From NCBI GenBank assembly GCA_030615105.1, contig JAUWZV010000001.1, positions 1,399-65,398 on the forward strand: a stretch of 64,000 bases of DNA, in the 5' to 3' direction. The stretch comes from Desulfobacteraceae bacterium (GTDB taxonomy: Bacteria; Desulfobacterota; DSM-4660; Desulfatiglandales; B25-G16). This document shows, one piece after another, positions 1 through 64,000 of the stretch. Position numbers and translations under genes: made by a program. How positions within the stretch are numbered: position 1 is the stretch's first letter; each line of letters opens with the position of its first letter. Under the pieces are notes generated by a model that worked only from the letters and a program-made list of their open reading frames with translations, was not told the DNA's origin and searched no databases.

Positions 1-135
1 TATGGGCTGGTTGCTTATGCCAGTTAGCAATCCTTGGGGCCTTTTTATTTATGGGGGGATAGCTCACCGGTAGCGAAAAGACAGTTCCCGGCTGCCCTTC
101 CCTTCAACTCTTACCGGACCACTGTGGGGGTGGGA

Positions 136-909
136 ATGAGTGATTTAAAAAAATTAAAGCAAATTGAGTTATTGGAAAACAAAAGATTTCATAAAGAAAT
201 CTCAAAGTTCCTTGCACTTCAGTTAAGCATTGAAGATTTAACACAACGTTTAAAAGGGGGAGGTTTAGAGGCTGAAAAAATATCTAAAGAGCTTAACGAA
301 AAAAAAGATTTCTTATCATTTATAAAAAAGCATATCTCGGATGCATATGATATTAGTTTGCTTACATTAGATGGTAAGACTTATCCTGTTCGTACATCAA
401 AACCTATATCTTGTTTTTCACCACCATATAACTATAATCTTAACGAGATTTATGCCTCTCATCTTAACGCTGAAAACTACCTCTATCACTTAATGGGTAA
501 TAAGATATTGAATGATAAAACCAAAGAGCGTTTTATCCAGGATAACAAATTTTTATTTTTAAAAATCGATTTAAGTTACGATAAGGAAGATATAAAATTC
601 GAGATAGATGATATAGTTCAAAAAGCCCAAAATTTAATTGGAAAAAAAAGACCAGCAAAAGGGATACTCAAACAGCAATTATTTGACCATGTCTTTTCAG
701 ATTATGCAGCCATATTTCCTGTAAGAAAAGCCTGTGAAAGAACCTCAGCTTATTTAGAAAATGTACACAAAATAACAATTGATGCTGATTCATTGTATAG
801 AAGATATTACCCTGAATGGAAAAGGGGAAATAGAATATCGAATATTAGAACTTGGAAAAAACAAAAAGCAAGTAGCTGGAGGGATAAAGTAGGACAAATA
901 AATAATTAG
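136..909 (+). CDS. hypothetical protein (island cargo, coiled-coil-like N-terminus)
   Basis: Track ORF 34..909. I prefer the ATG at 136 (MSDLKKLKQ...) because it is preceded by a purine-rich GGGGGTGGGA. No domain recognised. A hairpin terminator follows. Confidence 0.5.
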   Translation: MSDLKKLKQIELLENKRFHKEISKFLALQLSIEDLTQRLKGGGLEAEKISKELNEKKDFLSFIKKHISDAYDISLLTLDGKTYPVRTSKPISCFSPPYNYNLNEIYASHLNAENYLYHLMGNKILNDKTKERFIQDNKFLFLKIDLSYDKEDIKFEIDDIVQKAQNLIGKKRPAKGILKQQLFDHVFSDYAAIFPVRKACERTSAYLENVHKITIDADSLYRRYYPEWKRGNRISNIRTWKKQKASSWRDKVGQINN

Positions 910-946
910 ACGTCACTTTTAATAAAATATCACCCTGATTATATTT

Positions 947-978
947 AGGCCGTAAGGTTAAAACTTACGGCCTTTTTA
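947..978 (+). terminator. intrinsic terminator
   Basis: AGGCCGTAAG-gttaaaa-CTTACGGCCT stem-loop followed by a T-run. Confidence 0.6.
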
Positions 979-999
979 TTCAAAAGGGAGGATAGATTT

Positions 1000-1218
1000 A
1001 TGAATTCAGAATTAAAGATTGCAAGGATAAGAGCAGGATTTAGCCAACACAAATTAGCATTTAAGATCGGAATAAGCCAGACCATTATCAGTACTTTTGA
1101 GCAAGGATACAAAAAACCCAATCAAGAACAGGCTGAATTGATTGCAGAAGCATTGAACGTCAGTATCAAAAACATTTTTCCTGAAATCAAGGAACAACCT
1201 ATTTTGGTTAAGGGATAA
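1000..1218 (+). CDS. XRE-family helix-turn-helix transcriptional regulator
   Basis: IARIRAGFSQHKLAFKIGISQTIISTFEQGYKKPNQEQAELIAEAL is a Cro/C1-type HTH pattern. A GGGAGG RBS lies upstream. Confidence 0.8.
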   Translation: MNSELKIARIRAGFSQHKLAFKIGISQTIISTFEQGYKKPNQEQAELIAEALNVSIKNIFPEIKEQPILVKG

Positions 1219-1312
1219 TAAACTATGGCAATATTACTCTTTAGCTATCGCTCACTCTTTGCTTGCATTGTAAATCTAATATTCAAAATATTGAACCTTA
1301 AGAGTGCATAAC

Positions 1313-3103
1313 ATGAAAAAGGCAATACAAAGCCACTTTCAAGGCAACTATCGAACCTTTTATGAGAAATATCTACCAGACGTTAAGAAAATAGGCGGTG
1401 AAGAATATAAGGCAAGATGCCCTTTTCACGATGATACTGAACCTTCTTTCAATTTTGATAATCAGACAGGTCAATATTTCTGTCATGGATGCAACAAAAA
1501 GGGCGACGCTATCCACTTTTACGCAAAGATTAATAGTCTGGATACCAGGCGGGATTTTGGCAAGATTCTAAGGGGCATAGCCAATGATTTTAATATTCCC
1601 TGGGAAGAAAACAGGCCGAAACTTATCAAAACATATAATTACACCGATGCAGAGGGTTTATTACTTTATCAGGTATGTAGATATGAGCCTAAGAATTTCA
1701 AGCAAAGACAGCCTAACAATAATGGTAGATGGACTTGGAATTTAAAAGGGATTGAGCCTGTATTGTATCAACTACCAAAGGTATTGGCAGCCAAAGAGGT
1801 TTTGATTGTTGAAGGTGAAAAGGACGTTGATAACCTAATGGAATTAGGATTGACAGCCACTACCTGCCCTATGGGAGTTAAAAAGTGGAGGCCAGAATAT
1901 AATGAATCTCTTAAAGGTAAGGATATTGTCTTGATACCTGATAATGACCTTGAGGGCAAAGAACACATGGCACAGATAGCAATATCCCTTAATGGACAGA
2001 CTAAAAGCCTTAAACTGATAGAACTCCCGGGCTTACCAAGTAAAGGCGATGTTTCTGATTTCATTGCTAAGTTTGATGATAAGGCAGAGGCAACCGAAAA
2101 GCTATCCATTATGATTGAAGGCGCAGGCCCTTACGAACCACCGAAAAAGGTCACTATTGAAGATGTCATTTTACAGGCCAAAGATTTTACTGCCCTTGAG
2201 CTACCAGCCAAAAAAAAGCTACTCAATCCCTGGCTAACAGAGCAATCAATCACCCTTATTAGTGGTTGGCGTGGAACTGGTAAAACATGGCTGGCCCTAT
2301 CTATACTTGATTCAGTTAGTAAGGGGGTATCCTTTGGCCCCTGGAAGGCAGAGACATCTACACCCTGTTTATTTCTTGACGGTGAAATGCCTACCCAAGA
2401 CATTATTGAGCGTACAAAGGATTTAGGTATTGATTCAACATATATCTACAGCGATGCTTATGCCAACAATCTTGGATTGCCAAAGGCTAACCTATTAAGT
2501 GAGACGTGGCGATCCACTATGAAACGTATTTTGACCACTAGGGGCATTAAATTATGGGTAATTGATAACCTTGCCTCTTTAGCAGGGGGTATTGATGAGA
2601 ATATAAAAAAGGATTGGGACCCGATAAACAGCTGGCTACTTGACCTTAGATTTGCAGGTATAGCAACTATAATGCTTCACCATGAAGGTAAAGGAGGGGG
2701 CCAGCGTGGCACATCTGCGAGAGAGGATAACCTTGATAATTCTATCATACTCAAGCGACCCTTTGACTATATACCAGAGGACGGATGTAAATTCATTATG
2801 CACTTTGCAAAGGCCAGGGTAAGAACTCAAGACCTATCGTTAATTTCTGATACTCAATTTCATTTGACCCAGGATGAACAGGGCGAGCTTGTATGGACAC
2901 ATGGTAATATTAAGGCTGAAGCTAAAAAAGAGATTCTCAGGCTAACAGATGAAGGATTACCACAAACCGATATTTGTAACTCTACAGGTCTTAGTAAGGG
3001 TTATGTAAGTAAGGTTAAAACTAAGTTAATCCAGGAAAATTATCTTGGCAAAAATGGGAAAATTACCCCTACAGGGATGGATTATCTTTATGAGGAAAAA
3101 TAG
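1313..3103 (+). CDS. bifunctional DNA primase / replicative helicase-like protein (CHC2 zinc finger + Toprim + RepA/DnaB-like P-loop)
   Basis: CHC2 finger: CPFHDDTEPSFNF..CHGCNKKGD. Toprim: LIVEGEKDVDN and IPDNDLEGK. P-loop ATPase: SGWRGTGKTWLAL, WVIDNLASL, HHEGKGG. The track ORF starts at GTG 1304; ATG 1313 is equally possible. Confidence 0.85.
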   Translation: MKKAIQSHFQGNYRTFYEKYLPDVKKIGGEEYKARCPFHDDTEPSFNFDNQTGQYFCHGCNKKGDAIHFYAKINSLDTRRDFGKILRGIANDFNIPWEENRPKLIKTYNYTDAEGLLLYQVCRYEPKNFKQRQPNNNGRWTWNLKGIEPVLYQLPKVLAAKEVLIVEGEKDVDNLMELGLTATTCPMGVKKWRPEYNESLKGKDIVLIPDNDLEGKEHMAQIAISLNGQTKSLKLIELPGLPSKGDVSDFIAKFDDKAEATEKLSIMIEGAGPYEPPKKVTIEDVILQAKDFTALELPAKKKLLNPWLTEQSITLISGWRGTGKTWLALSILDSVSKGVSFGPWKAETSTPCLFLDGEMPTQDIIERTKDLGIDSTYIYSDAYANNLGLPKANLLSETWRSTMKRILTTRGIKLWVIDNLASLAGGIDENIKKDWDPINSWLLDLRFAGIATIMLHHEGKGGGQRGTSAREDNLDNSIILKRPFDYIPEDGCKFIMHFAKARVRTQDLSLISDTQFHLTQDEQGELVWTHGNIKAEAKKEILRLTDEGLPQTDICNSTGLSKGYVSKVKTKLIQENYLGKNGKITPTGMDYLYEEK

Positions 3104-3283
3104 GAAACTTTCGAGGAAACTTTAATGACGTTAGGAATAGGAAACTTTTTAGGAAACTTTAGGAAACTCGAAATGAGGAAAGCAAGGACTACACTGTATT
3201 TCCTCAAACAGAGGGTAGGAAACTTTTCTTATTAGACACAGTAGTTTCCTCCACCCCCCTATAGGGGGAGGAAACAGGAAACT
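3102..3283 (+). repeat. iteron array (putative element replication origin)
   Basis: Exact AGGAAACT at 3102, 3114, 3139, 3151, 3161, 3217 and 3276. An inverted copy lies at 3243-3250. Degenerate copies lie at 3133, 3176, 3198 (inverted) and 3269. A near-palindrome AGTTTCCTCCACCCCCCTATAGGGGGAGGAAAC spans 3243-3275. The array begins at the stop codon of the primase/helicase gene. Confidence 0.6.
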
Positions 3284-3457
3284 TTTTATTAAATGAGTAT
3301 CCTTAAAGAACTATAAAATGGATATGAAATATCAATCCTTGAAGGTGGTTTTGAAAACTGAGTTAATGGAAAAAATAGGTATTTTAGGTATCTTGCTTGC
3401 ACGCACAGCGTATAGGAAAAATTAAGCATTATGGTTAAAGGGGGTTAGATAAGATAA

Positions 3458-3961
3458 ATGGATAAGAAAAAAGACAAGACAAAGCTTTTTAAGACTAATC
3501 CTGCAAGAAAACAACGTGACGCAACTATAGCTGAAATGAGATTGAAAGGGAAAAGTATTAGAGAGATAGCAAAAGAGATCGGGCTGGATAAATCGCAGGT
3601 TTGTAGGGTGCTAAACGATAAAGAAATTAAGAAAATATTAGATGAGGTACACCGTTTTTATGGTGGTTTTGCCGAAGATGTGAGCAGAGAGTTTATGAAC
3701 TTGTGTTTATTAAGTAGTGATCCAGCAATAAGAGAAAAAGCTATCAAAGAATATCACAAAATCATGGGGATAGCCCCCACGATGACGCAATCAATTTATA
3801 TTCGAAACCTATATCAAGACAATAGACAACAGATTCTCAGTCCTGATGTTTTGAAGCTTTTAGGTAAACACCTTCAAGATGGCATTATTGATATAACACC
3901 CCTAGAGATAGAGAAGATGAGTCCAAAAGAAAATGACCCGGAAGATGAGGAAGATGGATAA
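3458..3961 (+). CDS. HTH-domain protein, small-terminase-like or regulatory
   Basis: N-terminal HTH (GKSIREIAKEIGLDKSQVCRVLN), then a helical region and an acidic tail. The architecture resembles phage TerS/regulatory HTH proteins; this is resemblance only. Confidence 0.45.
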   Translation: MDKKKDKTKLFKTNPARKQRDATIAEMRLKGKSIREIAKEIGLDKSQVCRVLNDKEIKKILDEVHRFYGGFAEDVSREFMNLCLLSSDPAIREKAIKEYHKIMGIAPTMTQSIYIRNLYQDNRQQILSPDVLKLLGKHLQDGIIDITPLEIEKMSPKENDPEDEEDG

Positions 3962-4145
3962 TCAAATAACAAAAAGATTGCTAAGTGTTGAAGAAGTGGC
4001 CCAATATCTGGGGCTTTCTCCAAGGACTATTTATAATCAAATAGCTCCTAAGTCAAAAAGACCGTTTCCAATAAAGGCGAAAAGAATCGGCAAGCTTGTT
4101 AAATTTGATGTCAGAGATTTAGATAATTACATCGACACACTCTAA
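3954..4145 (+). CDS. AlpA/excisionase-family DNA-binding protein
   Basis: LLSVEEVAQYLGLSPRTIYNQI...GKLVKFDVRDLDNYI. The track ORF starts at 3933; ATG 3954 overlaps the stop of the upstream gene. Confidence 0.7.
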   Translation: MDNQITKRLLSVEEVAQYLGLSPRTIYNQIAPKSKRPFPIKAKRIGKLVKFDVRDLDNYIDTL

Positions 4146-4258
4146 GCTTAAAAGATAGTGGGCTATTGATAACTAATTGATATTTCTAATATTTTTCATA
4201 CTTAGGTCAAGACAAGGTCAACAGATTGAAAGAGAGATAACAAGATAATCAGAGTAAT

Positions 4259-4717
4259 ATGAAAATCCTCATTGATACCAGAGAACAGCAACCTTATGAG
4301 TTTGAAAATCTCTCAGAAGTGGGAACCATTCCTATAGGTGATTATAGTATTGCAGGTTTAGAGAATCATATAGCCATTGAACGCAAGGAACTTAATGACC
4401 TTATCGGATGCCTTACTACAGACAGAGACAGATTTGAACGTGAGTTATTTAAGGGGCGATCCCTGGATTACTTTGGTTTAGTTCTTGAGTGTTCTTTATC
4501 AGACCTTGCTAATGGCCGGTATAGATCAGAGATGGATCCTAAATCAGCAATTCAATCCCTGGTAGCATTTAGTGTGAGATACCGGTTACCGGTGTGGTTC
4601 TGTGAATCAAGGGAGTATGCGCAGCGTGTGACTGAAAGCCTGCTTTGTAAGTATGTCAAGGAGATAGATAAGCTTGACCAGGCTATCAAGGGTAATAAGA
4701 AGGTTAAGGGTGAATAG
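4259..4717 (+). CDS. ERCC4 (XPF/Mus81-type) nuclease domain protein
   Basis: IGDYSI...IERKELNDL matches the ERCC4 signature GDXnERKX3D. The protein is a 152-aa stand-alone domain. Confidence 0.7.
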   Translation: MKILIDTREQQPYEFENLSEVGTIPIGDYSIAGLENHIAIERKELNDLIGCLTTDRDRFERELFKGRSLDYFGLVLECSLSDLANGRYRSEMDPKSAIQSLVAFSVRYRLPVWFCESREYAQRVTESLLCKYVKEIDKLDQAIKGNKKVKGE

Positions 4718-4861
4718 CAGACTTAGGCCTCTGGGAGATCGTTTAACCTGGGCGTGATATGGGCTTATATCTACACAAACAGAGGTGATACAGGGCTGAT
4801 ATAAGGGATAGGGGCCTGATTAGGTAAGGAGAAGGCTGAGATAGGCAGGGAGTAATAGACC

Positions 4862-5038
4862 ATGAACCCCATAGAAGCAAACGAAACAGCTAAAGATATG
4901 CAGGATATGGGACAGAGAAAGGAAGAGGGGGTGCGGGGTGCAGAATGGGTCCCATACGACATGCTTATACAGGAACCTGAGGGCTCGACGCACGGGAAAA
5001 ACTTAACAGGAGCAATTTTGAGGGTCGGGAGAATTTAA
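4862..5038 (+). CDS. possible small acidic protein (58 aa), unannotated by the track
   Basis: ATG preceded by GGGAG about 7 nt upstream. Product: MNPIEANETAKDMQDMGQRKEEGVRGAEWVPYDMLIQEPEGSTHGKNLTGAILRVGRI. No domain recognised. It lies in a purine-rich 330-bp spacer. Confidence 0.25.
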   Translation: MNPIEANETAKDMQDMGQRKEEGVRGAEWVPYDMLIQEPEGSTHGKNLTGAILRVGRI

Positions 5039-5051
5039 GACTCAATGATAT

Positions 5052-5441
5052 CTAATTGTCTGTTAATTCTTTCAATATTGCATTTAATGCGATCTTATTG
5101 AAATGAGTAGTAAATCCACAGAAACAACGAAAAGGAGAACCAAGTGCTTTAGCCGACATAGCTATTTTACATCTAGGACAATATACAGCTTCGTGATAGC
5201 CTCCCTCCGGTCTCCTTTTAAAAAGAGCTCCTTTGTATTCTTTAAAATCCTCGCACGTTTCCACAAGCTCCTTGTATTTTTCGGATACCTCTCTCAATTT
5301 TTTCGCACACTCGGCATTCTCTTTCTTAAGCTCGATATTTTCTTTAGAGATTCTATCTATCTCAGCGTCAAGTTTAAGAAGCCGCTCTCTGAGGATACCA
5401 CTTACAGAGAATTCTTTCAAAAATTCAGCAATAAACCCCAT
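5052..5441 (-). CDS. hypothetical coiled-coil protein with C-terminal zinc-ribbon-like motif
   Basis: Heptad-rich N-half, then CPRCKIAMS...FRCFCGF. No clear RBS. Confidence 0.4.
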   Translation of the reverse strand: MGFIAEFLKEFSVSGILRERLLKLDAEIDRISKENIELKKENAECAKKLREVSEKYKELVETCEDFKEYKGALFKRRPEGGYHEAVYCPRCKIAMSAKALGSPFRCFCGFTTHFNKIALNAILKELTDN

Positions 5442-5861
5442 GAGATTATTCGAATAAAAATTTTAGTTAGCGAGTCATTATTGGATAAAAATAACATAGG
5501 GATATAATAAATACAAAAAAAAGGCAGGGGAAAGCGAAATTAAGCCTTCTCAGGGTTTATTTTTTTATCTTTCGTTCTTTGAAAACTAAATTCAAGGTGG
5601 GTAACAGCCAGCCTGAAGTCGGTTGTAATTCACGGAAGACCTACGCCCCAGTTTTGGGTAATGCAACACCGTGTCGTGGGACACCCACGTAGCAAGCCTA
5701 AGCGAAAAATGGCAGTTTTAAGACTACTAAAAGTATTCTAACCTTACATTGACAGTTCTTATTTTCCTTGACTGTTTTACTTTGAGCCTTACGACATCTC
5801 CTGCTTTTTTCTTTTGTACGTATTGATAAAAGTGAATCCTATTTAAAATCTTAAATCGCCC

Positions 5862-7289
5862 TCAGTTTTGTGGATATAATTTTTTAAAAATCCTTACTGC
5901 CAATTCTTTACTTCCACGAATCTTTTTTAATTTTCCATAGGCTTTTAGGGCTTCGTCTCTTTTTTCTTGCTTTAAATAAAGATTACATGCTTTGTAAAGA
6001 TAATCTATGGCATTATATGGTTGTCCTTGTTTAAGATAGTGATCTGCAAGATATTCGTAGAACACAATCTCATCAGGGAGTTTCTTGATAGCTACTTTAA
6101 CATCATTAATATATTGTCTTAATATAAAATTCGACCAGTTAACTTCATACCATGATTCATAAAGACTGAATAGAGCTAAATAAGAAAGTTCATCTATAAC
6201 CCCTGTTTCTTCCATGATTTCTTTAATTGCAAAAACTCCCTTACCGAATTCTTTAGATTTTTCAAATAGATTCATAATAGACCAATAATAACCCCCTGCC
6301 ATCCCACAATCATCACATGATGCAATTGCTTTTTTATAATAATAAATTGCATCATCTATCTTTTCTTGCTTTGCATACATGTCGCCTATATCATGATATA
6401 TGAAATCTTCCCTTACTCCCATTTCCTTAAGGGTGTCTTTTATTGAATCGTTTTTATCAATTAATTTTAAGGCAATATCATAATAGTCTATTGCTTGTTT
6501 AAAGTTGTTCTTATAGGTATGAATCCTACCTAATCCACAGCAAGCACTAATTATTAAATGATTTCTTTTTGCTTTTTCAAAAATGAATTCATACAACCTT
6601 AATGCCTCATCATAAAGTTTCTTTTTAAAAAAATCATTACTTTCAGTCATTCCCTCAAATAAAATATTTCTGGCACAAACACTGTAATAATCAAGCACTG
6701 ACTCCCATTCGGCAGGAACTAACCGCCTATGAGGTTTTTCAATATATTTTTCAACAATCTTTATCATTTCCCAGGCATTTGGAATCCTGGCTTCGATCTT
6801 ACAGCATTTGGAACACTCATAAGGGGTAGGGAGAGTATAAATTGCATCGATAAAATTTATATAGGCTGAATCAAATTTACCTTCTACATAATCTTTCTTT
6901 CCTGCTTGCAGATATTTGTCGTATTTCACCTGCTCAGGCAATAAAGCCATAAGGTCAAAATGGACATGGAGGACACCATTTTTTGCCGAACTGCAAATGA
7001 TTTCTGAATCGTAATACCCGTCCTTTTTGACTTGATAACACCGAGGTTGCGTTTGCAGCCCAGAGATAGAAGTGGAATACGGAGTTTTAAATGAAGTCTC
7101 TACCGATTTATCTTGAGATATCCACTCATAGATATCTGCCCCTTGTGGATTGGAATTGACGACCACCTTGGTAGTACGCTTTTTAATAGCGCTTTCCTGA
7201 ATAGTACTTTCCTTAATAGCGCCTGTGCAACCTGAAATGAAAAGCATCATTAAGATAAACAGAAAAACGGTTTTTTTGTTATCATGCAA
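5862..7289 (-). CDS. PEGA-domain / TPR-repeat lipoprotein
   Basis: Track ORF 5862..7367. A TTG at 7289 preceded by GGAGG (7294-7298) gives MHDNKKTVFLFILMMLFISGC, a lipoprotein signal peptide with lipobox. There is a PEGA-like NSNPQGADIY motif and several TPR-like repeats. Confidence 0.7.
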   Translation of the reverse strand: MHDNKKTVFLFILMMLFISGCTGAIKESTIQESAIKKRTTKVVVNSNPQGADIYEWISQDKSVETSFKTPYSTSISGLQTQPRCYQVKKDGYYDSEIICSSAKNGVLHVHFDLMALLPEQVKYDKYLQAGKKDYVEGKFDSAYINFIDAIYTLPTPYECSKCCKIEARIPNAWEMIKIVEKYIEKPHRRLVPAEWESVLDYYSVCARNILFEGMTESNDFFKKKLYDEALRLYEFIFEKAKRNHLIISACCGLGRIHTYKNNFKQAIDYYDIALKLIDKNDSIKDTLKEMGVREDFIYHDIGDMYAKQEKIDDAIYYYKKAIASCDDCGMAGGYYWSIMNLFEKSKEFGKGVFAIKEIMEETGVIDELSYLALFSLYESWYEVNWSNFILRQYINDVKVAIKKLPDEIVFYEYLADHYLKQGQPYNAIDYLYKACNLYLKQEKRDEALKAYGKLKKIRGSKELAVRIFKKLYPQN

Positions 7290-7527
7290 GCTGCCTCCAT
7301 AAATAGAAAACCTCACCTCTTCAAGACAAGAGAAACTGGGTTCAAATATAATCCATATCACCCCCAATTAAGGGCTATCGAAGTAAAGCAAAGATCCACG
7401 TTAAGAATAGGTCTTTATACCTCAAATTTCAACGAAAAAGAAAAAGTGAATGGGTTATTCCATGGGTATCCGAAATATGCGATTGTGGGCGACATATGCC
7501 CTTTTAGCTAGGCAATGAAATGAGAAG

Positions 7528-7689
7528 CTACTTTGAAGATTTGGGTGGGTTCTTTCCGTACTTTTTGAGAAGTTCTTGCATAGCCTCTTCAAGTATAAAA
7601 TTTATAGGCTTTTCAAGATCGATAGCAAGCTTCTTAAATTTTTTCAAGAGATCATTATTTATGAGGGTTGAGAACATCTTCTTTTCCAT
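7528..7689 (-). CDS. ribbon-helix-helix (CopG/Arc-like) protein, 53 aa, missed by the ORF track
   Basis: MEKKMFSTLINNDLLKKFKKLAIDLEKPINFILEEAMQELLKKYGKNPPKSSK shows a strand-helix-helix pattern. It is transcribed divergently from the integrase gene. Confidence 0.6.
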   Translation of the reverse strand: MEKKMFSTLINNDLLKKFKKLAIDLEKPINFILEEAMQELLKKYGKNPPKSSK

Positions 7690-7736
7690 AAAATAAATAA
7701 TAATATCAAGAAATCAAAAAATCAATAAAAAATAAT

Positions 7737-7766
7737 TTGACAAACTTGAATCAATGATATATTGAT
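7737..7766. promoter_or_regulatory. candidate promoter/operator in the divergent RHH-int control region
   Basis: TTGACA (7737-7742) followed by the palindrome ATCAAT-N5-ATTGAT (7750-7766) in AT-rich DNA. The -10 element is weak. Confidence 0.3.
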
Positions 7767-7829
7767 ATATTTAGATCATTTATTCATAATCTCTAAACCA
7801 CAAGCGATGACATTTAAAACAAAAAATAG

Positions 7830-7907
7830 ACCGTTCAAGTTAGGCTATGTCGTGAGGTGTAGCCAGGGTGCTTGTGCCCTTGAGTACAACTTGAGCGGTT
7901 TTATTTG
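7830..7907 (+). promoter_or_regulatory. terminator-like long hairpin in the integrase leader (possible attenuator)
   Basis: ACCGTTCAAGTT (7830-7841) pairs with AACTTGAGCGGT (7888-7899). TTTTATTT follows, about 25 nt upstream of the int start. Confidence 0.4.
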
Positions 7908-7931
7908 GCCTAATGGCCAGGGAGGTTAATT

Positions 7932-9128
7932 ATGGCTATCTTAGCAGAATGTCCAAAATGCCACAGAAAGCAGACCACAAGGAATAAGCTTTGTGCTTGT
8001 GGTGCAGACTTGGACAAATTAAAGAGATCTAAAAAGGTCAGGTATTGGATTAACTATCGACTACCAGGTGGCAAACAGCGCAGGGAGCTTGTTACTATGC
8101 AAGGCAATCCAGATGCTTGCTGCTCCATTGAAATAGCCAGGGATGCAGACGGTAAAAGGAGAGTACAGAAAAGAGAGAACCGGATATTTGACATCAAACC
8201 GGAAACCAAAATGACCTTTAACGAGCTTACAGAGTGGTACCTGGGCCTTGAGAAAGTTAAATCTCTTGCATCTTATTCCATATTGCAAGGCTACCTTAAG
8301 AAATTCAATTCAGAATTTGGAAACAAGATTGTAGGTCAGATTAAACCCGCTGACTTAGAAAATCTTCAGGCGAAGCGTAAGAAGGAAGGTTGTGCCGATG
8401 CTACCGTTGATCAGGAAATAGGCAAGGTCAGGGCTATGATCTTTAAAGCGTTTGATAATGATATTGTGGGAGGTGATACTATCAAGGCATTCAAGAGAGT
8501 CAAAAAACTACTTAAAGGAAATGCAAACGCACGGGATAAGATACTTTCTAAAGATCAGTTTAATAAGCTTTTAGAGTCTTCTTCCAGGCACCTTAAAGGG
8601 ATTCTTGCTACTGGCTATTATACCGGCATGAGAAAAGGCGAAATTCTAAATCTTACCTGGAATAAGCTTGATCTAAAAAATCGGCTTATTCAACTTGAGG
8701 CAGAAGATACTAAGGATAAAGAGCCGAGAAATATCCCTATCTGTGATGATCTATATGAGATATTGAGCGCCATACCAAGGGCAATATATGACCCCCATGT
8801 GTTTCTCTATAATGGTAAACCCATTAGAGATATTAGAACTGCTTTGAGAAAGGCCTGTAAACAAGCAGGTATACTCTACAGTCGATTTGCTAAGGATGGT
8901 TTTATATTTCACGATCTTCGCCACTGTTTCAATACAAATATGAGAAAAGCAGGGATCCCTGAATCTGTGATTATGCAGGTTACTGGCCATTCAACCAGGG
9001 AGATGTTCGACCGATATAACACAATTGACCTTAAGGATACCCAGCAGGCTATTAATCAGTTACAAAATTTTTTGAATGTTGACCATTCTGTTGACCAAGC
9101 GGCCCAAAATGACAAAAATAAGGATTAG
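7932..9128 (+). CDS. tyrosine recombinase / phage-type integrase with N-terminal zinc ribbon
   Basis: CPKCHRK...CACG at the N-terminus. Catalytic pattern: TGMRKGEIL (R), HDLRHCF (HxxR), GHSTREMFDRYNT (H..Y). It ends 32 nt from the tRNA 3' end. Confidence 0.9.
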   Translation: MAILAECPKCHRKQTTRNKLCACGADLDKLKRSKKVRYWINYRLPGGKQRRELVTMQGNPDACCSIEIARDADGKRRVQKRENRIFDIKPETKMTFNELTEWYLGLEKVKSLASYSILQGYLKKFNSEFGNKIVGQIKPADLENLQAKRKKEGCADATVDQEIGKVRAMIFKAFDNDIVGGDTIKAFKRVKKLLKGNANARDKILSKDQFNKLLESSSRHLKGILATGYYTGMRKGEILNLTWNKLDLKNRLIQLEAEDTKDKEPRNIPICDDLYEILSAIPRAIYDPHVFLYNGKPIRDIRTALRKACKQAGILYSRFAKDGFIFHDLRHCFNTNMRKAGIPESVIMQVTGHSTREMFDRYNTIDLKDTQQAINQLQNFLNVDHSVDQAAQNDKNKD

Positions 9129-9159
9129 CAGAAAATCCGCTAACCCTTAAACAGTCTTA

Positions 9160-9246
9160 TGGTGCCGAAGGCGGGACTTGAACCCGCACGGGCATAACCC
9201 ACTACCCCCTCAAGATAGCGTGTCTACCAGATTCCACCACTTCGGC
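9160..9246 (-). tRNA. tRNA-Leu (anticodon GAG), CCA encoded
   Basis: The reverse complement GCCGAAGTGGTGGAATCTGGTAGACACGCTATCTTGAGGGGGTAGTGGGTTATGCCCGTGCGGGTTCAAGTCCCGCCTTCGGCACCA folds as a class II cloverleaf. Anticodon stem CTATC/GGTAG, loop TTGAGGG, long variable arm, T-loop GGTTCAAGTCC. Confidence 0.9.
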
Positions 9247-9309
9247 ATAAGAGCTTAGGGCTTCGCCCAATTGGCCTCCGGCCCGTATGGCCTACGCCCC
9301 GGAGGGAAT

Positions 9310-9422
9310 ATTGGAGTAATGGAGTACTGGAATAATGGGTTTAAAGGAAGAAGAACAATCGAAAATTATCTTTCCCATTTTTACTCATCCCAATGTTCCA
9401 CTATTCCATCATTCCATTTGGG
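9310..9422. repeat. inverted-repeat element (ATTGGAGTAATGGAGTACTGGAATAATGGG arms)
   Basis: The left arm (9310-9339) is roughly complementary to the right arm (9389-9422). A related element lies at 51952-52083. Confidence 0.55.
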
Positions 9423-9492
9423 TGCCACCAATTGACTACTCCTAAAAGATATCTTACTTGTTTTAATTAGCTGTAGAATTTCCGATACGTTA

Positions 9493-9846
9493 TTATCTTT
9501 CAGTTTTTGTATCAGAAGGGATATTAGTATTTATTGGTTTAGCCTTTTCTTGCTCACTTGCCTTTAAAGGCCTTTCCTGTTGAGTTTTGGCTTTCCCCTC
9601 CATAATAGAAGATTTTGGAGCCCTGGATGCTAAAAAGGCCAAGGTAAGGGAAGTTATCATAAAAGCAATAGCCACGCCTGCAGTTAATTTGTTGAGAAAA
9701 GGTGCAGCGCCAGCACTCCCAAATATTGTCTGGCTACTACCTCCAAATGCAGCTCCCAAGTCAGCTCCTTTACCAGCTTGGAGAAGTATACCTATTACCA
9801 ACCCGATACAAATAAATACGTGAATAATTATGAGCATTGTCGTCAT
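9493..9846 (-). CDS. secG: preprotein translocase subunit SecG
   Basis: IIHVFICIGLVIGILLQAGKGADLGAAFGGSSQTIFGSAGAAPFLNKLT is the typical SecG core. tRNA-Leu lies downstream, as in E. coli secG-leuU. Confidence 0.85.
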   Translation of the reverse strand: MTTMLIIIHVFICIGLVIGILLQAGKGADLGAAFGGSSQTIFGSAGAAPFLNKLTAGVAIAFMITSLTLAFLASRAPKSSIMEGKAKTQQERPLKASEQEKAKPINTNIPSDTKTER

Positions 9847-9954
9847 TTATTTACCTTATGTTTAAAAATATGATTACTTATATATCATATCTTCTAAATA
9901 TTTCAAATTTAATTTCATATCCTATTAAAAAAATCATGCAAATTATCACTATTT

Positions 9955-10217
9955 TATAATGAGACCTTTACATAATTCACATTTTCTTAACGAGGATGGG
10001 CTTTTCTTCAGTTCCGAGGCTCCCGGGCTGGTCTTTTCAGCAACTTATCTACGGGGGAGTTTTGCCCCCTCCGCATTGCCCCGACATGTCGGGGCCTGCG
10101 GTTTCCCCCACTGATAAGTCGCGAAAAGACAGCGCCCTACCGCCAGTTACTTCAGAAAAGCCCACCCTCTTTTTTAGGGTGACAAAAATTGTCAGATTTT
10201 GCAAAGGTCTCATAATA
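9955..10217 (+). repeat. diverged third copy (core only) of the 291-bp rod-hairpin element, nested in an outer inverted repeat
   Basis: 10001-10163 aligns by eye (about 85 percent) with the centre of 16504-16794. The outer inverted repeat is ATGAGACCTTT (9958-9968) / AAAGGTCTCAT (10203-10213). Confidence 0.6.
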
Positions 10218-10414
10218 TGATTCGTCAGTAATCCCCATTAGAAGATTTGAACGGGGCTTGAAACCACTCTCAAACTTATTGATACTTTCACTCCACTATA
10301 AATGATAAGGCTTTTTTTCTAACGGGGTAAATATTCAATTCTTGACATTTATATAAATTTGGTTAACTATGATTTTAAAAGATATATATTCTTTGTGGCC
10401 ATAAAAAGGATAGT

Positions 10415-10723
10415 TTGGGAATGGATAAGGAAGAATATACAAATAAGTATCGAAACTTAAGAATACTTAAGAGCATTCAGGAATATTTGAAGTCAGATGA
10501 TAATGACTATACTGGTGTATATCCTATCAGGGTACCTGATGAGTTGCTATACCAGACATTAAAATTAAAGGGAGCCAAAAGTGCCGATACCATAATACAT
10601 CACATATTCAAATTGGGTCTCAGCATGTGGAGTGAAAAGGTATATAATACAGTATTTGGCTCTCAGCAAGACCTTGAAGAATTTATAGAAATTGTCAAAA
10701 AGCAGAATAAGGAAAACAAATAG
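10415..10723 (+). CDS. hypothetical protein
   Basis: Track ORF. The ATG at 10421 is the more likely start. No domain recognised. Confidence 0.4.
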   Translation: MGMDKEEYTNKYRNLRILKSIQEYLKSDDNDYTGVYPIRVPDELLYQTLKLKGAKSADTIIHHIFKLGLSMWSEKVYNTVFGSQQDLEEFIEIVKKQNKENK

Positions 10724-10822
10724 ATTATCATTATATAATATTTAATATCTTATTAACTACTCCCTTTAACTTTAACTCTCCTGGTAACCCCTATCAGAAT
10801 TTTACGAAGAATAACCAGAATG

Positions 10823-10944
10823 CCCCGACTTTTAGTCGGGGATGAATGGTCAAAATAAGCAAGCAATGTCGAAGTCATTGCTAAGCAAGTTCGAGCGGCA
10901 TACTGCGAGAACTTGCGCCAAGAAGCCCCGACCTTTGGTCGGGG
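10823..10944. repeat. hairpin cluster (CCCCGAC-N5-GTCGGGG family)
   Basis: CCCCGACttttaGTCGGGG (10823-10841), AGCAATGtcgaagtCATTGCT, CAAGTTC...GAACTTG and CCCCGACctttgGTCGGGG (10926-10944). The same apical hairpin type occurs in the 291-bp element. Confidence 0.5.
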
Positions 10945-11075
10945 AGTTTCACTCTGGACTTTACACTCCGTTTAAAAAAGTCGAACAGCATTTTGGATAC
11001 CATACCCGTCTTTCAGCAGGGGCAATCTAACAGGGTAAAAATAAAATTCCTTTTAAAATAAGTACCTAAAGTGAG

Positions 11076-12475
11076 CTAAAGTTCAATTATTAAATTTCGA
11101 TATCTATTCAGATTTACCATGACTCTGGCTGCCCTTTCAGGTGTGGAGAAATTGACAAGAATTTTAGCCTCCTCAAACTGTTTTATCTGCTCATCCCATA
11201 TTTTAGGTGGGGCCGAAAGGCAGGTGATGATAGGTTTTTTCTGCTCCCTATAATTTAATAAGAACGACAGACTTTTAATAGAAACAACATTGGCAGAGGC
11301 AAACATCATAAATAGAAGTATACCTGCTACGTTTTCATCTCGCATAACTGCATGCAAAATGCCAACGAGTGCCTCTGAGTTATACCATGCTGGACCCATA
11401 TCCACCGGGTTTGTTCTTAAAGCCAGAGGGGGCAGAATCTCGTTTATCTTATTCTGGGTTTCACGTGTAAATGAAACTATGTTAAGACCAGCCATCTGAC
11501 AAATATCAGCGGCGGCTATACCCGGACCAGCTTGAGAGGAGAGTATAGCCACACCTGAACCATTTAGTACAGGTGATCCGGCTAATGCCTTGGCTGTATC
11601 TAATAGGTCCTCCATGCTATTCACTTCCATTATGCCTGCCTGGCTAAATGCCCCTGAATAAATCTCCCCTCTTCCAGCCATAGATCCTGTATGGGAATGG
11701 GATGCCTTATCCCCTATATCTCCGACACCTGTTTTGTAGGCAATAATTGGTTTTTTACCCTTATATGTCTTGGCCGTGTCTATTAGTCCCTTTGGATCAT
11801 CAATACCCTCTATATAAAGGGCTATTACATATGTATCTGGGTCATGCATTAAATAATCAACCATCTGCACAAAATCTACATTCAGCCGGTTTCCGATTCC
11901 TACTATCTTACTGAAGCCTATATTATCCCTCATGGCCATAAAAGAGAGCAGATGGCACATTCCCCCCCGCTCTGGCTGGCAAGCCCAATACTGCCCTTTC
12001 TTAACAAAGAAAACTCTGGCGTGAATGAGGCATTCAGGTTGGCGTGTAAATTTATCATACCAAAGGTATTGGGGCCGATTACTGGCACATTAGGCCTGTT
12101 TACAATTTTGGCAAGCTGGTCATGAAGATTTGAACCAATTGGATCATCAATCTCCTTAAATCCGGCTGTAATAAGGACTATACCCTTAACACCTTTAGCA
12201 AGGCATTCTTCAAAGATCGCAGGAACCATTTTTGCTGGTAGCACTACTATGGCCAAGTCAATATCATATGGAAGTTCCGTTATGGAGGGAAAAGTCTTCA
12301 GACCCATAATCTCTTTTGAACCAGGATTAATGGGTATAATCTTACCCGGGAAGTCCCCCTTAGTCAGACTCTTCATTACATGAAACCCAAGCTTAGCTTC
12401 CTTTTCCGATGCACCTATAACTGCTACTGACTTGGGGTTAAAGAGTATATTCATGTTGCCTATTTTCATATCCAT
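11076..12475 (-). pseudogene. ADP-forming acyl-CoA synthetase alpha / CoA-binding (succinyl-CoA-ligase-like) protein, split by a frameshift
   Basis: ORF 11930..12475 (NPKSVAVIGAS...LASQSGG) and ORF 11076..11960 (...IGFSKIVGIGN...HTGSMAG...) are consecutive halves of one roughly 465-aa protein. The frames switch at a C7 run (11962-11968; G7 on the coding strand). One extra G would restore SQSGGGMCHLLSF. Confidence 0.75.
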
Positions 12476-13315
12476 ATCTTATAATTCTTCCTCTGTCGAT
12501 TGAAAATAGTTATATAGACGCTGACACTAGCCAAGACCGTAGAGAAGATAAGACCTATCCTGTGCCCAGTTGGTAACTCAGCTGGTAATAGAAAAATACG
12601 GTTATATGGAAACATTAACCTTGAATTAAGACACAGGAAAGACTCTTACCATATTTTTATCTGGTCTTCAACGGATCTAGCAGGCATATACACGCTGATA
12701 TCGTCTTGGGTTTAATAGACAGGATGGGAGATATAATTTGGGGAAAGACAATTTTTCCTTATTACTATAATCATCGGAGCTTTTGTTTAAAAAAACGCTA
12801 TTCTCATGTATAATCCGGGCTGAACATAAAAATCACATTTCTCTTATTGTAGAGTCGAAGATGGGCGCGGTGGCTTTAGGAAGCCCGGAGTAGCTGTTGC
12901 CGGCGGTTTTCGACATATGCTGGTGCCTCACTCCATTCCATAGCTGCATTTTGGCTGCTTTGACCATTACCTAAATCTTTAACATTATCCAGGTCAGTTG
13001 TTTTTCGCAAAACCCATAAAGCTCCATGGGCTGCCTGATTTGAACCACCGATTCATCTAAACCAATGAAGCACTAGGATAAGGGATCAGTTTCAATATTG
13101 GCCAAGATACACCTGAAGAGGGAACCCGAACATTTCATTTGTTGACATTATAGACCTGAGGATGTTTTGTCCTGACACGAGGAGAATGAGCATTAGTCCA
13201 TTTTTGAAATCGAAACTCGAATTTTAAGTCGCCTTGGAACCCCTTTTTAAGATTGGCCCCGAAGGATGATCATGGTAGTAACCTGTTGTAATAACGGCTC
13301 CTTCCCATCAAAACC

Positions 13316-14119
13316 CTATCGCCCCTTCCACTGAGGTTTCCTCTTCTCAGCAAAGGCTTTGGGGCCCTCGACCCAGTCTTCAGATTCCATGGCCTGCTTA
13401 AAGAGGGAATATTCTGGTTTAATGGCTTCCTCGAGGGTCGGCTTTTCCATACCCTGGAGGGCGCACTGTTTGCTGGCTCTCACGGAAAGCGGGGCGCACT
13501 CAAGAATTTCGGCCGCCCACCTCTCAACTGTCTCCATGAGTACCTTCAATGGTACTACCTCATTGACTAGCCCATACTCTTTGGCCTGCTTGGCGGTAAT
13601 CAGTTTTGCCGTCAACATCATCCCCATAGCTAACTTCAAGGGGATCTGCCTGGGAAGGCGGTGAACACCACCTGCTCCTGCCACTAATCCTACCCTAGGC
13701 TCTCGAAGACCAAACTGAGCGTGTTCTGCAGCAATGATAATGTCGCAAGCAAGGACGATCTCAAAACCACCCCCAACAGCAACACCGTTGACCGCAGCAA
13801 TAATTGGTTTATAACAATCGAATCGTGTGGTGATCCCCCCGAAACCACCTCTAATCGCCTTTTCTGTCAATAACGATTCCTTTATGGCTTCAAAGCCTTC
13901 TTCTGCGGTGAACTTGAGGTCGTTTCCTGCGCAGAAGGCCTTCTCTCCTGCCCCCGTGTAGATGGCCACCCAGGCATCAGGATCCTCGCAGAAATCATCA
14001 AATGCCTTTGAAAGCTCCAAGTTTGCCGGTGGATGGAGGGCGTTCATGACTTCAGGGCGTTTGATGGTGATGTAGACCAGATGTCCCCTTTTCTCGCAAT
14101 TGATGAACTCGAATGCCAT
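13316..14119 (-). CDS. enoyl-CoA hydratase/isomerase (crotonase) family protein
   Basis: AFCAGNDLKF, AAVNGVAVGGGFE and a typical 267-aa crotonase fold pattern. An AAGGAGG RBS is present. Confidence 0.85.
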   Translation of the reverse strand: MAFEFINCEKRGHLVYITIKRPEVMNALHPPANLELSKAFDDFCEDPDAWVAIYTGAGEKAFCAGNDLKFTAEEGFEAIKESLLTEKAIRGGFGGITTRFDCYKPIIAAVNGVAVGGGFEIVLACDIIIAAEHAQFGLREPRVGLVAGAGGVHRLPRQIPLKLAMGMMLTAKLITAKQAKEYGLVNEVVPLKVLMETVERWAAEILECAPLSVRASKQCALQGMEKPTLEEAIKPEYSLFKQAMESEDWVEGPKAFAEKRKPQWKGR

Positions 14120-14149
14120 TTTTACCTCCTTATTTATAACAGTTCGCTA

Positions 14150-15138
14150 GCTCGTCTCGATCTGCTTTGCTATTGTTAGGATTGCTGGTGAGTCATTCAG
14201 CACCGAGTCCAATAATGCCTCGAAAAAGGCTACCATCGATTTACAAACAGGTCGAGCAAGTCCGTTGCCAATCAGGTTATGAAACTCAATGTTTTAAAAG
14301 GTATCGATGAGAAGTATTCATGACGACTAAAGAATTCAAATTTATTTTAACATTCTGAAAGATAGCCCATTATCAAACACCATTTGAAAATTGAACTTCG
14401 GCTGAAAAAATAATGAATCCTTCTGCAAATGTAAAGAGTTTTTTATAGGTCTTCCACTAATAATGAATGAAGGATAACCGTGCATTGATTAGATCTATGG
14501 AAAGACAGGGCGCAGTTGTCCACCATGGTAAAGATGGCCATTTCCACGGATCCTCATTTTTCCGAGATGGAACGTCGGGGGCTCACCCCAAGAGGCACCG
14601 TGCTTAGGCCCGGCACCGTATACCGCTTCCTTCGCCAATATGAGATTAAGGACACAGAAAATCCACCTCCCATGGATCGCGGGATTTTCGGAGCCGAACT
14701 GTCGAATGACATCTGGCAAAGTGTCGCTATGAACGGCCTTCTGGTCACCGTGGCGTTGAAAAAAGTGCAAAACCCATGCCGAGTTCCACTTGAGTAAAAG
14801 GCTTCGGCATGAACTCATCTGAATGATCCGGCCGGCGGTCAGGTAGGCATGGGCCGCAGATATGGTATAGGCACCTGTCATACCGCCTTGGTGACCCGGA
14901 TGCCGAACTTGTTTTGCATACCACAAAGTCCATGGATGGCATGCTCGGGAATGGAAGTCCTTTAAAAGATATCATTATAGATCCCATAAAAGGATGTTTT
15001 CACGTCTTGGATAGCGATCTGGGGGTCCTTCTCCACCTCTTGCGTGGCCATCTGAGCCAATTCAGACTAAGTCATTTCCCGCCACGTGCCCTTAGAAGGC
15101 GTCGTACCCGTACCAACAATATCAACTCGTTTTGACAT
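14150..15138 (-). pseudogene. degraded SCP-x/thiolase-like gene
   Basis: An intact GGAGGG RBS and ATG at 15138 give MSKRVDIVGTGTTPSKGTWREMT, then a stop. Compare MGKRVAIVDTVQTEHG of the intact paralog. Thiolase-like segments continue in shifting frames (e.g. ENPAIHGR, LIGNGLARP). The track ORFs at 14495-15135 are out-of-frame pieces. Confidence 0.55.
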
Positions 15139-15220
15139 AAACTTATCCCTCCTTTTTAATAAAAATCAGCAGAAAGTCTGTGGAACAAAAATTTCAGCTA
15201 ACTAAGGTGGCTAACAGAAG

Positions 15221-16024
15221 TCAATCTGCACTATTAATAAAAAACCCCTCTATAAAATTTTCTCGTGAAAACTGGCCTTCGGTAAATTCTTTGAGAGAGG
15301 TCTCTTCACCGAAGAGTTTAGAAGCGATTTCTTTCGAGCTCATGCCTGATTTTTTAAGGTTGTGAACCCGGTCTTTGATTTTCTCAAAATAGGCAATGGT
15401 TCGCCTTAACACATCCGAACCATCGCTGTATATCCTCCCAGAAGAGGTTATCAAAAACTCAGGTTGAAGAGTTAGCATCTTTTTCAAGGCCTTTACAACC
15501 AGTCTATTATCCTCATCCTTTCGCGCCGAATTGGGCTTTTCCATAAAGAATTCGTCCCCTGTAAATAACCATCCTCTCTCCCTCAAGAGAAAAACCACAT
15601 GATCCCCTGAGTGCCCGGAGGTGTTAACTATTTGAAGGGGGTAATGGGTGGTGTGGATTTTATCACCCAGGGGATTGACCAAGCAAAGCTCGGGACAGCC
15701 CCAAAGCTGCTCCTGATAAGAAAAAATATCCTGTTTACGAGCAATAATGGGTAGGGATTCTTGGGGTGCAAAAACAGGGATTTTCAGTCTTTCCATAATT
15801 ACTTTGTTGCCACCTATATGATCCACGTGATGATGGGTATTGACTGCCATGGAAATGTTTTGATTTGCCAAGTAATCAACCAGTTCCCTCCGGGTATTAT
15901 GGCATCCAGTATCTATCAGAAGTCCATCTATCAAATAGGCGGCCACGCTAAAGACAACCCGGCCATTTACCTCGGTGCCCATCATGATTCGAGTAATATC
16001 CTTATATCTTTTGACCTCAAACAT
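15221..16024 (-). CDS. MBL-fold metallo-hydrolase
   Basis: HHHVDHIGG (HxHxDH) zinc motif and downstream His/Asp ligands. Confidence 0.8.
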   Translation of the reverse strand: MFEVKRYKDITRIMMGTEVNGRVVFSVAAYLIDGLLIDTGCHNTRRELVDYLANQNISMAVNTHHHVDHIGGNKVIMERLKIPVFAPQESLPIIARKQDIFSYQEQLWGCPELCLVNPLGDKIHTTHYPLQIVNTSGHSGDHVVFLLRERGWLFTGDEFFMEKPNSARKDEDNRLVVKALKKMLTLQPEFLITSSGRIYSDGSDVLRRTIAYFEKIKDRVHNLKKSGMSSKEIASKLFGEETSLKEFTEGQFSRENFIEGFFINSAD

Positions 16025-16311
16025 ACTTTCTAGGATAACTGTCGGCTGTTTCTTGTATCTCTCTTCCTAAATCCTTTTAAAATAGGGCGCCTTACCGTAA
16101 AGCCTCTGGCTATAATCTGAACGCTATGAATCCCCTACACGATGCAGAAGGCTTTGCGTTTCTTAAATTCTCAAGTTTTGCACCTCTGAATAAAATTTAT
16201 AGAGATAAGAAATAATTATCTTACATGTTTTAAATAAATAAAAGAGACTCCTCTTTGTGATGTATTAACGTATTGATATAAGAAATAAACTATTAAAAGG
16301 AGTTCTCTAAA

Positions 16312-16503
16312 ATGCATACTACGAATCACAAAAAGTTAAAAGCAGAAATTGAAAATTATAGGATTAATGGAAAAAATATTTTCGAATCAAGGATGGATAA
16401 TGCATTTTCTATGCTCAAATTCAAAACACAGCTGAATCGAACCAAAACCAAGAAGAAAGATGGGGTATCATGCGGCGCATCTGCTGTTTATATTGATCTC
16501 TTG
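16312..16503 (+). pseudogene. possible N-terminal fragment of a DDE (IS4/IS1634-like) transposase
   Basis: FSMLKFKTQLNRTKTKKKDGVS resembles N-termini of IS4-type transposases, recalled from memory. It is cut off after about 64 codons by the 291-bp repeat. Confidence 0.3.
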
Positions 16504-16794
16504 CCTATCAACAATCGGCAGAGGACCCCGGGCGTAAGCCCGGGGGTGAATGCCTTAATGAGCACAACCTTGATGTCTTTTCTTACGTTCCAAGGCTCCC
16601 GGCCTGGTCTTTTCAACGACTTATCTGCAAGGGAGTTTTGCCCCCTCCGCATTCCCCCGACAAGTCGGGGGCTGCGGTTTCCCCCGCTGATAAGTCGTGA
16701 AAAGGACGGCGGCTTCTCACCAGTCACTCAGAAAAAACATCAAGGCCTGCCCTTGTCTCCAAGTGCCACGGGCGTAAGCCCGTGGGTATCTACT
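16504..16794 (+). repeat. 291-bp rod-hairpin repeat, copy 1
   Basis: Identical to 36748-37038 except for 7 substitutions and no indels (manual comparison). It contains two 8-bp hairpins with GTAA loops (16526-16545, 16766-16785) and a long central self-complementary region. Confidence 0.85.
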
Positions 16795-17088
16795 TTGAAG
16801 ATTAATAATATTCACAGTTTTTGCCTGAGACATTAGTATCATTAGTCTATCAGGCAAGAAATATGCCTTTTACAGGTTCAAACAGGGCGCATACCGATAG
16901 CATTCATTTATGAAAGCCTTTCATTTGTAATTAAAGAAAGATTATAAAAAAATAATAAAAAAAACTTGACAAGAAGGAAATAATAGGTGAATTTACAGTC
17001 TAAAATTAAACTGCTGGCCGGTAGATTAGTAATATTATACTGAAATGTCTACGGCATTCGAAAAAATTTTACGGCAGAAAGCTGCCAT

Positions 17089-17736
17089 ATGAAAATGGGA
17101 AAAAAATTAAACAGTCAGCCAGTTTATCATTCTCATAAAGTATCAAGTAAAAAGAACAGAAAAACTCAAATACTTGAAGCTGCCGCTTTGGTCTTCAAAA
17201 AAAAAGGTTATGATAGGGCCACTCTTCAAGACATTGTCAGCATTGTAGGCATAACCAAGGCGGCTCTCTATCATTACTTTCAAAACAAACATGAGCTGTT
17301 TTATACAATTATTCACACCATGATGATAAGGGGCATCGATGAGCTGACTAAAATTTTCGGAATGCCTATTTCGGCAGAAGAAAAGATCTGTCTTGCCTTC
17401 AAACAACACTTTTCCTCCTATGAATCTCATTTCCCTGAATTTTTGGTACTGCTTCATGAAAAGACCAATTTACTGCCTCCAAAAATGGAGAAACAAATCA
17501 AACAAGAATTTAAGCAGTATATGTCTTTTTGGGAGCAATTTATAAGGGAAGGAGTTGCAACAGGGCATTTTAGGCAAGATTTAGATCCAAAGATCATGAC
17601 TTGGTCGGCCATCGGGATGTGCAATTGGGTTTATAAATGGGCTTCCCCAAAAGGAAGGCTCAAATTCAATCAGATTGCTGAGATTTTTACCAGCATTTTT
17701 TTGGTAGGGATCCGGCATCGAGAAAAGGTCGGATAG
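17089..17736 (+). CDS. TetR/AcrR-family transcriptional regulator
   Basis: ILEAAALVFKKKGYDRATLQDIVSIVGITKAALYHYFQNKHELF is the TetR N-terminal HTH. Confidence 0.85.
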   Translation: MKMGKKLNSQPVYHSHKVSSKKNRKTQILEAAALVFKKKGYDRATLQDIVSIVGITKAALYHYFQNKHELFYTIIHTMMIRGIDELTKIFGMPISAEEKICLAFKQHFSSYESHFPEFLVLLHEKTNLLPPKMEKQIKQEFKQYMSFWEQFIREGVATGHFRQDLDPKIMTWSAIGMCNWVYKWASPKGRLKFNQIAEIFTSIFLVGIRHREKVG

Positions 17737-17961
17737 ATCGCCAATATTGGCTCGCATTGGAGGAACTCTTTTACATGCCACCACTTAAGCCAGCTGTTTA
17801 AAACGTTTTTAAAAGGAATAGCTACGGAAAAAAAGATAGTGAACTCACCGATTTCGGAATTCTTCAGCTTAAGGTATTCTGCAGCCAAGCAAATATTGTC
17901 TCCGCCGAAGCTCGGAAGGAAAGAAACTGTGATTTCACCTACTTAGAAGAAGGACGCCAAC

Positions 17962-19119
17962 ATGGATTTCTCATTAAGTGAAGAACAGGAGATCTTACGT
18001 AATTCAATAAGGAAATTCCTGGAAAAGGAATATCCTAAAGAATACATTAGGAGAATCGATAAAGAAGAAGAATATCCTTTGGAGATCGTTCAAAAGATGG
18101 CCGAGTTGGGATGGCTTGGTCTTTCAATTCCAGAGAAATATGGAGGGGTTGGGGGTGACATTCTTGATCAGACTCTGATGATTGAAGAACTGGCTCGGTG
18201 TTCATCATCCATCGCTATAGCTTACTTGCTCAATATTTGTTTTGGTGCCAAGACCATCATTTACATGGGTAGCGAGAAGCAGAAAAAAAAATATTTACCT
18301 AAAATAGCCTCCGGTGATCTGATATTTTGTCTGGGCCTGACAGAGCCCAGCGGCGGAACAGATGCCCTCTCCTTGTCCACTCGAGCTGTAAGAAATGGTG
18401 ACCATTATGTAATCAATGGACAGAAGGTATTTATCACTGGGGCTCACGTATCTCACTACATAATTCTTGTGGCTAGGACGGGTCCCAAAAAGAAAAAACT
18501 AACACGAAATATTGGCATTTTTTTAGTGGATAGCAAGTCAAAAGGGATCAATATCCGTCTGCTTGATAAGCTCGGAAATAAAGCAACTGGAACCTGTGAA
18601 ATATTTTTAGAGGATGTGGTCGTTCCAGCCGAAAACATACTAGGTGATGAACGAAATGGTTGGTATCAAATCGTTAACACTCTTAATAACGAGAGGATTT
18701 CAGTAGCCGCTATTTGCTTAGGAACGACCCAGGCAGTTATCGATGAATCTTTGAAATATGTCTTGGAGCGAAAGGCATTTGGCAAGCCCATAGGTCAGTT
18801 TCAATATATTCAGAAATATATTGTCGATATGGTGATGGATCTGGAGGCCTCCCGGTTACTTACTTACAAGGCCGCCTGGCTTGAATCTCAAGGCAAAAAT
18901 TGCAATATTGAAGCTGCCATAGCCAAATTGGTGGCATCAGAGGCCTGTTTTAAAGCAACCACGAACGGAATGCGCATTTTCGCCGGATATGGGTACATGA
19001 TGGAATATGACATGCAGAGACTGTGGCGTGATTCTGAACTTTGGATCTTTGCCCCCATATCAAATGAAATGTCACGCAACCTTTTAGCGCAAGAATTGGG
19101 ACTCCCCAGATCTTATTGA
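17962..19119 (+). CDS. acyl-CoA dehydrogenase
   Basis: 385 aa. GLTEPSGGTDA and a typical ACAD three-domain pattern, with a C-terminal helical domain containing the catalytic-region motif YGYMMEYDMQRLWRD. Confidence 0.9.
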   Translation: MDFSLSEEQEILRNSIRKFLEKEYPKEYIRRIDKEEEYPLEIVQKMAELGWLGLSIPEKYGGVGGDILDQTLMIEELARCSSSIAIAYLLNICFGAKTIIYMGSEKQKKKYLPKIASGDLIFCLGLTEPSGGTDALSLSTRAVRNGDHYVINGQKVFITGAHVSHYIILVARTGPKKKKLTRNIGIFLVDSKSKGINIRLLDKLGNKATGTCEIFLEDVVVPAENILGDERNGWYQIVNTLNNERISVAAICLGTTQAVIDESLKYVLERKAFGKPIGQFQYIQKYIVDMVMDLEASRLLTYKAAWLESQGKNCNIEAAIAKLVASEACFKATTNGMRIFAGYGYMMEYDMQRLWRDSELWIFAPISNEMSRNLLAQELGLPRSY

Positions 19120-19246
19120 TCAAGTAATGTGGTCTCATGGAGCAGGCTGGGGTATGTATAAATCAAACATCATACGGTTTTCTGGTGGCAGAAAACCGGG
19201 GAAAGGGTAGTTTTTAAAACATTAATCACCATTGTGGGTATAAAAT

Positions 19247-20386
19247 ATGGGCAAGAGAGTAGCGATTGTTGATACGGTTCAGACCGAACACGGAGACAAA
19301 CTTGAGGACAATATCCGGGAGATCATGTTTGGCGTTGTCAGACAGCTCCTGGATCGTGTGGGAATTGAGAAATCCGAAATCGGGACCATGGTTTCAGCCT
19401 CCTCTGATTATTGGGAGGGGATCAGTTGCTCCAACGCCTATTATTATGATGCTGCGGGTGCCAATCTGAAGAGCGGTTCCAACGCGGAAGAGGACTCGGG
19501 TCTCGCCTTTATCTATGGTTTTATGCGAATTCTCTCGGGGGACTATAAAACCGCGTTGGTCATCAGTATAACGAAATGTTCGGAGACCCCCTCAGCGGCC
19601 ACTCTAACACACATGAGTGCGGACCCTTTTTTTCACCGGCCGGTCGGGCTAAATGAAACGGTGGTTGCAGGTCTTCAGGCAAGGGAATATATGAACCGCT
19701 ATGGCATCACAGAAGAAGACCTGGCCATGGTGGTGGTAAAAAATCTCGGAAACGCCCAAAAAAATCCATATGCACATAGGGGTGGGCAACTGTCTGAGGA
19801 AGAGGTCTTGGCTTCATCCATGATGGTCTATCCCTTGCGAGAAATGGATATCCCCTCCACCTCTGATGGTGCCTGCGCAGTTTTATTGGCCGAGGAAAAG
19901 ATTGCCAGGGATCTGACCGATACACCGATATTTGTTGAGGGCGTGGGCTGGGGTACTGATCATTCCTTTTTGGGAGATCGAAATCTTTTAAATGGATCCT
20001 TGCCAAAAGCGGCTGAGAGGGCCTATCAGATGGCTGGGGTAAAAGATCCTTCCAACGAGATAGACATGGCCGAAATCTGCGATATAACCTCCTTTCATGA
20101 GATCTTATGGATGGAGCAATTGGGTTTTTGCCCCCCAGGAAAGGGAGCAGATCTTGTCAAAGACGGCGTAACAGCTATGCATGGCAAACTTCCGGTGAAC
20201 CCTTCCGGAGGTTTGTTTGGGGCCAATCCCTATGTTGCCCGCGGTCTGATCCGGATTGCTGAGGCCGCTATGCAGCTAAAGGGAGAGGCGGGAGATCGTC
20301 AGGTGCTGGACGTGAGCAGGGCGGTTGCCCAAAGCGTTCACGGGTTGGGCGGTCAATTACATTCTGTCATTATTCTTGGAACATAG
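19247..20386 (+). CDS. SCP-x-type thiolase-like protein lacking the nucleophilic Cys
   Basis: Thiolase-like throughout (VNPSGGL, HGLGG). Where the paralog has ATCGSTG, this protein reads NAEEDSGLAF. Confidence 0.8.
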   Translation: MGKRVAIVDTVQTEHGDKLEDNIREIMFGVVRQLLDRVGIEKSEIGTMVSASSDYWEGISCSNAYYYDAAGANLKSGSNAEEDSGLAFIYGFMRILSGDYKTALVISITKCSETPSAATLTHMSADPFFHRPVGLNETVVAGLQAREYMNRYGITEEDLAMVVVKNLGNAQKNPYAHRGGQLSEEEVLASSMMVYPLREMDIPSTSDGACAVLLAEEKIARDLTDTPIFVEGVGWGTDHSFLGDRNLLNGSLPKAAERAYQMAGVKDPSNEIDMAEICDITSFHEILWMEQLGFCPPGKGADLVKDGVTAMHGKLPVNPSGGLFGANPYVARGLIRIAEAAMQLKGEAGDRQVLDVSRAVAQSVHGLGGQLHSVIILGT

Positions 20387-20398
20387 GGAGAATTTGGT

Positions 20399-21565
20399 AT
20401 GGGTCACGCAGTAGCCATTATCGGTACGGGTCAGACTCACTGTGGAAAAAGAACGGATGTTTCCTATCCTGAATTGATTTATGAGGCAGTAAGTAGGGCC
20501 TTTGAGGATTCCGGGCTGAGTCCGGATGATATTGAGGCCGTTGTGTCAGGCTCGATGCCTCCTGCCATGGAAGGTGTCAATAACCCCCACCTTTATTGGG
20601 CCGATGCCATGGGTGCCGGAGGAAAACCTCTCATAAGGATTGCGACCTGTGGTTCTACCGGCATATCGCTGGCTCATGCCGGTTTTTATCATGTGTCCTC
20701 AGGGCTTTTCGATCTGGTCCTGGTGGTGGGGGCAGAAAAGATGTATGAGGGAAACCCACAGGGGGTCATGGCCACTGTGGCAGATCCATTCTTTCAGAGG
20801 CCATTTTTGGCCGGTGCACCTGGGATCTTTGCACTTCAATCCAACGAATGGGCTCACCGTTATGGCCTTGAAGAGAAACGGGTGCGAATGGCTGCTGCCG
20901 AGTTATCAGTGCGAAACCATACGGATGCCCTGGATAATCCCTATGCTCACATTAAGGTTAAGATTGCTGTCGAGGATGTTCTTAAATCCCGTGTCATTGC
21001 TTATCCAGTCAGGATTCTGGATGTGTGCCCGGCCTCAGATGGTGCCTGCGCGGTTATCATGGCCTCGGAAAGAATGGTCAGAAAAATGGGGGCGAAGCCA
21101 GCCTGGATTCGTGGGGTAGGTTACTGTGGCGAAGAGGCATTTTTTGGTGAGGGAGACAAAGTGGTCTGGCAGGCTGCCATCAATGCGGCCAAAACAGCTT
21201 ACAAGCAGGCAGGCATAACAGATCCACGGAAAGAAATAGATGTGGCTGAGGTGTATAACCCTTTCACATTTCAGGAAATGCTTTTTTATGAGTGCTTTGG
21301 TTTTTGTGATTTTGGCCAGGCCTGCGAGCTTGTGGAGAAAGGGGTTGTTATGAGAGGAGGTGATCTCCCTTGCGATCCTTCCGGAGGTGTGCTTTGCACC
21401 AATCCCATCGGTGCAACCGGTTTACAGAGGGCCGCTGAGATCGCACTTCAGGTAACCAACAAGGCGGGTGACCATCAGATTCCCGGAGCAAGTACGGGAC
21501 TGACACATGCCATGGGAGGCCTTGATCAATTTAATGGGATTATGATCATTTCAAATTCATTATAG
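20399..21565 (+). CDS. SCP-x-type thiolase-like protein (Cys present)
   Basis: IRIATCGSTGISLAHA...VVGAEKM and CDPSGGV. It has CTNPIGATG where thiolases usually have GHPxGA(T/S)G. Confidence 0.8.
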   Translation: MGHAVAIIGTGQTHCGKRTDVSYPELIYEAVSRAFEDSGLSPDDIEAVVSGSMPPAMEGVNNPHLYWADAMGAGGKPLIRIATCGSTGISLAHAGFYHVSSGLFDLVLVVGAEKMYEGNPQGVMATVADPFFQRPFLAGAPGIFALQSNEWAHRYGLEEKRVRMAAAELSVRNHTDALDNPYAHIKVKIAVEDVLKSRVIAYPVRILDVCPASDGACAVIMASERMVRKMGAKPAWIRGVGYCGEEAFFGEGDKVVWQAAINAAKTAYKQAGITDPRKEIDVAEVYNPFTFQEMLFYECFGFCDFGQACELVEKGVVMRGGDLPCDPSGGVLCTNPIGATGLQRAAEIALQVTNKAGDHQIPGASTGLTHAMGGLDQFNGIMIISNSL

Positions 21566-21580
21566 TCACAGGGGGCATTT

Positions 21581-22045
21581 ATGAGTGGAGAATCCAGAAT
21601 ATTAGAAGGCTACGTTAGTTTGCCCTATAAATGGGCAATGGGTGCTGCTACCACCCGTTTCTTTGAAGAATTAAAAAACAAGAAAATTATGGGAACAAAA
21701 TGTCCAAAATGTAATCGGGTTTTGATACCGGCTAGAAGCTTCTGTTCCCATTGCTTTGAGAAAATAGATGAGTGGAAGGAGGTTTCACAAGAAGGAACAC
21801 TTAGGACCTGGTGTACGGTAAATTTTTCTTATGAAGGGCAACCCAAGGAGCCTCCTTACATCCTCGGCATCATTGATCTGGATGGCGCGGATGTAGGACT
21901 TCCCCATTTTGTGGGAGGCGTGGATTTGGACGACTTTGAGGAAGCTGCCAAAAAGGTTCATATCGGAGGCAGGGTAAGGGCGGTCTGGAAAGAGAATAGA
22001 ACGGGGAATATCCTGGATATAGATTATTTCCAACCGGTTGAATAA
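21581..22045 (+). CDS. DUF35 zinc-ribbon / OB-fold protein (thiolase partner, BbsA-like)
   Basis: CPKCNRVLIPARSFCSHC rubredoxin-like ribbon followed by an OB-fold-like C-half. It lies immediately downstream of the thiolase pair. Confidence 0.8.
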   Translation: MSGESRILEGYVSLPYKWAMGAATTRFFEELKNKKIMGTKCPKCNRVLIPARSFCSHCFEKIDEWKEVSQEGTLRTWCTVNFSYEGQPKEPPYILGIIDLDGADVGLPHFVGGVDLDDFEEAAKKVHIGGRVRAVWKENRTGNILDIDYFQPVE

Positions 22046-22120
22046 TCTCTGAATTCTATCTTTGTGCTTTTGTGGGCAAGGAATTCGTTAGCTTATTAAA
22101 ATCTATTTTAAGAGGACGCC

Positions 22121-23746
22121 ATGGTTAAGAAAGAGAGCAGATCTACCATTTCTGGGATTTCTCAGAAAATTTTCTACCCACGGGCAGACATTGTCCACAC
22201 AATGACTGAAGGGAAAGAGGAGAAACCAGGGGAATTTCCTTTCACTCGAGGAATTTTCCCCCAGGGCTACCGTCAACAGCCATGGATGGAGAGTTTGGCG
22301 AGCGGCTATGGATTACCTGAAAAAACCAACGAGCGGGAGAAGTACTTGTCTAAGGTCGGACAGGCGGGATACGGTGGCCGAGCGTCTATCAACCTGGTCT
22401 TTGATAGGCCTACGTTCTGCGGCATGGACAGTGATCATCCCATGGCTCAGAACGAATTGGGCGAGGTTGGTGTGATCATTGATTCCCTGATGGACATGGA
22501 GCGACTTTTTAAGGGCTTCCCCTTGGACAGATTGAACGTAGGTTTTATTGCTGACCGCTCAGGCCCTATCATTATGGCCATGTATGTGGCCCTTGCTGAC
22601 AAGCTTGGTATCTCTAGGCATAAGTTGAGGGGGATTGTCTGCAACAATCCTTTGACAGACTTCTACTGCAGCAAGACCCCGATGTTTCCACTCCGAGAGT
22701 GCCTTCGTCTGATGGTGGATTGCATCAAGTTTTGTACTGAAGAGGTGCCCAATTTCAACATTGCTCGAATTGGAGGTTACAACACCAGGGAACTGGGCAG
22801 TACTGCGATTCAGGAGATCGGTTTTAACTTAGCCATTGCAAAAACCATTGTGGAGGCCTGTGTAGAGGAAGGACTGAGTGTTGACAAATTTGCGGGCAAC
22901 ATCAGCTTTCAGTTTTCCCAGGGGAGCTACTTTTTCGAGGAGATTGCCAAGATACGCGCGGCGCGAAGGATTTGGGCCAAATTGCTGAAAGAAGGATTTG
23001 GTGCAGAGAAAGACTCTATTTGTCGGATGAAGATCCACATGCAGACTGCTGGCTCCAGCCTCACAGCACAGGAGCCCCTTAACAACATTGCTCGCATTGC
23101 GCTTCAGGTTTTGTCTGCGAGCCTCTCCGGCTGCCAGAGTATGCATATTGCCTCCTTTGATGAAGCCCTTGGCATTCCTACCGAAGAAGCTGCTAGTGTG
23201 GCTATCAAAACCTCCAAGATCGTGATGCACGAGACAGGAATAACAGATGTAGCTGACCCATTAGGTGGTTCCTATTATATGGAGGCTCTGACAGAGGAAA
23301 TTGAGAAGAGGATTGTGAAACTTATGGAGCGTATCGACGAACTTGGAGGAGCGATTAAGGCAATTGAGGAGGGGGTTTTCGAACAAGAGATTGCCGATGC
23401 CAGTTACTTGCTTCAAAAAGAGATATCTGAGGGCAAACGAGTTATCGTGGGGATGAATCGTTTTCAGGAGAAAGACCAGAAGCTGGAGTATAAGGTCTTT
23501 AGGCCCGATCCGAAGGTATCCAGCATAGCTATAGATCGTGTGAGGAAACTGAGGGAAGAGAGGGATCAGGAGCGGGCGGAAAAATGTATTGAACAAATTA
23601 GAGAAGCAGCGCGAAGAAATGAGGCACTAATGCCCCTCTATATCGAAGCTGCTAAGTCCAATGTCACGCTTGGGGAGATGATTAGAGCCCTGGAAGAGGG
23701 ACTGGGTACATTCCAATATTCGCCGATTATCTCCAGGGTTGAATAA
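22121..23746 (+). CDS. B12-dependent acyl-CoA mutase large (substrate-binding) subunit, paralog 1
   Basis: FPFTRGIFP, FFEEIAKIRAARRIWAKL, HMQTAGSSLTAQEPLNNIARIALQ, DEALGIPTEEA and DPLGGSYYMEALT are methylmalonyl-CoA-mutase family blocks. Confidence 0.85.
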   Translation: MVKKESRSTISGISQKIFYPRADIVHTMTEGKEEKPGEFPFTRGIFPQGYRQQPWMESLASGYGLPEKTNEREKYLSKVGQAGYGGRASINLVFDRPTFCGMDSDHPMAQNELGEVGVIIDSLMDMERLFKGFPLDRLNVGFIADRSGPIIMAMYVALADKLGISRHKLRGIVCNNPLTDFYCSKTPMFPLRECLRLMVDCIKFCTEEVPNFNIARIGGYNTRELGSTAIQEIGFNLAIAKTIVEACVEEGLSVDKFAGNISFQFSQGSYFFEEIAKIRAARRIWAKLLKEGFGAEKDSICRMKIHMQTAGSSLTAQEPLNNIARIALQVLSASLSGCQSMHIASFDEALGIPTEEAASVAIKTSKIVMHETGITDVADPLGGSYYMEALTEEIEKRIVKLMERIDELGGAIKAIEEGVFEQEIADASYLLQKEISEGKRVIVGMNRFQEKDQKLEYKVFRPDPKVSSIAIDRVRKLREERDQERAEKCIEQIREAARRNEALMPLYIEAAKSNVTLGEMIRALEEGLGTFQYSPIISRVE

Positions 23747-23760
23747 AGGGGAGGAATGAC

Positions 23761-24171
23761 GTGGACAAACAGAGAAAAATACGTGTGCTACTTGCAAAGG
23801 CAGGGTTGGATACCCATGAGAGGGGGGTGAAGCTGATTGCCGCCTCTCTGCGGGACGCCGGTATGGAGGTGATTTATAGTGGTGTGTTCCAAACGAGCAT
23901 GAGCATTACCCGTACCGCCCTCCAAGAGGATGTGGATGTCATTGGCCTGAGTTATTTGTGTGGAGCGCATCAATCATTGACTCAGGAGATCTTGAAAGAG
24001 CTTCAAAAAAACGGGCTGGGAGATGTAGCGGTTATCTGCGGCGGTATTATTCCTGGTGAAGACATCGAGCAGATGAAGGCCATAGGCGTCAAAGAGATTT
24101 ACGGTCCTGGTACACCTATGGAGAGAATTATCAAAGGTATACATGAATTGGCTGAATCCAGGATTCATTAG
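23761..24171 (+). CDS. cobalamin-binding small subunit, paralog 1
   Basis: GTG start with a GGGGAGG RBS. RVLLAKAGLDTHERGVK carries the DxHxxG motif, followed by a Rossmann-like B12-binding domain. Confidence 0.85.
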   Translation: MDKQRKIRVLLAKAGLDTHERGVKLIAASLRDAGMEVIYSGVFQTSMSITRTALQEDVDVIGLSYLCGAHQSLTQEILKELQKNGLGDVAVICGGIIPGEDIEQMKAIGVKEIYGPGTPMERIIKGIHELAESRIH

Positions 24172-24413
24172 ATTGTTATTTGAAATGAGGTTGTTCGCAC
24201 TATGTATGCTATACCCGATCTCTGAAACGAAAGCTCTAAGATCTTAGGGCATCATTGGAAGATATCTCCGTTTTGCGTAGGGATGAATAGCATAGTTGTT
24301 GAGGGATATGGGGGAATGATTCTCTCGACACGCGAGATAGTCCCTTCTTTGATGCCCCGGCCTTTGGTTGGGGAGTGATAGTGGGAAGCGAGCTTAAGGG
24401 AGGAGGAAGTATC

Positions 24414-26114
24414 ATGTTTGAAAAGGGTTTTCTAACACAGGTTAAAAAGAGAAAGACAGATTGGTTAGAGAAAAAATACTCTCAAGCGGTGGAAAGGTTT
24501 ACAGAGAGGAAAAAACGCTTCGAGACCAATGCTGGGATAGAAATCGACCCCCTTTACACACCTGATAATCTGGAAAAAGAGAATTATTTTGAAAAGATAA
24601 GTTTTCCTGGAGAATTCCCCTACACCCGGGGATCTTACCCCATAGGGTATCGCTCAAGATACTGGCAGCCTCGAGGGTATTGTGGATTTGGGACATCTGA
24701 AGAAACCAACGAAAGGCTGAAATTTGCCCTGCAACAGGGGGAGCCGGGGTTGAATGTTATTGTAGATCTGCCCACCTCCTATCATGGGATTGACGCGGAT
24801 GATCCGAGGGCCGAAGGAGAGGTTGGAAAAACCGGTGTCAGCATCAATTCCATTGAAGACATGCGGGATCTCTTTGAAGGGATTCCGATTGATAGGATTT
24901 CTATAACCTTTAATACCACCGGGTTGGTTATTATGGCTATGTACTTTGCGATGGCTCGGGAAAGAGGGGTCCCCTTTAAAAATCTTTGGGGAACTGCCCT
25001 TAATAACCCTTTAGCTTCTTACGTTTCCTGCAACTCTGCCTGCTTGCCTATCCCGGAAGATGCCCTAAGAGAATTAACAGATATCGTAGAGTTTGCTGTT
25101 AGAAACCTGCCTAAATGGAATCCTATGAACATTGGGTCCTATGAATATCGTGAAAATGGTGCCAACGCAATTCAAGAATTGGCCTTCATGTTCGGCAACG
25201 CCATGGCCTATACGGATTCTTTTATCCATAGAGGGCTGGATTTTGATGAATTCGCACCAAAATACGTTTTCTATACATCCGTTCAGACTAACTTATTTGA
25301 GGAGATAGCCAAGTTCCGTGCAGCGAGAAGAATCTGGGCAATGATCGCCCGAGATCGTTACAAAGCCAAGAATCCTGCTTCCATGATTTTCAGGATTCAC
25401 GCGCAGACCTCAGGATTCAGCATGACGGCAGAGCAACCCTTGAACAATATAGTCCGTGAGACGATTCAGAGCCTGGCAGCGGCTTTAGGTGGCACCAATT
25501 CTCTTTATACTAACTCTTATGATGAAGCCCTTTGCCTTCCCACGGAGGAGGCCCTTCGAACGGCCATGCGGGTTCAGCAGATTATTATGGAAGAGAGCGG
25601 TGTAGCCGATACCATCGATCCTTTAGGCGGTTCCTACTATGTGGAAACCCTAACAAACAAGATGGAAGAGCGGGTTTGTAGACTTATAAAGGAGATAGAT
25701 GATAGGGGAGGTATGGTTAAGGCTATTGAAAGCGGTTGGGTGCAATCTGAGTGTGAGCGCTCGATCGCCACCTATATGGACAGGGTGGAAAAAGGAGAAA
25801 TAGTTGTTGTGGGCTACAATAAATACCAGATCGATGAACCAGTACAATATGGTGTTTTTAGCGTGGATCCCAAATACGAACTCAAACAGCGAAATCGGCT
25901 GAAGAAACTGAGGGCAGAAAGGAACAAGGAAGAGGTTTCAAAGGCCCTGGATATGCTTCGGGAAGCGGCGAAGGGAAACGAAAATATGATGATTCCATGC
26001 ATGGAGGCAGCCCGCGCAAGGGCCACCTTTGGTGAGATGACAGAGGCCATTTACGGGCAAATGAGATCATTTAGAAGTCAATTTAAGGACCTGAAGATGA
26101 AGATGTATGCATAA
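24414..26114 (+). CDS. B12-dependent acyl-CoA mutase large subunit, paralog 2
   Basis: Track ORF 24375. ATG 24414 follows a GGGAGGAGGA RBS. Family blocks: FPYTRGSYP, LFEEIAKFRAARRIWAM, HAQTSGFSMTAEQPLNNIVRETIQ, DPLGGSYYVETLT. Confidence 0.85.
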   Translation: MFEKGFLTQVKKRKTDWLEKKYSQAVERFTERKKRFETNAGIEIDPLYTPDNLEKENYFEKISFPGEFPYTRGSYPIGYRSRYWQPRGYCGFGTSEETNERLKFALQQGEPGLNVIVDLPTSYHGIDADDPRAEGEVGKTGVSINSIEDMRDLFEGIPIDRISITFNTTGLVIMAMYFAMARERGVPFKNLWGTALNNPLASYVSCNSACLPIPEDALRELTDIVEFAVRNLPKWNPMNIGSYEYRENGANAIQELAFMFGNAMAYTDSFIHRGLDFDEFAPKYVFYTSVQTNLFEEIAKFRAARRIWAMIARDRYKAKNPASMIFRIHAQTSGFSMTAEQPLNNIVRETIQSLAAALGGTNSLYTNSYDEALCLPTEEALRTAMRVQQIIMEESGVADTIDPLGGSYYVETLTNKMEERVCRLIKEIDDRGGMVKAIESGWVQSECERSIATYMDRVEKGEIVVVGYNKYQIDEPVQYGVFSVDPKYELKQRNRLKKLRAERNKEEVSKALDMLREAAKGNENMMIPCMEAARARATFGEMTEAIYGQMRSFRSQFKDLKMKMYA

Positions 26115-26244
26115 GGCAGATTGTAATTTGTTATGCGGTGAAGAATGGTTTTGGATAGAGTGTTCCAGAATTGTGGGATCTAAAGCCATTTTCTGAACAC
26201 AACCTGACCAGTTATACTCAATACCTGATTTACGGAGAGTAGCT

Positions 26245-26643
26245 ATGTCCAATGGAAGGAAATTAAGAGTGCTTTTAGCAAAGCCTGGCTTGGACGGACA
26301 CGACTTAGGTATCAAGTTGGTGGCAAGAGCCTTGAGGAATGCCGGGATGGAGGTTGTGTACACTGGGCTTAACATAACTCCGGAAGAGACGGTAACCGTA
26401 TCAATCCAGGAGTCAGTGGATGTGATAGGGGTTAGTTATCTATCTGGTTCACATCTTCTGCTAACTGAAAAGATAATGGGAATACTCAAGGAAAAAGATG
26501 CTGGCCATTTTAAATTGGTAGTAGGTGGAATTATTCCAGAAGAGGACATCCAGAAATTGAAGCAGATGGGTGTTGCGGAGGTCTTCCGACCTGGCACATC
26601 TGTTAAAGAAATTGCGGATTCCATAGGCCGGATGGTTTGTTAA
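26245..26643 (+). CDS. cobalamin-binding small subunit, paralog 2
   Basis: RVLLAKPGLDGHDLGIK carries the DxHxxG motif. Confidence 0.85.
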   Translation: MSNGRKLRVLLAKPGLDGHDLGIKLVARALRNAGMEVVYTGLNITPEETVTVSIQESVDVIGVSYLSGSHLLLTEKIMGILKEKDAGHFKLVVGGIIPEEDIQKLKQMGVAEVFRPGTSVKEIADSIGRMVC

Positions 26644-26906
26644 AACGGTTTAATTTAGAGACTCGGCCGGTGCTAATATCGTGATGTTTTGCCTCAAGAT
26701 TCTTAAAGGGGATTGAGGTTTATATTTGCTTGAGCTATCGGGGTTTGTGCCCTGCCATGGGGGTTCTGAATGTGGGAGAGATCCAAGAATGGGTTGTAAA
26801 AATATAAGTGCCTCTTTTGCACGCATTCGTGGAAATAGGTCCTTTCATGCTGAGAAAAGAATGAGAGGGGAATATTATCTCAATATGGTGAGTTAGGAGA
26901 TTTTTC

Positions 26907-28721
26907 ATGTCTGGTGATACACTGGTTAGTCTTTTTCACAAAATGGCCTTGAAGAAAAAAGAACAGACGGCCTTAAGAAAAAAAGACTTTGGCGTCTGGA
27001 ATCCCATCAGCTGGAACGAATACAATGAACACGTCAAATACTTCTGCCTGGGGATGAGATCATTGGGGCTTAAAGCCGAAGACAAGGTGGGCATACTTGG
27101 AGAGCCCCGCTCTGAATGGATTTACGCTGAATTATCCACCCAAACTGCCGGGGCCATTGTGGTGGGGCTCTATTCGACAAGCCCACCTCCCCAGATCCAT
27201 TATATTCTCCACCATAGCGAGGCCGTATTTGTTATAGCCGAGGATCAGGAACAGGTAGATAAAATTTTGGAAATTAAAGATGATCTCACGATGCTCAAGC
27301 AGATCATTTATATGGATCCAAAAGGTCTCAGACATTACGAAGAGCCCATGCTCATAAGTTTTTCAAAGGTAGAGGAGTTAGGCAGGGAAATTGATGGAAG
27401 AGAACCCCATTTGTATAATGAATTGGTTGCCCAGGTTAAAGAAGATGACATTGCAATGATCATCTATACGTCTGGGACAACGGGCAATCCGAAAGGCGCC
27501 ATGATTTCCCATCACAATATCAAGGCCATGATCGATGATATGACAAAGATAACAGGTATTTGTGAAAAAGACTCTGTAGTCAGTTACCTTCCTTTGTGTC
27601 ACATCGCTGAACAGATTTTTTCTGTTTTTATTCCTTTAAAAGTTGGGGCAGTTTGTAATTTTGCCGAAAGCATAGAAACGGTAAACGAAAATATTCGTGA
27701 GATTTCTCCAACAATATTTCTCGGAGTTCCGAGAATTTGGGAGAAAATGCATAGCGATATCTTGGTGAAAATTGAGCGATCAACCCCCCTAAAACGCCTC
27801 CTTTTCAAGTTGTTCATGATACCTGGAGAAAAGATGGCACAAAAGAAATTTTCCAAGAAGCGAATTGGTCTCATCTTGAGAATTTTAAACTTTATCGCTT
27901 ACTATGGATTGTACCGCGCGCTGCAGGACAAATTAGGCCTTCTGAGAGGGAAACTGATCATAAGTGGAGCGGCAGCTATAGGCCCCGATGTGATTCAATT
28001 TTTTCATGCAATAGGCCTTAATGTTCGTCAAGCCTACGGCATGACTGAGACAGCAGGATTGACCTTCATACATCAAGATAACCAGGTCAAATTAGATACG
28101 GTTGGTAATAGTATTCCCAGCCTTTCAGTTAAGCTTGCAGAGGATGGTGAGATATTGAAGAAGGGGGAGTCTGTCTTTGTTGGATACTTCAAAGACCCTG
28201 AAAGCACTGCCGCCGTAAAGAAAGACGGCTGGCTCCATACGGGGGATATTGGGGAGTTCGATGAAGATGGCCAACTGAAGATAGTAGATAGAAAAAAAGA
28301 CCTGATTGTCACACCGGGTGGTAAAAATATTGCTCCTCAATATATCGAAAACAAACTTAAATTCAGTCCTTATATCGGTGAGGTGATTGTAATCGGTGAG
28401 AACAAAAGATACATCGCGTCTCTCATTCAGCTTAATCTGGATATGGTAAGCGAATGGGCCATGGCCCAGAAAATCTACTTTACGACCTATACGGATCTCT
28501 CCAGGAAACCGGAGGTTTACGAATTGATTGCCGACGAGATTCGAAATGTAAACAAAACGTTATCGCGTGTAGAGTCAATCAAGAAATTTCTGATTCTTGA
28601 AAAGATGTTGGATCACGATGATGAAGAGCTAACCGCCACCATGAAAATCAGACGAAAAAAACTGATACAACTTTACGAAGAAAAGATCGAGGAACTGTAT
28701 ACTAGTGGTTATACCGTTTAG
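26907..28721 (+). CDS. AMP-forming acyl-CoA ligase (long-chain-fatty-acid--CoA ligase family)
   Basis: IYTSGTTGNPKGAM AMP-binding motif, GYGMTE-like YGMTETAG, HTGDIGEFDEDGQLKIVDRKKD. 604 aa. Confidence 0.85.
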   Translation: MSGDTLVSLFHKMALKKKEQTALRKKDFGVWNPISWNEYNEHVKYFCLGMRSLGLKAEDKVGILGEPRSEWIYAELSTQTAGAIVVGLYSTSPPPQIHYILHHSEAVFVIAEDQEQVDKILEIKDDLTMLKQIIYMDPKGLRHYEEPMLISFSKVEELGREIDGREPHLYNELVAQVKEDDIAMIIYTSGTTGNPKGAMISHHNIKAMIDDMTKITGICEKDSVVSYLPLCHIAEQIFSVFIPLKVGAVCNFAESIETVNENIREISPTIFLGVPRIWEKMHSDILVKIERSTPLKRLLFKLFMIPGEKMAQKKFSKKRIGLILRILNFIAYYGLYRALQDKLGLLRGKLIISGAAAIGPDVIQFFHAIGLNVRQAYGMTETAGLTFIHQDNQVKLDTVGNSIPSLSVKLAEDGEILKKGESVFVGYFKDPESTAAVKKDGWLHTGDIGEFDEDGQLKIVDRKKDLIVTPGGKNIAPQYIENKLKFSPYIGEVIVIGENKRYIASLIQLNLDMVSEWAMAQKIYFTTYTDLSRKPEVYELIADEIRNVNKTLSRVESIKKFLILEKMLDHDDEELTATMKIRRKKLIQLYEEKIEELYTSGYTV

Positions 28722-28744
28722 ATTAAATAAATAGGATCTAAAGA

Positions 28745-29644
28745 ATGGGCGAAGAATTGGAATATCTAATTCAAACGATCATGGGGGGGCTATCCACAGG
28801 GAGCGTGTATGCCTTAATTGCCCTTGGGTTTGTTCTGATCTATAAAGCTACAGACGTTTTAAATTTTGCTCAGGGTGAACTGATGATGATGGGGGCCTTT
28901 TTCTGTTTCACGGCCATCGTCTATTTCAAACTTAGTTTCATTCCCGCCTTTTTGCTATCCCTTGTCTTTTCTGCGGTCATAGGCTTTCTCATCAATGTGA
29001 TCGCTATTCGGCCCATGGTAGGCAAACCCGTATTTTCCATAGTGATGATCACTATCGGCTTGGCTACCATTTTTCGAAGTATAGTTGGCCTCATTTTTGG
29101 ACATATTGAGAAACCATTTCCTTCGCCTTTTCCCATTGAAAAAGCCATCAATATAGGAGGCTTATACATCTCCATGGTGCATATCTGGATGATCTCCATT
29201 AGCATCATCTTCGTGCTTTTATTTTACCTCTTTTTCAAGTTCTCAATCCTCGGTATCGCCATGAAGGCCGCCGCCAATGAGCAGATAGCCACCATGCTAC
29301 AGGGCATCAATATCAAAAAAATGTTTGCCCTGTCATGGGGCATTGCTGCAATTACTTCCACGGTTGCAGGCGTTTTTCTGGCCAGTGCGAGCTTCATCCA
29401 TTGTGATATGGGGTTCATTGGTCTCAGGGCATTTCCAGCAATCGTTCTCGGTGGCTTGGATAGTGTGGCGGGAGGGGTCATCGGCGGATTTACCATTGGT
29501 TTGATTGAGAACTTGGCTGGTGCTTATTTAGATAAGGCCCTTGGGGGTGGGGTTAAGGAGATCACATCCTATGTCATTGTGATCTTTATCATGATGATCA
29601 AACCATATGGCCTTTTTGGAAAGGAACATATCGAAAGGGTATAA
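28745..29644 (+). CDS. LIV-type ABC transporter permease (LivH-like)
   Basis: Multi-pass membrane protein. NFAQGELMMMGAF and the C-terminal IKPYGLFGK are typical of LivH. Confidence 0.85.
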   Translation: MGEELEYLIQTIMGGLSTGSVYALIALGFVLIYKATDVLNFAQGELMMMGAFFCFTAIVYFKLSFIPAFLLSLVFSAVIGFLINVIAIRPMVGKPVFSIVMITIGLATIFRSIVGLIFGHIEKPFPSPFPIEKAINIGGLYISMVHIWMISISIIFVLLFYLFFKFSILGIAMKAAANEQIATMLQGINIKKMFALSWGIAAITSTVAGVFLASASFIHCDMGFIGLRAFPAIVLGGLDSVAGGVIGGFTIGLIENLAGAYLDKALGGGVKEITSYVIVIFIMMIKPYGLFGKEHIERV

Positions 29645-29650
29645 GTATTA

Positions 29651-30694
29651 ATGACTAGTGGCAACTTTAAAGAGACCTATAGGGAAGATATAAAGGTTTT
29701 CCAGACCTTTTTCGTCAAATTCTGGTTAGTCCTTTTTATTTTGATCATGCTCTTTCTTCCTTTCATCGCGGACAGATACTTTATCTATCTGGCCAATTTA
29801 TCGGGGATAGCGATCATAGGGGCATTAGGGATAAATCTACTTACCGGATATACCGGCCAGGTCTCACTGGGGCATGCTGCCTTCTTGGCCATTGGCGCTT
29901 ACACCGCAGCTATTTTGTCGTCCAGGTTTGGAATTCCCTTCTGGATCCTTATTTTTGTTTCAGGCATATCCGCTTCCCTGTTTGGCCTGATTATCGGTAT
30001 CCCCTCTTTAAGGTTACGAGGGCTTTATCTCGTGATTACTACTATGGCCTTCCAATTTATTGTAGAACATGTGCTCTTCCGATGGGAGACCCTGACGCAT
30101 GGGGACGAAGGGATTGCACTGCCTGTTCCAAGTATCGCAGGTTTCAGCTTTGAAACGGACCAGAGATTCTACTATCTAATCTTTGTTGCGACCGCACTTG
30201 CCATAATAACCATGAAGAATGTCATCCGGACAAGGACGGGGAGAGCCTTACAGGCGCTCAGGGACAGGGATATCATAGCTGAGACCATGGGTATCAACTT
30301 GGCAAAGTATAAACTCCTGTCCTTTATTGGCAGTTCATTTTATGCCGGTGTGGCAGGAGCGCTCTATGCTTACTACTTGGCTTTTATCAGTCCGGATCAT
30401 TTTAGCCTGATGGTCTCTATTCAGTACATCGCCATGATTATCGTTGGGGGTATGGGGACTATACTTGGCTCCATCTTCGGGGCTGTCTTCATTATCTTGC
30501 TTCCAGAGATGCTTGGCTTTATGAGCAGGGGTATTGCAAGCCACTTCCCTCTTTTCGAAACCGGTTTTGGAGATGTGAAAAACCTTGTTTATGGGCTCAT
30601 CATCGTTGGCTTTCTGATCTACCAGCCCGACGGGCTTTATGGGTATTGGATCAGGATCAAGACCTATTTTAAGACTTACCCGTTCACCTTTTAG
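29651..30694 (+). CDS. LIV-type ABC transporter permease (LivM-like)
   Basis: LLTGYTGQVSLGHAAFLAIGAY and GINLAKYKLLSFIGSSFYAGVAGALY are typical of LivM. Confidence 0.85.
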   Translation: MTSGNFKETYREDIKVFQTFFVKFWLVLFILIMLFLPFIADRYFIYLANLSGIAIIGALGINLLTGYTGQVSLGHAAFLAIGAYTAAILSSRFGIPFWILIFVSGISASLFGLIIGIPSLRLRGLYLVITTMAFQFIVEHVLFRWETLTHGDEGIALPVPSIAGFSFETDQRFYYLIFVATALAIITMKNVIRTRTGRALQALRDRDIIAETMGINLAKYKLLSFIGSSFYAGVAGALYAYYLAFISPDHFSLMVSIQYIAMIIVGGMGTILGSIFGAVFIILLPEMLGFMSRGIASHFPLFETGFGDVKNLVYGLIIVGFLIYQPDGLYGYWIRIKTYFKTYPFTF

Positions 30695-30808
30695 ACCTAT
30701 GATCCTAACGTGGGCGGAAAAATATCTTTAGAGGAAGGGAGGTGACAAATGGTTTTTGTTAATTTTGGGAATGAAATATTAATGTTAAACAATGAGGAGG
30801 TATAAAAA

Positions 30809-32020
30809 ATGAAAAAGCTGATGTTAATCATGGTGTTTTTTGCCGCTATGCTATTTGCAACACTGCCAGTTATGGCTGGTGGTGTTCCAGGCGTGGATGA
30901 AAAGACTATAAAGATTGGAATGCTGACAGATTTTTCCGGCCCCGGGAGGCATCCGGGACACGAGTGTTATATGGGCGTTAAAATGTGGGTGGATCAAGTG
31001 AATATGAAAGGCGGTATCAATGGTCGGAAGATCAAGCTTTTTTATGGTGACCATGGTTGGGATCCAAGCCGGGGTATGGCTGAGGCCAGGCGCTTAGTCG
31101 CCCAACATGACATTTTTGGCCTCGTTGGCACCTGTGCTAGCTCTGTCAATAAGGTCCTCATGCCATTTTTAAAAAAGGAGAAATTACCTAACATCGGTCC
31201 CATGTCTGTTTCCAGATTCCTGTGGGATCCGCCCAAGAAATACACTTTTGCCATCCTCACGGACACGAATCGTGTTTTCCAGGTTTTGGTGGAGTATATC
31301 GTTCAAGACCTTAAAGTGAAAAATCCCGCGATCGGTATTATCTATCAGGATGATGCATGGGGGAAGGATGGCCTTCGGGGCCTGAAGACGGCTGCCAAGA
31401 GGCATGGGATTACACTTGTAGCCGAGGAATCTTACAAACGGGGTAGCGTGGACTTTGCCACACAGATGCTGAATTGCAAGAGGGCTGGGGCCAAGTATAT
31501 TTTCCATCCAGGCTTCTCAGCTGCTATGGCAGGCATTATGCAAGAGGCCGCCAAAATTAATTATTCTCCAAAATTTCTTGGTGAGACAGGCTGCATGACT
31601 TTTTCAATGCTGAAGGTCGCCGGAGCATTGGCTAAAGATCAGATTTTCGGGTACCCCTGCGCCGTGGATGGTGTGGAAGTTTCGGGAATAAAAAAGCTCA
31701 AACAGATAAGCAACAAATACAGGCCGAAACTTGATTCCAAATTTAAATCGGGTGACAAACTGGATCCCAACTATATTATAGGCTATGGTGCAGGCTTAGT
31801 CTTCGGGGAAGGTTTGAAGAGAGCTGGTCGCGATATAACACGAGAAAAATTTATAAAGGCGTTGGAAAGCCTAAAGGATTGGGAAATGGGCGGCATCTTC
31901 GGCCCTGTTACTTATGGTCCGGATGATCGCGATGGATCTGGCTGGACCATGGTATATAAGGCAGATCCAGAGAACATGCGTTTTGTCCCAGTGACCGGCT
32001 TCAGAAAGCCCGCACAATAG
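30809..32020 (+). CDS. ABC transporter periplasmic substrate-binding protein (LivK / Peripla_BP_6 type)
   Basis: Signal peptide MKKLMLIMVFFAAMLFATLPVMAGG. IKIGMLTDFSGPG start, typical of this binding-protein family. Confidence 0.85.
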   Translation: MKKLMLIMVFFAAMLFATLPVMAGGVPGVDEKTIKIGMLTDFSGPGRHPGHECYMGVKMWVDQVNMKGGINGRKIKLFYGDHGWDPSRGMAEARRLVAQHDIFGLVGTCASSVNKVLMPFLKKEKLPNIGPMSVSRFLWDPPKKYTFAILTDTNRVFQVLVEYIVQDLKVKNPAIGIIYQDDAWGKDGLRGLKTAAKRHGITLVAEESYKRGSVDFATQMLNCKRAGAKYIFHPGFSAAMAGIMQEAAKINYSPKFLGETGCMTFSMLKVAGALAKDQIFGYPCAVDGVEVSGIKKLKQISNKYRPKLDSKFKSGDKLDPNYIIGYGAGLVFGEGLKRAGRDITREKFIKALESLKDWEMGGIFGPVTYGPDDRDGSGWTMVYKADPENMRFVPVTGFRKPAQ

Positions 32021-32275
32021 CGAGGGAAAAGGTATCTATAAATAATCCAATCAACTTCCTGCCCACCCGGGACTTAAACCTCAACCGAGGGGTCCTGGGT
32101 AGATGCAGGGATATAGGTATAAAGATGGACCTCCTAACCGGCACTGTAATGCCAACCCCAAGGTGTTTACCACAGGTTGGCCCACAGGTTAAAATAACCG
32201 GACTTGCTGGTGGATTTAATGATTGTTCCACTATTAAGGGTTTCCATTATTATTACTATTAAGGAGGTTAATATA

Positions 32276-33964
32276 ATGTTTGATGCAGAAACCCTAAAGA
32301 AGGATTTGGAAGACCGGAAAGCCTGGGAACGGTCCTTTAAAAAGCGATACTTGAAAAGCTTTGAAAACAAAACACATTCAGGAATTCCAGTTAAATCGGT
32401 CTATTCACCTTCGGATATTCTGGATTTTGACTTAAAAAAATGTCCTTCCCCCGGGAACTATCCATACACACGGGGAATCTACCCGGCCCAATACCAGTTT
32501 CAGGCCTGGATGAACCAGCAGGTACACGGATATGGGCAGGCGGAGGATACCCGGGAGAGGATGGACATATTAGTGAAGGAGGGGATGGAAGGTTACTTTG
32601 GGAACCTGGTTTTTAATCTGGTCCTGGATCTGGTCTCACAGGCGGGATTAGACCCGGATGATCCTGAGGCACGGGGAAAGGTTGGCCAGGTGGGAGTCCA
32701 TATTAGCTGCCTGAAAGACTTGGAGATTCTTTTTGATGGTTTGCCCCTTAAAAAGGTTAATGCCAGTTTTATTGTGGGTGAACCCTCTATCTGTTTGCTG
32801 GCCATGTACATTCTATACGGAGAAGGTCGTGGTGTACCAAAGGAAAATTTAAGAGGCAACACCATGAACTACCTATTGCGGGGGTTTAATTGGGATGTGG
32901 CCATGTATCCCCCAAAGAATGCCCTCAAGATCTCGGTTGAACTGATTCGCTACTGCTCCCGTTTCATGCCCACCTGGAATACGACCAATTTAAGTGGTTA
33001 TATTATTCGGGAGGCAGGCGCCTCTGCTGTCCAGGAACTGGCATTTACCCTTGCCAAGGGAATGAATCTTATCGAGACCTGCATGGAAGCAGGCCTTAAA
33101 CCAGATGATTTTGTCCCTCGCTTTGGCTTTCAACTCGGCTTTCACAACGACTTTTTCGAAGATATTGCCAAGTACCGGGCCTTGCGCCGGATGTGGGCAA
33201 CCATTAATCACGATCGATACGGGTGCCGGAATCCTAAGTCCCTCCAGGCCAGAATTCATACCCACACCTGTGGAAGTTCACTGGTGGCCCAGCAACCCAT
33301 GAATAACATCATCCGAGCGACTCTACAGACATTTGGGGCAGTTCTTGCTGGAACCAATGCCTTGCAGACGAGCGCTTATGATGAAGCTCTTTCAATTCCA
33401 ACGGAGCAGGCAGCCACTCTTGCTCTCAGGACCCAGCAGATTATCCAGCATGAGAGTGGGGTCACAAAAGTATCCGATCCACTTGCCGGAAGCTATTATC
33501 TGGAAAGGCTGACCGACGAAATGGAAAAGAGTGCCTATAAAATTCTGGACACGATCGAAGGGATGGGAGGTTTTATCAAGGCGTACGAAACGGGCTGGCT
33601 TAGGGAGCAAATTGCCGAGGAAGCATTGAAATGGCGGCATCGATTGGATAGTGTGGAGGAGGTCATAGTAGGTTTGAATCGCTACCAGGAAGAGGGAGAA
33701 AAGGTTGAGGTGCCGCACTTTCATGTAGATGAGAAAATCGAGCAACGAGCCATTGAAAGGATCCAGGAATACCGTAAAAACAGGGATCAGGGCAAGTGCC
33801 AGGAAGCATTAAATCGCCTCCGGAAAGTGGCCGTGAAGGTGGAGCAAGGCAACCGGCATTACTTTTTAATGGAGGCTCTGATTGATGCTTACAGAGCCAA
33901 GGCTACCCTTGGTGAGACCATGTCAATCCTGAAGGAAATCTTAGGTTATGGTTATGCTTACTGA
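32276..33964 (+). CDS. B12-dependent acyl-CoA mutase large subunit, paralog 3
   Basis: Track ORF 32204. ATG 32276 follows an AAGGAGGT RBS. Family blocks: YPYTRGIYP, FFEDIAKYRALRRMWATI, HTHTCGSSLVAQQPMNNIIRATLQ, DPLAGSYYLERLT. Confidence 0.85.
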   Translation: MFDAETLKKDLEDRKAWERSFKKRYLKSFENKTHSGIPVKSVYSPSDILDFDLKKCPSPGNYPYTRGIYPAQYQFQAWMNQQVHGYGQAEDTRERMDILVKEGMEGYFGNLVFNLVLDLVSQAGLDPDDPEARGKVGQVGVHISCLKDLEILFDGLPLKKVNASFIVGEPSICLLAMYILYGEGRGVPKENLRGNTMNYLLRGFNWDVAMYPPKNALKISVELIRYCSRFMPTWNTTNLSGYIIREAGASAVQELAFTLAKGMNLIETCMEAGLKPDDFVPRFGFQLGFHNDFFEDIAKYRALRRMWATINHDRYGCRNPKSLQARIHTHTCGSSLVAQQPMNNIIRATLQTFGAVLAGTNALQTSAYDEALSIPTEQAATLALRTQQIIQHESGVTKVSDPLAGSYYLERLTDEMEKSAYKILDTIEGMGGFIKAYETGWLREQIAEEALKWRHRLDSVEEVIVGLNRYQEEGEKVEVPHFHVDEKIEQRAIERIQEYRKNRDQGKCQEALNRLRKVAVKVEQGNRHYFLMEALIDAYRAKATLGETMSILKEILGYGYAY

Positions 33965-34000
33965 TGGGGTGGATATAGCTTTATTTTTGGAGTTGAGAGA

Positions 34001-34432
34001 ATGGCAGAGGGTACAACTAATCAGGCTAAAGAGGAATATGGTCGTTCAGGGCAAGATAGAAAAATAAGGGTATTATTGACCAAATCCCGGATGGATGCAC
34101 ATGATCGCGGGATCAGAGATGTGGCAAAGGAACTGAGTAATGCCGGGATGGAGGTCGTTTTTACCCGGTATGCACTGCCGGAGGAGATTGTGAAGACCGC
34201 CATTCAGGAGGGTTCGGATGTAATCGGAGTGAGTTGCTCTACTGGAGGGCATCTCTACGTGACGGAAAGGATTCAAGACTGTTTGGAAAAAGAAGGGATA
34301 AAAGAGATCAAGGTGATTTTTGGCGGGATCATACCGGACGTGGATGTGCCCAAGATGAAAGAAAGAGGCGTGGTGGGCATATTCGGACCGGGTTCTTCTG
34401 TCCAGGAGATCATCCGGGCAATTACTGAATGA
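34001..34432 (+). CDS. cobalamin-binding small subunit, paralog 3
   Basis: RVLLTKSRMDAHDRGIR carries the DxHxxG motif. Confidence 0.85.
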   Translation: MAEGTTNQAKEEYGRSGQDRKIRVLLTKSRMDAHDRGIRDVAKELSNAGMEVVFTRYALPEEIVKTAIQEGSDVIGVSCSTGGHLYVTERIQDCLEKEGIKEIKVIFGGIIPDVDVPKMKERGVVGIFGPGSSVQEIIRAITE

Positions 34433-34478
34433 AAACAGCCCCTGGCTGGCAGCTAAATGAATTGGAAAAGAGACTTTT

Positions 34479-35273
34479 ATGCTGGGAATCAAAAATCTCG
34501 AAATTACCTATCATGACATTATTCTGGTTATAAAAGGCATATCTTTGACAGTCAAAGATGGTAGTATGGTCGCCCTTTTAGGTGCCAATGGAGCAGGCAA
34601 AAGCACTATTCTGAAGGCGGTATCAGGGGTTCTCGAGGTCGAAGATGGCGATATTGAGGATGGAACTATTGATTTTGATGGGATTCGTCTTAATAACAAA
34701 ACCCCCCATTTCATTGTCAAAAAGGGTCTCATTCAAGTTCCAGAAGGCCGCCGTATCTTTGATGAACTCACCGTGGAAGAAAATATCCGGATTGGCTCTT
34801 TTCTGCGGAAGGATTCAAAGAAGATAAAAGAAGACTACGAAAATGTTCTGGCTTATTTCCCTTCTTTAGTCCACCTAAAGAAGCGCCTTGCCGGTTATCT
34901 TAGCGGAGGAGAACAGCAGATGCTGGCCATTGGTAGAGCCATGATGGCAAAACCACGATTGCTTATGCTCGACGAGCCGTCTCTGGGGTTGGCCCCTATA
35001 CTAGCTCATCAGGTTTTTAATAGGGTTAAGGAGTTTAATAGCAGGGAAGGGGTTTCTGTTTTGCTGGTCGAGCAAAATGCCATTATGGCCTTAGATGTGG
35101 TGGAGTATGGCTACATTATGGAAAACGGCAAAATCGTCTTGGACGGCCCAAGCCATAAACTCGTTGAAAACCCTGATATTAAGGAATTTTATTTGGGACT
35201 TACGGATGTGGGTGGGAAGAAGAGCTATCGGGATATCAAACATTACAAAAGAAGGAAGCGATGGCTTTCTTGA
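34479..35273 (+). CDS. LIV-type ABC transporter ATP-binding protein (LivF-like)
   Basis: Walker A GANGAGKST, signature LSGGEQQMLAIGRA, Walker B LLMLDEPSLGLAP. Basic C-terminal tail KHYKRRKRWLS. Confidence 0.85.
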   Translation: MLGIKNLEITYHDIILVIKGISLTVKDGSMVALLGANGAGKSTILKAVSGVLEVEDGDIEDGTIDFDGIRLNNKTPHFIVKKGLIQVPEGRRIFDELTVEENIRIGSFLRKDSKKIKEDYENVLAYFPSLVHLKKRLAGYLSGGEQQMLAIGRAMMAKPRLLMLDEPSLGLAPILAHQVFNRVKEFNSREGVSVLLVEQNAIMALDVVEYGYIMENGKIVLDGPSHKLVENPDIKEFYLGLTDVGGKKSYRDIKHYKRRKRWLS

Positions 35274-35301
35274 CCTTTTTTACAAATCCTTGGAGGTAGG
35301 G

Positions 35302-36747
35302 ATGGTCGATAATAAAGAAATTGAAAGGTTAAAGAGGACGTATGAAGCCTGGAAAGAAGAGGATTTAGAAGGGCCTATCAGGAAATACGGTGAACGGGTT
35401 GAGAGATTTGAAACAAGGTCGGAGATACCCGTTAAGCCTTTATACACGCCATTGGATATTGAAGGATTTGATTATCTGGAAAAACTCAATTTCCCGGGCA
35501 GGTATCCATTTACGCGAGGCATCTATGCAGAGGGGTACCGTACGAGGACTTGGTTCGTCCGGGGCTTGTTTGGATACGGAACGGCGGAAGAGACGAATCA
35601 GAGAATGAAATTCCTTATTCATCAAGGAGCGACTGGGCTTAACATTGTTTTTGACGCCCCCACGGGTTGGGAAGGCATAGACGCGGATAACCCATTGGCT
35701 ATGGGTGAAGTGGGTAAAAACGGGGTTTCTGTGAATACACTGAAAGATATGGAGGATATGTTCAAGGGACTCCCTGTTGAGAAATTGAATGTAACGTGGG
35801 CCTCCTGTGTTGGGGCATCAAACATACCCCTGACGGCTATGTATATTGCCATGGCCCAAAAGAGAGGTTTAGATATTTCTAAATTAAATGGGGCGGCCAT
35901 AAATGATATCTTTGTGGGATATTCCCTTAACGTCTGTTCTCTGCCTTACACCCATCCCAAAGACGCCCTAAAGGATTGGTGTGATGCAGTGGAACATGCC
36001 ATTTTGCACATGCCGAATTGGTTTCCGTGCTCCATTGCTTCTTATGAGATGGGTGAATCAGGAGCGACGCCCGTTCAACAGATCGCATTTACTATTGCTG
36101 CGGCCATCTCCTATACCAGAGCGCTTATGGAGCGAGGCCTCAAGGCAGAGCAGATTTCTCCAAAATATGCGGTTTTTCTATCCTGTGGGAATATTTTTTT
36201 AGAAGAGGTGGCCAAGTACCGTGCTCTGAGAAGAATGTGGGCCAAGACCTTCAGAGAGAAATTTGGGGTTACGTTAAAGAGAGGGCTGCAGTGCAGGATC
36301 CATACCCAGACCTCAGGATTGACCCTGAGGGCCGAGCAACCCCTAAATAATATTGTCAGAACGACATGCCAGAGTTTAGCTTCCATTTTCGGTGGAACCA
36401 ATTCCTTATACACAGACCCTTATGACGAGGTAGTGGGTCTCCCTACCGAAGAATCTCATCGTCTTGCAATGAGGACTCAACAGATCATCATAGAAGAAAC
36501 AGGGGTTGCCGATACTATCGATCCACTTGCTGGGTCCTATTACATTGAATCTCTCACGGACAAGGTGGAGGAGGAGGCCTGGAAGATAGTGGATAGGGTT
36601 GAGGAGATGGGCGGAATGCTGGAGGCTATTGAAAGACGGTATTTCCGGTCCCTGATTGATGAGTCTTACCATAGATATCTCAAAGCTGTGGAAAACAATG
36701 AAAAGGTTATTGTTGGATATAACAAATACCACCACACAGAAGAACTA
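35302..36747 (+). pseudogene. B12-dependent acyl-CoA mutase large subunit, paralog 4, C-terminally truncated
   Basis: ATG 35302 follows a GGAGGT RBS. The track ORF 35095 is a spurious upstream extension overlapping livF. Family blocks are present up to VIVGYNKYHHTEE. The last ~90 residues seen in paralogs 1-3 are replaced by the 291-bp repeat. No small subunit follows. Confidence 0.7.
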
Positions 36748-37038
36748 CCTATCAACAATCGGCAGAGGACCCCGGGCGTAAGCCCGGGGGTGAATGCCTT
36801 AATGAGCACGACCTTGATGTCTTTTCTTACGTTCCAAGGCTCCCGGCCTGGTCTTTTCAACGACTTATCTGCAGGGGAGTTTTGCCCCCTCCGCATTCCC
36901 CCGACAAGTCGGGGGCTGCGGTTTCCCCCGCTGATAAGTCGTGAAAAGGACGGCGGCCTCTCACCAGTCACTCAGAAAAAACATCAAGGCCTGCCATTGT
37001 CTCTAAGTGCCACGGGCGTAAGCCCGTGTGCATCTACT
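36748..37038 (+). repeat. 291-bp rod-hairpin repeat, copy 2
   Basis: Same orientation as 16504-16794, with 7 substitutions. It begins inside the mutase-4 reading frame. Confidence 0.85.
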
Positions 37039-37066
37039 GTCAGCGGTAAATGGTCCGTTAAAAAAA

Positions 37067-37094
37067 CAAATGACAAATGACAAATGACAAATGA
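37067..37094 (+). repeat. heptanucleotide tandem repeat (CAAATGA)x4
   Basis: Four perfect units at 37067, 37074, 37081 and 37088. They overlap the stop of the upstream ORF and the ATG (37084) of the TonB-like gene. Confidence 0.85.
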
Positions 37095-37690
37095 CAATTT
37101 TCATATAAATAGCTATCACTCAGAGTTAAAGAGAAAGCAGATTATCCCTATCACATTTCTTTTATCAATTATAATCCATGTAAGTGTAATTATAGCCTTT
37201 CAGGGTGTCTTCCCCATAGCAGGGTTCAGGAGCAAGCTAAGGGCCTATAAGGTAGATTTAATACGCCTTCCAGTTAAGGAGATTATGAAGAGTAGTAAAG
37301 AGTAAAGAAGAAAAACCTCCTGCCATCAGCCAAATTCATAGAAAACCACCTGTGGAACCCAGAGAGGCAACAATCTCCTTGGATACCAGGGATTCCACCT
37401 ATCACCCATATACTAAAGTGCTAAAGGAAAGGATACTTAATCATTGGATTTATCCATTATCTGCCCGGCAGAACTATATTCAGGGCACTCTTATGATAGT
37501 CTTCAGGCTGGAAAGAGGTGGTAGACTTATTGATTGCAACATGGCCCGCTCCTCAGGGCACGAAATCCTCGATACGCACGCCCTTAAGGCTATAAGCTTG
37601 GCAAGCCCTTTTCCACCATTTCCTGAAAATATAACGGTTCAATTCCTAAATATAAATGCGTCCTTTGCCTACCGGTTAAAATTTGAATAA
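37084..37690 (+). pseudogene. TonB-family protein interrupted by a 7-bp tandem duplication
   Basis: ORF 37084..37305 encodes an N-terminal TM segment (IIPITFLLSIIIHVSVIIAF). ORF 37352..37690 encodes a TonB C-terminal domain. AGTAAAG is duplicated at 37294-37300 and 37301-37307. Removing one copy gives the in-frame ...IMKSSKEEKPPAISQIHRKPPVEPREATISLD. Confidence 0.65.
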
Positions 37691-37834
37691 CCTTGATGTA
37701 TGCTTCTCTATTCCACAAAACCAAAATCTTGAATTTCCTGTTTTTTTATACCTTGATTGTCTTATTACTCCTTGATCTCAGCGCAGAATGGTGATACAAG
37801 CCTATCAACTTAAGAGACCGGAGGAAAATATCTA

Positions 37835-38017
37835 ATGCCTATTTACGAATATCTGTGCAATCAATGTGGTGAGATATCGGAGATAATAGTGGCCACGTTT
37901 CTGGAACTACCTGTTGTGGAAGAGGAGAACGCTGCGATACACCTCCCTGTACAAATGGAGGAATCTGCAGAAAAGATCAATAAAGGAGGACGATCAAGAA
38001 ATGTCAGTCGATTTTGA
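37835..38017 (+). CDS. possible FmdB-type zinc-ribbon protein (N-terminal motif only)
   Basis: MPIYEYLCNQCGE is the FmdB-family start, but no second CxxC follows in this frame. A +1 frame gives a Cys/Gly-rich tail. The reading frame is uncertain. Confidence 0.3.
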   Translation: MPIYEYLCNQCGEISEIIVATFLELPVVEEENAAIHLPVQMEESAEKINKGGRSRNVSRF

Positions 38018-38462
38018 TAAGGAAATGGAAGAGTTGCAGGCATCTATTATAGCAGATGCCAGGAAGGTATATTCAGAAGAGATGATCGAAAGGTGGCTTA
38101 GCCCAAAATATATAGGAGAAATGGAAAAGCCTCAGGGATGCGGAAAGGTTAAAGGACCTTGTGGAGATACCGTGAAGATTTTTCTTGATATCCATAATGA
38201 CAAGATCATTGATGCCCGGTTTATTACTGATGGATGTGCAACTACTATTGCTGCAGGCAGCATGGCCTGTGAACTTGCCATAGGAAAAAACATTAAGGAT
38301 GCATTTAAAATCAGCAATGAGGTAATTTTAAAAAATTTAGGCGGTCTGCCAGAAGATAATGTCCACTGCGCACTCCTGGCATCTAATACCTTAAAAGAGG
38401 CATTAACTGATTACCTTACATCCAAGAAGGAGCCCTGGAGGAGCCTTTACAAAAAACAGTAA
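38001..38462 (+). CDS. NifU/IscU N-terminal-domain Fe-S cluster scaffold-like protein
   Basis: Track ORF 37914. ATG 38001 follows an AAAGGAGGA RBS. GPCGDTVKIFL...FITDGCATTIAAGS...NVHCALLASNTLKEAL shows the three conserved Cys. Confidence 0.75.
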   Translation: MSVDFDKEMEELQASIIADARKVYSEEMIERWLSPKYIGEMEKPQGCGKVKGPCGDTVKIFLDIHNDKIIDARFITDGCATTIAAGSMACELAIGKNIKDAFKISNEVILKNLGGLPEDNVHCALLASNTLKEALTDYLTSKKEPWRSLYKKQ

Positions 38463-38495
38463 GGGTATGGAAGGGTACAAGGTTTAGTATAAAAA

Positions 38496-39866
38496 TTAAG
38501 CCCCTATTGTTTTTCGATACCTTATGCAATTTTTATTATTGTTATTATAATCCAGCAAAGATAGATACCCAATGTTCCTATAGGCCTTTTCTTTAGCACC
38601 TTCCAGGGTTGAATCCCCTGCAATTATATGCAATACTCTTCCACCGTCTGTTATAAGGCCTTTTTCCGGGTCTTCTCTTACGCCTGAAAAGTAGGTGGCA
38701 ATTCCCCTCTCTATCTTATCTAATCCAGCTACCATATGGCCTTTTCCATAGCGTCCTGGGTATCCCTTGTTCCAGCCCTTGCTTGCCTTTGAACGACCTT
38801 CCATGGCCACTATATCCACATAATACTGTTTATTCCAGACAGGGTTGATTTGATCCAAATTCCCTTCCCATACTGCCATGCCAATCTCGAATAGGTCTGT
38901 GCTTAATTTCCGGCAAAGCACCTCCCACTCAGGATCGCCATGTCTTACATTAATTTCAAAGACCTCTAAATTGTTGTAAGGGTCAAGATTTAGACCAAAG
39001 TATAAGACACCTTTATAATTCCATCCCAGGCCTAAATCACCCCTGTTGTAAATTGCATTCACTGTTGGGTTTAAAATCTCTTTTATAATCCTATTTACAA
39101 GCCATGGGGTCACAATTTTATGGGGCACATAACATCCTGTTCCACCTGTATTAAGATTTCCACCAAAACCCCTGATTGATTCCTCATCATCCGGATCAAA
39201 GGCCCTTTTGTAATCCTGGACAAACATTTTTAAAGGCAGCGCATGTTCACCATCCAGATAGACGAAAAAAGATATCTCTGTGCCATATTTTCTTTCTTCG
39301 ATAACAACCTTATCACCTGATTTTCCGAATATTTTTTCTACCATGATTTGGTCAATTGCGCTCTCGGCTTGTGTAGCATCATCACATCCTATTGCACCCT
39401 TTCCTGCCGCAAGGCCATTTGCCTTTACAAAAACCTGATAACCAATATTCCGGACATATCTTTTTGCATCTTCTGGATTATCAAAAACCCAGTATTCTGG
39501 TTTGGGTACTCCTATTTCCATTAAGATATTATCCGTAAATGCTCTGTCATTCTCTAATCTGACATATTCTTTTTTTGGCCCAATTGTTCTTATTCCTTTT
39601 TCATTCAGTATATCTACCAGACCTTCTTCAAGGGGGTTTTCTGAGCCTATATCAACGAGATCAACCTTGTTTTCCAGGCAAAATTTTGCTACCTCGTTGA
39701 AATCTCTTATATCCATACATTCTATCAATTTTCTCTTCCCCTTTAATGTATAAGACACTCCAGCATTGCCAGGAACAAAATAGACCTTTTCAACATGCTG
39801 ACTGTCTCCGTATTTATCAGCAAGGGAGTGGTCTCTGCCTCCAGTACCATATACAAGGACTTTCAT
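38496..39866 (-). CDS. purD: phosphoribosylamine--glycine ligase (PurD), divergent and slightly long
   Basis: MKVLVYGTGGRDHSLA...VYFVPGNAGV, VKANGLAAGKG, FEINVRHGDPE, TDGGRVLHI. These align by eye with E. coli PurD blocks. Confidence 0.75.
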   Translation of the reverse strand: MKVLVYGTGGRDHSLADKYGDSQHVEKVYFVPGNAGVSYTLKGKRKLIECMDIRDFNEVAKFCLENKVDLVDIGSENPLEEGLVDILNEKGIRTIGPKKEYVRLENDRAFTDNILMEIGVPKPEYWVFDNPEDAKRYVRNIGYQVFVKANGLAAGKGAIGCDDATQAESAIDQIMVEKIFGKSGDKVVIEERKYGTEISFFVYLDGEHALPLKMFVQDYKRAFDPDDEESIRGFGGNLNTGGTGCYVPHKIVTPWLVNRIIKEILNPTVNAIYNRGDLGLGWNYKGVLYFGLNLDPYNNLEVFEINVRHGDPEWEVLCRKLSTDLFEIGMAVWEGNLDQINPVWNKQYYVDIVAMEGRSKASKGWNKGYPGRYGKGHMVAGLDKIERGIATYFSGVREDPEKGLITDGGRVLHIIAGDSTLEGAKEKAYRNIGYLSLLDYNNNNKNCIRYRKTIGA

Positions 39867-40115
39867 TTCTTCCTCCCTTGAAGGTTAATGTAAAGGTGCT
39901 GACTTATATGTGGATAGGGGGTGAGTGTTAAAATTTGATTGCGGGAGTATATTGGGATTGCCAGGGGATGTCAACATTAATTGCTTGAGTACGGAGCCTA
40001 TTTAAACTTGTCTTTTTTTATATTTTGTTATATTTTTTCAAATTTAATAGGCAAGTAAGAGCTTATAGAGCTTATTTCACTTCGCTTATCCCCGCGCTTG
40101 CATGGGGAGAGGAGT

Positions 40116-40249
40116 GGCCTGCCCTCCCCGTCCCGAGGCCGGTACGGGATCGGGAGGCGCGACTTGCACGGAATATGCTTCTGTAGCTGTAATATTTCAG
40201 GAGCTGAGTTCGTAAAAATCTGGCTTTACAAGTAAGGTCTGGGCCAGGG
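40116..40249 (+). repeat. GCCCTGG...CCAGGG module (family R2), copy with an internal hairpin insertion
   Basis: Starts GGCCTGCCCT and ends AGGTCTGGGCCAGGG. The interior shares CTGTAATATTTC with other copies. Confidence 0.55.
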
Positions 40250-40278
40250 AATGATGGGAAAAATTGTTATCCGTTAAC

Positions 40279-40697
40279 GGTTATTTGTTATTCGAGTAAC
40301 GAACATGCTCAATAAAGTGTGGAAAATGTAGGGTCGGCCTGCCCTGGCGCGAATTGCCTGAAACCTGCTGTCGTCACTGTAATATTTCGCAAACAGAAGT
40401 CGTAGAAATCAAACATTGTAAATCAGGTCTGGGCCAGGGGTTTTATACCCGACCTTAAAAAGGTGGCCCGCCACTGAACTTTGGCGGACCACCCTACATT
40501 TGTATGTTGGTTCAGTTTTTATAACAGACAATAAGTCCAAAGGATATCGAGCAGTTACCGAATAACTAATAGAAGGATTCCTAAATACGCTTGTAGTAGA
40601 AAAAGTCATTGCGATTCTCACGAATGCGGGACTCGCAATGACGGATAGAATAGAATATTATTTTGGAAGTGGACTACTAATAACGAATAACAAATAA
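40279..40697. repeat. nested inverted-repeat composite (contains an R2 module at 40336-40440 and a GTCATTGCGA...TCGCAATGAC hairpin)
   Basis: Outer inverted repeat GTTATTTGTTATTCG (40279-40294 / 40683-40697). The inner 40301-40565 is homologous to 57226-57536. AAATGTAGGGT pairs with ACCCTACATTT. Confidence 0.6.
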
Positions 40698-40720
40698 CAT
40701 AAATAGACTTTTCTATTAAA

Positions 40721-41197
40721 ATGAAGATTGGAGTTATTTCAGATACCCACCTAAAAAATGTGAATCCCCAGCTAATGGATATTTATCAGGATTATTTCTC
40801 TGATGTGGATATGATTATCCATGCGGGAGATCTTGTTTCCATAGAAATAGTTGATTTTTTAAGCCAGAAGCCCCTCCATGTAGTTCAGGGGAATATGGAC
40901 AGTTTGGATATAAAAGGGAGGTTTCCTAAAAAAAAGATAATAGAGGCAGGCGATTTCCGCTTGGGATTGATCCATGGATGGGGGTCCCCGTTTGGACTAG
41001 AAAGGAGGATAAGATCTGAGTTTAATGATGTCCATGTCATTATTTACGGCCATTCTCACAGGCCGGCTAATCACATTAATAAGGGAATTATTCTTTTTAA
41101 TCCAGGAAGTGCTACTGGTTTCAGTATCTCTGGATCCCATTCGATTGGGATCTTGGATATAAGGGACACAGTAAAGGGTAATATAATTACACTTTGA
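40721..41197 (+). CDS. YfcE/MJ0936-family metallophosphoesterase
   Basis: ISDTHL, HAGD, GNMD, IHGW and GHSH metal-ligand motifs in 158 aa. Confidence 0.8.
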   Translation: MKIGVISDTHLKNVNPQLMDIYQDYFSDVDMIIHAGDLVSIEIVDFLSQKPLHVVQGNMDSLDIKGRFPKKKIIEAGDFRLGLIHGWGSPFGLERRIRSEFNDVHVIIYGHSHRPANHINKGIILFNPGSATGFSISGSHSIGILDIRDTVKGNIITL

Positions 41198-41206
41198 GGT
41201 TAAATA

Positions 41207-41686
41207 ATGAAGGTTCTTTGGGCGCCATGGCGGATGGAATATGTAAGTTCTGATAATAACGAAGGGGAATGTATATTTTGTACAGGTGATGAAAGGAGTC
41301 AGGATGAAAGGAGGTTAATTTTATTTATTGGAAACCGTAGCATTGTTCTTATGAACAGGTTTCCTTATATAAATGGCCATCTTTTGATAGCCCCATTGCG
41401 ACATGTTTCCACTTTAAATGCCCTATCACCAGAGGAGAAACTCGACCTAATAACAATGGTTGAGAAATCCATTGGGGTTTTAAAGGAGGTTATGAATCCA
41501 GAGGGATTTAATGTAGGTTTAAACCTGGGAAAGATAGCAGGGGCCGGAGTTGAGGATCATATCCATTTCCATGTTGTTCCTCGGTGGAACGGGGATACTA
41601 ATTACATGACTGTATTTGGAGAAGTAAGGGTCATTCCGGAACATATTCAGGCGACTTATCGAAAATTGTTACCTTTTTTCAAATAA
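41207..41686 (+). CDS. HIT-family protein
   Basis: Histidine triad HIHFHVVPRW; C.FC motif near the N-terminus. Confidence 0.8.
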   Translation: MKVLWAPWRMEYVSSDNNEGECIFCTGDERSQDERRLILFIGNRSIVLMNRFPYINGHLLIAPLRHVSTLNALSPEEKLDLITMVEKSIGVLKEVMNPEGFNVGLNLGKIAGAGVEDHIHFHVVPRWNGDTNYMTVFGEVRVIPEHIQATYRKLLPFFK

Positions 41687-41730
41687 TTTTAGACACGATA
41701 AAGTGTTTTTAAAGAATTTAGGAGGATGTT

Positions 41731-42084
41731 ATGAAACATATAAAGGCTATTATAAGTATATTAGTGATGTTGCTGATCGTAATACTTATTGTTGAGAACC
41801 TTGGAGAGTTATCCAAGACATTGACCCTTAAAGTAGATTTACTTTTTTGGGACTGTAAAACCCCACCAATGCAATTCTATTTGGTTATTATAATAGTGTT
41901 TCTGCTTGGTATTCTTATAGCCGGTTTTTACGGTATAGTTGAACGCTTTAAATTAAAGAAGGAGATAAGGATAATTTCAAAGGCCAATAGGGAGAAAGAC
42001 AAGGAACTGAACTCTTTTAGAAACCTACCTATTGTTGAAAGTAAGATAGAGGATAAAGGGCCAGCAGGAGGAGATCAGGATTAG
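41731..42084 (+). CDS. LapA-like (DUF1049) inner-membrane protein
   Basis: Two TM segments plus a coiled C-tail, directly upstream of lapB. Confidence 0.55.
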   Translation: MKHIKAIISILVMLLIVILIVENLGELSKTLTLKVDLLFWDCKTPPMQFYLVIIIVFLLGILIAGFYGIVERFKLKKEIRIISKANREKDKELNSFRNLPIVESKIEDKGPAGGDQD

Positions 42085-42121
42085 GGTCTGATTGGCGGGA
42101 AGAGATTAGGTTACCTTCAGG

Positions 42122-43324
42122 ATGTGGGAAGAAATCAAATATTGGTTTTTTGATCTACAGGGTTTTGGGTTTGGCATCTGGTTGATTTTTGCCTTTGTAG
42201 CCGGTCTACTTGTAGATAGGTTTATTAGGTCCAGGGGTGCTAAAAAGCTTAGGAGAAAGCTGGATAAGGGAGATAAGGCCTTCTTTAAGGGTATTCAATA
42301 CATACTTTCCAATGAGCCAGATCAAGCAATTGAACAATTCACAAAGTCGGTTCAGATTAACTCAGATACAATTGAAACCTATGTTGCTTTGGGTAATCTT
42401 TATAGATCTAAGGGTGATATTGAGAGGGCTATAAGGATAAGACAGGGAATAATTTTAAGACCCAGTCTGGACAAAAAGATAAGGTTTAGGGCAATTTTTG
42501 ATCTCGGTTTAGATTACAGGAAGGGTGGTTTTTTAAATCGTGCTCTATCAGCCTTTCAGGAGGTTCTGGAAAGTGACCCGAACAATATTGAGGCCCTTGA
42601 GCAGATCGAGCGAATTTATGAAGATGTCTATGATTGGGAAAAGGCCTTTAAAACTCGGCAGGCTATCTCAAGGCTTGTAAAAGGGGATCACCGGCATATC
42701 CTGGCCCACCACCAAACAGAGCTTGGGAAGCAGCAAGAGAAGAATGGTGATATTTTAAGGGCTGAGAAATCTTACAAAAAGGCCATCTCTATCTTTGATA
42801 AATGCGTTGATGTCTATCTTCATTTAGGCGATCTTTATTTTAGTCAGAAAGAGCACAAAAAGGCTTTATCTACATGGAGGAGGGTAATTGATGTGGCACC
42901 TCAGTTTACTTTTCTTGCCTATCAAAGGCTGGAAACGGCTTACTCAAGGATGAAAAACCTTAAGCCTGTAGAAGATTTTTTACGAGAGTCTGTCAGAAAA
43001 AATTCTGATGGCTTTACCCATTTAGCCCTGGCCAGATTCCTCTTCAGCAAGGGAGAGATAGATTCTGCCCTGGATGAATTGAATCAGGCTATTAAATTAG
43101 ATCCCTCCTTTTTTGATGCCAGGAAATTTATGGGGGAGATACTTTTAGAAGAAGGCAGAAATGAAGATGCCTTAGAGGCCTATAAAGATCTTCTCTTATC
43201 CACCGTAGGTGAGCCTTATTTAAAATTTCAATGTAGCAATTGTGGATACAGACCAGACAAACTTGTCTGGAAGTGCCCACAGTGCCTGAAATGGGATTCA
43301 ATAAATACTATAGAGCCACCCTGA
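42122..43324 (+). CDS. lapB: lipopolysaccharide assembly protein LapB (YciM)
   Basis: N-terminal TM, TPR repeats, and a C-terminal rubredoxin-like CSNCGYRPDKLVWKCPQCLKWDS. Confidence 0.8.
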   Translation: MWEEIKYWFFDLQGFGFGIWLIFAFVAGLLVDRFIRSRGAKKLRRKLDKGDKAFFKGIQYILSNEPDQAIEQFTKSVQINSDTIETYVALGNLYRSKGDIERAIRIRQGIILRPSLDKKIRFRAIFDLGLDYRKGGFLNRALSAFQEVLESDPNNIEALEQIERIYEDVYDWEKAFKTRQAISRLVKGDHRHILAHHQTELGKQQEKNGDILRAEKSYKKAISIFDKCVDVYLHLGDLYFSQKEHKKALSTWRRVIDVAPQFTFLAYQRLETAYSRMKNLKPVEDFLRESVRKNSDGFTHLALARFLFSKGEIDSALDELNQAIKLDPSFFDARKFMGEILLEEGRNEDALEAYKDLLLSTVGEPYLKFQCSNCGYRPDKLVWKCPQCLKWDSINTIEPP

Positions 43325-43396
43325 TTTATCTAATGGTAATGTGCCTTCTTAAATCTCTGCATTTCCCTTCTTTTATTGTAATTACTCAGGTATCTT

Positions 43397-43739
43397 GCCA
43401 CAAAGGCACCAAGACCCGCCCGCCTCGCCTAAGGCGAAGCCGATGGCGGGCAGGCAACAAGATTATAGAATTATTCTTTATAATAGCCTTTTTAATGCGC
43501 CTCAGGCGCATTAATGCGTGGCACATTGAAATTAATGAGCCTAAGGCTCATTAATAAGAAAACTCCGTTATTCAATTTATATTCATCTTCCCCGCCTGCC
43601 GTCCGTCGGGCAGGTCTTTGGGTCCCTGGCCCAGACCTGGCTTGTAATGAATTTATATATAGAATTCATCTGATAAATAATGCAGCGCCCATATGATATT
43701 CAAGCACTTGCGCCAAGGCGGGCTTTGTGCCTTGGTGGC
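43397..43739. repeat. repeat nest between lapB and gap
   Basis: Flanked by GCCACAAAGGCACCAAG (43397-43413) and CTTTGTGCCTTGGTGGC (43723-43739). It contains the R1 palindrome 43415-43455, hairpins TAATGCGCCTCAGGCGCATTA and TTAATGAGCCTAAGGCTCATTAA, and the R2 module 43624-43723 (reverse). Confidence 0.55.
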
Positions 43740-43756
43740 TGAATAGTTACGTCCTG

Positions 43757-44764
43757 TTAATCTAAGCTTTTTGCAATGTATACAGCAAGATCTACAAGCC
43801 TGTTTGCATAGCCGAATTCATTATCATACCACCCAAGAACCTTTACCATATCATCCCCTATAGTCATTGTTGATAGGGCATCCACAACAGTGGAGGCAGT
43901 AATTCCATTGAAATCAATGGAAACAAGTGGCTCATCAGAATATTCAAGAATACCCTTCATGCTACCCTTAGAGGCCTCTTCAAAGGCCCTATTTACCTCT
44001 TGAGCAGTGGCAGGTCTACTTAGCTGGACAACAAGATCGGTTAAAGATACATTGGGTGTGGGAACCCTTAAGGCCATCCCATTCATCTTGCCAGCCAGTT
44101 CAGGAATAACCAGGGAAACTGCCTTTGCCGCTCCTGTAGTTGTAGGGATCATGGAAACAGATGCTGCTCTGGCCCTTCTGAGGTCCTTGTGGGGAAAATC
44201 GAGAAGCCTCTGATCTGTAGTATAAGAATGTATTGTTGTCATAAGGCCTTTTTCAATCCCAAAACTGTCTAACAAAACCTTACAGATCGGGGCCAGACTA
44301 TTTGTCGTACATGATGCATTTGAAATGATATCATGATTCTTTGGATCGTACTGTTTATGATTGACCCCGATTACCAGGGTTATATCAGGATCTGTGGCTG
44401 GAGCCGAAATGATAACCTTTTTAGCCCCAGCATCTAAATGCTTAGAGGCCTGGGACCTGTCTCTGAAAAGTCCTGTAGACTCGAGAACTATATCTACACC
44501 AAGATCCTTCCAGGGAAGCTTACCAGGGTCCTTTTCCGAGATAACTCTTATCCTCTTTCCATTAACTATAATATTATTCTCATCTACTTTAATTTCAGCC
44601 TTGAGTACTCCATGAACTGAATCATATTTAAGAAGATGGGCAAGGGTATTAGGATCTGTAAGGTCATTTAGGGCTAAGAATTCAATATCATCCCTTGTGT
44701 ATGCTGCACGGAGAACCATTCTGCCTATACGCCCAAAACCATTAATCCCTACCTTTACTGTCAT
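43757..44764 (-). CDS. gap: type I glyceraldehyde-3-phosphate dehydrogenase
   Basis: MTVKVGINGFGRIGR; SNASCTTNSLAP active site; WYDNEFGY. Confidence 0.95.
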   Translation of the reverse strand: MTVKVGINGFGRIGRMVLRAAYTRDDIEFLALNDLTDPNTLAHLLKYDSVHGVLKAEIKVDENNIIVNGKRIRVISEKDPGKLPWKDLGVDIVLESTGLFRDRSQASKHLDAGAKKVIISAPATDPDITLVIGVNHKQYDPKNHDIISNASCTTNSLAPICKVLLDSFGIEKGLMTTIHSYTTDQRLLDFPHKDLRRARAASVSMIPTTTGAAKAVSLVIPELAGKMNGMALRVPTPNVSLTDLVVQLSRPATAQEVNRAFEEASKGSMKGILEYSDEPLVSIDFNGITASTVVDALSTMTIGDDMVKVLGWYDNEFGYANRLVDLAVYIAKSLD

Positions 44765-44840
44765 GACTGCCTCCTCTTTATAGTATGCAGTAAAAAGTAA
44801 GCAGTATATAGTGCCTGCTCCTTACTGTATACTGCCTACT

Positions 44841-45251
44841 TTATTTCTCTTGTGTTGGTGTAAGTAGCTCGCTCGCCAGAGAAATGCTTCTTTTTCCTGC
44901 GGTCTTTGCCATATCTGCTATTTCTGCTAAGCTGTGTCCTTCCCTATGATGGGCAATGGCTATTACCATAGGTAAATTTATGCCTGTTACGATCTCAACT
45001 ATGTTTTTTTGAAGAAAAGACAGGGCCAGATTTGATGGTGTCCCTCCAAACATGTCTGTCATAACAAGAACACCTTGCCCTTGATTCAGAGAGTCTATTT
45101 TTTTCTCGATCATATCTCTTAATTTTTTGGAATCCTTCATGGCATCAATGGAAATGCACTCAACAGACTCCACAGCCCCCACAATAAATTCGGCTGCCTC
45201 GAGGAGTTCTTTTGCTAACTGCCCGTGAGTTATAATAAGCAAACCGATCAT
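44841..45251 (-). CDS. PTS EIIA component, mannose/fructose family
   Basis: MIGLLIITHGQLAKELLEAAEFIVG N-terminus with the phosphorylatable His. 136 aa. Confidence 0.75.
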   Translation of the reverse strand: MIGLLIITHGQLAKELLEAAEFIVGAVESVECISIDAMKDSKKLRDMIEKKIDSLNQGQGVLVMTDMFGGTPSNLALSFLQKNIVEIVTGINLPMVIAIAHHREGHSLAEIADMAKTAGKRSISLASELLTPTQEK

Positions 45252-45259
45252 TAAAAAAG

Positions 45260-45721
45260 TTAAAACTCCTCATTCTTATCTATTATAATCTCATAGATCT
45301 CTTCCCTGGATTTTGCGCTCATCAACCGCCACCTAAAATTACCATCTTTTAACATCCTTGATATCTTGGCCAGGGCCTTCAGGTGCATACCAGCTGAATT
45401 CTCAGGTGCAAGCAAAAGAAAGAGAAGATATGCAGGTTTTTCATCTATGGAATCAAAATTCAGGCCATCAGTGCTTCTGCCAAAAGAGATTAGGAGTTTA
45501 TTCAATCCCTTTAATTTTCCATGAGGCAGAGCAATCCCATCGCCTATGCCAGTGCTTCCCAGCCTCTCTCTCTCTAAAAGAACCTGAAGTAAAGACCCTT
45601 TATTTAAAGAAGTCTCCTGCTCGGTTATAATCTGTGTGAGCTCTTCCAAAACCCCTTTTTTATCATGAGCCCTCAGATCAGCGATAATAAACTGTGGTTT
45701 AAGTATTTCTGAAAGTTTCAT
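45260..45721 (-). CDS. ptsN: PTS IIA-like nitrogen regulatory protein PtsN
   Basis: GIGDGIALPHGK motif. Positioned downstream of rpoN-hpf. Confidence 0.8.
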   Translation of the reverse strand: MKLSEILKPQFIIADLRAHDKKGVLEELTQIITEQETSLNKGSLLQVLLERERLGSTGIGDGIALPHGKLKGLNKLLISFGRSTDGLNFDSIDEKPAYLLFLLLAPENSAGMHLKALAKISRMLKDGNFRWRLMSAKSREEIYEIIIDKNEEF

Positions 45722-45739
45722 TCCCTTACCCTTGATTAG

Positions 45740-46282
45740 CTATTTAGTAGAGGTTTCAATAAGACCTAAATTCCCATCTTTTCGTTTGTAGATAACGTTA
45801 ATATTTTTAGATTTAGAATTAGTAAACACAAGAAAATTTCCTTTTGATAACTCCATTTGCATTGCCGCCTCATTTACATCCATAGGTTTTACATCCACTC
45901 TTTCTGTCTTTATTATCTTAGGATCCGATTCATCTTGCCTTTCTTGGGTTTCTATCTCACCATTTAAGAAATCCCCACCTTTAATATCCTCCAATTTATA
46001 TTCCCTTTTTCGAGAGAGCATGCGCCTGAGCTGCACCTCTATCTTATCCATTACCTGATCAATAGACGAATACATATCACCACTCTCATCTACAGCCTTA
46101 ATCTTGTTTCCATCAATAGATAAAGCCACGTCAGCAATGTGCCTAAATTTTTCTACCTTAAGAACAATATGGGCCTCAACAGGAGAATCAAAGTACTTCT
46201 TTACCTTATAAACCTTTTCCTCTACATATGACTTTAATTCTTCTGATGGTTCCATATGCCTAAAAGTAAAAGATATCTCCAT
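45740..46282 (-). CDS. hpf: ribosome hibernation-promoting factor, long form
   Basis: MEISFTFRHMEPSEELKSYVEEK N-domain plus a C-terminal dimerisation domain (FLVFTN...INVIYKRKDGNLGLIE). Confidence 0.85.
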   Translation of the reverse strand: MEISFTFRHMEPSEELKSYVEEKVYKVKKYFDSPVEAHIVLKVEKFRHIADVALSIDGNKIKAVDESGDMYSSIDQVMDKIEVQLRRMLSRKREYKLEDIKGGDFLNGEIETQERQDESDPKIIKTERVDVKPMDVNEAAMQMELSKGNFLVFTNSKSKNINVIYKRKDGNLGLIETSTK

Positions 46283-46421
46283 TCTATCCTCCTTAAAAAA
46301 GATGAATTCTTAACAAAAAAAAATCTGAAAGTCAAACATCGATCCTGACTAGATGTCTTCGTAACCCAAGATCTTAACATTTGTGTCAAGTTTTGCAATT
46401 AAAGCAAGTGCTGATGACTTT

Positions 46422-46592
46422 AAATTCGAAATCCTAAGCACGAAATACGAAACAAATCCGAATTACCAAAATTCCAATGTTCTAAACCATGAGACTTTTC
46501 TTTGAGCAAATAACACTTTGTGATGTTTCGAATTTTGAACATTTGAAATTTAGATATTGTTTCGAGTTTCGATATTCGAATTTAGGATTTTC
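46422..46592. repeat. AT-rich MITE-like inverted repeat between rpoN and hpf
   Basis: Left arm 46422-46488 (AAATTCGAAATCCTAAGCACGAAATACGAAACAAATCC...) is roughly complementary to right arm 46526-46592 (...GTTTCGAGTTTCGATATTCGAATTTAGGATTTTC). Confidence 0.55.
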
Positions 46593-46662
46593 TTACGGCA
46601 TGCCTCGTCGGTTTGACCCCGAGTTTTGCTAACTAAAAAGCTAAAATAATAAATCAGCAAGC

Positions 46663-48111
46663 CTATCTATAAGTATTCTTTCTTTGATTCGATGGAAGGA
46701 TTCTAAGCATCTCCCTATACTTGGCCACGGTCCTGCGGGCTATATCTATATTTGATCGCTTTAAAATATTAACTATCTCCTGATCACTAAAGGGTTTGGA
46801 CTTGTCTTCAGCCCTGATTATCTCCTTAAGCCTCTCCTTAACGCTCAAAGAGGCCACTTTATCCACTCCATCAACTGATTGGATACCACTATTCAAAAAA
46901 TATTTTAACTCCAAAACACCAAAAGGGGTATACATATATTTGTTATTCATGACCCGGCTTATAGTTGATTCATGCATCTGAATATCTTCAGCTACATCTC
47001 TCAAAACCATTGGTTTCAAATGCGCTGCTCCAAACTCAAAAAAGTCTTTTTGTAACTTAACAATGCTCTCTGTGGCCTTATAGATTGTTTTCTGCCTTTG
47101 ATGAATGCTTTTGATAAGCCAGGAGGCGCTCTTTAGCTTATCCCTAATATATTCCCTCGTAGCCCTGGATAGATCATCTTTCTTAACGAGTGTCTCTTTA
47201 TAGAATGCACTGATTCTTAATTTGGGAAGGCCGTCATCATTTAAAACAATGCGGAACTCATCCCCCATTTTATAGACGTAAACATCAGGGGTTATATATA
47301 TAGTTTCCTCATCATTATAGAAACGACCTGGTTTAGGCTCCAAAGAGGCTATAACAGATACAGCATTTAAAACCTCCTCCAATGAAACTTCCAGATTTTT
47401 AGCAATCTGGTGGTATCTTTTTTTCTCCAATTGCTTCAGATGATCAGTCAAGATTTTTTCTACTGTACTCCCCATCAGATTCTGAAAACGTAGCTGAATC
47501 AAGAGACATTCCTTGGTATCTTTTGCCCCGACACCAACAGGATCAAGCTCGTGTATAATATCCAGTACCTTTAAGATCTCCTCTCTTGATCGATGGGTAG
47601 ATAGGATAATATTATCAATAGATGTCTTAAGATAGCCATCAGAGTCAATGTTGCCAATAATGTATCTCCCGATCTCCTTCTGCACTTCATCAAGATCGCT
47701 GAGTTGTAATTGCCACATAAGATGGGAGTAAAGATTTGTTTTAGGAGAAATTAAATTCTCAAAGGATTGTTGTCTGTCTTCTGCACCTTCATTGGGTGAG
47801 CTTGCCCATGCTGTATTATATTCTGAGATGTATGCCTCCCAATCGAAATCATCCCTTAGTGTCTCTTTAATTGTTACCTCTTTTAGGGGCTCTTCTTTGA
47901 TAGATTCTTCTTTCTTTTCCTCTTCTGGCAATCTTTCCTCTGTCTCATCACCTGGAACCTCCTCCAGTAATGGATTGATCTCCATCTCGTGATTCACTGT
48001 CTGACAGAGCTCCAGTCTGGAGAGTTGTAAAAATTTGATGGCCTGCTGCAGCTGGGGCGTCATTATTATCCGCTGGACCATCTTGAGTGATTGTCTAAGT
48101 TCAAGTGCCAT
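46663..48111 (-). CDS. rpoN: RNA polymerase sigma-54 factor
   Basis: MALELRQSLKM...TPQLQQAIKFLQLS N-terminus. C-terminal RpoN box ARRTVAKYRE. Confidence 0.95.
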   Translation of the reverse strand: MALELRQSLKMVQRIIMTPQLQQAIKFLQLSRLELCQTVNHEMEINPLLEEVPGDETEERLPEEEKKEESIKEEPLKEVTIKETLRDDFDWEAYISEYNTAWASSPNEGAEDRQQSFENLISPKTNLYSHLMWQLQLSDLDEVQKEIGRYIIGNIDSDGYLKTSIDNIILSTHRSREEILKVLDIIHELDPVGVGAKDTKECLLIQLRFQNLMGSTVEKILTDHLKQLEKKRYHQIAKNLEVSLEEVLNAVSVIASLEPKPGRFYNDEETIYITPDVYVYKMGDEFRIVLNDDGLPKLRISAFYKETLVKKDDLSRATREYIRDKLKSASWLIKSIHQRQKTIYKATESIVKLQKDFFEFGAAHLKPMVLRDVAEDIQMHESTISRVMNNKYMYTPFGVLELKYFLNSGIQSVDGVDKVASLSVKERLKEIIRAEDKSKPFSDQEIVNILKRSNIDIARRTVAKYREMLRILPSNQRKNTYR

Positions 48112-48131
48112 GGTATATATCTATATAAAAT

Positions 48132-48872
48132 CTATAAATAAAAACCTTCTCCTAAATAAACAGACCTAACTACCTCACTGGCTGCAATCTTTCCAGGTTC
48201 ACCGAACTCGATAATCTCACCCTCATTTATAATGTAAGCAAGATCACAGACATCCAATGTTTCCCTGACATTATGGTCTGATATCAATATCCCCAAATCC
48301 CTTTCCTTAAGCCCTTTAATTATTTGCTTGATATCATTAATAGCCATAGGATCAATGCCTGCAAATGGCTCATCAAGCAAAATAAATTTGGGATTAGTAA
48401 TCAGGGACCTTGTAATTTCCAGTCTTCTCCTCTCACCGCCAGAGAGAGAGTAGGCCTTTTGTTTGGCCAAATGGCCTATGTTCAGCTCAGATAAAAGGGA
48501 CTGAAGAAATTCATCTCTTTCCTGGACTGGTATATTTATAATCTCCATAATAGCTAAAAGGTTTTCCTCAACAGTAAGTTTTCTGAAAACCGATGGTTCC
48601 TGAGAGAGATAATTAATCCCCTGCCTGGCCCTTAAATACATCGGCTCGCGGGTAATATCTCGCCCATCCAAAAATATCTGACCTTCCTTAGTCCTAATCA
48701 AGCCAACTATCATATAGAAAGTAGTGGTTTTACCTGCCCCATTTGGTCCAAGGAGTCCAACAATCTGTCCCCTTTTAACCGATAAATTTACCCTATTTAC
48801 AACTGCCCTCTTCCCATAGAATTTAACAAGATCCTTTACATTTAAAGAACCTCTATTATTTTCCTCTCTCAT
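48132..48872 (-). CDS. lptB: LPS export ABC transporter ATP-binding protein LptB
   Basis: GPNGAGKTT, LSGGERRRLEI, ILLDEPFAGIDP. Positioned directly upstream of rpoN. Confidence 0.9.
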   Translation of the reverse strand: MREENNRGSLNVKDLVKFYGKRAVVNRVNLSVKRGQIVGLLGPNGAGKTTTFYMIVGLIRTKEGQIFLDGRDITREPMYLRARQGINYLSQEPSVFRKLTVEENLLAIMEIINIPVQERDEFLQSLLSELNIGHLAKQKAYSLSGGERRRLEITRSLITNPKFILLDEPFAGIDPMAINDIKQIIKGLKERDLGILISDHNVRETLDVCDLAYIINEGEIIEFGEPGKIAASEVVRSVYLGEGFYL

Positions 48873-48939
48873 CTAAAAATATTCGCCTGTTATTCTTTAG
48901 AGCTAGATTTTTTAATAACCATCTTTGAAAATTCTAAAT

Positions 48940-49043
48940 CCCTGACCCAGAACTGGTTTACAAGGTTTTAGTTATATTGCTTTCACTTCCGAAGTAATAC
49001 AACTACAAGATAATATTCCTGGCAATTCGCGCCAGGGCGGGCC
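48940..49043 (-). repeat. R2 module (reverse orientation)
   Basis: CCCTGACCCAGAACTGG ... GGCAATTCGCGCCAGGGCGGGCC. Confidence 0.5.
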
Positions 49044-49085
49044 TAAGCACCAAACCCTAAACAAACACTCATGCCCATTCTGGGC

Positions 49086-49301
49086 ACCACGAAGGATGAA
49101 AATTAATTCTATTTTCGGACCAAATTCAAAATTTAAATGTCCAAAATCCGAAACTCATTGAAAAAATTTTTACCGAGCCCCCACATCTAAACATGTTTTG
49201 GTCATTTGGATTTTGGTATTTGGTATTGTTTAGAATTTCGGATTTAGGGTTTAGTATTTGCATGTCGAATTTGGTTTAATATTTTCATCCTTCTTTGTGG
49301 C
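49086..49301. repeat. AT-rich MITE-like inverted repeat between lptA and lptB, flanked by CACCACGAAGGATGAAAA / TTTTCATCCTTCTTTGTGGC
   Basis: The arms contain CCAAAATCCGAAAC (49141-49154) and GAATTTCGGATTTAGGG (49233-49249). It is related in sequence style to 46422-46592. Confidence 0.5.
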
Positions 49302-49320
49302 ATGAAAGCACGAAAGGACT

Positions 49321-49956
49321 TCATTCTTTTCCTTTTTCCTCCTTAGGGAATAGAGTGGCCTTGACCCTTTTCGTTTCACCCCCCTCAATTATAATCCGAT
49401 TTTCATTTAAAAATATAATTATACGGTGCCCCTCTACAAAATCTGGACCTTGTTGGATAATAGGATTTTCTGTAAGCACAACCTTGTCCTCATTCTGATA
49501 AAAAACTGCCTTCCCTGCCCGGGCCACACCACCATCAGAGCGATTAATAATAACATCTCCTAAGGCAATAATCTTATCTATCCTGCTGGATTCTACACTG
49601 GATTCATTTTTAGCGGAGTTATCAAGATAGTATACAATCATCTTCTGGCAATTTACCACCATATCTTCTCTTCTGGCCCTGACCTTACCTTCAAATACAA
49701 TTAACCTTTTTTTCTGATCAACCTCAAGGCTATTTGAGTGGATAATAATAGGGCTCTTTGAGGAGATCTTTTTGGATGCCTGGCTTACCCTGTTAGAATA
49801 CCCCTTGTCTGGGGACGGGGCGGATTCACACAGGGTATAATGTCCCCTGTTAAATCTAACAGGGTTTGCTTTAGAAAAGGCGCTGATTTGAGGAGGTACC
49901 AGAAAAACAAAGAATATGATTACACTAAAAGAAAAAATAGAAAGTAAAATCCTCAT
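49321..49956 (-). CDS. lptA: LptA-like (OstA-domain) periplasmic LPS transport protein
   Basis: Signal peptide. A repetitive beta-jellyroll-like sequence (LVFEGKVRA...QKMIVYY...). Positioned between lptC and lptB. Confidence 0.7.
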   Translation of the reverse strand: MRILLSIFSFSVIIFFVFLVPPQISAFSKANPVRFNRGHYTLCESAPSPDKGYSNRVSQASKKISSKSPIIIHSNSLEVDQKKRLIVFEGKVRARREDMVVNCQKMIVYYLDNSAKNESSVESSRIDKIIALGDVIINRSDGGVARAGKAVFYQNEDKVVLTENPIIQQGPDFVEGHRIIIFLNENRIIIEGGETKRVKATLFPKEEKGKE

Positions 49957-50525
49957 CTATCAAAAACCCCACCCATAACGGTTGTACAAACATTTTTCTT
50001 TACTGTAAATTTCTCCCTTTTTAGGTCAATATAAAGACCATTTCCATTGACCTCAAAGAAAGGACCAATTATTTTTATAGATTTATCTGTTTCCACAGAT
50101 TCATCTTTCTGTCTATAGATTAAAAGGCTTGTTTCTATCTGGTAGCCGTTAGCAGACCTCCCAATCACATCCCCTTTTAAGATAATTTTCCCACTCTCCC
50201 TGAAATAATCACCTTCGTTTCCTTTTATGGTAAAAGAGTTCTTTTCAATAGAGTCTAATTTTAAAAAAACATCCTTTAAAGTCACAATCTGCCTTTTGTT
50301 AAAAAAATGGGCCTCTTTTGCCTTAAGCTCCCATTTTCCTTTGCCATTTTTATAATCCTGGCTATATTTGATATCGGAAATTTTAAGGGATTCTCTGGGT
50401 ATCAAATTGGATGTTGTTGAGGAAACCATAACTAAATAGGGTACCTTAAAGAGAAAAAAAGCGGTTATAATTAATAGTAAAAAAATACCTGCTACCGGCC
50501 AAATTATTATAGGAACTTTTTTCAT
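49953..50525 (-). CDS. lptC: LptC-like LPS export protein
   Basis: Single N-terminal TM segment, 190 aa. Its stop overlaps the lptA start by 4 bp (49953-49956). Downstream of kdsA. Confidence 0.6.
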   Translation of the reverse strand: MKKVPIIIWPVAGIFLLLIITAFFLFKVPYLVMVSSTTSNLIPRESLKISDIKYSQDYKNGKGKWELKAKEAHFFNKRQIVTLKDVFLKLDSIEKNSFTIKGNEGDYFRESGKIILKGDVIGRSANGYQIETSLLIYRQKDESVETDKSIKIIGPFFEVNGNGLYIDLKREKFTVKKNVCTTVMGGVFDR

Positions 50526-50682
50526 AAATTATACCAACTAAAATGCCTAATGCCTAAAGTTATAGGTGCCTAAAGTTTAAATAGAAAAAATGATTTGACT
50601 GCTCGAGTTAACATCATTATTTACTTTAAGATAATATTGTGTTTCTCCTCCATAACTTTAGCTCACTTTAGATCACTTTAAA

Positions 50683-50783
50683 CCCTGGCCCAGACCTGAT
50701 CTATAGGTTTAATAGTCTAATTCAAGCACATACTGGCATATAGACTTGATAGGCTGTTTATATCACATCGTACCAGGGCGGGC
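50683..50783 (-). repeat. R2 module (reverse) overlapping the 3' end of kdsA
   Basis: CCCTGGCCCAGACCTG ... CGTACCAGGGCGGGC. The last codons and stop of kdsA (KARPGTM*) are encoded inside the repeat terminus. Confidence 0.55.
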
Positions 50784-51641
50784 TTTAGTCACTTTCTCCC
50801 TAACTAACCGGTGTATTTTCTTAAGTGTATTAAGAAGGGGTTCAACTTGCTCAAATGGAAGAGAATTTGGACCGTCAGAGAGGGCTGAATCAGGATCTGG
50901 ATGGATCTCCAAAAAAACTCCGTCAGCACCAGCGGCTACAGCTGCCCTTGCAAGAGGAGCAACGAATTGTCTCTGCCCACCGGATGACTTACCCCGGCCT
51001 CCAGGTAATTGTACACCATGGGTGGCATCAAAGACAACCGGATATCCAAGATTCTTCATAACAGATAAAGATCTCATATCCACAATAAGGTTATTGTAAC
51101 CAAAGGATGTTCCTCTTTCTGTTAATAAAATGCTGCTATTGCCCCCTGATACAGCCTTTAAAACAACCTGCTCAATATCCCAGGGAGAGAGGAATTGCCC
51201 CTTTTTTATATTTATTGGTAAACGAGTTCTGGCTGCCTCTAATATTAAATCTGTCTGGCGGGATAGAAATGCAGGAATCTGAATAATATCCAAAATCTCT
51301 GCTGCTTTCCCGATCTCACTCACCTGATGTATATCTGATAGAATTGGCAAACCCATGGTATTCTTTACCTCTTTAAGAATCTCCAATCCTTCATTCAAAC
51401 CCGGACCCCTAAAGGACTCGATTGATGTGCGATTGGCCTTATCATAAGAACTCTTGAAGATTACTGGAATTTTCACCCTTTGTGCTAATCCCTTTAAAAA
51501 TCTCGCCACCTTAAGAGTTAGCTCTTTATTCTCTATCACACATGGACCGGAGATCAAAAATAGAGGGCCGTTCCCGCCAACTGTCAAGTCTCCTATCTTT
51601 ACCCGGCTGGATACCTTTATTTTTCCATTTTCAGCAACCAT
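50763..51641 (-). CDS. kdsA: 3-deoxy-8-phosphooctulonate synthase
   Basis: FLISGPCVIE, FKSSYDKANR, IIQIPAFLSRQTDL, FDATHGVQ. Confidence 0.9.
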   Translation of the reverse strand: MVAENGKIKVSSRVKIGDLTVGGNGPLFLISGPCVIENKELTLKVARFLKGLAQRVKIPVIFKSSYDKANRTSIESFRGPGLNEGLEILKEVKNTMGLPILSDIHQVSEIGKAAEILDIIQIPAFLSRQTDLILEAARTRLPINIKKGQFLSPWDIEQVVLKAVSGGNSSILLTERGTSFGYNNLIVDMRSLSVMKNLGYPVVFDATHGVQLPGGRGKSSGGQRQFVAPLARAAVAAGADGVFLEIHPDPDSALSDGPNSLPFEQVEPLLNTLKKIHRLVREKVTKARPGTM

Positions 51642-51742
51642 ACTATTTAGCTTTATAAATACAGTATCTCTGAATTTCTATATCTTATTGAAATCACAGT
51701 ATTTTTAGTAGTGCCTGATTTATGCCGACCACATGGAATGAT

Positions 51743-51846
51743 GGCCCGCCCTGGCGCTACTTGCCTGGAAAAAGCTATTACCGCTTTAACATCTTGTAAG
51801 CGAAGCCTGCAGAATTCCGGTCTTGCAAATCAGGTCTGGGCCAGGG
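51743..51846 (+). repeat. R2 module
   Basis: GGCCCGCCCTGGCGCTACTTGCCTGG ... AATCAGGTCTGGGCCAGGG. Confidence 0.55.
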
Positions 51847-51951
51847 AGTGCCTGCCCTGTTAAATAGGGTTTTATTGAAATATGCCATCATTATGCTCCT
51901 TAGATTGTCTTAAAATATGAGCGTTTAAAAGCTCATATTTAACGGGGTAAA

Positions 51952-52083
51952 AGTACTGGAATAGTGAATAATAAAAATTGAATATTGATAATTGTCAATT
52001 GAATATTAATGTTGGAAATTCACAATTGTCAATAGTCATTCGATTGAACCCATCACTCCAGTATTCCATTACTCCAATTGGGG
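51952..52083. repeat. inverted-repeat element related to 9310-9422
   Basis: CCAGTATTCCATTACTCCAATTGGGG (52058-52083) is the complement of the ATTGGAGTAATGGAGTACTGG motif at 9310. The interior has AATTGTCAAT repeats. Confidence 0.5.
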
Positions 52084-52249
52084 AGAAGCCCCTTAAATTT
52101 TATTTTATTGTTATCCAAAGAAATAATAAAGTCAAGAATCCCTTTTTTATTTTCACAGTTTTAATTTTTTAAAAAACTTTAGATAAACTTCTTCTTGTAA
52201 AGATAAAAGGATTTTCATATAGTGACCACAATTTTGTGAGATTTGTAAT

Positions 52250-53419
52250 ATGGCTAAGCATAAGGTGAAAAAGACAATCGATGAAATAAACAGGCGGATA
52301 AAAGAGGGTAAAGTAGTGGTGGTTACCGCCGAAGAGATGGTAGGCATAGTAAAGGAAAAGGGCCCTGAAAAAGCCGCAAAGGAGATTGATGTAGTTACAA
52401 CTGGAACCCTTTCCCCAATGTGCTCATCAGGAGCCTTTATTAACTTTGGACAGAGTAAACCACCTATCAAGGCATATCAGGTCACCCTAAACGGTGTTCC
52501 TGCCTATGCCGGACTTGCTGCTGTAGATATATATATTGGTGCCTCTGAACCGATCATGGATGATCCATTAAATAAGGTCCACCCAGGTCAGTTCAAATAT
52601 GGTGGCGGACACGTTATCGAAGATCTGGTGTCTGGTAAAAAGGTGGAATTAATAGCTAAGTCTTACACAACAGACTGCTATCCAAGTAAAGAAATAAAAA
52701 AGCAAATAAGACTATCAGATCTACCTTATGCAGTTTTACTCAATCCCAGAAATTCCTACCAGAACTACAATTGTGCTATAAACATGAAGGACGAAACGAT
52801 CTATACCTATATGGGCGTCTTGAGACCTAAGGCCGGTAATGTGAACTATGCAACAGCTGGTCAGCTAAGCCCACTCCTTAATGATCCTTACTGCCTGACT
52901 ATAGGTCTAGGGACCAGGATTTTCCTTGGAGGCACGCAGGGATACATAACATGGGCTGGCACCCAGCACAATCTGTCAGTTAAGAGAGGAAAAAATGGGG
53001 TCCCCTTAGAACCAGGTGCAACATTAATGGTGATGGGCAATTTAAAGGAGATGAATCCACGATGGTTAGTCGGGGTGAGTATTCTTGGGTATGGATGTTC
53101 CTTAGCTGTAGGTATGGGTTTACCGATTCCAATCCTCAATGAGGATATGGCAAGGTACACAGGTGTCTCTGATGAGGATATCTTCACCCAGATTATTGAT
53201 TATGGAAAAGACTATCCCCAGGGAAGGGCCAAAAGTCTCGGCGAGGTAAGCTATGCGGAATTGAAAAGCGGGACAATAACCCTGAATGGCCAGAGTATAC
53301 AAACCGCGCCAATGTCCTCTTATGTGAGGGCTAAAGAGATTGCGGAGATCCTTAAAGAATGGATTCAAACAGGTCATTTCTATCTTAGTCATCCTCAGCA
53401 CCTCCTCAAGAATATGTAA
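52250..53419 (+). CDS. DUF39 (COG1900) homocysteine-biosynthesis-type protein
   Basis: KTIDEINRRIKEGKVVVVTAEEM N-terminus and overall pattern typical of the methanogen-type DUF39 family, recalled from memory. No fused ferredoxin domain. Confidence 0.7.
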   Translation: MAKHKVKKTIDEINRRIKEGKVVVVTAEEMVGIVKEKGPEKAAKEIDVVTTGTLSPMCSSGAFINFGQSKPPIKAYQVTLNGVPAYAGLAAVDIYIGASEPIMDDPLNKVHPGQFKYGGGHVIEDLVSGKKVELIAKSYTTDCYPSKEIKKQIRLSDLPYAVLLNPRNSYQNYNCAINMKDETIYTYMGVLRPKAGNVNYATAGQLSPLLNDPYCLTIGLGTRIFLGGTQGYITWAGTQHNLSVKRGKNGVPLEPGATLMVMGNLKEMNPRWLVGVSILGYGCSLAVGMGLPIPILNEDMARYTGVSDEDIFTQIIDYGKDYPQGRAKSLGEVSYAELKSGTITLNGQSIQTAPMSSYVRAKEIAEILKEWIQTGHFYLSHPQHLLKNM

Positions 53420-53508
53420 ATAATTCCAATTAAGAATTCTTAAACAAAGGAGAACAAGGCTTCTCCACTCATGCCAAATATTTCCTGCCAGAAAAACAAG
53501 GATTTTAT

Positions 53509-54312
53509 ATGTCAGTGACTAAAAATAGGAAGCTGAAAAATATTTTAGATGCCATGGGATCTGTGCTTATCGCCTTTTCAGGCGGTGTTGATAGCACCCT
53601 CCTCCTTCATGTAGCCTCCGAAATACTGAAAGAAAAGGTAAAGGCAGCTACCTTCATCTCCCCAATCTTTCCAAAGAATGAAATTGTCAGGGCAGAAAAT
53701 TTTACCAGTAGATTAGGGATAAATCATATAAAGATCAAATTTGATATACTTTCCAATAAAGATTTTCTTAAGAATGATGGCATGAGGTGTCATTTCTGTA
53801 AACTAACAATGATTAAGGAGTTAAAAAAAGAGGCAAAAAAGTGCGGCCTTGAATATATAATCGATGGGAGCAATCTTGACGACATGAAAGATTACCGGCC
53901 TGGTCTGAAGGCAGCACACAAATCAGGCATAAGAAGTCCCTTGCTGGAGGCTGGCTTTACAAAAGAAGATATAAGAAAAGAGGCGAAAGAAAGGAAGATA
54001 GACCTCTGGAATACGCCATCTTCTGCGTGCCTGGCCTCAAGGATTGCCTTTGACACGTATATAAAGGGAAAAGACCTATGCATGATAGAGAGAGGGGAAG
54101 AATTTTTGCATCAGCTTGGTTTTAGAGAAGTAAGGGTACGCTATCATCCTCCTATTGCCAGGATCGAGGTCTCAAGGGAAGAGATTTTACGATTGGCAGA
54201 ATTACCTATCAGAGATAAAGTGGTTGAGAACCTTAAGGAACTCGGTTTTAAATATATCACCCTGGATCTTTCTGGCTACAGGACTGGAAGTATGAATGAT
54301 CTACTTTCTTAA
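53509..54312 (+). CDS. PP-loop ATP-utilising enzyme, LarE/TIGR00268-like sulfur transferase
   Basis: AFSGGVDSTLL PP-loop. C-terminal LGFREVRVRYHPPIARIEV is typical of this family. Confidence 0.75.
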   Translation: MSVTKNRKLKNILDAMGSVLIAFSGGVDSTLLLHVASEILKEKVKAATFISPIFPKNEIVRAENFTSRLGINHIKIKFDILSNKDFLKNDGMRCHFCKLTMIKELKKEAKKCGLEYIIDGSNLDDMKDYRPGLKAAHKSGIRSPLLEAGFTKEDIRKEAKERKIDLWNTPSSACLASRIAFDTYIKGKDLCMIERGEEFLHQLGFREVRVRYHPPIARIEVSREEILRLAELPIRDKVVENLKELGFKYITLDLSGYRTGSMNDLLS

Positions 54313-54608
54313 CCCTACCCGCCATAAGCGGATCATCCTTGCCCTATGAGGTCCATATTTCACCGGGGTTCAACTACTCTACCGTTGCGAGGATTAAAAT
54401 ATTTCATAGACTTAAATCACAATTACTTAATTTATGAATATTAGTTGACATTTGCTTGAATATTCAATAGTTATTTTTAGTGATCACAATTTAACCATCA
54501 AAATGGCTCTTGATTGGAAATTATAAAATATTAAAAAAAATGCCAGTGCGATATCTGCCTTATTATATCCTTACTTAGATATAAAGGATTAATTTAAGGA
54601 GAATAGAC

Positions 54609-55583
54609 ATGATAATTGAATGTGAGAGATGCCACACTAAATTTAACCTTGATGAAAATCTTCTGAAAGAAATCGGCTCAAAGGTTAGATGCTCCATCTG
54701 CAAACATGTATTTACTGCCTTTCCGCCCAAAGCAGAGCCTGAGATTGAGGAAGTCCCAATTAAGGAAACAGAAAAGACAATGATCTTAACCCCTGAAGAG
54801 ATTCAGGAAAAGCTTGGTCAGGAAGAGGAAGGGATAGAAGCAGTATCTTTTGAAGATTTAGCTGATTTAGAGGAAGGCCCTGTAGAGGTGGAGGGAGAGG
54901 AGAAGATAGATATCGATGAGGCAATAGATAGGGCAACAAAGCTTGAACAAGAAATTATAGCCCAAAAGGAATTGGAAAGCAAAGAAGAGATAGAAGAGGA
55001 AAAAGAGCCAGTTAAGCCCCGCCCGATTATTAAAAAAAGGCGAAGATCAAGATTATTGATCACAATTTTGATAATCATTCTTTTACTTGTTGGGGCTGTA
55101 GCTGCCTTGATTATGTTTAAACCAGATTTACTATCAGAATACATTCCTTTCCTTAAAAAACCCCTATCTAAAGAACAGGTCTTTGACATGGGAAACAAAA
55201 GACTATCCTTTAAAGATTTAAAGGGTTCTTTTGTTAATTCTGAAAAACTCGGCAAGCTCTTTGTGGTTACAGGTTTAGTAACAAATAATTACCCAGATAA
55301 AAGGAGTTTTATCAGGGTCAGATCCAATATCCTGGATCCCAAAGGTAAGGTAGTTAAAAGCAAAATTAACTATGCTGGAAACCCAATAATTGATAAGGAA
55401 CTGCAATCCCTGTCTATGGAAGAGATAAATAATCGGCTAATGAATAGATTCGGCAAAAATAAGATGAATACAAATATCCTTCCTAACTCTTCCATTCCTT
55501 TTATGATTATTTTTAGCGACTTACCTAAAGATATAAGCGAATTTACTGTAGAGGCGATAAGTTCTTCACCTGCTAAAAAGTAA
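54609..55583 (+). CDS. MJ0042-type zinc-ribbon protein with acidic linker, TM segment and DUF3426-like C-domain
   Basis: MIIECERCHTKFNLDENLL...VRCSICKHVF, then an E-rich region, then a TM segment (LLITILIIILLLVGAVAALIMF). Confidence 0.7.
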   Translation: MIIECERCHTKFNLDENLLKEIGSKVRCSICKHVFTAFPPKAEPEIEEVPIKETEKTMILTPEEIQEKLGQEEEGIEAVSFEDLADLEEGPVEVEGEEKIDIDEAIDRATKLEQEIIAQKELESKEEIEEEKEPVKPRPIIKKRRRSRLLITILIIILLLVGAVAALIMFKPDLLSEYIPFLKKPLSKEQVFDMGNKRLSFKDLKGSFVNSEKLGKLFVVTGLVTNNYPDKRSFIRVRSNILDPKGKVVKSKINYAGNPIIDKELQSLSMEEINNRLMNRFGKNKMNTNILPNSSIPFMIIFSDLPKDISEFTVEAISSSPAKK

Positions 55584-55713
55584 GCTGCCTAAAAAATCCT
55601 CATGTCTAAAATCGACAGATTTTTAGACACTCCAGTTCTCTTCCCCAGAGAGATTTATATTTTATTTAGAATCAAACAGAAAATATTATTAAGTAGATGA
55701 ATGTGCAAACAAG

Positions 55714-55923
55714 GTGATTTTACCCTATAGGATCGGCGGCCGAAGAATGGCCCAAGCGATTTTAAGACCAGCGGTTAGCGACTTTCTAGAGGCTGCCATC
55801 CATGACCACAGCTTTGAACTCAACATTGAGGAAATAATGGTCGGGAAGGACTCGCATCTCAATAACCTTACCTTGGTCGACTCTGGTATTAGGCAGGAAA
55901 AGGAGGCGGGATGCTTGATCTAA
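55714..55923 (+). pseudogene. possible RCK/TrkA-C domain gene fragment
   Basis: GGRRMAQAILRPAVSDFLE...[28 protein letters not shown] resembles the N/C-domain junction of TrkA-type proteins. It is only 69 codons long and overlaps the serS start. Confidence 0.35.
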
Positions 55924-57191
55924 AGTTTGTTCGGTCTAACCTTGATCTAATAAACGATATGCTCAAAGACAGGGGTTATGATCTTGATCTTTCCGGATTT
56001 CAGTCTCTGGATAAGAAGAGGCGATCTATCCTGACCAGTCTTGAAGAGCTCAGGTATAGGCGTAATAAAGTTTCTGACCAGATAGCGGTTATGAAAAAAA
56101 GTGGAGAAGATGTATCATCCCTTATCTCTGAGATGAAGGCTGTCTCCAAAGAGATAAAGGAGATTGAGGCTGAACTACCTGATATAATGGATCAGTTGAA
56201 TAGGCCTTTTATGCTTATCCCTAATATCCCACATGAATCAGTGGTTGTTGGTAAGGATGCCGATGATAATCCGGTTATTAGAAGGTGGGGAAAGATTAGG
56301 GACTTTGATTTTAACCCTCTTCCCCATTGGGAGATAGGAGAGAACCTCAATATCCTTGACTTTTCCCGGGCAGCCAAGATTGCAGGGAGTAGATTTTCTC
56401 TTCAGAGTGGTTTGGGTGCCAGATTAGAAAGGGTGCTGATCAATTTTATGCTCGACATTCATACCAATAATCATGGTTATACTGAAATCCTTCCCCCATT
56501 TCTTGTTAACTCCATTAGCATGACAGGAACAGGTCAATTACCAAAATTTAGAGAGGATCTGTTCAAGGTGGACGGTTGGGACCTTTTTCTCATTCCTACG
56601 GCAGAGGTACCGGTTACCAATATACACAGGGATGAAATCCTATCCTTTGATGAACTTCCCATCAAGTATGTCTCCTATACCCCATGTTTTAGGTCAGAGG
56701 CAGGCTCTTACGGTAAAGACACAAGAGGGCTTATCAGGCAACACCAATTTAATAAAGTGGAGCTGGTTAAATTCTGCTGCCCTGAAGATTCAGACCAGGA
56801 ATTGGAGTCCTTAACTACCGATGCGGAGGAGATTTTACAGCGTCTGGAGCTTCCCTACAGAGTAGTTTCACTATGTACAGGTGATCTTGGATTTTCTGCT
56901 GCTAAAACCTATGATATTGAGGTCTGGCTCCCGGGACAGCAACTATTTAGAGAGATATCCTCTTGCAGTAACTTTACAGACTTCCAGGCCAGAAGGGCAA
57001 ATATTCGCTTTAGAAGGAAAAAGGGGAGCGGTACAGAACTCGCCCACACCATTAACGGCTCAGGCCTGGCAGTTGGAAGAACTTTTGTGGCAATCTTGGA
57101 GAATTATCAGCAGCCTGATGGAACCGTGGTTATTCCAGAGGCACTAAGACCATACCTGAATGGGCTATCCGTTATTAAGAAGGAGGGTTGA
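55911..57191 (+). CDS. serS: serine--tRNA ligase
   Basis: [10 protein letters not shown] coiled-coil arm. Class II motifs [32 protein letters not shown]. Confidence 0.95.
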
Positions 57192-57225
57192 GGGGGAAAA
57201 ATTGAAACTGGATAAACGAAATAGG

Positions 57226-57536
57226 GAACATCCTCAATAAAGTGTGGAAAATGTAGGGTCGGCCCGCCCTGGCGCGACAATTCTGGGTATTTGATATCGG
57301 TATCATTATTTGTAGGGTATCAATACCAAATAACCAACTTTCAATAAGAGGTCTGGGCTAGGGGTTTTATACCCGCCCGCCTCGCCTGAGCGAGAGCGAT
57401 GGCGGGCAGGCCCGACCTTAAACAGGTAGCATATTAATAAGCCTAAGGCTTATAAAATGCCACCCTACATTTGTATGTTGGTTCAGGTTTTATAACATAC
57501 AATAAGTCCACAGGATATTGAGCAATTACGAAATAA
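57226..57536. repeat. composite repeat homologous to 40301-40565 (contains R2 module 57261-57364 and R1 palindrome 57372-57412)
   Basis: Shared scaffold: CTCAATAAAGTGTGGAAAATGTAGGGTCGGCC, GGGGTTTTATACCC, GACCTTAAA, CCACCCTACATTTGTATGTTGGTTCAG.TTTTATAACA.ACAATAAGTCCA. The interiors differ. Confidence 0.6.
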
Positions 57537-57590
57537 GCACAGCGAGCAAAAGGAAGTATACAGTATCAAGTTTCAAGAAGGGGACCGGCA

Positions 57591-58823
57591 ATGAGTGGAC
57601 TCGAAGAATTATACAGCAAAATTGAGAGCTACAGGTCTGAGATCATTGAGATGCAGAGAGAACTTACCTCACGGCCTGCCCTGAGTCCAGAAAATGGTGG
57701 AAGCGGAGAGCATGATAAGGCTGAATATATTAAAGAACAGCTTTTGCTCCTTAAACCGGATATTTTCCATGAAATTCATGCCCCGGATAAAAGGGCAGCC
57801 AATGGATACAGGCCCAATTTGGTGGCTACCTGGAAGGGAAGTAGGGAAGGAAGGGCTGTCTGGGTGCTCAGTCACCTGGATATAGTCCCTCCTGGTGATC
57901 TTTGTTTATGGAGCGGTGATCCATATAAGATGAGAGTGGAAGGGGATAAGATTATTGGCCGGGGTGTTGAGGATAACCAGCATGGCATAGTCAGTTCATA
58001 TCTTGCCGTGAAAGGAATTCTGGATTTAAAAAAGCCATTCTCCAGACAAGTTGGCCTTGTCTTAGTTGCTGATGAAGAGATAGGCAGTAAATATGGGCTG
58101 AAATACCTTTTAAAGAAAATGGGGGATCTCTTTAAAGAGGATGATCTGATTATTGTTCCTGACGGTGGAAACGAGGAAGGTACAATGATCGAGATCGCAG
58201 AAAAGTCAATGCTGTGGATAAAATTTACCATTATTGGCGCACAGTGTCATGCAAGTACACCAGAAAAAGGAAAGAATAGCCTCTTTGGTGTAGCTAAATT
58301 GATTTTGGAATTGGACAAATTAAAGGAGAGATTTGACTTCAAGAATCCTATCTTTAAACCACAGGAATCAACATTTGAGCCTACCAAGATAGAGGCAAAT
58401 GTCCCTAATGTAAACACCATTCCAGGGAGAGATATCTTTTATCTGGACTGCCGGATTTTACCAGATTATCAGGTAGATAAGATTATTGAAGAGATTACTG
58501 CCATAAGTAAAAGAATTGCCAGGGAACTCAATCTCAAGATAGATGTTGAGGTATTCCACAGGCAGGGTGAGGCACCCCCTACACCAACAGATTCCCCAGT
58601 GGTTGCTGCCCTTGCCAAGGCTATAAAGAAGGTAACCGGATTGACAGCTAAACCTATGGGTATTGGAGGTGGCACAGTTGCAGCATTTTTCAGGGAAGCA
58701 GGACTTCCGGCTGCAGTCTGGTGTACCACATCCCAAACAGCCCACCAGCCAGATGAATACTGCCTGATCAAAAACATCATCACCGATGCTAAAATCATGG
58801 CCACAGTCTTCCTATCTGAATGA
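57591..58823 (+). CDS. M20-family metallopeptidase (ArgE/DapE/ACY1 type)
   Basis: LSHLDIVPPGD, VADEEIGS and the dimerisation-domain pattern. 410 aa. Confidence 0.8.
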   Translation: MSGLEELYSKIESYRSEIIEMQRELTSRPALSPENGGSGEHDKAEYIKEQLLLLKPDIFHEIHAPDKRAANGYRPNLVATWKGSREGRAVWVLSHLDIVPPGDLCLWSGDPYKMRVEGDKIIGRGVEDNQHGIVSSYLAVKGILDLKKPFSRQVGLVLVADEEIGSKYGLKYLLKKMGDLFKEDDLIIVPDGGNEEGTMIEIAEKSMLWIKFTIIGAQCHASTPEKGKNSLFGVAKLILELDKLKERFDFKNPIFKPQESTFEPTKIEANVPNVNTIPGRDIFYLDCRILPDYQVDKIIEEITAISKRIARELNLKIDVEVFHRQGEAPPTPTDSPVVAALAKAIKKVTGLTAKPMGIGGGTVAAFFREAGLPAAVWCTTSQTAHQPDEYCLIKNIITDAKIMATVFLSE

Positions 58824-58840
58824 TTGTATTAATTCTGGCA

Positions 58841-58880
58841 AAAAAGCCCTGGAAACTTTTTGTAGTTCCAGGGCTTTTTA
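58841..58880. terminator. bidirectional intrinsic terminator between convergent genes
   Basis: AAAAAGCCCTGGAAAC-tttttgta-GTTCCAGGGCTTTTTA, with an A-run and a T-run flanking the stem. Confidence 0.65.
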
Positions 58881-58893
58881 TTGAATCACAAAA

Positions 58894-60288
58894 TTAGAGT
58901 ACTGGCAAAATCAAAAAGGCTATAGATGTAATTACAAAATAGACAACAAATACCAGTAGAAGCCAACCCATGATCTCCCTGAACTCAAGCTTGGCAACAG
59001 CAAGCATAGCAATCGCCCAGAAGGGTTGAATCATATCAGTCATCATATCTCCCCAGCCATAGGCTATAACTACCTTATTAGCAGCTACTCCTAACTCTTT
59101 GGCAGCCGGCAGCAGATAAGGGGCAGTGATCGCCCATTCTGAACCACCTGAAGGAATAAGGTAGTTTAAAAGACCGGCATACCAGTATACGACCAGCAAA
59201 AAGGTACTGCCACTACACACAGCTACAAAGGCACTGGTAAAAGCGGTTGCCAGGGCAGTATATTTAAACAGACCAAAGATGCCGGCGTAAAAAGGAAACT
59301 GGATTACAATCCCCCAGACTGCTCTCCCTGCCTCTTCAGTTGCCTTGAGAAAGCTCCAGGGTCTCCAGTGAAATATGACACAATGCATCAGAAAGAAGAG
59401 ATTGATATTATTCAAATTTATAGCTTTGGCAAATCCGATCTCGCCAATTGTTTTACCGAGCCACCAAAAACCGGCTATAGCCATAATGAAATTCCATCCC
59501 GGCCACCAGTTTAACCATGCTGATGGGCTGAGCTTGCCAGTCGGCCTCTCTGGAGACTCGTATATCTTTAATTGATTCATCAATTCAGGCTTGACCTTAT
59601 AGGTCTTTTCCTCTGAGGGATGCATCAGGGACATCAGGACGGTAACAACAACGATTATGATTATTAGCAAAATGATATTAAATGGGGTGAAGATAGTCTG
59701 AGATGTTGAAATAGTATCTGTCAGGTAGCCGCTCTTTATCAGAAAGTTTCCAGGTGTGTTTACCAGCAGGGGTGCTGATGCGGATAAACCAGCATGCCAG
59801 GTACAGCCAAGTCCAAGGTAGGCCCCTGCAACAAGCAGCCTGTAGTCTACCTTAGGATTATTTTTGACCATAAATAAGGCCAACATGGCACTTCCAATCA
59901 GGCTCAGGCCCCAGTTAAACCAGGCTATAATCATGGAAAATAGGGCCATAACCATAATGGCTTGCCATGGCTTTTCTGTGTTAGGGAGACTAGAGAGGCC
60001 ATTTAGCAGCCTTTTTAAAGGCGGTGAACAGGCTAAGATGTAGCCGGTCATCATAATCAGGCACATCTGCATGCCAAATTTGAGTAAGATCCAAAATCCC
60101 TTGCCCCAGGCGTGAACAGCCTTTACTGGCCCCACATCTCCCCATATAAATGCAAAGATAAAGGTTATAACTGTAAGGATCCACACAATAACTATGGCAT
60201 CGGGAATCCACTTTTCAGTCCAATTGGTTAACCCTCCGCCCCAGTCCTTTAAAAACTCAAGGCTTGATCTTTCGCTTTTTTCGGCCAT
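58894..60288 (-). CDS. short-chain fatty acid transporter (AtoE/TIGR00366-like)
   Basis: A 464-aa polytopic membrane protein. The N-terminal EKWIPDAIVIVWILTVITF pattern is typical of AtoE homologs, recalled from memory. Confidence 0.7.
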   Translation of the reverse strand: MAEKSERSSLEFLKDWGGGLTNWTEKWIPDAIVIVWILTVITFIFAFIWGDVGPVKAVHAWGKGFWILLKFGMQMCLIMMTGYILACSPPLKRLLNGLSSLPNTEKPWQAIMVMALFSMIIAWFNWGLSLIGSAMLALFMVKNNPKVDYRLLVAGAYLGLGCTWHAGLSASAPLLVNTPGNFLIKSGYLTDTISTSQTIFTPFNIILLIIIIVVVTVLMSLMHPSEEKTYKVKPELMNQLKIYESPERPTGKLSPSAWLNWWPGWNFIMAIAGFWWLGKTIGEIGFAKAINLNNINLFFLMHCVIFHWRPWSFLKATEEAGRAVWGIVIQFPFYAGIFGLFKYTALATAFTSAFVAVCSGSTFLLVVYWYAGLLNYLIPSGGSEWAITAPYLLPAAKELGVAANKVVIAYGWGDMMTDMIQPFWAIAMLAVAKLEFREIMGWLLLVFVVYFVITSIAFLILPVL

Positions 60289-60576
60289 GGTAATTACCCC
60301 CCTCTTTTATATTATTACCTGATTATGCCTATCCTTAAATTCCTATCAGTATTTTTTATCACCCCCTTTTCCAGAACTTTTGTTAGTATAGAATATTGAA
60401 AAGAAAAATCAAGCATATTTACTGCTCTTAAGTTTTTATCAAGGCCCAAAAGATAGTTAAAATTATTATATGAGTTATCATAACCTATCAATCTTAATAT
60501 CATGTTTCAATTTTCCTTTTGATTTCTTGACAGATAGAATATAAAAAAGAACATATTCTAAATCACAGAGGTTTTG

Positions 60577-61416
60577 ATGAACAATACTATAAAAATTGCC
60601 TTGGCCCAGATATCTCCTTCCTCTGGTGGAATTAGTCATAATTTAGACAAGGCCAAAGAGTTTATGAGGAAGGCATACATAGAGAGAGCCAATCTTATAA
60701 TCTTCCCTGAGATGTACCTATCAGGTTATACAGTGATAGGAAATTATAACAGTAAAGATTTTCAAAACATAGCTATAAATATTGATGATTCTCCAATAAT
60801 TGAATTGATTCAATTATGCTCAAAATTAGATGTACATTTGATTATTGGACTTCCCTTGAGGGATTCCGTGTCAAATAATGTAATTTATAATGCTGCTATA
60901 TTTTTGGGGCCTGATGGAGTGATAGGGATTCACAAAAAAATAACATTGCCCAATGGTAATTATCGGCGGGAGAGATTTTACGAGGGAGAATATTTTAAAC
61001 CTGGAGATCATCTCTCTGTATTTAAGACCTCCATGGGTATTTTCGGTATCTTTATCTGCTATGAACTTTTTATGCCGGAGATTCCGAGGCAACTGGCAGT
61101 TCAAGGGGCAGAATATCTTGTTTGTCTTGCTGCCGGGCCTGCATCACAAAAGAAGGGCTTTGATATGTTTCTTCCTGTCAGGGCAATAGAAAACAGTGCT
61201 TATCTAATCTTTTGTAACCTGCCACAAGAGGGAGAGAAGAGCTTTTTCGGTAGTTCAAGGATTATAATGCCAAATGGAAGGATACTTCATCAGGCAAAGA
61301 TGGGGGAAGAAGATTGGATAATAGGTGAACTGGATCAAAAGGAGGTAGAAAGAGCGAGATTATATTATCCAAATCTTAAAGACAGAAAAGCATTGGAAAT
61401 GGTTACATTTGAATGA
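60577..61416 (+). CDS. carbon-nitrogen hydrolase (nitrilase superfamily)
   Basis: IIFPEM (Glu), HKKITLP (Lys), IFICYELFMPE (Cys). The track start TTG 60574 is adjacent to ATG 60577. Confidence 0.8.
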   Translation: MNNTIKIALAQISPSSGGISHNLDKAKEFMRKAYIERANLIIFPEMYLSGYTVIGNYNSKDFQNIAINIDDSPIIELIQLCSKLDVHLIIGLPLRDSVSNNVIYNAAIFLGPDGVIGIHKKITLPNGNYRRERFYEGEYFKPGDHLSVFKTSMGIFGIFICYELFMPEIPRQLAVQGAEYLVCLAAGPASQKKGFDMFLPVRAIENSAYLIFCNLPQEGEKSFFGSSRIIMPNGRILHQAKMGEEDWIIGELDQKEVERARLYYPNLKDRKALEMVTFE

Positions 61417-61485
61417 TGATTAAAGATGGTAATGTTAATATTGGGTTCCTATAGTGAATGACTTAAATAATTTGACATTCAATAG

Positions 61486-61600
61486 CCTGCCCGCCATGCA
61501 AGCAAGGCGAGGCGGGCGGGCCTGTCATTGCGAGCGCAGCGAAGCAATCTCATGGGATTGCTTCGTCATCCCGAAAGCCTTCGGGATTCCTCACAATGAC
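61486..61600. repeat. R1 palindrome (reverse) followed by a three-hairpin GTCATTGCGAG...CTCACAATGAC element
   Basis: GCCTGCCCGCCATGCAAGCAAGGCGAGGCGGGCGGGCC, then GTCATTGCGAGCGCAGCGAAGCAATCtcatgGGATTGCTTCGTCATCCCGAAagccTTCGGGATTCCTCACAATGAC. Confidence 0.6.
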
Positions 61601-61646
61601 TACTTTCTTTTGTCATTCACTATAATCTAAGGTTTAGAGTTTAGCG

Positions 61647-62405
61647 ATGGTAGAGATAACGTGCCCGCAATGTAATTATACAAAAAGCGTTCCTCTTGAA
61701 AGGATACCTTCAGGGATAAGATGGGTAAGATGCCCAAGTTGCGGAAATAGGTTTGAATATCTGAAGAAGGAAGAAGATGTAAAAGCTGAGAAGAGACATG
61801 CCACACCATGGGAAAGACGTTTACAGCTCGGGCTGTGGAAAGGCATAAAGCAAACAATTAGATCTACAATCTTTTCACCCAAGAAAATATTTTCCTATAT
61901 GCCTGTCAGGGCTGGATTGAGAGAGCCTTTGGCATTCGGACTATTGATAGGCTCTATCAGCAGCATGTTTTCCTTTTTCTGGGAATTTATGATCGCTACC
62001 AGTGGATTTCTCAAACCTTTGGAGGGTATTTCTATATCATTTGGCTTACCTATTATATTCTTGTCCCTTATCTTCCTTTCACCCTTATTAGTAACAATTG
62101 ATATCTTTATCTCAAGCTTTATCATCCATCTTTTGCTCCTTCTGGTAAAAGGTGGGAAAAACAGATTTGAGGCTACCTTCAGGGTGGTGGCCTATTCTCA
62201 GGCTACCAGGATTTGGTCCATATTACCATTTATAGGCAGTCTAATAGGATGGGTCTGGAGAAGTATTATTCAGATTATCGGGCTTAAAGAGGCCCACGAG
62301 ACAACTTATTTAAAGATATTTGTTGCCTTCTCTATCCCAATAGGGTTGCTACTTCTTATTGCAGTTGGTGCGTTTTTCTTCATTATAAGGACTATAAGTC
62401 TCTGA
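61647..62405 (+). CDS. zinc-ribbon + Yip1-domain membrane protein
   Basis: MVEITCPQCNY...VRCPSCGNRF (MJ0042-type ribbon) followed by about 5 TM segments. Confidence 0.65.
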   Translation: MVEITCPQCNYTKSVPLERIPSGIRWVRCPSCGNRFEYLKKEEDVKAEKRHATPWERRLQLGLWKGIKQTIRSTIFSPKKIFSYMPVRAGLREPLAFGLLIGSISSMFSFFWEFMIATSGFLKPLEGISISFGLPIIFLSLIFLSPLLVTIDIFISSFIIHLLLLLVKGGKNRFEATFRVVAYSQATRIWSILPFIGSLIGWVWRSIIQIIGLKEAHETTYLKIFVAFSIPIGLLLLIAVGAFFFIIRTISL

Positions 62406-62474
62406 AACGGTGAATCTATACTTTTATCTTTATACTCTCATTCCCATTATAGCATGCAAGATTGCTGAACTTCC

Positions 62475-62868
62475 CTATCCTCCGACTGTGCCGATGTTAA
62501 GGGCGTACTGAAGGAATAGGTAAACCAGATAGACACCCAAGAGCCAAGCTCCTTGCCACCTCCTGAACCAGCCGTCCCTGTTGATGAAGATGAAGAACCG
62601 GAACGGGTAAAGGATGAGGCTCATGGCCGGGAAGTGGAAATTGTAAAAGTTAGGGGGAACCGCCAGAGGCTTGACAGCAGCAGCAGCGCCAATGACAAAA
62701 AGACAGTTCAGAACGTCCGCGCCCACAACATTGCCTACCATAATTTCTGGATGCTTTTTCCGGACAGCGGCAATAGCCGTCATGAGTTCGGGCAGAGAGA
62801 TACCAAAGGCAACGATAGTGGCGGCGATGCCAAGACGGCCAGACTGATTGTTGAAAATAAAACCTACC
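62475..62868 (-). pseudogene. N-terminally truncated CaCA (Na+/Ca2+ exchanger, YrbG-like) gene
   Basis: The alpha-2 repeat LGIAATIVAFGISLPELMTAIAAVRKKHPEIMVGNVVGADVLN extends upstream of the track ORF (62475..62783) to an in-frame TAG at 62869-62871. Only about 130 of the expected ~320 codons are present. Confidence 0.6.
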
Positions 62869-62984
62869 TAAGCCATTGGAATGGCGATCTTTTTACATAA
62901 ATGATCTTCCAATTTTGATGGACTTTTGCGAAGAGGTCCAGGAAGTCTCAATTCAGAATCACCCCGGGCCCAGACCCGGAATGT

Positions 62985-63296
62985 AAGTGGACAGAAGCAG
63001 CTCTGGCACAAAAATTAGGGGTAATACAGCAAACGCTCAATTCCTGGATCTCAGATATTAGAGAGCGCCAAAGGGCCAACCGAAACATTATTATTATCCG
63101 CTTAAGCCGCCTTGCCTGTCCGCCGTCTTTTTGGAGGGGCTGGACCCAGGAGCAGATCGCGGAAACAACCAGGGTAACACGAGGAAGAGTAGTGCGAATT
63201 GTTAATAATACCAATTTTGGTGAAATTAACACTTTGCTCTCCCAAGGCCGGGACATGGATTACATCGCCAGGCATTATCACATGGACCTTGTCGTG
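62985..63296 (+). pseudogene. start-less fragment of an HTH-repeat protein (ParB/DNA-methylase-associated type)
   Basis: KWTEAALAQKLGVIQQTLNSWISDIRERQ...GWTQEQIAETTRVTRGRVVRIVNNTNFGEINTLLSQGRDMDYIARHYHMDL. There is no start codon in frame. It is cut at 63297 by an R1 palindrome. Confidence 0.35.
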
Positions 63297-63339
63297 ACCC
63301 GCCCGCCTCGCCTGAGGCGATGCCGATGGCGGGCAGGCC
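63297..63339. repeat. R1 GC-rich palindrome
   Basis: ACCCGCCCGCCTCGCCTGAGGCGATGCCGATGGCGGGCAGGCC. Other copies lie at 43415-43455, 57372-57412 and 61486-61522. Confidence 0.7.
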
Positions 63340-63383
63340 TGGGCTTTAAGATTAGAAGGTAAAAGCGACCGGAAAAGTTTTAA

Positions 63384-63594
63384 ATGTTTGGGTTGGGGAT
63401 CACGGAATCGGAGCTGAGGTTGGCAGGCAGTAGCAAGAAGGTATCCAGGCCACGGAGGTTGTTCTGTCAACTGGCTGTGGGGGGAGATGGGGTATCCCGG
63501 AGCGAAAGTTGCACGTTTCCCTGGTGTGACTACTTCAGCTGTCAACCGTTCAGCGAATTCTGAGGAAATACCAAAACTTAACCGTTATCTATAA
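63384..63594 (+). pseudogene. frameshifted C-terminal fragment resembling the HTH tail of IS200/RayT-like (REP-associated) transposases
   Basis: MFGLGITESELRLAGSSKKVSRPRRLFCQLAV, then a G6 run (63479-63484), then in the +1 frame EMGYPGAKVARFPGVTTSAVNRSANSEEIPKLNRYL. The family assignment is from memory only. Confidence 0.3.
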
Positions 63595-63710
63595 GTTGTT
63601 TCAGAACCAACGTCCCCCTTTTTTTATCTACCTTTGTGAAATGCGGTTAATGACCGTAAGCTCGAAGCGTGCTAAAATAACGCACCACAGTGGTGCTACT
63701 CCATGCTACA

Positions 63711-64000
63711 CTACCCACCGCCTAGAAGACAGTATAAAAAGAAGACACCAGTGAGGAAAAGTCCGATTATGGCCAAGGCATCCCAATTAATGACGCGAAA
63801 GGTCTTTCGGCTTGAATTAGAAGTCAATCCCACTATAACCACACCGGTCATCATAATTGCGATTATGCCTGTCAAGATATGAGCCGGATTAACATCTGAA
63901 AGGAATGATCCCTTGAGATAAAAGACATCGTCAATGGCAATAATGAGGAGGTCGAACAAATTGCTTCCCAAAATATCGGCGATAGCCATGTCTTTGGCAC
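63711..64000 (-). CDS. CaCA (Na+/Ca2+ exchanger) family protein, C-terminal part (continues beyond the window)
   Basis: IADILGSNLFDLLIIAI alpha-repeat motif and terminal TM segments. The ORF is open to the window edge. Confidence 0.65.
   Translation of the reverse strand, partial: AKDMAIADILGSNLFDLLIIAIDDVFYLKGSFLSDVNPAHILTGIIAIMMTGVVIVGLTSNSSRKTFRVINWDALAIIGLFLTGVFFLYCLLGGG

Follow-up and report, generated by a model that had tools for sequence, protein, structure and literature searches.

A conserved module of four divergent B12-dependent acyl-CoA mutases linked to one importer, CoA ligase and beta-oxidation gene set in Desulfobacteraceae

Introduction

The rule of one mutase per characterised pathway, assumed in the first-pass annotation of the locus described below, is not strictly true: the ethylmalonyl-CoA pathway uses both ECM and MCM. 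For MCM, an inactive paralogous subunit is a known precedent, and His244 of this enzyme assists the rearrangement. HCM converts 2-hydroxyisobutyryl-CoA to 3-hydroxybutyryl-CoA. In HCM operons, the mutase is accompanied by a dedicated CoA ligase, a chaperone, and a regulator, and one Bacillus carries HCM as well as RCM (PMC7176365), a further departure from the rule. Pairing of a mutase with a decarboxylating acyl-CoA dehydrogenase (ACAD) is described for the iaa pathway (PMC8360864).

Among 21 unrelated mutase-centred metagenome loci used as the control set (each at least 15 kb), 20 contain one large-subunit gene and the remaining one contains two. The stretch of DNA analysed here (64,000 nt in total, from a sulfate-reducer-like bacterium; hereafter the window) includes a module with four such genes, and no published description of a four-mutase operon was found. 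An operon of four very different B12 enzymes points to undescribed carbon-skeleton rearrangements.

Results and discussion

Organization of the module

The module extends from a TetR gene to mutase 4 (17089-36752), and all its genes are located on the + strand as judged from the ORF list, Pfam and NCBIfam, in agreement with the genes, coordinates and single strand listed in the first-pass annotation. The TetR-family regulator (17089-17736; Pfam TetR_N, TetR_C_24 and TetR_C_4) is FadR/YsiA-like, with the Bacillus-type FadR as its top NCBIfam match (67 bits, below cut-off), and its gene adjoins an L1-type mutase in four related loci (L001, L004, L007, and L014). It is followed by an ACAD of the short-chain Bcd/CarC/glutaryl-CoA-DH-like type (17962-19119; three ACAD Pfam domains). 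In the PDB it scores highest, about 260 bits, against 1ukw, Bcd (5ol2), CarC (6fah), and GDH (3mpi), and L007 and L017 encode an ortholog of 385 aa.

Two SCP2-type thiolase-like subunits come next. Subunit A (19247-20386; Pfam Thiolase_C_1), related to SCP2 thiolases, BbsB and PhlC in the PDB, has, in the alignment, neither the nucleophile Cys motif nor the C-terminal Cys, and so no catalytic cysteines. Subunit B (20399-21565; Pfam Thiolase_N and Thiolase_C_1), related to 7yvy, 6hsj, BbsB (7pxp), and 6esq, keeps the TCGSTG, CTNP and HAMGG motifs, that is, the catalytic Cys/His/Cys. The adjacent DUF35 protein (21581-22045; zinc ribbon plus OB fold, Pfam zf-ChsH2 and OB_ChsH2_C) shows a weak match to BbsA and is of the kind that forms the scaffold partner of SCP2 thiolases. 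The thiolase/DUF35 set was not seen in what was examined of L007 and L017 and may therefore lie outside the core of the module.

Three mutases are complete, each encoded as a large (L) and a B12-binding small (S) subunit: L1 (541 aa, 22121-23746; MM_CoA_mutase E-value 1e-166) with S1 (23761-24171; Pfam B12-binding, NCBIfam acid_CoA_mut_C), L2 (566 aa, 24414-26114; 1e-180) with S2 (26245-26643), and L3 (562 aa, 32276-33964; 2e-168) with S3 (34001-34432), S2 and S3 being likewise assigned by Pfam and NCBIfam. The start of L2 was set at the ATG at 24414 by the ortholog length of 566 aa. The fourth large subunit, L4 (35302-36752), is truncated as had been noted, matching Pfam positions 2-444 of 512 and then turning into non-protein-like sequence. 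The profile-HMM searches that had been proposed gave E-values from 1e-150 to 1e-180 for the MM_CoA_mutase domain and from 3e-18 to 2e-24 for the B12-binding domain. The small subunits are 44-50% identical to each other, and the cobalamin motif DxHxxG was found in every translation (LDTHERG in S1, LDGHDLG in S2, MDAHDRG in S3), as first described; the nearest PDB entries to S1 are 2yxb and HcmB (4r3u_C). By tblastn against the whole window, no extra mutase or B12-domain fragment was detected.

The mutase genes are interleaved among LIV transporter genes. Downstream of S2, an AMP-forming acyl-CoA ligase of the FadD11/long-chain type (26907-28721; Pfam AMP-binding and AMP-binding_C_3; 366 bits to NCBIfam FadD11, below cut-off) precedes permeases of LivH (28745-29644) and LivM (29651-30694) types, both with Pfam BPD_transp_2 and below the respective NCBIfam cut-offs. 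A ligase of this type lies inside the LIV operon also in L004, L006, L007, L014, L015, and L017. The periplasmic binding protein (30809-32020; LivK/HAAT fold, signal peptide, Pfam Peripla_BP_6 E-value 2e-59) is distant from the solved Leu/Ile/Val-binding proteins (at most 82 bits). The ABC ATPase (34479-35273; Pfam ABC_tran) is of LivF type, scoring 202 bits to NCBIfam LivF vs 119 bits to LivG. A 3-hydroxyacyl-CoA dehydrogenase is absent from the module.

Divergence and conservation of the mutases

The four large subunits share only 37-46% identity in pairs, comparable to the distance between HCM and MCM (42-43% identical), which upholds the earlier view that they are not recent duplicates and supports that they are ancient, distinct paralogs. 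Instead of falling together into one characterised clade, they were separated on a neighbor-joining tree into three or four non-canonical clades, and none of the four reached the NCBIfam equivalog cut-offs for MCM and IcmF. As far as sequences can tell, the placement of all four outside the characterised specificity classes is thus supported. At least three distinct kinds of mutase, L1, L3 and the sister pair L2/L4, are inferred.

One-to-one orthologs of each of L1-L4, with 74-88% identity, exist in two other lineages (Desulfobacteraceae-type MAGs), and the module recurs in L001 plus L006, L007/L008, and L015. Beyond this group, a Rokubacteria MAG (L017) carries the L1, L3 and L2 types with ACAD, LivG, ligase, LivHM and binding protein, and the metagenome contig L018 carries the L1', L3 and L4 types with transporter and ACADs. 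The tie between the mutases and a single importer, ligase and ACAD, claimed before from this locus, is conserved across lineages and phyla and recurs in L017 and L018. The recurring orthologs and gene sets, set against the single-mutase control loci, indicate that the four-mutase module is conserved and, by prediction, functional.

In the Rokubacteria operon, three large subunits are accompanied by only two small ones. This ratio, together with the MCM precedent (PDB chains 1e1c_B and 6oxc_B match weakly), would agree with some large subunits being non-catalytic partners, like MutA of the Propionibacterium MCM (MutA/MutB), so that the module would encode one or two hetero-oligomeric enzymes. 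The loss of active-site residues described in the next section points in the same direction. In the Desulfobacteraceae operons, however, each large subunit has a B12 subunit of its own next downstream, in which DxHxxG is intact, and subunits of MutA type are far more degenerate (70-113 bits vs 280-437 bits for catalytic subunits). All four share Tyr243, Glu247, His328, and Glu370, and the pocket signatures of the orthogroups are kept over long distances. Non-catalytic partnership is, on these grounds, very unlikely.

Active sites and predicted substrates

The core catalytic scaffold (Y243, E247, H328, D369, and E370) is invariant across L1-L4, but the specificity residues of MCM, ICM and HCM are present in none of them. 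At the positions of MCM Y89/Q197/R207/H244, the residues are A/C/S/N in L1, Y/L/C/E in L2, V/M/-/I in L3, and L/I/-/E in L4. None of the four retains Gln197, Arg207 or His244, which are conserved elsewhere. The equivalent of HCM Asp117 is Val, Ile, Val, and Val in L1, L2, L3, and L4, respectively, and the HCM set of Ile90/Gln208/His245 is also absent from all. Each pocket signature is kept inside its own orthogroup: that of L1 (AVCSKYNQQA) in homologs down to about 50% identity, that of L2 (YILCNYEYQN) down to 62%, the Rokubacteria MAG included, and that of L3 (VVM(W)DYIQHS) in 17 orthologs of 75-100% identity. Within the L4 orthogroup (LVILNYEFQD), position 244 varies among E, G and A. Given this drift and the lack of His244 in all four, ordinary acyl-CoA mutase chemistry is not guaranteed by these sequences.

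The pockets are mostly hydrophobic, without the carboxylate-binding Arg and without the HCM-type Asp; that of L1 is much larger, its residues summing to about 230 cubic angstroms below those of MCM. These features suggest that the substrates are most likely one or more non-carboxylated, branched acyl-CoAs. A substrate with a tertiary or quaternary carbon or multiple branches, as proposed at first, would fit hydrophobic, Arg-less pockets, but this is a guess.

The pockets also contain polar or acidic residues, Glu244 in L2 and L4, Asp208 in L3, and Ser/Asn/Gln in L1, which could bind OH or NH3+ and so could indicate polar (hydroxy or amino) substrates instead of plain alkyl chains. The module would then extend HCM-type chemistry to short hydroxy- or amino-acyl-CoAs, with the LIV-type protein importing a hydroxy- or amino acid. 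Among solved structures, HCM is the closest to L1-L4 (380-437 bits in the PDB search) and also to S1, and HCM operons too combine mutase and dedicated ligase. L1-type orthologs adjoin a PhyH-family dioxygenase in L002 and an HGD-D/2-hydroxyacyl-CoA-dehydratase-like pair in L001. The PhyH family is broad, however, and the HGD-D pair scores higher for a double-cubane reductase than for a dehydratase and is below both cut-offs. With the hydroxyl-binding Asp117 replaced by Val or Ile and the Ile90/Gln208/His245 set missing, and with a ligase of long-chain FadD11 type and a FadR-like regulator, polar short substrates are unlikely.

Dicarboxylic substrates appear quite improbable, slightly more so than polar ones. 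The mutases would in that case turn alkyl-, aryl- or methyl-succinyl-CoA into substituted malonyl-CoA, as happens in fumarate-addition and indoleacetate pathways, and the module would scavenge substituted succinates with a decarboxylating ACAD, likened to benzylmalonyl-CoA dehydrogenase or glutaryl-CoA dehydrogenase. The score of the ACAD against the Desulfococcus glutaryl-CoA dehydrogenase nearly equals that of its best model or structure, and the iaa pathway offers the precedent of the mutase-ACAD pair. Among the nearest relatives of L3 outside its orthogroup (54% identity, signature SPM-DYFQHS) is one whose neighborhood hints at such substrates, with genes for a glycyl-radical enzyme and its activase, for a two-subunit CoA-transferase and for a carboxyltransferase. 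Against this, no large subunit has Arg at or near MCM Arg207, the binder of the free carboxylate (Asp in L3, Asn in L4), carboxyltransferase and glycyl-radical enzyme are absent from the window and from the orthologous operons, and the glycyl-radical enzyme of L013 is dehydratase-like, scores under the PFL2-3 cut-off, and was not recognised as an X-succinate synthase.

Returning to branched, non-carboxylated substrates, we consider it somewhat better than an even chance that the operon serves the catabolism of imported carboxylic acid(s) requiring carbon-skeleton isomerisation before beta-oxidation. The acid would be taken up by the LIV-family ABC importer and converted to its CoA thioester by the FadD11-like ligase encoded within the transporter operon. 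Each of the two-subunit adenosylcobalamin mutases would move the thioester group by a 1,2-shift, and between them they would act on different isomers, homologues or successive intermediates, with branched alkyl acyl-CoAs as the most likely substrates. Rearranged products would be degraded by the Bcd-type ACAD, a hydratase (lost here), and the DUF35-associated heteromer of SCP2-type thiolase subunits, a kind of thiolase that would suit alpha-substituted 3-oxoacyl-CoAs, all under the FadR-like TetR repressor. The first-pass annotation stands as to the genes observed, and its interpretation is supported in part.

Truncation of mutase 4 and the 291-nt repeat

The module had been taken to end at 37038. 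This coordinate is not a gene end but that of a 291-nt repeat overlooked before, of which two direct copies, 98% identical, bracket the module at both ends (copy 1, 16504-16794, about 300 bp upstream of the TetR gene; copy 2, 36748-37038). Copy 2 cuts L4 at about codon 484 of 569; past 36752 the L4 ORF reads through the repeat to 37080, where the sequence is not protein-like, and the source assembly gives the identical 592-aa call (P0241). The sister contig L015, 98.4% identical and devoid of the element, continues with intact L4 (569 aa; 98.6% identical up to base 36752), S4, LivG, and enoyl-CoA hydratase. It is thus shown that L4 is truncated in this genome, repeat copy 2 having taken the place of its 3' end and of S4, LivG, and the hydratase. 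No ortholog of the L015 LivG was found in the window, where LivF is the sole importer ATPase left, that is, one of two. With L4 end, S4 and LivG lost, at most three mutases are predicted to work here, and the importer would depend on an ATPase from another source. MeaB, glycyl-radical enzyme, carboxyltransferase and adenosyltransferase were not found by profile searches among window ORFs of at least 150 aa, as had been stated for the window; lack of MeaB is nevertheless a trait of this truncated copy, as the orthologous operon L007 has MeaB as its last gene.

The loss could be an assembly artefact, the contig having jumped between repeats, with the real operon complete. The 64 kb contain three or more copies of the repeat, a kind of sequence at which metagenome assemblers can make false joins, and the L4 fragment is otherwise undamaged and as ortholog-like as the intact genes. 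At the junction, however, only 5 nt (CCTAT) overlap with the intact L4 of L015. A k-mer mis-join would need a longer shared stretch, so there must be a molecule in which L4 codon 484 is linked to the repeat's left end; the same 592-aa call, moreover, is found in the public assembly. In a variant, the repeat is perhaps merely inserted in L4, and even so L4 is interrupted in this strain. Such an artefact is accordingly held to be highly doubtful.

The repeat matches no Rfam family and is structured, with MFE z-scores of -6.9 (+ strand) and -8.5 (- strand). The sequence 3' of copy 2 lies upstream of a TonB gene.

Gene organization of the module

All the genes that the first-pass annotation had placed on one strand were recovered by ORF listing and by Pfam and NCBIfam searches. 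On the plus strand these are, in order, the genes for a TetR regulator (17089-17736), an acyl-CoA dehydrogenase (ACAD; 17962-19119), thiolase-like proteins A (19247-20386) and B (20399-21565), a DUF35 protein with zinc ribbon and OB parts (21581-22045), mutase pair L1/S1 (22121-23746/23761-24171; L, large subunit; S, matching B12-binding small subunit), pair L2/S2 (24414-26114/26245-26643), an AMP-forming ligase (26907-28721), LivH (28745-29644), LivM (29651-30694), a periplasmic binding protein (30809-32020), pair L3/S3 (32276-33964/34001-34432), a LivF-type ATPase (34479-35273), and a truncated L4 (from 35302).

Profile-HMM searches matched the large and small subunits to the MM_CoA_mutase and B12-binding families, respectively. 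The substrate-barrel domain (PF01642/TIGR00641) is full length in L1-L3, with scores of 513-602 bits, and covers profile positions 2-444 of 512 in L4. S1-S3 score above the Pfam and TIGR00640 cut-offs and carry the base-off/His-on DxHxxG motif in the forms already read by eye, LDTHERG (S1), LDGHDLG (S2), and MDAHDRG (S3), while S4 is lost from the window. Pairwise identities of 37-46% among the large subunits and 44-50% among the small ones agree with the earlier view that the paralogs are not recent duplicates. The absence from the window of MeaB, adenosyltransferase, glycyl-radical enzyme, and carboxyltransferase also held upon Pfam analysis of the remaining ORFs of at least 150 aa, and a tblastn search of the whole 64 kb found no further mutase or B12-domain fragments.

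As a control, 21 unrelated mutase-centred metagenome loci, each at least 15 kb long, were taken from a metagenome scan with the L3-family alignment, with relatives near 40% identity. One large-subunit gene is present in 20 of these 21 loci and two in the other one; four large subunits within 15 kb are atypical of mutase loci. The scan itself picked patterns common to all mutases and is uninformative on the L3 clade.

Active-site residues of the four mutases

Pocket positions were assigned from residue alignments to 4R3U, 2XIJ, and 1REQ and from MAFFT alignments; as an internal control of the assignment, the same alignments recovered homologs with the MCM signature YAQR.YHFQN and the expected ICM signature FAQQKYHFQN. 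Scaffold residues Tyr243, Glu247, His328, and Glu370 (MCM numbering), which surround the adenosyl group and the substrate, and Asp369 are invariant among L1-L4, their orthologs, HCM, and MCM. The pocket positions are not. At the positions of MCM Tyr89, Gln197, Arg207, and His244 and of HCM Asp117, L1 carries Ala, Cys, Ser, Asn, and Val; L2 carries Tyr, Leu, Cys, Glu, and Ile; L3 carries Val, Met, a deletion next to Asp, Ile, and Val; and L4 carries Leu, Ile, a deletion next to Asn, Glu, and Val. Positions 89, 207, 244, and 117 line the pocket in MCM, ICM, and HCM, with Arg207 of MCM and ECM binding a carboxylate and Asp117 of HCM binding a hydroxyl group.

The loss of His244 in all four large subunits is the strongest oddity of the module. 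The active-site His is conserved in MCM and HCM in our alignments but is found in none of L1-L4, and its equivalent is also conserved in ICM and ECM. It is kept in all the characterised mutases checked, and the four orthogroups break this rule. Neither is any canonical substrate signature preserved. Arg207 of the MCM/ECM pair is found in none of the four and Tyr89 only in L2; the ICM pair Phe89 and Gln207 is replaced by A/S, Y/C, V/-, and L/- in L1-L4, respectively; and the HCM set Ile90, Asp117, and Gln208 is absent, the three positions reading A/Y/V/L, V/I/V/V, and S/C/-/-. In summed side-chain volume over ten tabulated pocket residues, which is rough bookkeeping rather than a pocket calculation, L1 lies about 230 cubic angstroms below MCM, and L2-L4 are close to MCM.

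The best solved match of L1-L4 is HCM (4R3U, 380-437 bits), followed by MCM; identities are 38-40% to HCM and 32-40% to MCM, and HCM and MCM are 42-43% identical. None of the large subunits passes the NCBIfam equivalog models for MCM (NF006944; 377-509 bits against a cut-off of 876) or IcmF (226-262 bits against 1500), the generic domain model alone being passed. A midpoint-rooted neighbor-joining tree without bootstrap placed HCM, MCM, and ICM-like proteins together, with L1, L3, and the sister pair L2/L4 in separate non-canonical clades. As judged from residues, scores, and tree, the four mutases fit none of the MCM, ICM, and HCM kinds.

Age and distribution of the orthogroups

One-to-one orthologs of L1, L2, L3, and L4 were identified on contig JBDRMX010000003.1 of GCA_043811775.1 at 81, 81, 88, and 87% identity and in GCA_975956835.1/GCA_975958535.1 at 74, 75, 81, and 84%, and identity between paralogs in these lineages is 35-50%. 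The mutase paralogs are old, then, and each of them is conserved. The pocket signature of L1 is kept in members with as little as about 50% identity, among them those of Alphaproteobacteria such as Ferrovibrio, that of L2 down to 62%, including a Rokubacteria metagenome-assembled genome (MAG), and that of L3 in 17 proteins of 75-100% identity; the signature of L4 is kept in about 10 proteins, in which position 244 drifts among E, G, and A. The four orthogroups are each under purifying selection, and they travel jointly with one importer and one ligase across phyla.

Among named organisms, Desulfobacteraceae and Thermodesulfobacteriota MAGs are the nearest relatives, and a scan of genome contigs with L3 gave four loci, one of them close (a Desulfobacteraceae MAG, 84% identity). 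A phmmer search with L2 against 1.84 billion cluster representatives gave 2,869 clusters at E <=1e-30, and in the best 150 of these, position 244 is His in only about half. L1-L4 are members of a large part of the family that is unstudied. The chemistry of the family as a whole is under-sampled, since about half of these best 150 clusters from public metagenomes are non-canonical at the pocket positions.

A very large clade related to L3 was also observed, with the signature VVM.GYGQHS and Gly at both 208 and 244 (for example, protein records P0168, P0172, P0210, and P0239). Its hosts are Streptomyces, Saccharopolyspora, other Actinomycetota, and Alphaproteobacteria, and its members are annotated only as acyl-CoA mutase large subunit family protein. 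It is apparently a further, uncharacterised mutase type in cultured organisms.

Conservation of the gene arrangement

The wiring of several mutases to one LIV importer and one ligase, which the first-pass annotation had read from a single copy, recurs in other loci. On JBDRMX010000003.1, one side (locus L001) carries S1, the thiolase pair, two DUF35 genes, TetR, a FabK-like NMO-family gene, L1, an HGD-D/double-cubane-like pair, and ACAD, and the other side (locus L006) carries L2-S2, the ligase, LivH, LivM, the binding protein, L3-S3, LivF, L4-S4, LivG, a hydratase, an ADP-forming acyl-CoA synthetase alpha, and ACAD. In loci L007 and L008, the order is TetR, L1-S1, ACAD, LivF, ligase, LivH, LivM, binding protein, L3-S3, L4-S4, LivG, L2-S2, ACAD, and MeaB. 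The Rokubacteria MAG (L017) holds an L1 type (57%) with its small subunit, an L3 type (59%), and an L2 type (62%) with its small subunit, together with ACAD, LivG, ligase, LivH, LivM, and binding protein. Locus L018 contains LivHM, an L1-like gene with its small subunit, NMO, the binding protein, L3 with its small subunit, two ACADs, LivG, and an L4 type with its small subunit. L1 and L3 types are present in all the multi-mutase clusters seen, accompanied by L2, L4, or both, and contig ends may hide a missing type. Because the mutase genes interleave with transporter genes, as in the order binding protein, L3-S3, LivF, L4-S4, LivG, co-transcription is argued for.

MeaB is absent from the window and present in the orthologous operon of L007 (TIGR00750, 340 bits against a 241-bit cut-off); it is also found in the L1-type loci L004 and L014. 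L1-type genes also occur as solitary mutases in Alphaproteobacteria, with TetR, the small subunit, MeaB, hydratase, a FabK-like reductase, ACAD, AtuA, and the LIV and ligase set.

The FabK-like FMN reductase of the NMO family stands beside L1-type mutases in four loci, L001 (8816-15961), L002 (9132-11635), L004, and L014. Other neighbours of L1-type genes are the HGD-D/double-cubane-like pair (L001), a PhyH-family dioxygenase (L002), and AtuA with an alpha/beta hydrolase (L004 and L014). These neighbours are possible clues to the substrate of L1.

In another locus (L013, 4166-13532), a relative of L3 with 54% identity and the signature SPM-DYFQHS directly follows an 811-aa glycyl-radical enzyme, a small ORF, and a radical-SAM activase. 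A two-subunit CoA-transferase and a carboxyltransferase flank this relative, which has no B12 small subunit next to it. The glycyl-radical enzyme was considered as an alkylsuccinate (X-succinate) synthase, and was not called as such because the tests run gave no support.

Truncation of L4 at a 291-nt direct repeat

The first-pass annotation missed that a repeat flanks the module on both sides and that the end of the module is lost. Two copies of a 291-nt direct repeat, 98% identical, are located at 16504-16794 and 36748-37038, and a partial third copy, 86% identical, at 10001-10159. Copy 2 begins exactly where the mutase similarity of L4 stops, at Pfam position 444 of 512. A 661-codon ORF at this site was rejected as an artefact composed of an out-of-gene upstream start, the L4 fragment, and read-through into the repeat.

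The intact arrangement is represented by a sister contig from a different sample (L015; ENA ERZ24794679), which is 98.4% identical to window positions 25305-36752. Beyond this match, the sister contig encodes the remainder of L4, which is 569 aa long when complete, then a fourth B12 subunit of 140 aa with the motif IDVHDVG, LivG (260 aa), and an enoyl-CoA hydratase, and the 291-nt repeat was sought there and is absent. In the window, L1/S1, L2/S2, and L3/S3 are intact; L4 is short of its final approximately 85 residues, and the genes for S4, LivG, and the hydratase are gone. The window does not contain MeaB either, should this gene have come next as in L007. Apart from its lost end, the L4 fragment is undamaged and shares 98.6% identity with the intact sister gene, so that the truncation is recent.

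An assembly artefact at the 3' end is the rival explanation. Intact L4 and the repeat share only 5 nt (CCTAT) at the junction, and since this overlap is so short, we read the loss as probably a real element-associated deletion rather than a mis-join. The public assembly gives an identical 592-aa call of L4 (P0241).

The sequence 3' of copy 2 is the region upstream of a TonB gene. Insertion of the module into this gene was rejected, both of its parts being located 3' of copy 2. Relocation of the lost genes upstream by inversion was also rejected, because the upstream hydratase (13316-14119) and split ADP-forming ligase (11076-12475) share no more than 32% identity with the genes located after the operon in L015 and L006.

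The repeat folds much better than shuffled sequence (z = -6.9 for the plus strand and -8.5 for the minus strand), and both its ends carry GC-rich hairpins of GNRA type. No Rfam family matches the repeat, and none, including the cobalamin riboswitch, was found in the module. The repeat behaves like a small mobile or recombinogenic element, and as the full copies have the same orientation, the entire 20.2-kb module could be excised by recombination between them.

Associated enzymes, importer, and regulator

Both thiolase-like proteins fall in the SCP2/BbsB/PhlC group. All three catalytic residues (nucleophilic Cys, His, and second Cys) are retained in protein B; protein A keeps none of them, having lost both cysteines. 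Because of this division, the thiolase unit is likely a catalytic/non-catalytic heteromer with DUF35. In fold and DUF35 partner, the unit resembles known complexes (BbsAB; archaeal thiolase/HMG-CoA synthase/DUF35; PhlABC; Ltp2-ChsH2), with SCP2-type relatives among 7pxp, 6esq, 5m3k, and 6ok1, but it differs in the pairing of a catalytic subunit with a cysteine-less paralog, and all its scores are under the equivalog cut-offs.

The nearest relatives of the ACAD are Bcd, CarC, and the glutaryl-CoA dehydrogenase of Desulfococcus. The ligase is FadD11-like and the regulator FadR/YsiA-like, both scoring below equivalog cut-offs. Of the LIV importer, two permeases, the binding protein, and LivF are present, and LivG, which is found in L006, L007, L015, and L017, is not in the window. 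LivH, LivM, a LivK-type protein, LivF, and a 600-aa ligase recur in LIV/HAAT importers with an embedded AMP-forming ligase, a set that was found in Ferrovibrio, Rokubacteria, and Desulfobacteraceae loci. The present copy differs from these importers by the absence of LivG, by mutase genes between the transporter genes, and by a binding protein with only remote similarity to the amino-acid-binding LivJ/LivK.

AT-rich palindromes of the TTTAAAA..TTTTAAA type (TTTAAAACGTTTTTAAA, GTTTTTAAAAC, TTAAAATCTATTTTAA) occupy three intergenic gaps in the first half of the module, at 17797-17813, 19209-19219, and 22096-22111. They may be TetR operators, and their low complexity makes chance occurrence possible. 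Promoter and terminator scans gave results no better than with shuffled sequence.

Predicted pathway and relation to known mutases

In the predicted pathway, an acid would enter through the LIV-type importer, and the embedded ligase would convert it into the CoA thioester. At least three kinds of AdoCbl mutase would then isomerise the acyl-CoA, and the products would pass to ACAD, hydratase, and SCP2 thiolase; the mutases could act one after another, round by round as the chain is shortened, or side by side on isomers or homologues. With non-carboxylated branched alkyl acyl-CoAs as the mutase substrates, this picture from import to beta-oxidation is given a slightly better than even chance. 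Such substrates are favoured because the pockets lack both the carboxylate-binding Arg and the HCM Asp and are mostly hydrophobic.

These pocket residues bear on two rival assignments as well. Dicarboxylic substrates, such as substituted succinyl-CoAs, would be in line with the postulated (1-methylalkyl)succinyl-CoA mutase and the arylsuccinyl-CoA mutase IaaGH, which are likewise mutases of anaerobes feeding beta-oxidation, and with the glycyl-radical enzyme, CoA-transferase, and carboxyltransferase beside the L3 relative in L013, but the module and its orthologs differ from these systems by the absence of the carboxylate-binding Arg, carboxyltransferase, and glycyl-radical enzyme. Polar hydroxy or amino substrates would be in line with HCM as the best solved match, not only of L1-L4 but also of S1, yet the Ile90/Asp117/Gln208/His245 set of HCM is found in none of the four large subunits. 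A third rival takes some of the paralogs as non-catalytic subunits; the lost His244 may be read in this way, and the scaffold residues are invariant in all four.

The module shares with HCM (HcmAB of Aquincola tertiaricarbonis) a two-subunit build, with a barrel of about 560 aa and a B12 subunit of about 135 aa carrying DxHxxG. The HCM operon unites the mutase, a dedicated CoA ligase (hcl), a regulator, and the G-protein chaperone MeaH (PMC7176365), whereas here four mutases are present instead of one, an ABC importer is interleaved, and the ligase is of the long-chain type. MCM (MutB, human MMUT) and ECM belong to the same superfamily (PF01642 and PF02310) and share the conserved scaffold residues; in contrast to these, Arg207, Gln197, and His244 are missing here and the large and B12 parts are on separate polypeptides. 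ICM (IcmAB, IcmF) and pivalyl-CoA mutase act on non-carboxylated short branched acyl-CoAs, the type favoured here, and IcmAB consists of separate subunits as do the L/S pairs, but the Phe89, Gln207, and His244 signature of ICM (FAQQKYHFQN in homologs) is found in none of L1-L4.

A more specific scheme, which we consider improbable, is a multi-step B12 'thioester walk', in which three or four mutases, sequentially or at successive chain shortenings, would each move the CoA-thioester past an obstacle to beta-oxidation, either a methyl branch or a carbon that is tertiary or quaternary. An example would be conversion of 3-methylacyl-CoA into 2,2-dimethylacyl-CoA and then into a 2-isopropyl-type acyl-CoA, followed by cleavage by the SCP2-type thiolase. 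If true, this scheme would provide strict anaerobes with an oxygen- and carboxylase-independent route for isoprenoid-like and neo-acids, and would mean that four acyl-CoA mutase reactions, all of them new, proceed although the canonical histidine is missing from the active site.

To our knowledge, only about six specificities of acyl-CoA mutases have been characterised, that is, MCM, ICM, PCM, HCM/RCM, ECM, and the arylsuccinyl/alkylsuccinyl types. Four enzyme pairs, one binding protein, and one ligase jointly define a substrate for the module. Should branched or quaternary-carbon acids prove to be the substrates, the module would account for the opening of such skeletons by strict anaerobes and would add new isomerases for biocatalysis. 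In the open-access literature, no description was found of such a multi-mutase operon, of a mutase with DUF35, or of these orthogroups, and nothing on pivalyl-CoA mutase or on branched-acid degradation by Desulfobacteraceae describes this module; the proteogenomic study of Desulfococcus multivorans assigned branched-acid degradation without such mutases. We rate the enzyme superfamily and the transporter-ligase unit as already known, and the conserved four-paralog arrangement lacking His244 as new.

Other features of the region

The TonB gene (37084-37690) is split into an N-terminal membrane segment with an SxxxH motif (37084-37305) and a Pro-rich linker with TonB_C (37352-37690), the split reflecting either a sequencing error or a frameshift within A-rich sequence. 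Immediately before the gene, at about 37066-37096, the motif ACAAATG is repeated in tandem. On the minus strand, the ADP-forming acyl-CoA synthetase alpha-type gene (CoA_binding and Succ_CoA_lig; 11076-12475) consists of two overlapping ORFs of 181 and 294 aa, its relative in L006 being a single chain of 462 aa, and is probably a frameshifted pseudogene.

The segment 1304-9246 looks like an integrated element: it includes a primase/AAA_25 gene (1304-3103), an ERCC4-domain protein (4259-4717), and a tyrosine integrase (7932-9128), directly adjoined by tRNA-Leu(GAG) (9160-9246), with the partial copy of the 291-nt repeat just beyond. Other families of intergenic repeats are located at 40156-40565, 43413-43647, 48936-49043, 51743-51861, 57226-57536, and 63296-63338, with common cores such as GGTCTGGGCCAGGG and a GC-rich hairpin that includes GACCCGCCCGCCTCGCC; REP/MITE-like sequences are unusually abundant in this part of the genome. 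A short-chain fatty acid transporter of SCFA_trans/AtoE type is encoded on the minus strand at 58894-60288, 22 kb downstream of the module, representing a second acid-uptake route in the region.

Follow-up and report, generated by a model that had tools for sequence, protein, structure and literature searches.

A thiolase-like gene pair followed by a DUF35 gene as a candidate heteromeric C-C lyase

In the 64,000-nt stretch of DNA analysed here (the window), two adjacent genes for thiolase-fold proteins, ThlA and ThlB, are followed by a gene for a DUF35 protein. The trio probably cuts C-C bonds in unusual (branched) acyl-CoA compounds, and the reading that we favour, with a probability of roughly 0.45, is a heteromeric, Tyr-dependent lyase of the retro-aldol type. 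An earlier note on this DNA had proposed an active/inactive heteromer, or a retro-Claisen/aldolase-type activity, for the DUF35-linked pair. The evidence fits aldolase-type or otherwise non-canonical C-C cleavage by a heteromer that includes DUF35, with the retro-aldol form favoured and a thiolase built on Cys84 of ThlB as a serious rival.

From the observed gene order, residue patterns, conservation, and gene contexts, we infer complex formation, the catalytic subunit, the reaction type, and the substrate as follows. ThlA, ThlB, and the DUF35 protein would form one heteromeric complex with DUF35 as the scaffold. ThlB would be the catalytic subunit, performing a retro-aldol cut of the C2-C3 bond in a 3-hydroxyacyl-CoA. 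This substrate would most plausibly be branched or tertiary and be the product of an acyl-CoA dehydrogenase (ACAD) and a hydratase. Tyr286 would be the base acting on the 3-OH, the acyl-CoA enolate may be stabilised by Asn335 and backbone amides, and Cys84, which is particular to the ThlB ortholog group, would serve as a proton donor or relay and not as the nucleophile that takes up the acyl group. ThlA, presumably a partner without thiolytic activity or a specificity subunit, would form no acyl-enzyme and would shape or close the substrate pocket. The predicted products are acetyl-CoA (or propionyl-CoA) and a ketone or aldehyde, and the large A/B clade to which the complex belongs would have departed from thiolase chemistry.

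Gene layout, domains, and active-site residues

The three open reading frames described in the earlier note, a thiolase-like pair and then a DUF35 gene, are all present on the + strand. They are separated by gaps of 12 nt (ThlA-ThlB) and 15 nt (ThlB-DUF35), with the ribosome-binding sites GGGAG and GGGGG within the triad. The DUF35 gene is intact, with all four zinc-ribbon Cys in place (C41-x2-C44 and C55-x2-C58), and the PDB matches of its product were 3irb, 6esq_E, 6ok1_B, and PhlB. The cluster contains the following features:

17089..17736, + strand: TetR-family regulator, first gene of the cluster (Pfam TetR_N, TetR_C_24)
17962..19119, + strand: acyl-CoA dehydrogenase (ACAD) just 5' of the triad (Pfam Acyl-CoA_dh_N, _M, _1)
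19175..19198: perfect 10-4-10 palindrome in the ACAD-ThlA spacer, CGGTTTTCTG-GTGG-CAGAAAACCG
19247..20386, + strand: ThlA, A-type thiolase-fold paralog, 379 aa
20399..21565, + strand: ThlB, B-type thiolase-fold paralog, 388 aa
21581..22045, + strand: DUF35 protein, 154 aa, Cys4 zinc ribbon plus OB fold (Pfam zf-ChsH2, OB_ChsH2_C)
22121..24171, + strand: split acyl-CoA mutase 1 (large subunit 22121-23746; B12-binding small subunit 23761-24171)
24375..26643, + strand: split acyl-CoA mutase 2 (large subunit 24375, or 24414, to 26114; small subunit 26245-26643)
26907..28721, + strand: AMP-forming acyl-CoA ligase
28745-32020, with the ATPase at 34479-35273: LIV-type ABC transporter genes after the ligase

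The palindrome may act as an operator or form an RNA stem.

Both paralogs scored above the gathering score of Thiolase_C_1 (Pfam PF22691; cut-off 28), with 114.1 bits for ThlA and 110.9 bits for ThlB. For Thiolase_N, ThlB passed with 45.7 bits, whereas ThlA fell narrowly below (23.0 versus a cut-off of 26.4). The AF2 models of ThlA and ThlB had the thiolase fold over the full length (pTM 0.77 and 0.79) at an only moderate pLDDT (70), and their best Foldseek matches were SCP2-thiolase, an archaeal thiolase, BbsB, and ST0096, with TM from 0.72 to 0.82. The best solved match of ThlA was ST0096 (PDB 4yzo; 145 bits, Foldseek rank 1). ThlB matched true thiolases with 156-131 bits (Foldseek E 1e-32 to 1e-29), whereas Ltp2 and Sal were more distant, at 69 bits (Foldseek E about 1e-25 and 1e-23). 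No NCBIfam thiolase equivalog cut-off was reached by ThlA or ThlB; the top score was that of ThlB against PRK08313 (395.7 versus 514), and ThlA scored 179 against PRK07937, a 'lipid-transfer protein' (cut-off 419). The scores for the Bbs families were far below the cut-off, with 144.5 versus 750 for ThlB against BbsB and 27.1 versus 250 for the DUF35 protein against BbsA.

The active-site residues were located in HMMER alignments to Pyrococcus 7yvy, zebrafish SCP2-thiolase 6hsj, ST0096 4yzo, and BbsB 7pxp, all of which have both the GHP His and the HDxx His. Beneath the GHP His lies an Asn in each paralog, Asn335 in ThlB (TNPIGATG, 334-341) and Asn327 in ThlA (ANPYVARG, 326-333), in agreement with the earlier claim that both lack this His. 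At the HDCF position, where SCP2-thiolase reads H-D-C-F and BbsB and 7yvy read H-D-A-F, ThlB reads Y286-N-P-F and ThlA reads C278-D-I-T. ThlB has Cys84 within ATCGSTG (82-88), whereas the ThlA elbow, E82-D83 within NAEEDSG (79-85), has no Cys and is two residues shorter (BLASTP gap; loop 81-83 versus 82-86 in the AF2 models). The missing nucleophile of the first paralog was thereby confirmed, and the check for a shifted Cys found none in the ThlA elbow. The HDCF-site replacements and the shortened elbow had been overlooked in the earlier note.

The replacement of both thiolase His in ThlA and ThlB would argue for a lyase. It also bears on another alternative, namely that the two proteins are a regular pair of thiolases for acetoacetyl-CoA or 3-ketoacyl-CoA. 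The Pfam thiolase domains and the automatic JGI and NCBI names of homologs ('acetyl-CoA C-acetyltransferase') suggest such a pair, but we consider it highly improbable: ThlA has no nucleophile, the GHP His is missing from both proteins, as is the canonical NEAF with a CxG or HDCF set, and the best equivalog score, that for PRK08313, stayed below its cut-off. These motif losses support the earlier view that the pair is not a standard acetoacetyl-CoA thiolase.

Conservation of the triad and the role of Cys84

Residue conservation was counted over about 120 cluster representatives per protein (119 for ThlB). Y286, P288, F289, N335, and P336 of ThlB were each present in 100% of the 119 representatives, as was Cys84 in a canonical C-x-S elbow. 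In ThlA, C61, which lies about 20 residues before the elbow in a loop poorly modelled by AF2, and D83 were conserved in 100%, C278 in 93% (Ser in 7%), and N327 in 92% (His in 8%). The residue pattern is not chance: these positions vary little or not at all among the roughly 120 representatives of each protein, and the gene order recurs across phyla. The active/inactive heteromer suggested in the earlier note is supported in that ThlA is unable to provide the thiolase nucleophile; however, 'inactive' is unproven, given that ThlA has its own conserved C61, D83, C278, and N327.

The A and B genes were adjacent in 27 of 28 distinct loci from Desulfobacterota, Dehalococcoidia, Bacillota, and Thermoproteota, the DUF35 gene came next in 24 of the 28, and the spacers measured 11-20 nt in most loci, which argues for a heteromer. 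ThlB orthologs were also present in Asgard archaea. ThlB was better conserved than ThlA in 24/24 loci (means 73% versus 59%).

The A-like proteins group with the B-like ones in a clade separate from canonical thiolases. The B-like clusters taken from a 50%-identity library (n=34) have a common [YQFH]...N signature. Position 84 is Cys in only two of them, the clusters whose representatives are ThlB and P0246; in the remaining 32 it is Gly (26), Ala (4), Ser (1), or Asn (1). The chemistry of the family can therefore apparently do without Cys, and this dispensability, seen also in the Ser and Gly paralogs, would favour the lyase.

Within the ThlB ortholog group, in contrast, Cys84 is invariant (119/119), and such selection, as expected of a nucleophile, would count against a lyase. 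It would suit a non-canonical thiolase or acyltransferase, the serious rival mentioned above, which we regard as possible. Cys84 would then be the acyl-accepting nucleophile in a retro-Claisen reaction on a (branched) 3-oxoacyl-CoA, with the Tyr286 hydroxyl and the Asn335 amide as an oxyanion hole in place of the two His, ThlA as a catalytically silent partner, and DUF35 as the scaffold. This rival agrees with the C-x-S elbow and with the position of ThlB nearer to true thiolases than to Ltp2 and Sal in sequence and fold, an observation that argues against the lyase. KAS III and chalcone synthase enzymes ordinarily have an Asn at the GHP-equivalent site, as part of their Cys-His-Asn triad, which provides a parallel for Asn335. 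The products would require no further aldehyde or ketone enzymes, and the gene contexts agree with this. By analogy, PhlC may also count against the lyase as a precedent for C-C chemistry with Cys and Tyr, since it works via an acyl-enzyme with Cys88, Tyr298, and His347 as its catalytic residues. A Cys84 thiolase would nevertheless have lost both His and the HDCF acid/base Cys, and ThlB is nested among B-like clusters without the Cys (NJ tree, no bootstrap support). Moreover, the ortholog loci examined have MaoC hydratases and no hydroxyacyl-CoA dehydrogenase.

Gene neighbourhoods and wider significance

The recurrent neighbours of the triad in about 40 related loci are ACADs, MaoC/crotonase hydratases, acyl-CoA ligases or CoA-transferases, and transporters, with ACADs adjoining orthologous triads at many loci. 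In Syntrophales, Cys-bearing triads stand in operons of the order ACAD-MaoC hydratase-ThlA-ThlB-DUF35-CoA transferase, and loci L046-L048 have the order ACAD-MaoC-A-B-DUF35. Desulfobacterota have clusters of the form ThlA-ThlB-DUF35-MaoC-ThlA'-ThlB'-DUF35', and a homologous ligase and transporter accompany the triads in other Desulfobacterota.

No SDR or 3HCDH dehydrogenase was found at any Pfam-annotated ortholog locus, and neither family was among the 25 most-matched families listed (down to two members) for 88 neighbours at 16 loci. The ACAD-MaoC contexts without these dehydrogenases argue for a lyase, although a dehydrogenase gene missing nearby does not prove its absence from the pathway. 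Two other observations stand against the lyase: no aldehyde- or ketone-processing gene was consistently near the triads, and no hydratase, MaoC included, was found in the triad operon of the window. The sole hydratase-type gene of the window is a crotonase at 13316-14119 on the opposite strand. The ACAD beside the triad in the window reached no NCBIfam equivalog cut-off.

The earlier note had connected the triad with a branched 3-oxoacyl-CoA produced after mutase action. Among the roughly 40 related loci, mutases lie beside the triad only in the window and in L001, which is the same contig from another source, and L027 holds a mutase fragment. The proposed connection with mutase products is a weak one, as the mutase neighbourhood is specific to the window. 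There is likewise no indication of a 3-oxoacyl-CoA substrate: by Pfam annotation, the window encodes no SDR or 3HCDH hydroxyacyl-CoA dehydrogenase, and none stands beside the orthologous triads.

A wider reading, which we consider rather unlikely, would see in the triad a class of heteromeric thiolase-fold C-C lyases that is widespread among strict anaerobes (Desulfobacterota, Syntrophales, Dehalococcoidia, Bacillota, and Thermoproteota) and has gone unrecognised. Such lyases would replace the dehydrogenase and thiolase steps of beta-oxidation by a hydratase-lyase shortcut for beta-branched or blocked acyl-CoAs. In the ThlB ortholog group, the Cys would have been re-acquired within a Gly-Gly elbow, giving a new Cys/Tyr/Asn set, and ThlA would hold a second functional pocket.

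The label 'acetyl-CoA C-acetyltransferase' stands on such genes in thousands of metagenome-assembled genomes, and because of it triad genes pass for ordinary beta-oxidation thiolases when anaerobic fatty-acid and hydrocarbon degradation is reconstructed. If either a heteromeric lyase or a Cys/Tyr/Asn thiolase were true, the pathway maps would misrepresent the C-C cleavage step. The triad would also be a candidate enzyme for beta-branched acyl-CoAs in anaerobes, and the thiolase superfamily would gain a heteromeric architecture whose only named relative, Ltp3-Ltp4, is known only from genetics.

Comparison with DUF35-linked and other thiolase-fold systems

The catalytic Tyr of the thiolase-fold aldolases is found in Y294DHF of Ltp2 and Y302DCY of Sal, and the second catalytic residue is Tyr344 in Ltp2 and Cys304 (YDCY) in Sal (PMC12329534). 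Tyr286 of ThlB falls in the column of the HDCF His in the alignment and at the Tyr294 site of Ltp2 when mapped through the aligned spans of the match to 6ok1, an analogy that would favour the lyase. Asn335 lies at the site of Ltp2 Tyr344 and Sal Gln352. The counterparts of Cys304 and Tyr344 are missing in ThlB, which has Pro288 and Asn335 there, and the loss of this second residue of the known aldolases would argue against a lyase.

Like the triad, the steroid side-chain aldolases Ltp2-ChsH2(DUF35) and Sal-Shy(DUF35) combine a thiolase fold with a DUF35 partner and have another residue in place of the GHP His. The steps just before Ltp2 and Sal are those of an ACAD and a MaoC hydratase, with no dehydrogenase in between, and the orthologous triad loci resemble this arrangement. 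The ortholog operons mirror ChsE/ChsH/Ltp2 and Shy/Sal, whereas the window has the adjacent ACAD but no MaoC. In contrast to the triad, Ltp2 and Sal are homodimers without a second thiolase-like paralog, and their DUF35 is fused to a hydratase. They also have no elbow Cys (Gly89 in Sal), as is the case in 32/34 sister B-like clusters, whereas ThlB retains Cys84.

The benzoylsuccinyl-CoA thiolase BbsAB and the archaeal thiolase/HMG-CoA synthase/DUF35 complex, named as precedents in the earlier note, are apt as SCPx-type thiolases bound by a stand-alone DUF35 and are among the top sequence and fold matches. They are, however, not the closest architecture, as each contains a single SCPx-type thiolase in which both His are present; closest are the neighbouring A-like and B-like paralogs with an OB-fold gene in Actinobacteria. 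They retain Cys, H-D-x-F, and G-H-P (SACSAG, ELHDAF, and GHPIGASG in BbsB), and the partner of the thiolase is absent in Bbs and HMGCS in the archaeal complex, whereas it is an SCPx paralog in the triad.

The multicomponent acyltransferases PhlACB and MucABC have three components in the same order as the triad, namely a Cys-less subunit, a Cys-bearing SCPx-like subunit, and DUF35. PhlC Cys88 and Tyr298 match ThlB Cys84 and Tyr286 by spacing, whereas His347 corresponds to Asn335. PhlA is HMGCS/KAS III-like, whereas ThlA is SCPx-like (Pfam), and the PhlACB/MucABC substrates are CoA-free phenolics in a biosynthetic system.

These systems and the archaeal complex are the models for a further alternative, a two-site channelling or condensing complex in which each subunit performs a different step. 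ThlB would perform Claisen chemistry or acyl transfer, and ThlA would use C61, D83, and C278 to catalyse another reaction. The intermediate would travel through a common cavity that DUF35 closes off, and the complex may run in the biosynthetic direction. The invariant polar residues of ThlA at or near active-site-equivalent positions, the bridging of two different thiolase-superfamily enzymes by DUF35 in PDB 6esq, 5m3k, and 9vbo, and the likeness of the A-B-DUF35 order to phlA-phlC-phlB fit such a complex. We hold it to be improbable, considering the weaker conservation of ThlA, the variability of C278 and N327, and the catabolic contexts (ligase, transporters, ACAD, and hydratase). In addition, D83 sits at a helix N-cap in the AF2 model, so a structural role suffices to explain its conservation.

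ST0096 of Sulfolobus tokodaii resembles ThlA in the missing nucleophilic Cys, with Ser instead; unlike ThlA, it retains H-D-M-A, G-H-P, and an elbow of full length.

The closest named relative of the triad is Ltp3-Ltp4, called a heteromeric aldol-lyase in the literature, where a retro-aldol cleavage of branched, hydrated acyl-CoA was proposed for it. Ltp3-Ltp4-type loci have adjacent thiolase-like paralogs and an OB-fold/DUF35-type gene in common with the triad, and their hosts are aerobic steroid degraders. To our knowledge, Ltp3-Ltp4 has been defined genetically and has no biochemical characterisation. A Tsukamurella locus, which we tentatively take by synteny to be ltp4-ltp3, stands in for it here.

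The actinobacterial counterparts of the triad (L049 and L050) share the B signature (Y-x-P-F, N-P-I-G-A) with ThlB and the A signature (x-D elbow) with ThlA, at identities of 39-42% for B and 29% for A. Their order is OB-fold-A-B with a longer OB-fold protein (about 310 aa), whereas that of the triad is A-B-DUF35, and their B subunits have Ala or Gly at the ThlB Cys84 site. By analogy, these A/B/OB-fold triads and the literature name of Ltp3-Ltp4 would argue for the retro-aldol-type lyase. With the Tsukamurella B-like protein as the query, the matches were named only 'thiolase domain-containing protein'.

The ThlA-ThlB-DUF35 triad and its conservation

ThlA and ThlB, two adjacent thiolase-like paralogs, form a triad with a DUF35 gene inside a longer row of forward-strand genes.

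Gene row in the window (coordinates, strand, feature)
17089-17736, +, TetR regulator, start of the row
17962-19119, +, acyl-CoA dehydrogenase (ACAD)
19247-20386, +, ThlA, 379 aa
20399-21565, +, ThlB, 388 aa
21581-22045, +, DUF35 protein, 154 aa
22121-24171 and 24375-26643, +, two split B12 acyl-CoA mutases
26907-28721, +, AMP-forming acyl-CoA ligase
after the acyl-CoA ligase, +, LIV-type ABC transporter genes
32204-34432, +, third split mutase
35095-37080, +, large subunit of the fourth mutase, truncated

The ThlA/ThlB/DUF35 genes are separated by 12 and 15 nt, with a purine-rich ribosome-binding site in each gap. Pfam Thiolase_C_1 matched both ThlA and ThlB strongly, and the N-terminal thiolase domain was above the cut-off in ThlB and narrowly below it in ThlA. 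In the DUF35 protein, the Cys4 ribbon is intact (C41, C44, C55, and C58). Among its structural matches, SSO2064, the founding DUF35 structure, ranks first; the next are DUF35 subunits, namely that of the archaeal thiolase/HMGCS complex, ChsH2, and PhlB. The 127-nt ACAD-ThlA spacer contains a perfect 10-4-10 palindrome at 19175-19198, CGGTTTTCTG GTGG CAGAAAACCG, a candidate TetR operator or RNA stem-loop. The promoter and terminator scan returned counts no higher than in shuffled sequence.

Among the scored candidates, more than 2000 detectable homologs were found for ThlA and more than 4500 for ThlB, all from uncultured anaerobe-type lineages and generically named. ThlB directly follows ThlA in 27 of 28 non-redundant ThlA loci, the sole exception being a contig edge, and DUF35 comes next in 24 of the 28 (contig ends account for two of the three exceptions). 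These loci span Desulfobacterota (Desulfobacterales, Desulfomonilaceae, and Syntrophales), Dehalococcoidia, Bacillota, and Thermoproteota; Asgard archaea also carry ThlB orthologs. Mean identity to the window proteins was 73% for ThlB, 64% for DUF35, and 59% for ThlA, and all 24 of 24 loci showed higher conservation of ThlB than of ThlA. In about 120 cluster representatives of each protein, T83, C84, G85, Y286, P288, F289, N335, and P336 of ThlB were 100% conserved, as were C61 and D83 of ThlA, with E82 and C278 at 93% and N327 at 92% (remainder His). ThlA-ThlB-DUF35 is a real three-gene module under selection. One Jordarchaeaceae locus (L045, 8001-9170) encodes a ThlB ortholog of 65% identity that keeps the Cys/YNPF/N signature, with no adjoining ThlA and no recognisable DUF35; the next gene is a 140-aa ORF lacking a Pfam match. 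This locus may be an exception to the rule of an obligate triad.

Active-site residues and the wider A/B family

Residues were placed by HMMER alignments of ThlA and ThlB to solved structures, and the motifs quoted in the earlier note were all found in place. The counterpart of ThlB Cys84 was the Cys nucleophile in both the Pyrococcus thiolase 7yvy and zebrafish SCP2-thiolase; against BbsB, the benzoylsuccinyl-CoA thiolase subunit, the two Cys were one residue out of register. Asn335 occupies the His position of the GHP motif, and Tyr286-Asn-Pro-Phe lies under the H-D-C-F of SCP2-thiolase and the H-D-A-F of BbsB and 7yvy; thus, ThlB is devoid of both catalytic histidines and of the SCP2-type acid/base Cys.

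In ThlA, Asn327 takes the place of the GHP His and Cys278-Asp that of HD, and its nucleophile loop (elbow) is two residues shorter than that of ThlB. The BLASTP alignment of the two proteins (35% identity) places the gap exactly on ThlB Cys-Gly, and in the AF2 models, which reach a pLDDT of only 70, the strand-to-helix loop spans 81-83 in ThlA versus 82-86 in ThlB, with Asp83 of ThlA as the helix N-cap. A shifted Cys was sought in the ThlA elbow and none was there, in agreement with the claim that ThlA lacks the Cys nucleophile; the sole caveat is the invariant Cys61, located in a loop that the AF2 model leaves unresolved. The earlier note had also suggested that the pair may not be a standard thiolase, and here the motifs contradict an acetoacetyl-CoA thiolase identity, which is effectively excluded. 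Immediately N-terminal to the E-D elbow, ThlA residue 79 (19481-19483) is Asn in the window and Lys in 119 of 121 family representatives, a change at a near-invariant site.

In characterised enzymes, the HDCF of SCP2-thiolase corresponds to YDCF in TbSLP, Y302-D-C304-Y in Sal, and Y294-D-H-F in Ltp2; the catalytic base is Tyr in both aldolases, Sal and Ltp2, the nucleophile position of Sal is Gly, and Sal Gln352 is equivalent to Ltp2 Tyr344 (PMC12329534). The motif spacing (294 to 344 in Ltp2, 302 to 352 in Sal, and, one residue shorter through a deletion, 286 to 335 in ThlB), together with the coordinate spans of a segment search, puts Sal Gln352 and Ltp2 Tyr344 at the GHP His position, ThlB Tyr286 on Ltp2 Tyr294 and PhlC Tyr298, and ThlB Asn335 on Ltp2 Tyr344 and PhlC His347. 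In PhlC, Cys88 is the acyl-accepting nucleophile, acting with Tyr298 and His347; its partner PhlA is without the catalytic Cys, and the DUF35 protein of the system is PhlB (PMC6392133). The Cys/Tyr/Asn set of ThlB is a hybrid, resembling the Sal/Ltp2 aldolases in its Tyr and non-His residue and PhlC in its pairing of Cys and Tyr.

The main rival to an aldolase-like reading takes Cys84 as the true nucleophile of a thiolase or acyltransferase whose oxyanion hole is formed by Tyr and Asn. It draws on the absolute conservation of Cys84, on the PhlC precedent, and on an overall similarity that favours thiolases (131-156 bits, against 69 bits for Ltp2), with a concordant Foldseek ranking; we regard it as possible, though somewhat doubtful.

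The wider family bears on the role of this Cys. An unfiltered search of ThlB against 1.84 billion 50%-identity representatives yielded 545 proteins at E <= 1e-30; of the best 150, the 125 that were full-length were aligned with ThlA and ThlB. Three classes emerged: canonical thiolases, with a Cys elbow, H-D-[CA]-F, and G-H-P (46); B-like proteins, with [YQFH]-x-x-x followed by N-P-I-G-A (34); and A-like proteins, with an x-D-G elbow, the other two sites being variable (32). Another 15 proteins fell outside all three. Position 84 is Cys in only two of the 34 B-like clusters, those represented by ThlB and P0246; in the remaining clusters it is Gly (26), Ala (4), Ser (1), or Asn (1). A neighbor-joining tree built without bootstrap sets A-like and B-like proteins jointly apart from canonical thiolases and nests the Cys-bearing ThlB group within Gly-type B clades. 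The rarity of the Cys and this nesting argue that the conserved chemistry of the B family is based on Tyr and Asn-Pro, not on a Cys nucleophile; the ThlB ortholog group, in which the Cys is strictly kept, is the exception.

The pattern recurs at the level of loci. Ser-type B proteins (N-S-T-S-G-S-T and Y-D-P-F) belong to a second, paralogous Desulfobacterota triad downstream of the first. This second triad is common to many Desulfobacterota (loci L005-L010, L035, and L038-L040), for instance at 12913-16396 of L035, behind a MaoC hydratase gene, and is followed by a LIV-type ABC transporter and a ligase. The double triad, with its sigma-54 activator, appears to be an uncharacterised double C-C-cleavage cassette. 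Gly-type B proteins (A-T-G-G-T-T-G and Y-E-P-C) occur in Planctomycetota and Acidobacteria, where a third triad type (L029-L034) has the order DUF35-A-B-DUF35-ACAD, with DUF35 on either side.

Proposed reaction, genomic context, and nearest named system

We assign a probability of about 45% to a heteromeric ThlA/ThlB complex with DUF35 in which ThlB would perform a Tyr286-based, retro-aldol-type cleavage of a 3-hydroxyacyl-CoA; only sequence, conservation, and context are observed, and from them we infer that a complex forms, which subunit is catalytic, what type of reaction it performs, and on which substrate. ThlA and ThlB would form one heteromer stapled by DUF35, with the adjoining ACAD and a hydratase supplying the substrate. 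The enolate would be stabilised by Asn335 together with backbone amides, and Cys84 would donate or relay a proton. A branched compound (a tertiary alcohol) would be the most sensible substrate because the dehydrogenase step is impassable for such compounds, and it would fit the branched-chain flavour of the operon (mutases and LIV transporter). A two-site channelling complex, in which ThlA has an activity of its own, would draw on the invariant C61 and D83 of ThlA; we consider it quite unlikely.

The 64-kb window encodes no 3HCDH- or SDR-type 3-hydroxyacyl-CoA dehydrogenase, and its sole hydratase is a crotonase on the opposite strand (13316-14119). Cys-bearing triads of Syntrophales and relatives follow a sigma-54 activator in the order ACAD-MaoC hydratase-ThlA-ThlB-DUF35-CoA transferase-ACAD; those of Desulfobacterota follow one as ThlA-ThlB-DUF35-MaoC-ThlA'-ThlB'-DUF35'-ABC-ligase. 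Others adjoin more thiolase/DUF35 sets, ligases, a TRAP transporter, and a Zn-ADH, and one Dehalococcoidia genome has a lone triad beside hopanoid genes. The succession of ACAD, MaoC hydratase, and a thiolase-fold protein with DUF35 follows the logic of ChsE/ChsH/Ltp2 and Shy/Sal. Neither SDR nor 3HCDH genes were found in the Pfam-annotated loci of orthologous triads, nor among the 25 most-matched families listed, down to two members each, for 88 neighbour ORFs of 16 further loci. Pfam revealed no single conserved partner in those 88 neighbours; the commonest families, with three members each, include BKACE, sigma-54 activator, ECH, MaoC, ABC_tran, and MBL. The earlier note had tied the triad to the mutases. 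This tie did not hold beyond the lineage: mutases adjoin the triad only in the window and L001 (same contig, other source), with a fragment in one archaeal locus, so the link is lineage-specific and not a property of the module.

A tblastn search of ThlB against plasmid-labelled records recovered actinobacterial proteins at 39-43% identity. The Tsukamurella locus runs OB-fold protein (~310 aa), A-like (359 aa), B-like (390 aa), and its neighbours are an AMP-ligase, a crotonase, an F420 oxidoreductase, and a P450; a Rhodococcus plasmid has ACAD-ACAD-MaoC-MaoC-A-like-B-like-DUF35-CaiB-SDR-ligase. The actinobacterial B proteins read T-A-G or T-G-G, Y-[VA]-P-F, and N-P-I-G-A, and the elbow of the Tsukamurella A protein is M-D. 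We take the Tsukamurella neighbourhood to match M. tuberculosis Rv3515c-Rv3523 (fadD19, echA19, cyp142, Rv3521, ltp4, and ltp3); Wilbrink 2012 is reportedly the original paper on ltp3/ltp4. Reviews and primary papers call Ltp3-Ltp4 a 'heteromeric aldol-lyase' or 'putative SCP-2 aldolases', with a proposed role in removing the C24 branch of phytosterols after hydration. The Tsukamurella B-like protein as query returned only generically named homologs, so the Ltp3 link is one that we infer. NCBIfam scores stayed below cut-off for ThlB (PRK08313, 395.7 of 514), for ThlA (PRK07937 'lipid-transfer protein', 179 of 419), and for other B-like and A-like representatives.

DUF35-associated thiolase-fold C-C enzymes and the idea of a heteromeric thiolase-like aldol-lyase are already known; hence, the triad is not a new kind of system. 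What is new is the very widespread ortholog group in anaerobes and archaea, the Cys/Tyr/Asn set of ThlB, matched by no characterised member, and the recognition of A-like and B-like paralogs as a large clade distinct from thiolases and annotated throughout as acetyl-CoA acetyltransferase. The searchable literature describes no biochemically or structurally characterised member of the A/B architecture, and in searchable full text the two-paralog triad is not described, the DUF35 and thiolase papers covering single-thiolase systems only.

Mutases, repeats, and mobile-element signs

The four split acyl-CoA mutases are paralogs in one operon. HcmA (4r3u) is the best PDB match of both searched large subunits, at 416 bits for 22121 and 438 bits for 24375. 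The known specificity residues are absent from all four: the MCM Tyr89/HcmA Ile90 position is Ala, Tyr, Val, and Leu, the MCM Arg207 position is Ser, Cys, Asp, and Asn, and the second mutase has Ile at HcmA Asp117. Their candidacy as 2-hydroxyisobutyryl-CoA mutases (HCM) feeding 3-hydroxyacyl-CoA was rejected because neither Ile90 nor Asp117, both specific to HCM, is conserved.

A 291-nt direct repeat (98% identity, copies spaced 20,244 nt) at 16504-16794 and 36748-37038 flanks the whole operon from TetR to the fourth mutase, and a partial third copy lies at 10001-10159 (86% identity over 160 nt). The fourth large-subunit ORF extends into the downstream copy, and the repeat-encoded peptide recurs in a spurious ORF at 16312-16836. 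This mutase matches Pfam MM_CoA_mutase at profile positions 2-444 of 512 only and has no small-subunit gene after it; it was probably truncated through repeat insertion. GC content is 43-50% between the repeats versus 35-41% in the flanks, and the bracketed region is suggestive of an acquired or mobile cassette. The Rfam scan of the window found only one tRNA and no match for the 291-nt repeat.

Upstream of the bracketed operon, a tyrosine-recombinase (phage-integrase family) gene at 7932-9128 (+) adjoins the tRNA gene at 9163-9246 (-), and a primase/AAA_25 protein is encoded at 1304-3103; together they may mark an integrated-element boundary. An intergenic 94-nt repeat family, with GGCGC at the start and GGTCTGGGCCAGGG at the end, occurs at 40156-40249, 40346-40439, and 51753-51846 (copies 67-71% identical), and a separate 77-nt intergenic repeat of 91% identity lies at 40489-40565 and 57460-57536.

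Follow-up and report, generated by a model that had tools for sequence, protein, structure and literature searches.

A bacterial catabolic gene cluster carries four B12-dependent mutases whose substrates are probably new to this enzyme class

Background

The closest described relatives of the mutases reported here are methylmalonyl-CoA mutase (MCM; P. shermanii MutB, 1REQ; human MMUT, 2XIJ), HcmAB of Aquincola tertiaricarbonis (4R3U), and isobutyryl-CoA mutase (ICM), IcmF and pivalyl-CoA mutase (PCM). Gln197 and His244 (MutB numbering) are invariant across 223 MCM-type and 44 ICM/HCM-type sequences (267 with canonical signatures). Position 207 is invariant inside each group, as Arg or Gln, and position 89 is Tyr in 100% of the MCM group and Phe in 95% of the ICM/HCM group. 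Mutating His244 of MCM lowers its activity 100- to 1000-fold. Bacterial MCM also has a non-catalytic beta chain, MutA, to which neither substrate nor cofactor binds. The Desulfobacteraceae/Desulfobacteria lineages include hydrocarbon degraders. Skeleton-rearranging mutases have been proposed in anaerobic hydrocarbon degradation (PMC2847961).

We have analysed a 64,000-nt stretch of contig JAUWZV010000001.1 (the window) from a probable sulfate-reducing bacterium, likely an anaerobic member of the Thermodesulfobacteriota. One catabolic cluster in this window holds four B12-dependent mutases (large subunits P1 to P4; small subunits S1 to S3) whose substrates, judging from their sequences, are probably not yet known for this class.

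Methods

Solved mutases (1REQ/5REQ and 4R3U) were used as references. The alignment register was examined in three ways. P1 was aligned pairwise with HMMER to the Y89F mutant structure 5REQ, in which position 89 is marked directly; the paralogs were aligned to MutB and HcmA using MAFFT, both without further sequences and together with about 490 homologs; and each paralog's ortholog profile was compared with a profile of 72 canonical mutases using hhalign. The channel and pocket comparison covered 35 positions of our own list. Class mismatch was assessed against the MCM, ICM-like and HCM signatures.

Results

The cluster genes all lie on one strand with intergenic gaps of 6-263 nt, bracketed by two copies of a 291-nt repeat (Table 1). 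Thiolase-like protein 1 matched only 'thiolase domain-containing' NCBIfam models, all below cut-off, and FadD11 was the best NCBIfam match of the ligase, also below cut-off. The DUF35/ChsH2-type protein is the partner of the thiolase-like proteins. TetR genes also adjoin P1 orthologs in three other loci (L001, L004, L013), an acyl-CoA dehydrogenase adjoins these mutases in five (L004, L005, L012, L013, L016), and the thiolase-like pair recurs in two (L001, L016). The sister strain's cluster has an ECH gene, and in unrelated genomes the mutase orthologs are flanked by comparable CoA-ester genes. In L004 and L013 the gene for the P1-type small subunit is followed by a MeaB chaperone gene. The window ORFs that were scanned included no gene for MeaB, adenosyltransferase, glycyl-radical alkyl-/benzylsuccinate synthase, carboxyltransferase or decarboxylase, and the cluster has no 3-hydroxyacyl-CoA dehydrogenase.

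Table 1 Features of the mutase cluster (positions in the window)
Feature	Position	Strand	Support
291-nt structured direct repeat, left copy	16504..16794		98% identical to 36748-37038
TetR-family regulator	17089..17736	+	TetR_N, TetR_C_24
Acyl-CoA dehydrogenase	17962..19119	+	Acyl-CoA_dh N, M, C domains
SCP-x-type thiolase-like protein 1	19247..20386	+	Thiolase_C_1, weak Thiolase_N match
SCP-x-type thiolase-like protein 2	20399..21565	+	Thiolase_C_1, Thiolase_N
DUF35/ChsH2-type OB-fold + zinc-ribbon protein	21581..22045	+	OB_ChsH2_C, zf-ChsH2
P1 mutase large subunit, 541 aa	22121..23746	+	PF01642 E 1e-166
S1 B12-binding small subunit, 136 aa	23761..24171	+	PF02310, TIGR00640
P2 mutase large subunit, 566 aa	24414..26114 (ORF opens 24375)	+	PF01642 E 1e-180
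S2 B12-binding small subunit, 132 aa	26245..26643	+	PF02310
AMP-forming acyl-CoA ligase, FadD11-like, long-chain type	26907..28721	+	AMP-binding, AMP-binding_C_3
ABC importer, three genes	28745..32020	+	BPD_transp_2 twice, Peripla_BP_6
LivH/LivM-type permeases of the importer	28745-29644, 29651-30694	+	BPD_transp_2
Periplasmic binding protein of the importer	30809-32020	+	Peripla_BP_6
P3 mutase large subunit, 562 aa	32276..33964 (ORF opens 32204)	+	PF01642 E 2e-168
S3 B12-binding small subunit, 143 aa	34001..34432	+	PF02310
ABC transporter ATPase, LivF-like	34479..35273	+	ABC_tran
P4 mutase large subunit, truncated	35302..36747 (ORF opens 35095)	+	Partial Pfam match
291-nt repeat, right copy	36748..37038		Fused in frame to P4

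All four large subunits belong to the mutase family, with matches to PF01642 (MM_CoA_mutase) at E 1e-150 to 1e-181 and to PF01642/TIGR00641 at E 1e-142 to 1e-181. The generic acyl-CoA-mutase model was the only NCBIfam model whose cut-off they passed; none reached the equivalog cut-offs for MCM (NF006944; 377-509 bits versus 876) or IcmF (226-262 bits versus 1500). The catalytic alpha chain MutB matched at E 1e-84 and MutA at E 2e-24, and glutamate mutase E was a further, weak hit of P1 (31 bits). The AF2 model of P3 (pLDDT 91.6) aligned with HcmA (4r3u_A) at a Foldseek TM of 0.94 and rmsd of 1.8 A. Barrel-entrance motifs at the N-terminus (PGxxPFTRG, W84, Y79) are retained, as are Tyr243, His328, Glu370 and Gly91 in all four paralogs; Tyr243, Glu370 and Gly91, like the DxHxxG motif of the small subunits, hold the cofactor. 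The DxHxxG, SxL and GG motifs are carried by S1 (DTHERG, SYL, GG), S2 (DGHDLG), S3 (DAHDRG) and the sister strain's S4.

A sequence-only reading had aligned the paralogs by eye, quoting twelve peptide strings around the equivalents of Tyr89, Arg207 and His244. All twelve were found in four plus-strand ORFs matching PF01642, and HMMER, MAFFT and profile-profile alignment reproduced the register at the 12 positions. The three tests concur on A/Y/V/L at position 89 and N/E/I/E at position 244 (P1/P2/P3/P4), and on Ser and Cys at position 207 of P1 and P2. Profile-profile alignment placed Asp and Asn at 207 in P3 and P4, as first read; MAFFT wavered there (W/D in P3, L/N in P4) because of a one-residue deletion beside Arg207. 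No alignment placed an Arg at 207 in any paralog. Equivalents of Tyr89/Gln197/Arg207/His244 are A/C/S/N in P1, Y/L/C/E in P2, V/M/D/I in P3 and L/I/N/E in P4, so that Arg207, Gln197 and His244 are kept in none. The MCM Tyr/Arg/His triad and the ICM Phe/Gln pair are absent from all four, in agreement with the first reading, and so is the HCM set (Ile90/Asp117/Gln208/His, as seen in the 4R3U structure's own sequence). The proposed loss of the carboxylate-binding Arg holds at position 207 but not elsewhere: P1 has a clade-invariant Arg119 and a Lys/Arg at 208, and its conserved Arg119 and Lys208 could bind an anionic group.

Three pocket positions understate this divergence. At the 35 channel positions MCM, HCM and ICM-like proteins differ mutually at 4-7, whereas P1 to P4 differ from them at 16-24 and among themselves at 14-22. 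Gln197, Ser114, Thr166, Thr195 and many further channel residues common to the examined classes are also replaced (P2 keeps Thr195), and the difference may thus extend beyond side-chain recognition. Of the residues lining the CoA channel roughly half are changed, and CoA binding is thus putative. His244 and Gln197 are invariant in the canonical sequences; given the activity loss of His244 mutants of MCM, enzymes that lack this residue could be inactive or follow another chemistry.

The paralogs are 35-40% identical to one another, and each has orthologs elsewhere that retain most of its signature. P1 orthologs down to about 50% identity retain Ala89, Ser207 (replaced by Ala in a few of the distant ones) and nearly always Asn244; further pocket residues of P1 are Arg119 and Gln287. 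The 16 orthologs of P2, down to 53% identity, retain Tyr89 and Glu244, and 14 of them Cys207, which is Thr in the two most distant. In P3 the Gln330 position is His, and its family down to 42% identity mostly retains Val89, Met197, Asp207 and His330, with exceptions among the ~51% relatives. Position 244 varies in the wider P3 family (I/L/G/Q/N) and the P4 clade (E/G/A). Pocket positions are more conserved within clades (0.86-0.96) than the protein average (0.74-0.89) and differ between clades. dN/dS ranged from 0.05 to 0.11 (P1 0.05, P2 0.09, P3 0.07, S2 0.06, S3 0.11). Such signatures, conserved in separate orthologous subfamilies under strong purifying selection, are as distinct specificities predict. 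By these sequence measures the pocket divergence is not chance drift, and each large subunit belongs to a different, ancient, separately conserved and uncharacterised subfamily. No characterised member of any of the four was found in the literature or databases, so the activity of P1 to P4 is assumed.

Position 36747, the last of the region first read, is a truncation point and not where P4 would naturally end. The gene is cut by the repeat after codon 482 of 569, and its Pfam match ends at profile position 444 of 512. Identity to the sister-strain locus L010, which holds an intact 569-aa ortholog (P0390) plus S4, stops at 36752. The ORF continues in frame through the right repeat copy to 37080, and the 592-aa NCBI product (P0389) is this read-through. 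P4 is also fragmentary in locus L006. The repeat (MFE -138/-156 kcal/mol) matched no Rfam family. P4 is probably inactive in this assembly, where no small subunit follows it; with its 3' end and B12 subunit missing, at most three of the four mutases are functional here. The claim of four distinct, possibly new specificities is partly supported, in that the signatures are conserved per subfamily and match none tested. P1-type and P2-type genes are adjacent in one distant genome as well, so these two may serve one pathway and the four need not be independent.

Discussion

We lean towards the view that P1 to P4 are adenosylcobalamin-dependent mutases of new specificity, acting within a catabolic cluster on substrates without an MCM-type carboxylate contact. 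A Liv-type ABC transporter would import a carboxylic acid, the AMP-forming ligase would activate it to the CoA thioester, and beta-oxidation-type enzymes (acyl-CoA dehydrogenase, thiolase-like pair and DUF35 protein) would process it. Interleaved in this pathway would be the four two-subunit mutases, each retaining the TIM-barrel fold and a cognate His-on B12-binding subunit around a re-lined substrate channel. If catalytically competent, each may move the thioester-bearing carbon of a different acyl-CoA by a radical 1,2-shift. None of the substrates would have the free carboxylate bound by Arg207 in MCM; the most probable are acyl groups that are bulky or branched, lipophilic or hydroxylated, with branching that would block beta-oxidation. 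In carbonyl polarisation His244 might be replaced by Asn/Glu244 in P1, P2 and P4 and by His330 in P3. Because the pockets are unlike those of any tested mutase and each belongs to its own conserved subfamily, the substrates are probably new to the enzyme class.

It is rather unlikely that P1 to P4 are divergent, perhaps promiscuous isobutyryl-, pivalyl- or 2-hydroxyisobutyryl-CoA mutases that catalyse no new reaction and use short branched acyl-CoAs derived from fatty or amino acids with branched chains. The small or hydrophobic residue 89 of P1, P3 and P4 and the missing Arg207 do resemble the logic of ICM, PCM and HCM, in the PDB both P1 and P3 match HcmA best, and Leu89 of P4 agrees with the residue reported in native PCM. 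However, ICM-like proteins and HCM keep Gln197, Gln207, His244, Ser114, Thr166 and Thr195, of which P1 to P4 have only Thr195 in P2. The channel distances far exceed those among classes, the IcmF scores lie far below cut-off, the cluster has a long-chain, FadD-type ligase, and purifying selection on four paralogs speaks against redundancy. Dicarboxylic or other anionic acyl-CoAs, such as alkyl-/arylsuccinyl-CoA held by a relocated carboxylate-binding residue, are improbable substrates. The pocket Asp (P3) and Glu (P2, P4) would repel a carboxylate, the synthase, carboxyltransferase and decarboxylase genes sought among the scanned ORFs were missing, and importer and ligase suggest a free acid rather than a hydrocarbon as growth substrate. 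Such substrates would nevertheless suit Arg119 and Lys/Arg208 of P1 and relatives labelled Desulfobacteraceae/Desulfobacteria, and rearrangements of this kind are among the proposals for anaerobic hydrocarbon degradation (PMC2847961).

That the paralogs are catalytically dead structural or regulatory proteins like MutA, or decaying genes, seems very doubtful. Catalytic His244 and Gln197 are gone, P4 is cut short here and survives as a fragment in L006, and MeaB was absent from the window ORFs scanned; against this, B12-binding subunits with an intact DxHxxG accompany P1-P3 here and P4 in the sister strain, adenosyl-contact residues are retained, alpha chains match far better than MutA, dN/dS is low with the pocket the best-conserved part inside each clade, and MeaB is linked to P1 orthologs in other genomes. 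A different B12 rearrangement in the same scaffold, with a substrate that is no CoA thioester or a migrating group other than the thioester carbonyl, is highly improbable. It could account for the replacement of about half of the CoA contacts of MCM (Arg82 and Arg87 lost in P1 and P3; Thr85, Ser114, Thr166, Gln197 and Arg283 changed) and for the glutamate mutase match of P1, but every locus inspected offers a CoA-ester context (ligase, acyl-CoA dehydrogenase, thiolase-like proteins, and ECH in relatives and the sister strain), and the barrel-entrance motifs are intact.

Compared with known systems, the mutases of new specificity that we propose share with MutA the lack of canonical active-site residues, but are distant from it, have their own B12 subunit and retain adenosyl-contact residues. 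With the proposed anaerobic alkane and pivalate mutases, for which we found no residue-level characterisation in the literature, they would share a host that is probably an anaerobe of the Thermodesulfobacteriota, and a skeleton rearrangement that lifts beta-oxidation blocks (a proposal cited in PMC2847961). Alkylsuccinyl-CoA, however, has a carboxylate, for which P1 to P4 lack Arg207, and hydrocarbon-activating genes were not found among the window ORFs scanned. ICM, IcmF and PCM act on uncharged acyl substrates, as P1 to P4 would, and, like P1, P3 and P4, have neither Tyr89 nor Arg207. The ICM-like signature FSTQQH, which joins Gln197 and His244 to the Phe/Gln pair and is present in 42 database sequences, occurs in no paralog, and P1 to P4 lack the fused G-protein of IcmF, whose model they do not approach. 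HcmAB resembles them in that a large subunit (about 560 aa) and a small one (about 135 aa) are separate chains and that Arg is missing at 207; HcmA is the best match of P1 by sequence (E 2.7e-123) and of the P3 model by structure. Identity reaches only 35-39% overall, and of the HcmA residues Thr85, Arg87, Ser114, Thr166, Thr195, Gln197, Gln207 and His244, together with Asp117 and an Ile at 89 (all from the 4R3U sequence), only Arg87 in P2 and P4 and Thr195 in P2 recur. MCM differs in its Arg207, Gln197 and His244, in its equivalog score and in the B12 domain to which the large subunits of P1 to P4 are not fused; superfamily, fold and cofactor motifs are common to both. For P2 and P4 the nearest relatives are MCMs of the archaeal/Thermotogae type, at about 48-50% identity, and P2 retains Tyr89, Arg82 and Arg87.

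Organization of the mutase gene cluster

The four mutase large-subunit paralogs (P1-P4) belong to a single set of genes that all run in one direction and lie close together, 6-263 nt apart. It opens with a TetR regulator, an acyl-CoA dehydrogenase (ACAD), two SCP-x-type thiolase-like proteins and a DUF35/ChsH2-type protein. P1 and P2 follow, each with its B12-binding small subunit (S1 and S2), and after them an AMP-forming acyl-CoA ligase of the long-chain FadD type, two Liv-type permeases, a periplasmic binding protein, P3 with its small subunit (S3), an ABC ATPase and P4. True starts of P2, P3 and P4 were placed by their ribosome-binding sites. The paralogs are 35-40% identical to one another, 32-40% to Propionibacterium MutB, the reference methylmalonyl-CoA mutase (MCM), and 35-39% to Aquincola HcmA. 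Being as distant mutually as from these two enzymes, they are old paralogs and did not arise by recent duplication. The scanned ORFs of the window included neither a MeaB nor an adenosyltransferase gene.

The setting suggests that the cluster is an acquired island, because two direct copies of a 291-nt repeat bracket it, its GC content lies above that of its flanks, and an integrated element with integrase and primase genes, as well as a tRNA gene, is found upstream. GC content is 0.43-0.50 over 18000-38000 against 0.35-0.41 in the flanks, which is consistent with horizontal acquisition; GC skew is positive throughout. The tyrosine integrase abuts the tRNA gene. A separate ADP-forming acyl-CoA synthetase-like gene, with CoA_binding and Succ_CoA_lig domains divided over two overlapping ORFs, is probably frameshifted or split.

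Positions of features in the window
Feature	Position	Strand	Remark
Integrated element	1-9250		also encodes an HTH protein and an ERCC4 nuclease
Primase/AAA_25 protein	1304-3103		in integrated element
Tyrosine integrase	7932-9128		in integrated element
tRNA gene	9163-9246	-	
291-nt repeat, partial third copy	10001-10159		87% identity
ADP-forming acyl-CoA synthetase-like gene	11076-12475	-	two ORFs
174-aa ORF	16312-16836		
291-nt repeat	16504-16794		98% identical to copy at 36748
Mutase gene cluster	17.0-36.7 kb	+	
P1	22121-23746	+	
P2	24414-26114	+	
P3	32276-33964	+	His330 at ~33260
P4	35302-36747	+	truncated
P4 read-through (P0389)	35302-37080		592 aa
291-nt repeat	36748-37038		
94-108-nt repeat	40156-40249		
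94-108-nt repeat	40346-40439		
94-108-nt repeat	48936-49043		
94-108-nt repeat	51753-51846		
77-nt repeat	40489-40565		91% identical to copy at 57460
77-nt repeat	57460-57536		

Pocket residues and alignment register

Residues at the positions of MutB Tyr89, Arg207 and His244 had earlier been read by eye, and all peptides quoted in that sequence-only reading are present in the window. The register was tested by aligning P1 with HMMER to the Y89F mutant structure 5REQ, in which the mutation tags position 89; by MAFFT alignment with MutB and HcmA, alone and together with ~490 homologs; and by hhalign comparison of each paralog's ortholog profile with a profile of 72 canonical mutases. The three methods concur with the by-eye register, which is soft only at position 207 of P3 and P4. 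A one-residue deletion beside this position makes the MAFFT register unstable in both (Trp or Leu at 207), and profile-profile alignment places Asp and Asn there, respectively, in agreement with the reading by eye. The same site, at residues ~201-210, is the sole low-confidence barrel segment of the AF2 model of P3. No alignment (HMMER, MAFFT or hhalign) placed Arg at position 207 in any of P1-P4, and the by-eye register is right. The accompanying claim that the carboxylate-binding residue is absent holds at position 207 for all four paralogs and does not carry beyond that position.

Residues of P1-P4 at pocket positions of MutB and HcmA
MutB	HcmA	P1	P2	P3	P4
Tyr89	Ile90	A	Y	V	L
	Asp117	V	I	V	V
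Gln197		C	L	M	I
Arg207	Gln208	S	C	D	N
His244	His245	N	E	I	E

Re-lining of the channel extends well past these positions. At 35 CoA/acyl-channel and adenosyl-pocket positions, a list compiled by hand with the MCM structures in view rather than computed, MutB, HcmA and the ICM-like database protein P0102 differ mutually at only 4-7. P1-P4 depart from these three at 16-24 of the positions, and differences among the four paralogs number 14-22. Ser114 has become Asn in all four paralogs; Thr166 and Gln197 are likewise replaced in all, and Thr195 is retained by P2 only. P1 and P3 have lost Arg82 and Arg87, and in both a six-residue insertion precedes the Ser114 strand. According to a review of the family, the binding sites of its known enzymes are very alike, with only a few residues differing (PMC2847961), so the re-lining of the P1-P4 channels is unusual. 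Tyr243, His328, Glu370, Gly91 and Trp84 are retained in all four, as is Gln330 in P1, P2 and P4 (His in P3). The N-terminal PGxxPFTRG motif is also kept, and every small subunit carries the His-on DxHxxG, SxL and GG motifs (DTHERG in S1, DGHDLG in S2, DAHDRG in S3).

Conservation within each subfamily

P1 orthologs, ranging from 82% to ~50% identity and including one from a Ferrovibrio sp. genome, share Ala89, Asn114, Arg119 and Gln287; Ser207 is kept too, save for some distant members with Ala, and Asn244 is retained in all but a few. Tyr89 and Glu244 are conserved in all 16 P2 orthologs, the most distant at 53% identity, and 14 have Cys207; beyond them the nearest sequences are canonical archaeal/Thermotogae-type MCMs at ~50%. 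The P3 family, followed down to 42% in genome and metagenome loci, largely keeps Val89, Met197, Asp207 and the change of Gln330 to His, with exceptions among the ~51% relatives, and its position 244 drifts (I/L/G/Q/N). P3 His330, which was checked in related loci L007-L009 and L014-L018, may substitute for the lost His244. Nine close orthologs of P4 (79-100%) have Leu89, Ile197 and Asn207, with E, G or A at position 244.

Mean majority frequency per clade is 0.86-0.96 at pocket positions versus 0.74-0.89 over the whole protein. Ratios of dN/dS are 0.05-0.11 for P1, P2, P3, S2 and S3, measured against the orthologous cluster of a metagenome-assembled genome (MAG; GCA_043811775.1) at ~80% nucleotide identity, and 0.08 for the retained part of P4, measured against a sister strain. 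In S1, whose compared pair is offset by 3-4 residues at the N-terminus, 93 residues (~70%) are identical in local alignment. Judged from these comparisons, the pocket signatures are selected and not a product of decay. Each of the four subfamilies is conserved in other metagenomes. The evidence makes a good case, at subfamily level, for four specificities that are distinct and uncharacterised; to that extent the earlier claim of such specificities is partly supported. One of the copies, P4, is truncated here.

Truncation of P4 and repeated elements

From position 36748 the P4 ORF enters the 291-nt repeat, and identity to the sister strain (ENA ERZ24794679; 98.5% over 21960-36752) stops at 36752. 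Beyond that point the sister strain completes P4 (569 aa) and continues with its small-subunit partner S4 (DVHDVG; seen only in this strain's locus L010), a second ABC ATPase and an enoyl-CoA hydratase (ECH), and this DNA occurs nowhere in the window. P4 is therefore 87 residues short at its C-terminal end here and has no cofactor subunit. Either the sequence was genuinely deleted, or the repeat marks a join made in assembly.

Database protein P0389 is P4 read through into the repeat. The 174-aa ORF runs mostly through the other repeat copy and has ~100 residues in common with the read-through tail; the repeat-derived parts of both are probably annotation artefacts. The repeat is GC-rich and strongly self-pairing (MFE about -138/-156 kcal/mol). 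Rfam has no matching family, and none of the related loci fetched contains the repeat, which may represent a MITE-like element or else a structured RNA. In a Desulfobacteraceae MAG (L006, 3008-3568), only an internal P4-like fragment was observed, joined to the ORF of an ABC ATPase; this may reflect decay of P4 in several lineages, or else mis-joining of the MAG contigs at the same spot. Two further repeats are intergenic: a 94-108-nt unit ending in GGTCTGGGCCAGGG, with three direct copies and one inverted, and a 77-nt unit.

Gene neighbourhoods of orthologs

Gene context was taken from near-identical and orthologous proteins; exact-sequence look-ups with P1 and the 592-aa P4 read-through matched no contig. 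In GCA_043811775.1 (L001, 1-4618), the P1 ortholog is inverted and adjoins an NMO-family flavoprotein and two HGD-D-type (2-hydroxyacyl-CoA dehydratase/benzoyl-CoA reductase-like) genes, which are absent from the window. A Desulfobacteraceae MAG holds a P3 ortholog at 84%, the strongest pointer to the lineage of the host. In the distant MAG GCA_024711865.1 (L012, 10001-14136), a P2-type mutase pair (64%) lies right beside a P1-type pair (62%), flanked by ACAD and an acetyl-CoA hydrolase/transferase (CoA-transferase), so genomes far apart have the P1-P2 pairing in common.

In Ferrovibrio sp. (GCA_019636075.1, L004) and a JGI contig (Ga0183872, L013), a P1-type mutase and small subunit are followed by MeaB, ECH and NMO, and adjoin AtuA, ACAD, TetR and a ligase/ABC unit; the genes called in the ±10-kb flanks included no carboxylase. 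The arrangement resembles an acyclic-terpene (Atu) cluster. Another P1-type gene neighbours PhyH, a ligase, ACAD and 3-hydroxyacyl-CoA dehydrogenase, and a P3-type gene at 53% lies near ECH, ACAD and CoA-transferase genes and the thiolase-like pair also seen in the window cluster. Every inspected context is one of CoA-ester catabolism of an acid. The MeaB links support the view that P1-type genes encode genuine AdoCbl enzymes, and those to AtuA and PhyH hint, as a lead only, at branched (isoprenoid-like) acids.

Proposed function

From these contexts we infer a chemistry in which an acid would be taken up and then activated to its CoA thioester. Through one or more radical 1,2-shifts, branched, alicyclic or hydroxylated acyl-CoAs that resist beta-oxidation would become degradable isomers, which would in turn be dehydrogenated and then cleaved by a thiolase/DUF35-type step. 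In place of His244, the thioester carbonyl would be polarised by Asn or Glu at 244 (P1, P2, P4) or by His330 (P3). It is possible, if rather doubtful, that P1-P4 sample a very large unexplored AdoCbl-mutase radiation, whose re-lined channels rearrange bulky lipophilic acyl-CoAs, such as those of isoprenoid-derived, alicyclic/naphthenic or quaternary-carbon acids, by means of such a non-His244 activator. If so, anaerobes and some Alphaproteobacteria would gain a B12-based bypass of beta-oxidation blocks that is absent from current pathway maps, and the P1-type genes of Ferrovibrio-like genomes, with AtuA, ACAD, ECH, MeaB and the NMO flavoprotein, would form a carboxylase-independent branch of acyclic-terpene-type degradation.

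Two known pathways were considered and rejected. The acetone/ketone pathway of Desulfococcus/Desulfosarcina (PMC7888143) has no TDP-dependent enzyme, MeaB or dehydrogenase here, and its mutase is HCM-type by activity. The anaerobic alkane pathway was rejected because the scanned ORFs of the window included no glycyl-radical or carboxyltransferase genes. Full-text literature searching found no paper on the P1-P4 subfamilies, and a paper on Desulfobacteraceae catabolism makes no mention of mutases.

Four subfamilies with thoroughly re-lined channels stand in one operon-like cluster beside an importer and a ligase. Their pairs of large and small subunits are concrete, clonable candidates for new radical carbon-skeleton rearrangements, of relevance to anaerobic breakdown of branched and alicyclic acids and to biocatalysis of 1,2-shifts that are hard for chemistry. 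The absence of His244 also puts to the test the accepted view that this residue is needed for rearrangement. P1-P4 give concrete access to a large section of the B12 mutase family that is still unexplored.

Comparison with known mutase classes

To our knowledge, very few specificities have been described for acyl-CoA mutases, namely methylmalonyl, isobutyryl/pivalyl, ethylmalonyl and 2-hydroxyisobutyryl; a published paper adds a mutase in indoleacetate degradation. Family membership of P1-P4 is clear from PF01642 (501-602 bits, cut-off 22; the P4 match is confined to profile positions 2-444 of 512) and TIGR00641 (473-597 bits, cut-off 304), and only these and TIGR00640, all generic models, pass their cut-offs. 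The MCM equivalog NF006944 gives 422, 509, 444 and 377 bits for P1 to P4 against a cut-off of 876, and the IcmF equivalog NF045497 gives 226-262 against 1500. The P3 model (pLDDT 91.6, pTM 0.92) superposes on HcmA (Foldseek TM 0.94 to 4r3u_A) and on MCM chains (0.88-0.91), so the predicted fold of P3 is fully canonical. In a neighbour-joining tree, a rough distance tree without support values that we use descriptively only, P1 and P3 fall inside a large non-canonical radiation, P2 and P4 are sister subfamilies, and none of the four groups within the MCM, ICM or HCM clade. These subfamilies are no rarities: among the representatives of 50%-identity clusters closest to P4, 146 of which were aligned, only 74 have His244.

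The channels of known mutase classes are nearly identical, with differences at two to four residues, and the sequences tested here agree with this. All 223 MCM-type sequences are invariant at positions 89, 197, 207 and 244, whereas P1-P4 lack the full Y/Q/R/H set. ICM and IcmF follow a Phe89/Gln207 rule, consistent with a class of 42 'FSTQQH' database sequences that pair F/Q with Gln197 and His244. The alignments confirm that this pair is missing from P1-P4. Pivalyl-CoA (PCM) and ethylmalonyl-CoA (ECM) mutases retain Gln197 and His244, and P1-P4 are without both. The Ile90, Asp117, Gln208 and His245 set of HcmA (4R3U sequence) is absent as well. P1-P4 also differ from MutA, the inactive beta chain: P1 matches 1e1c_B at E 2e-24 versus 1e-84 for the catalytic chain 1req_A, and Tyr243, Glu370 and Gly91 are kept in all four paralogs, unlike the MutA-type loss of cofactor contacts.
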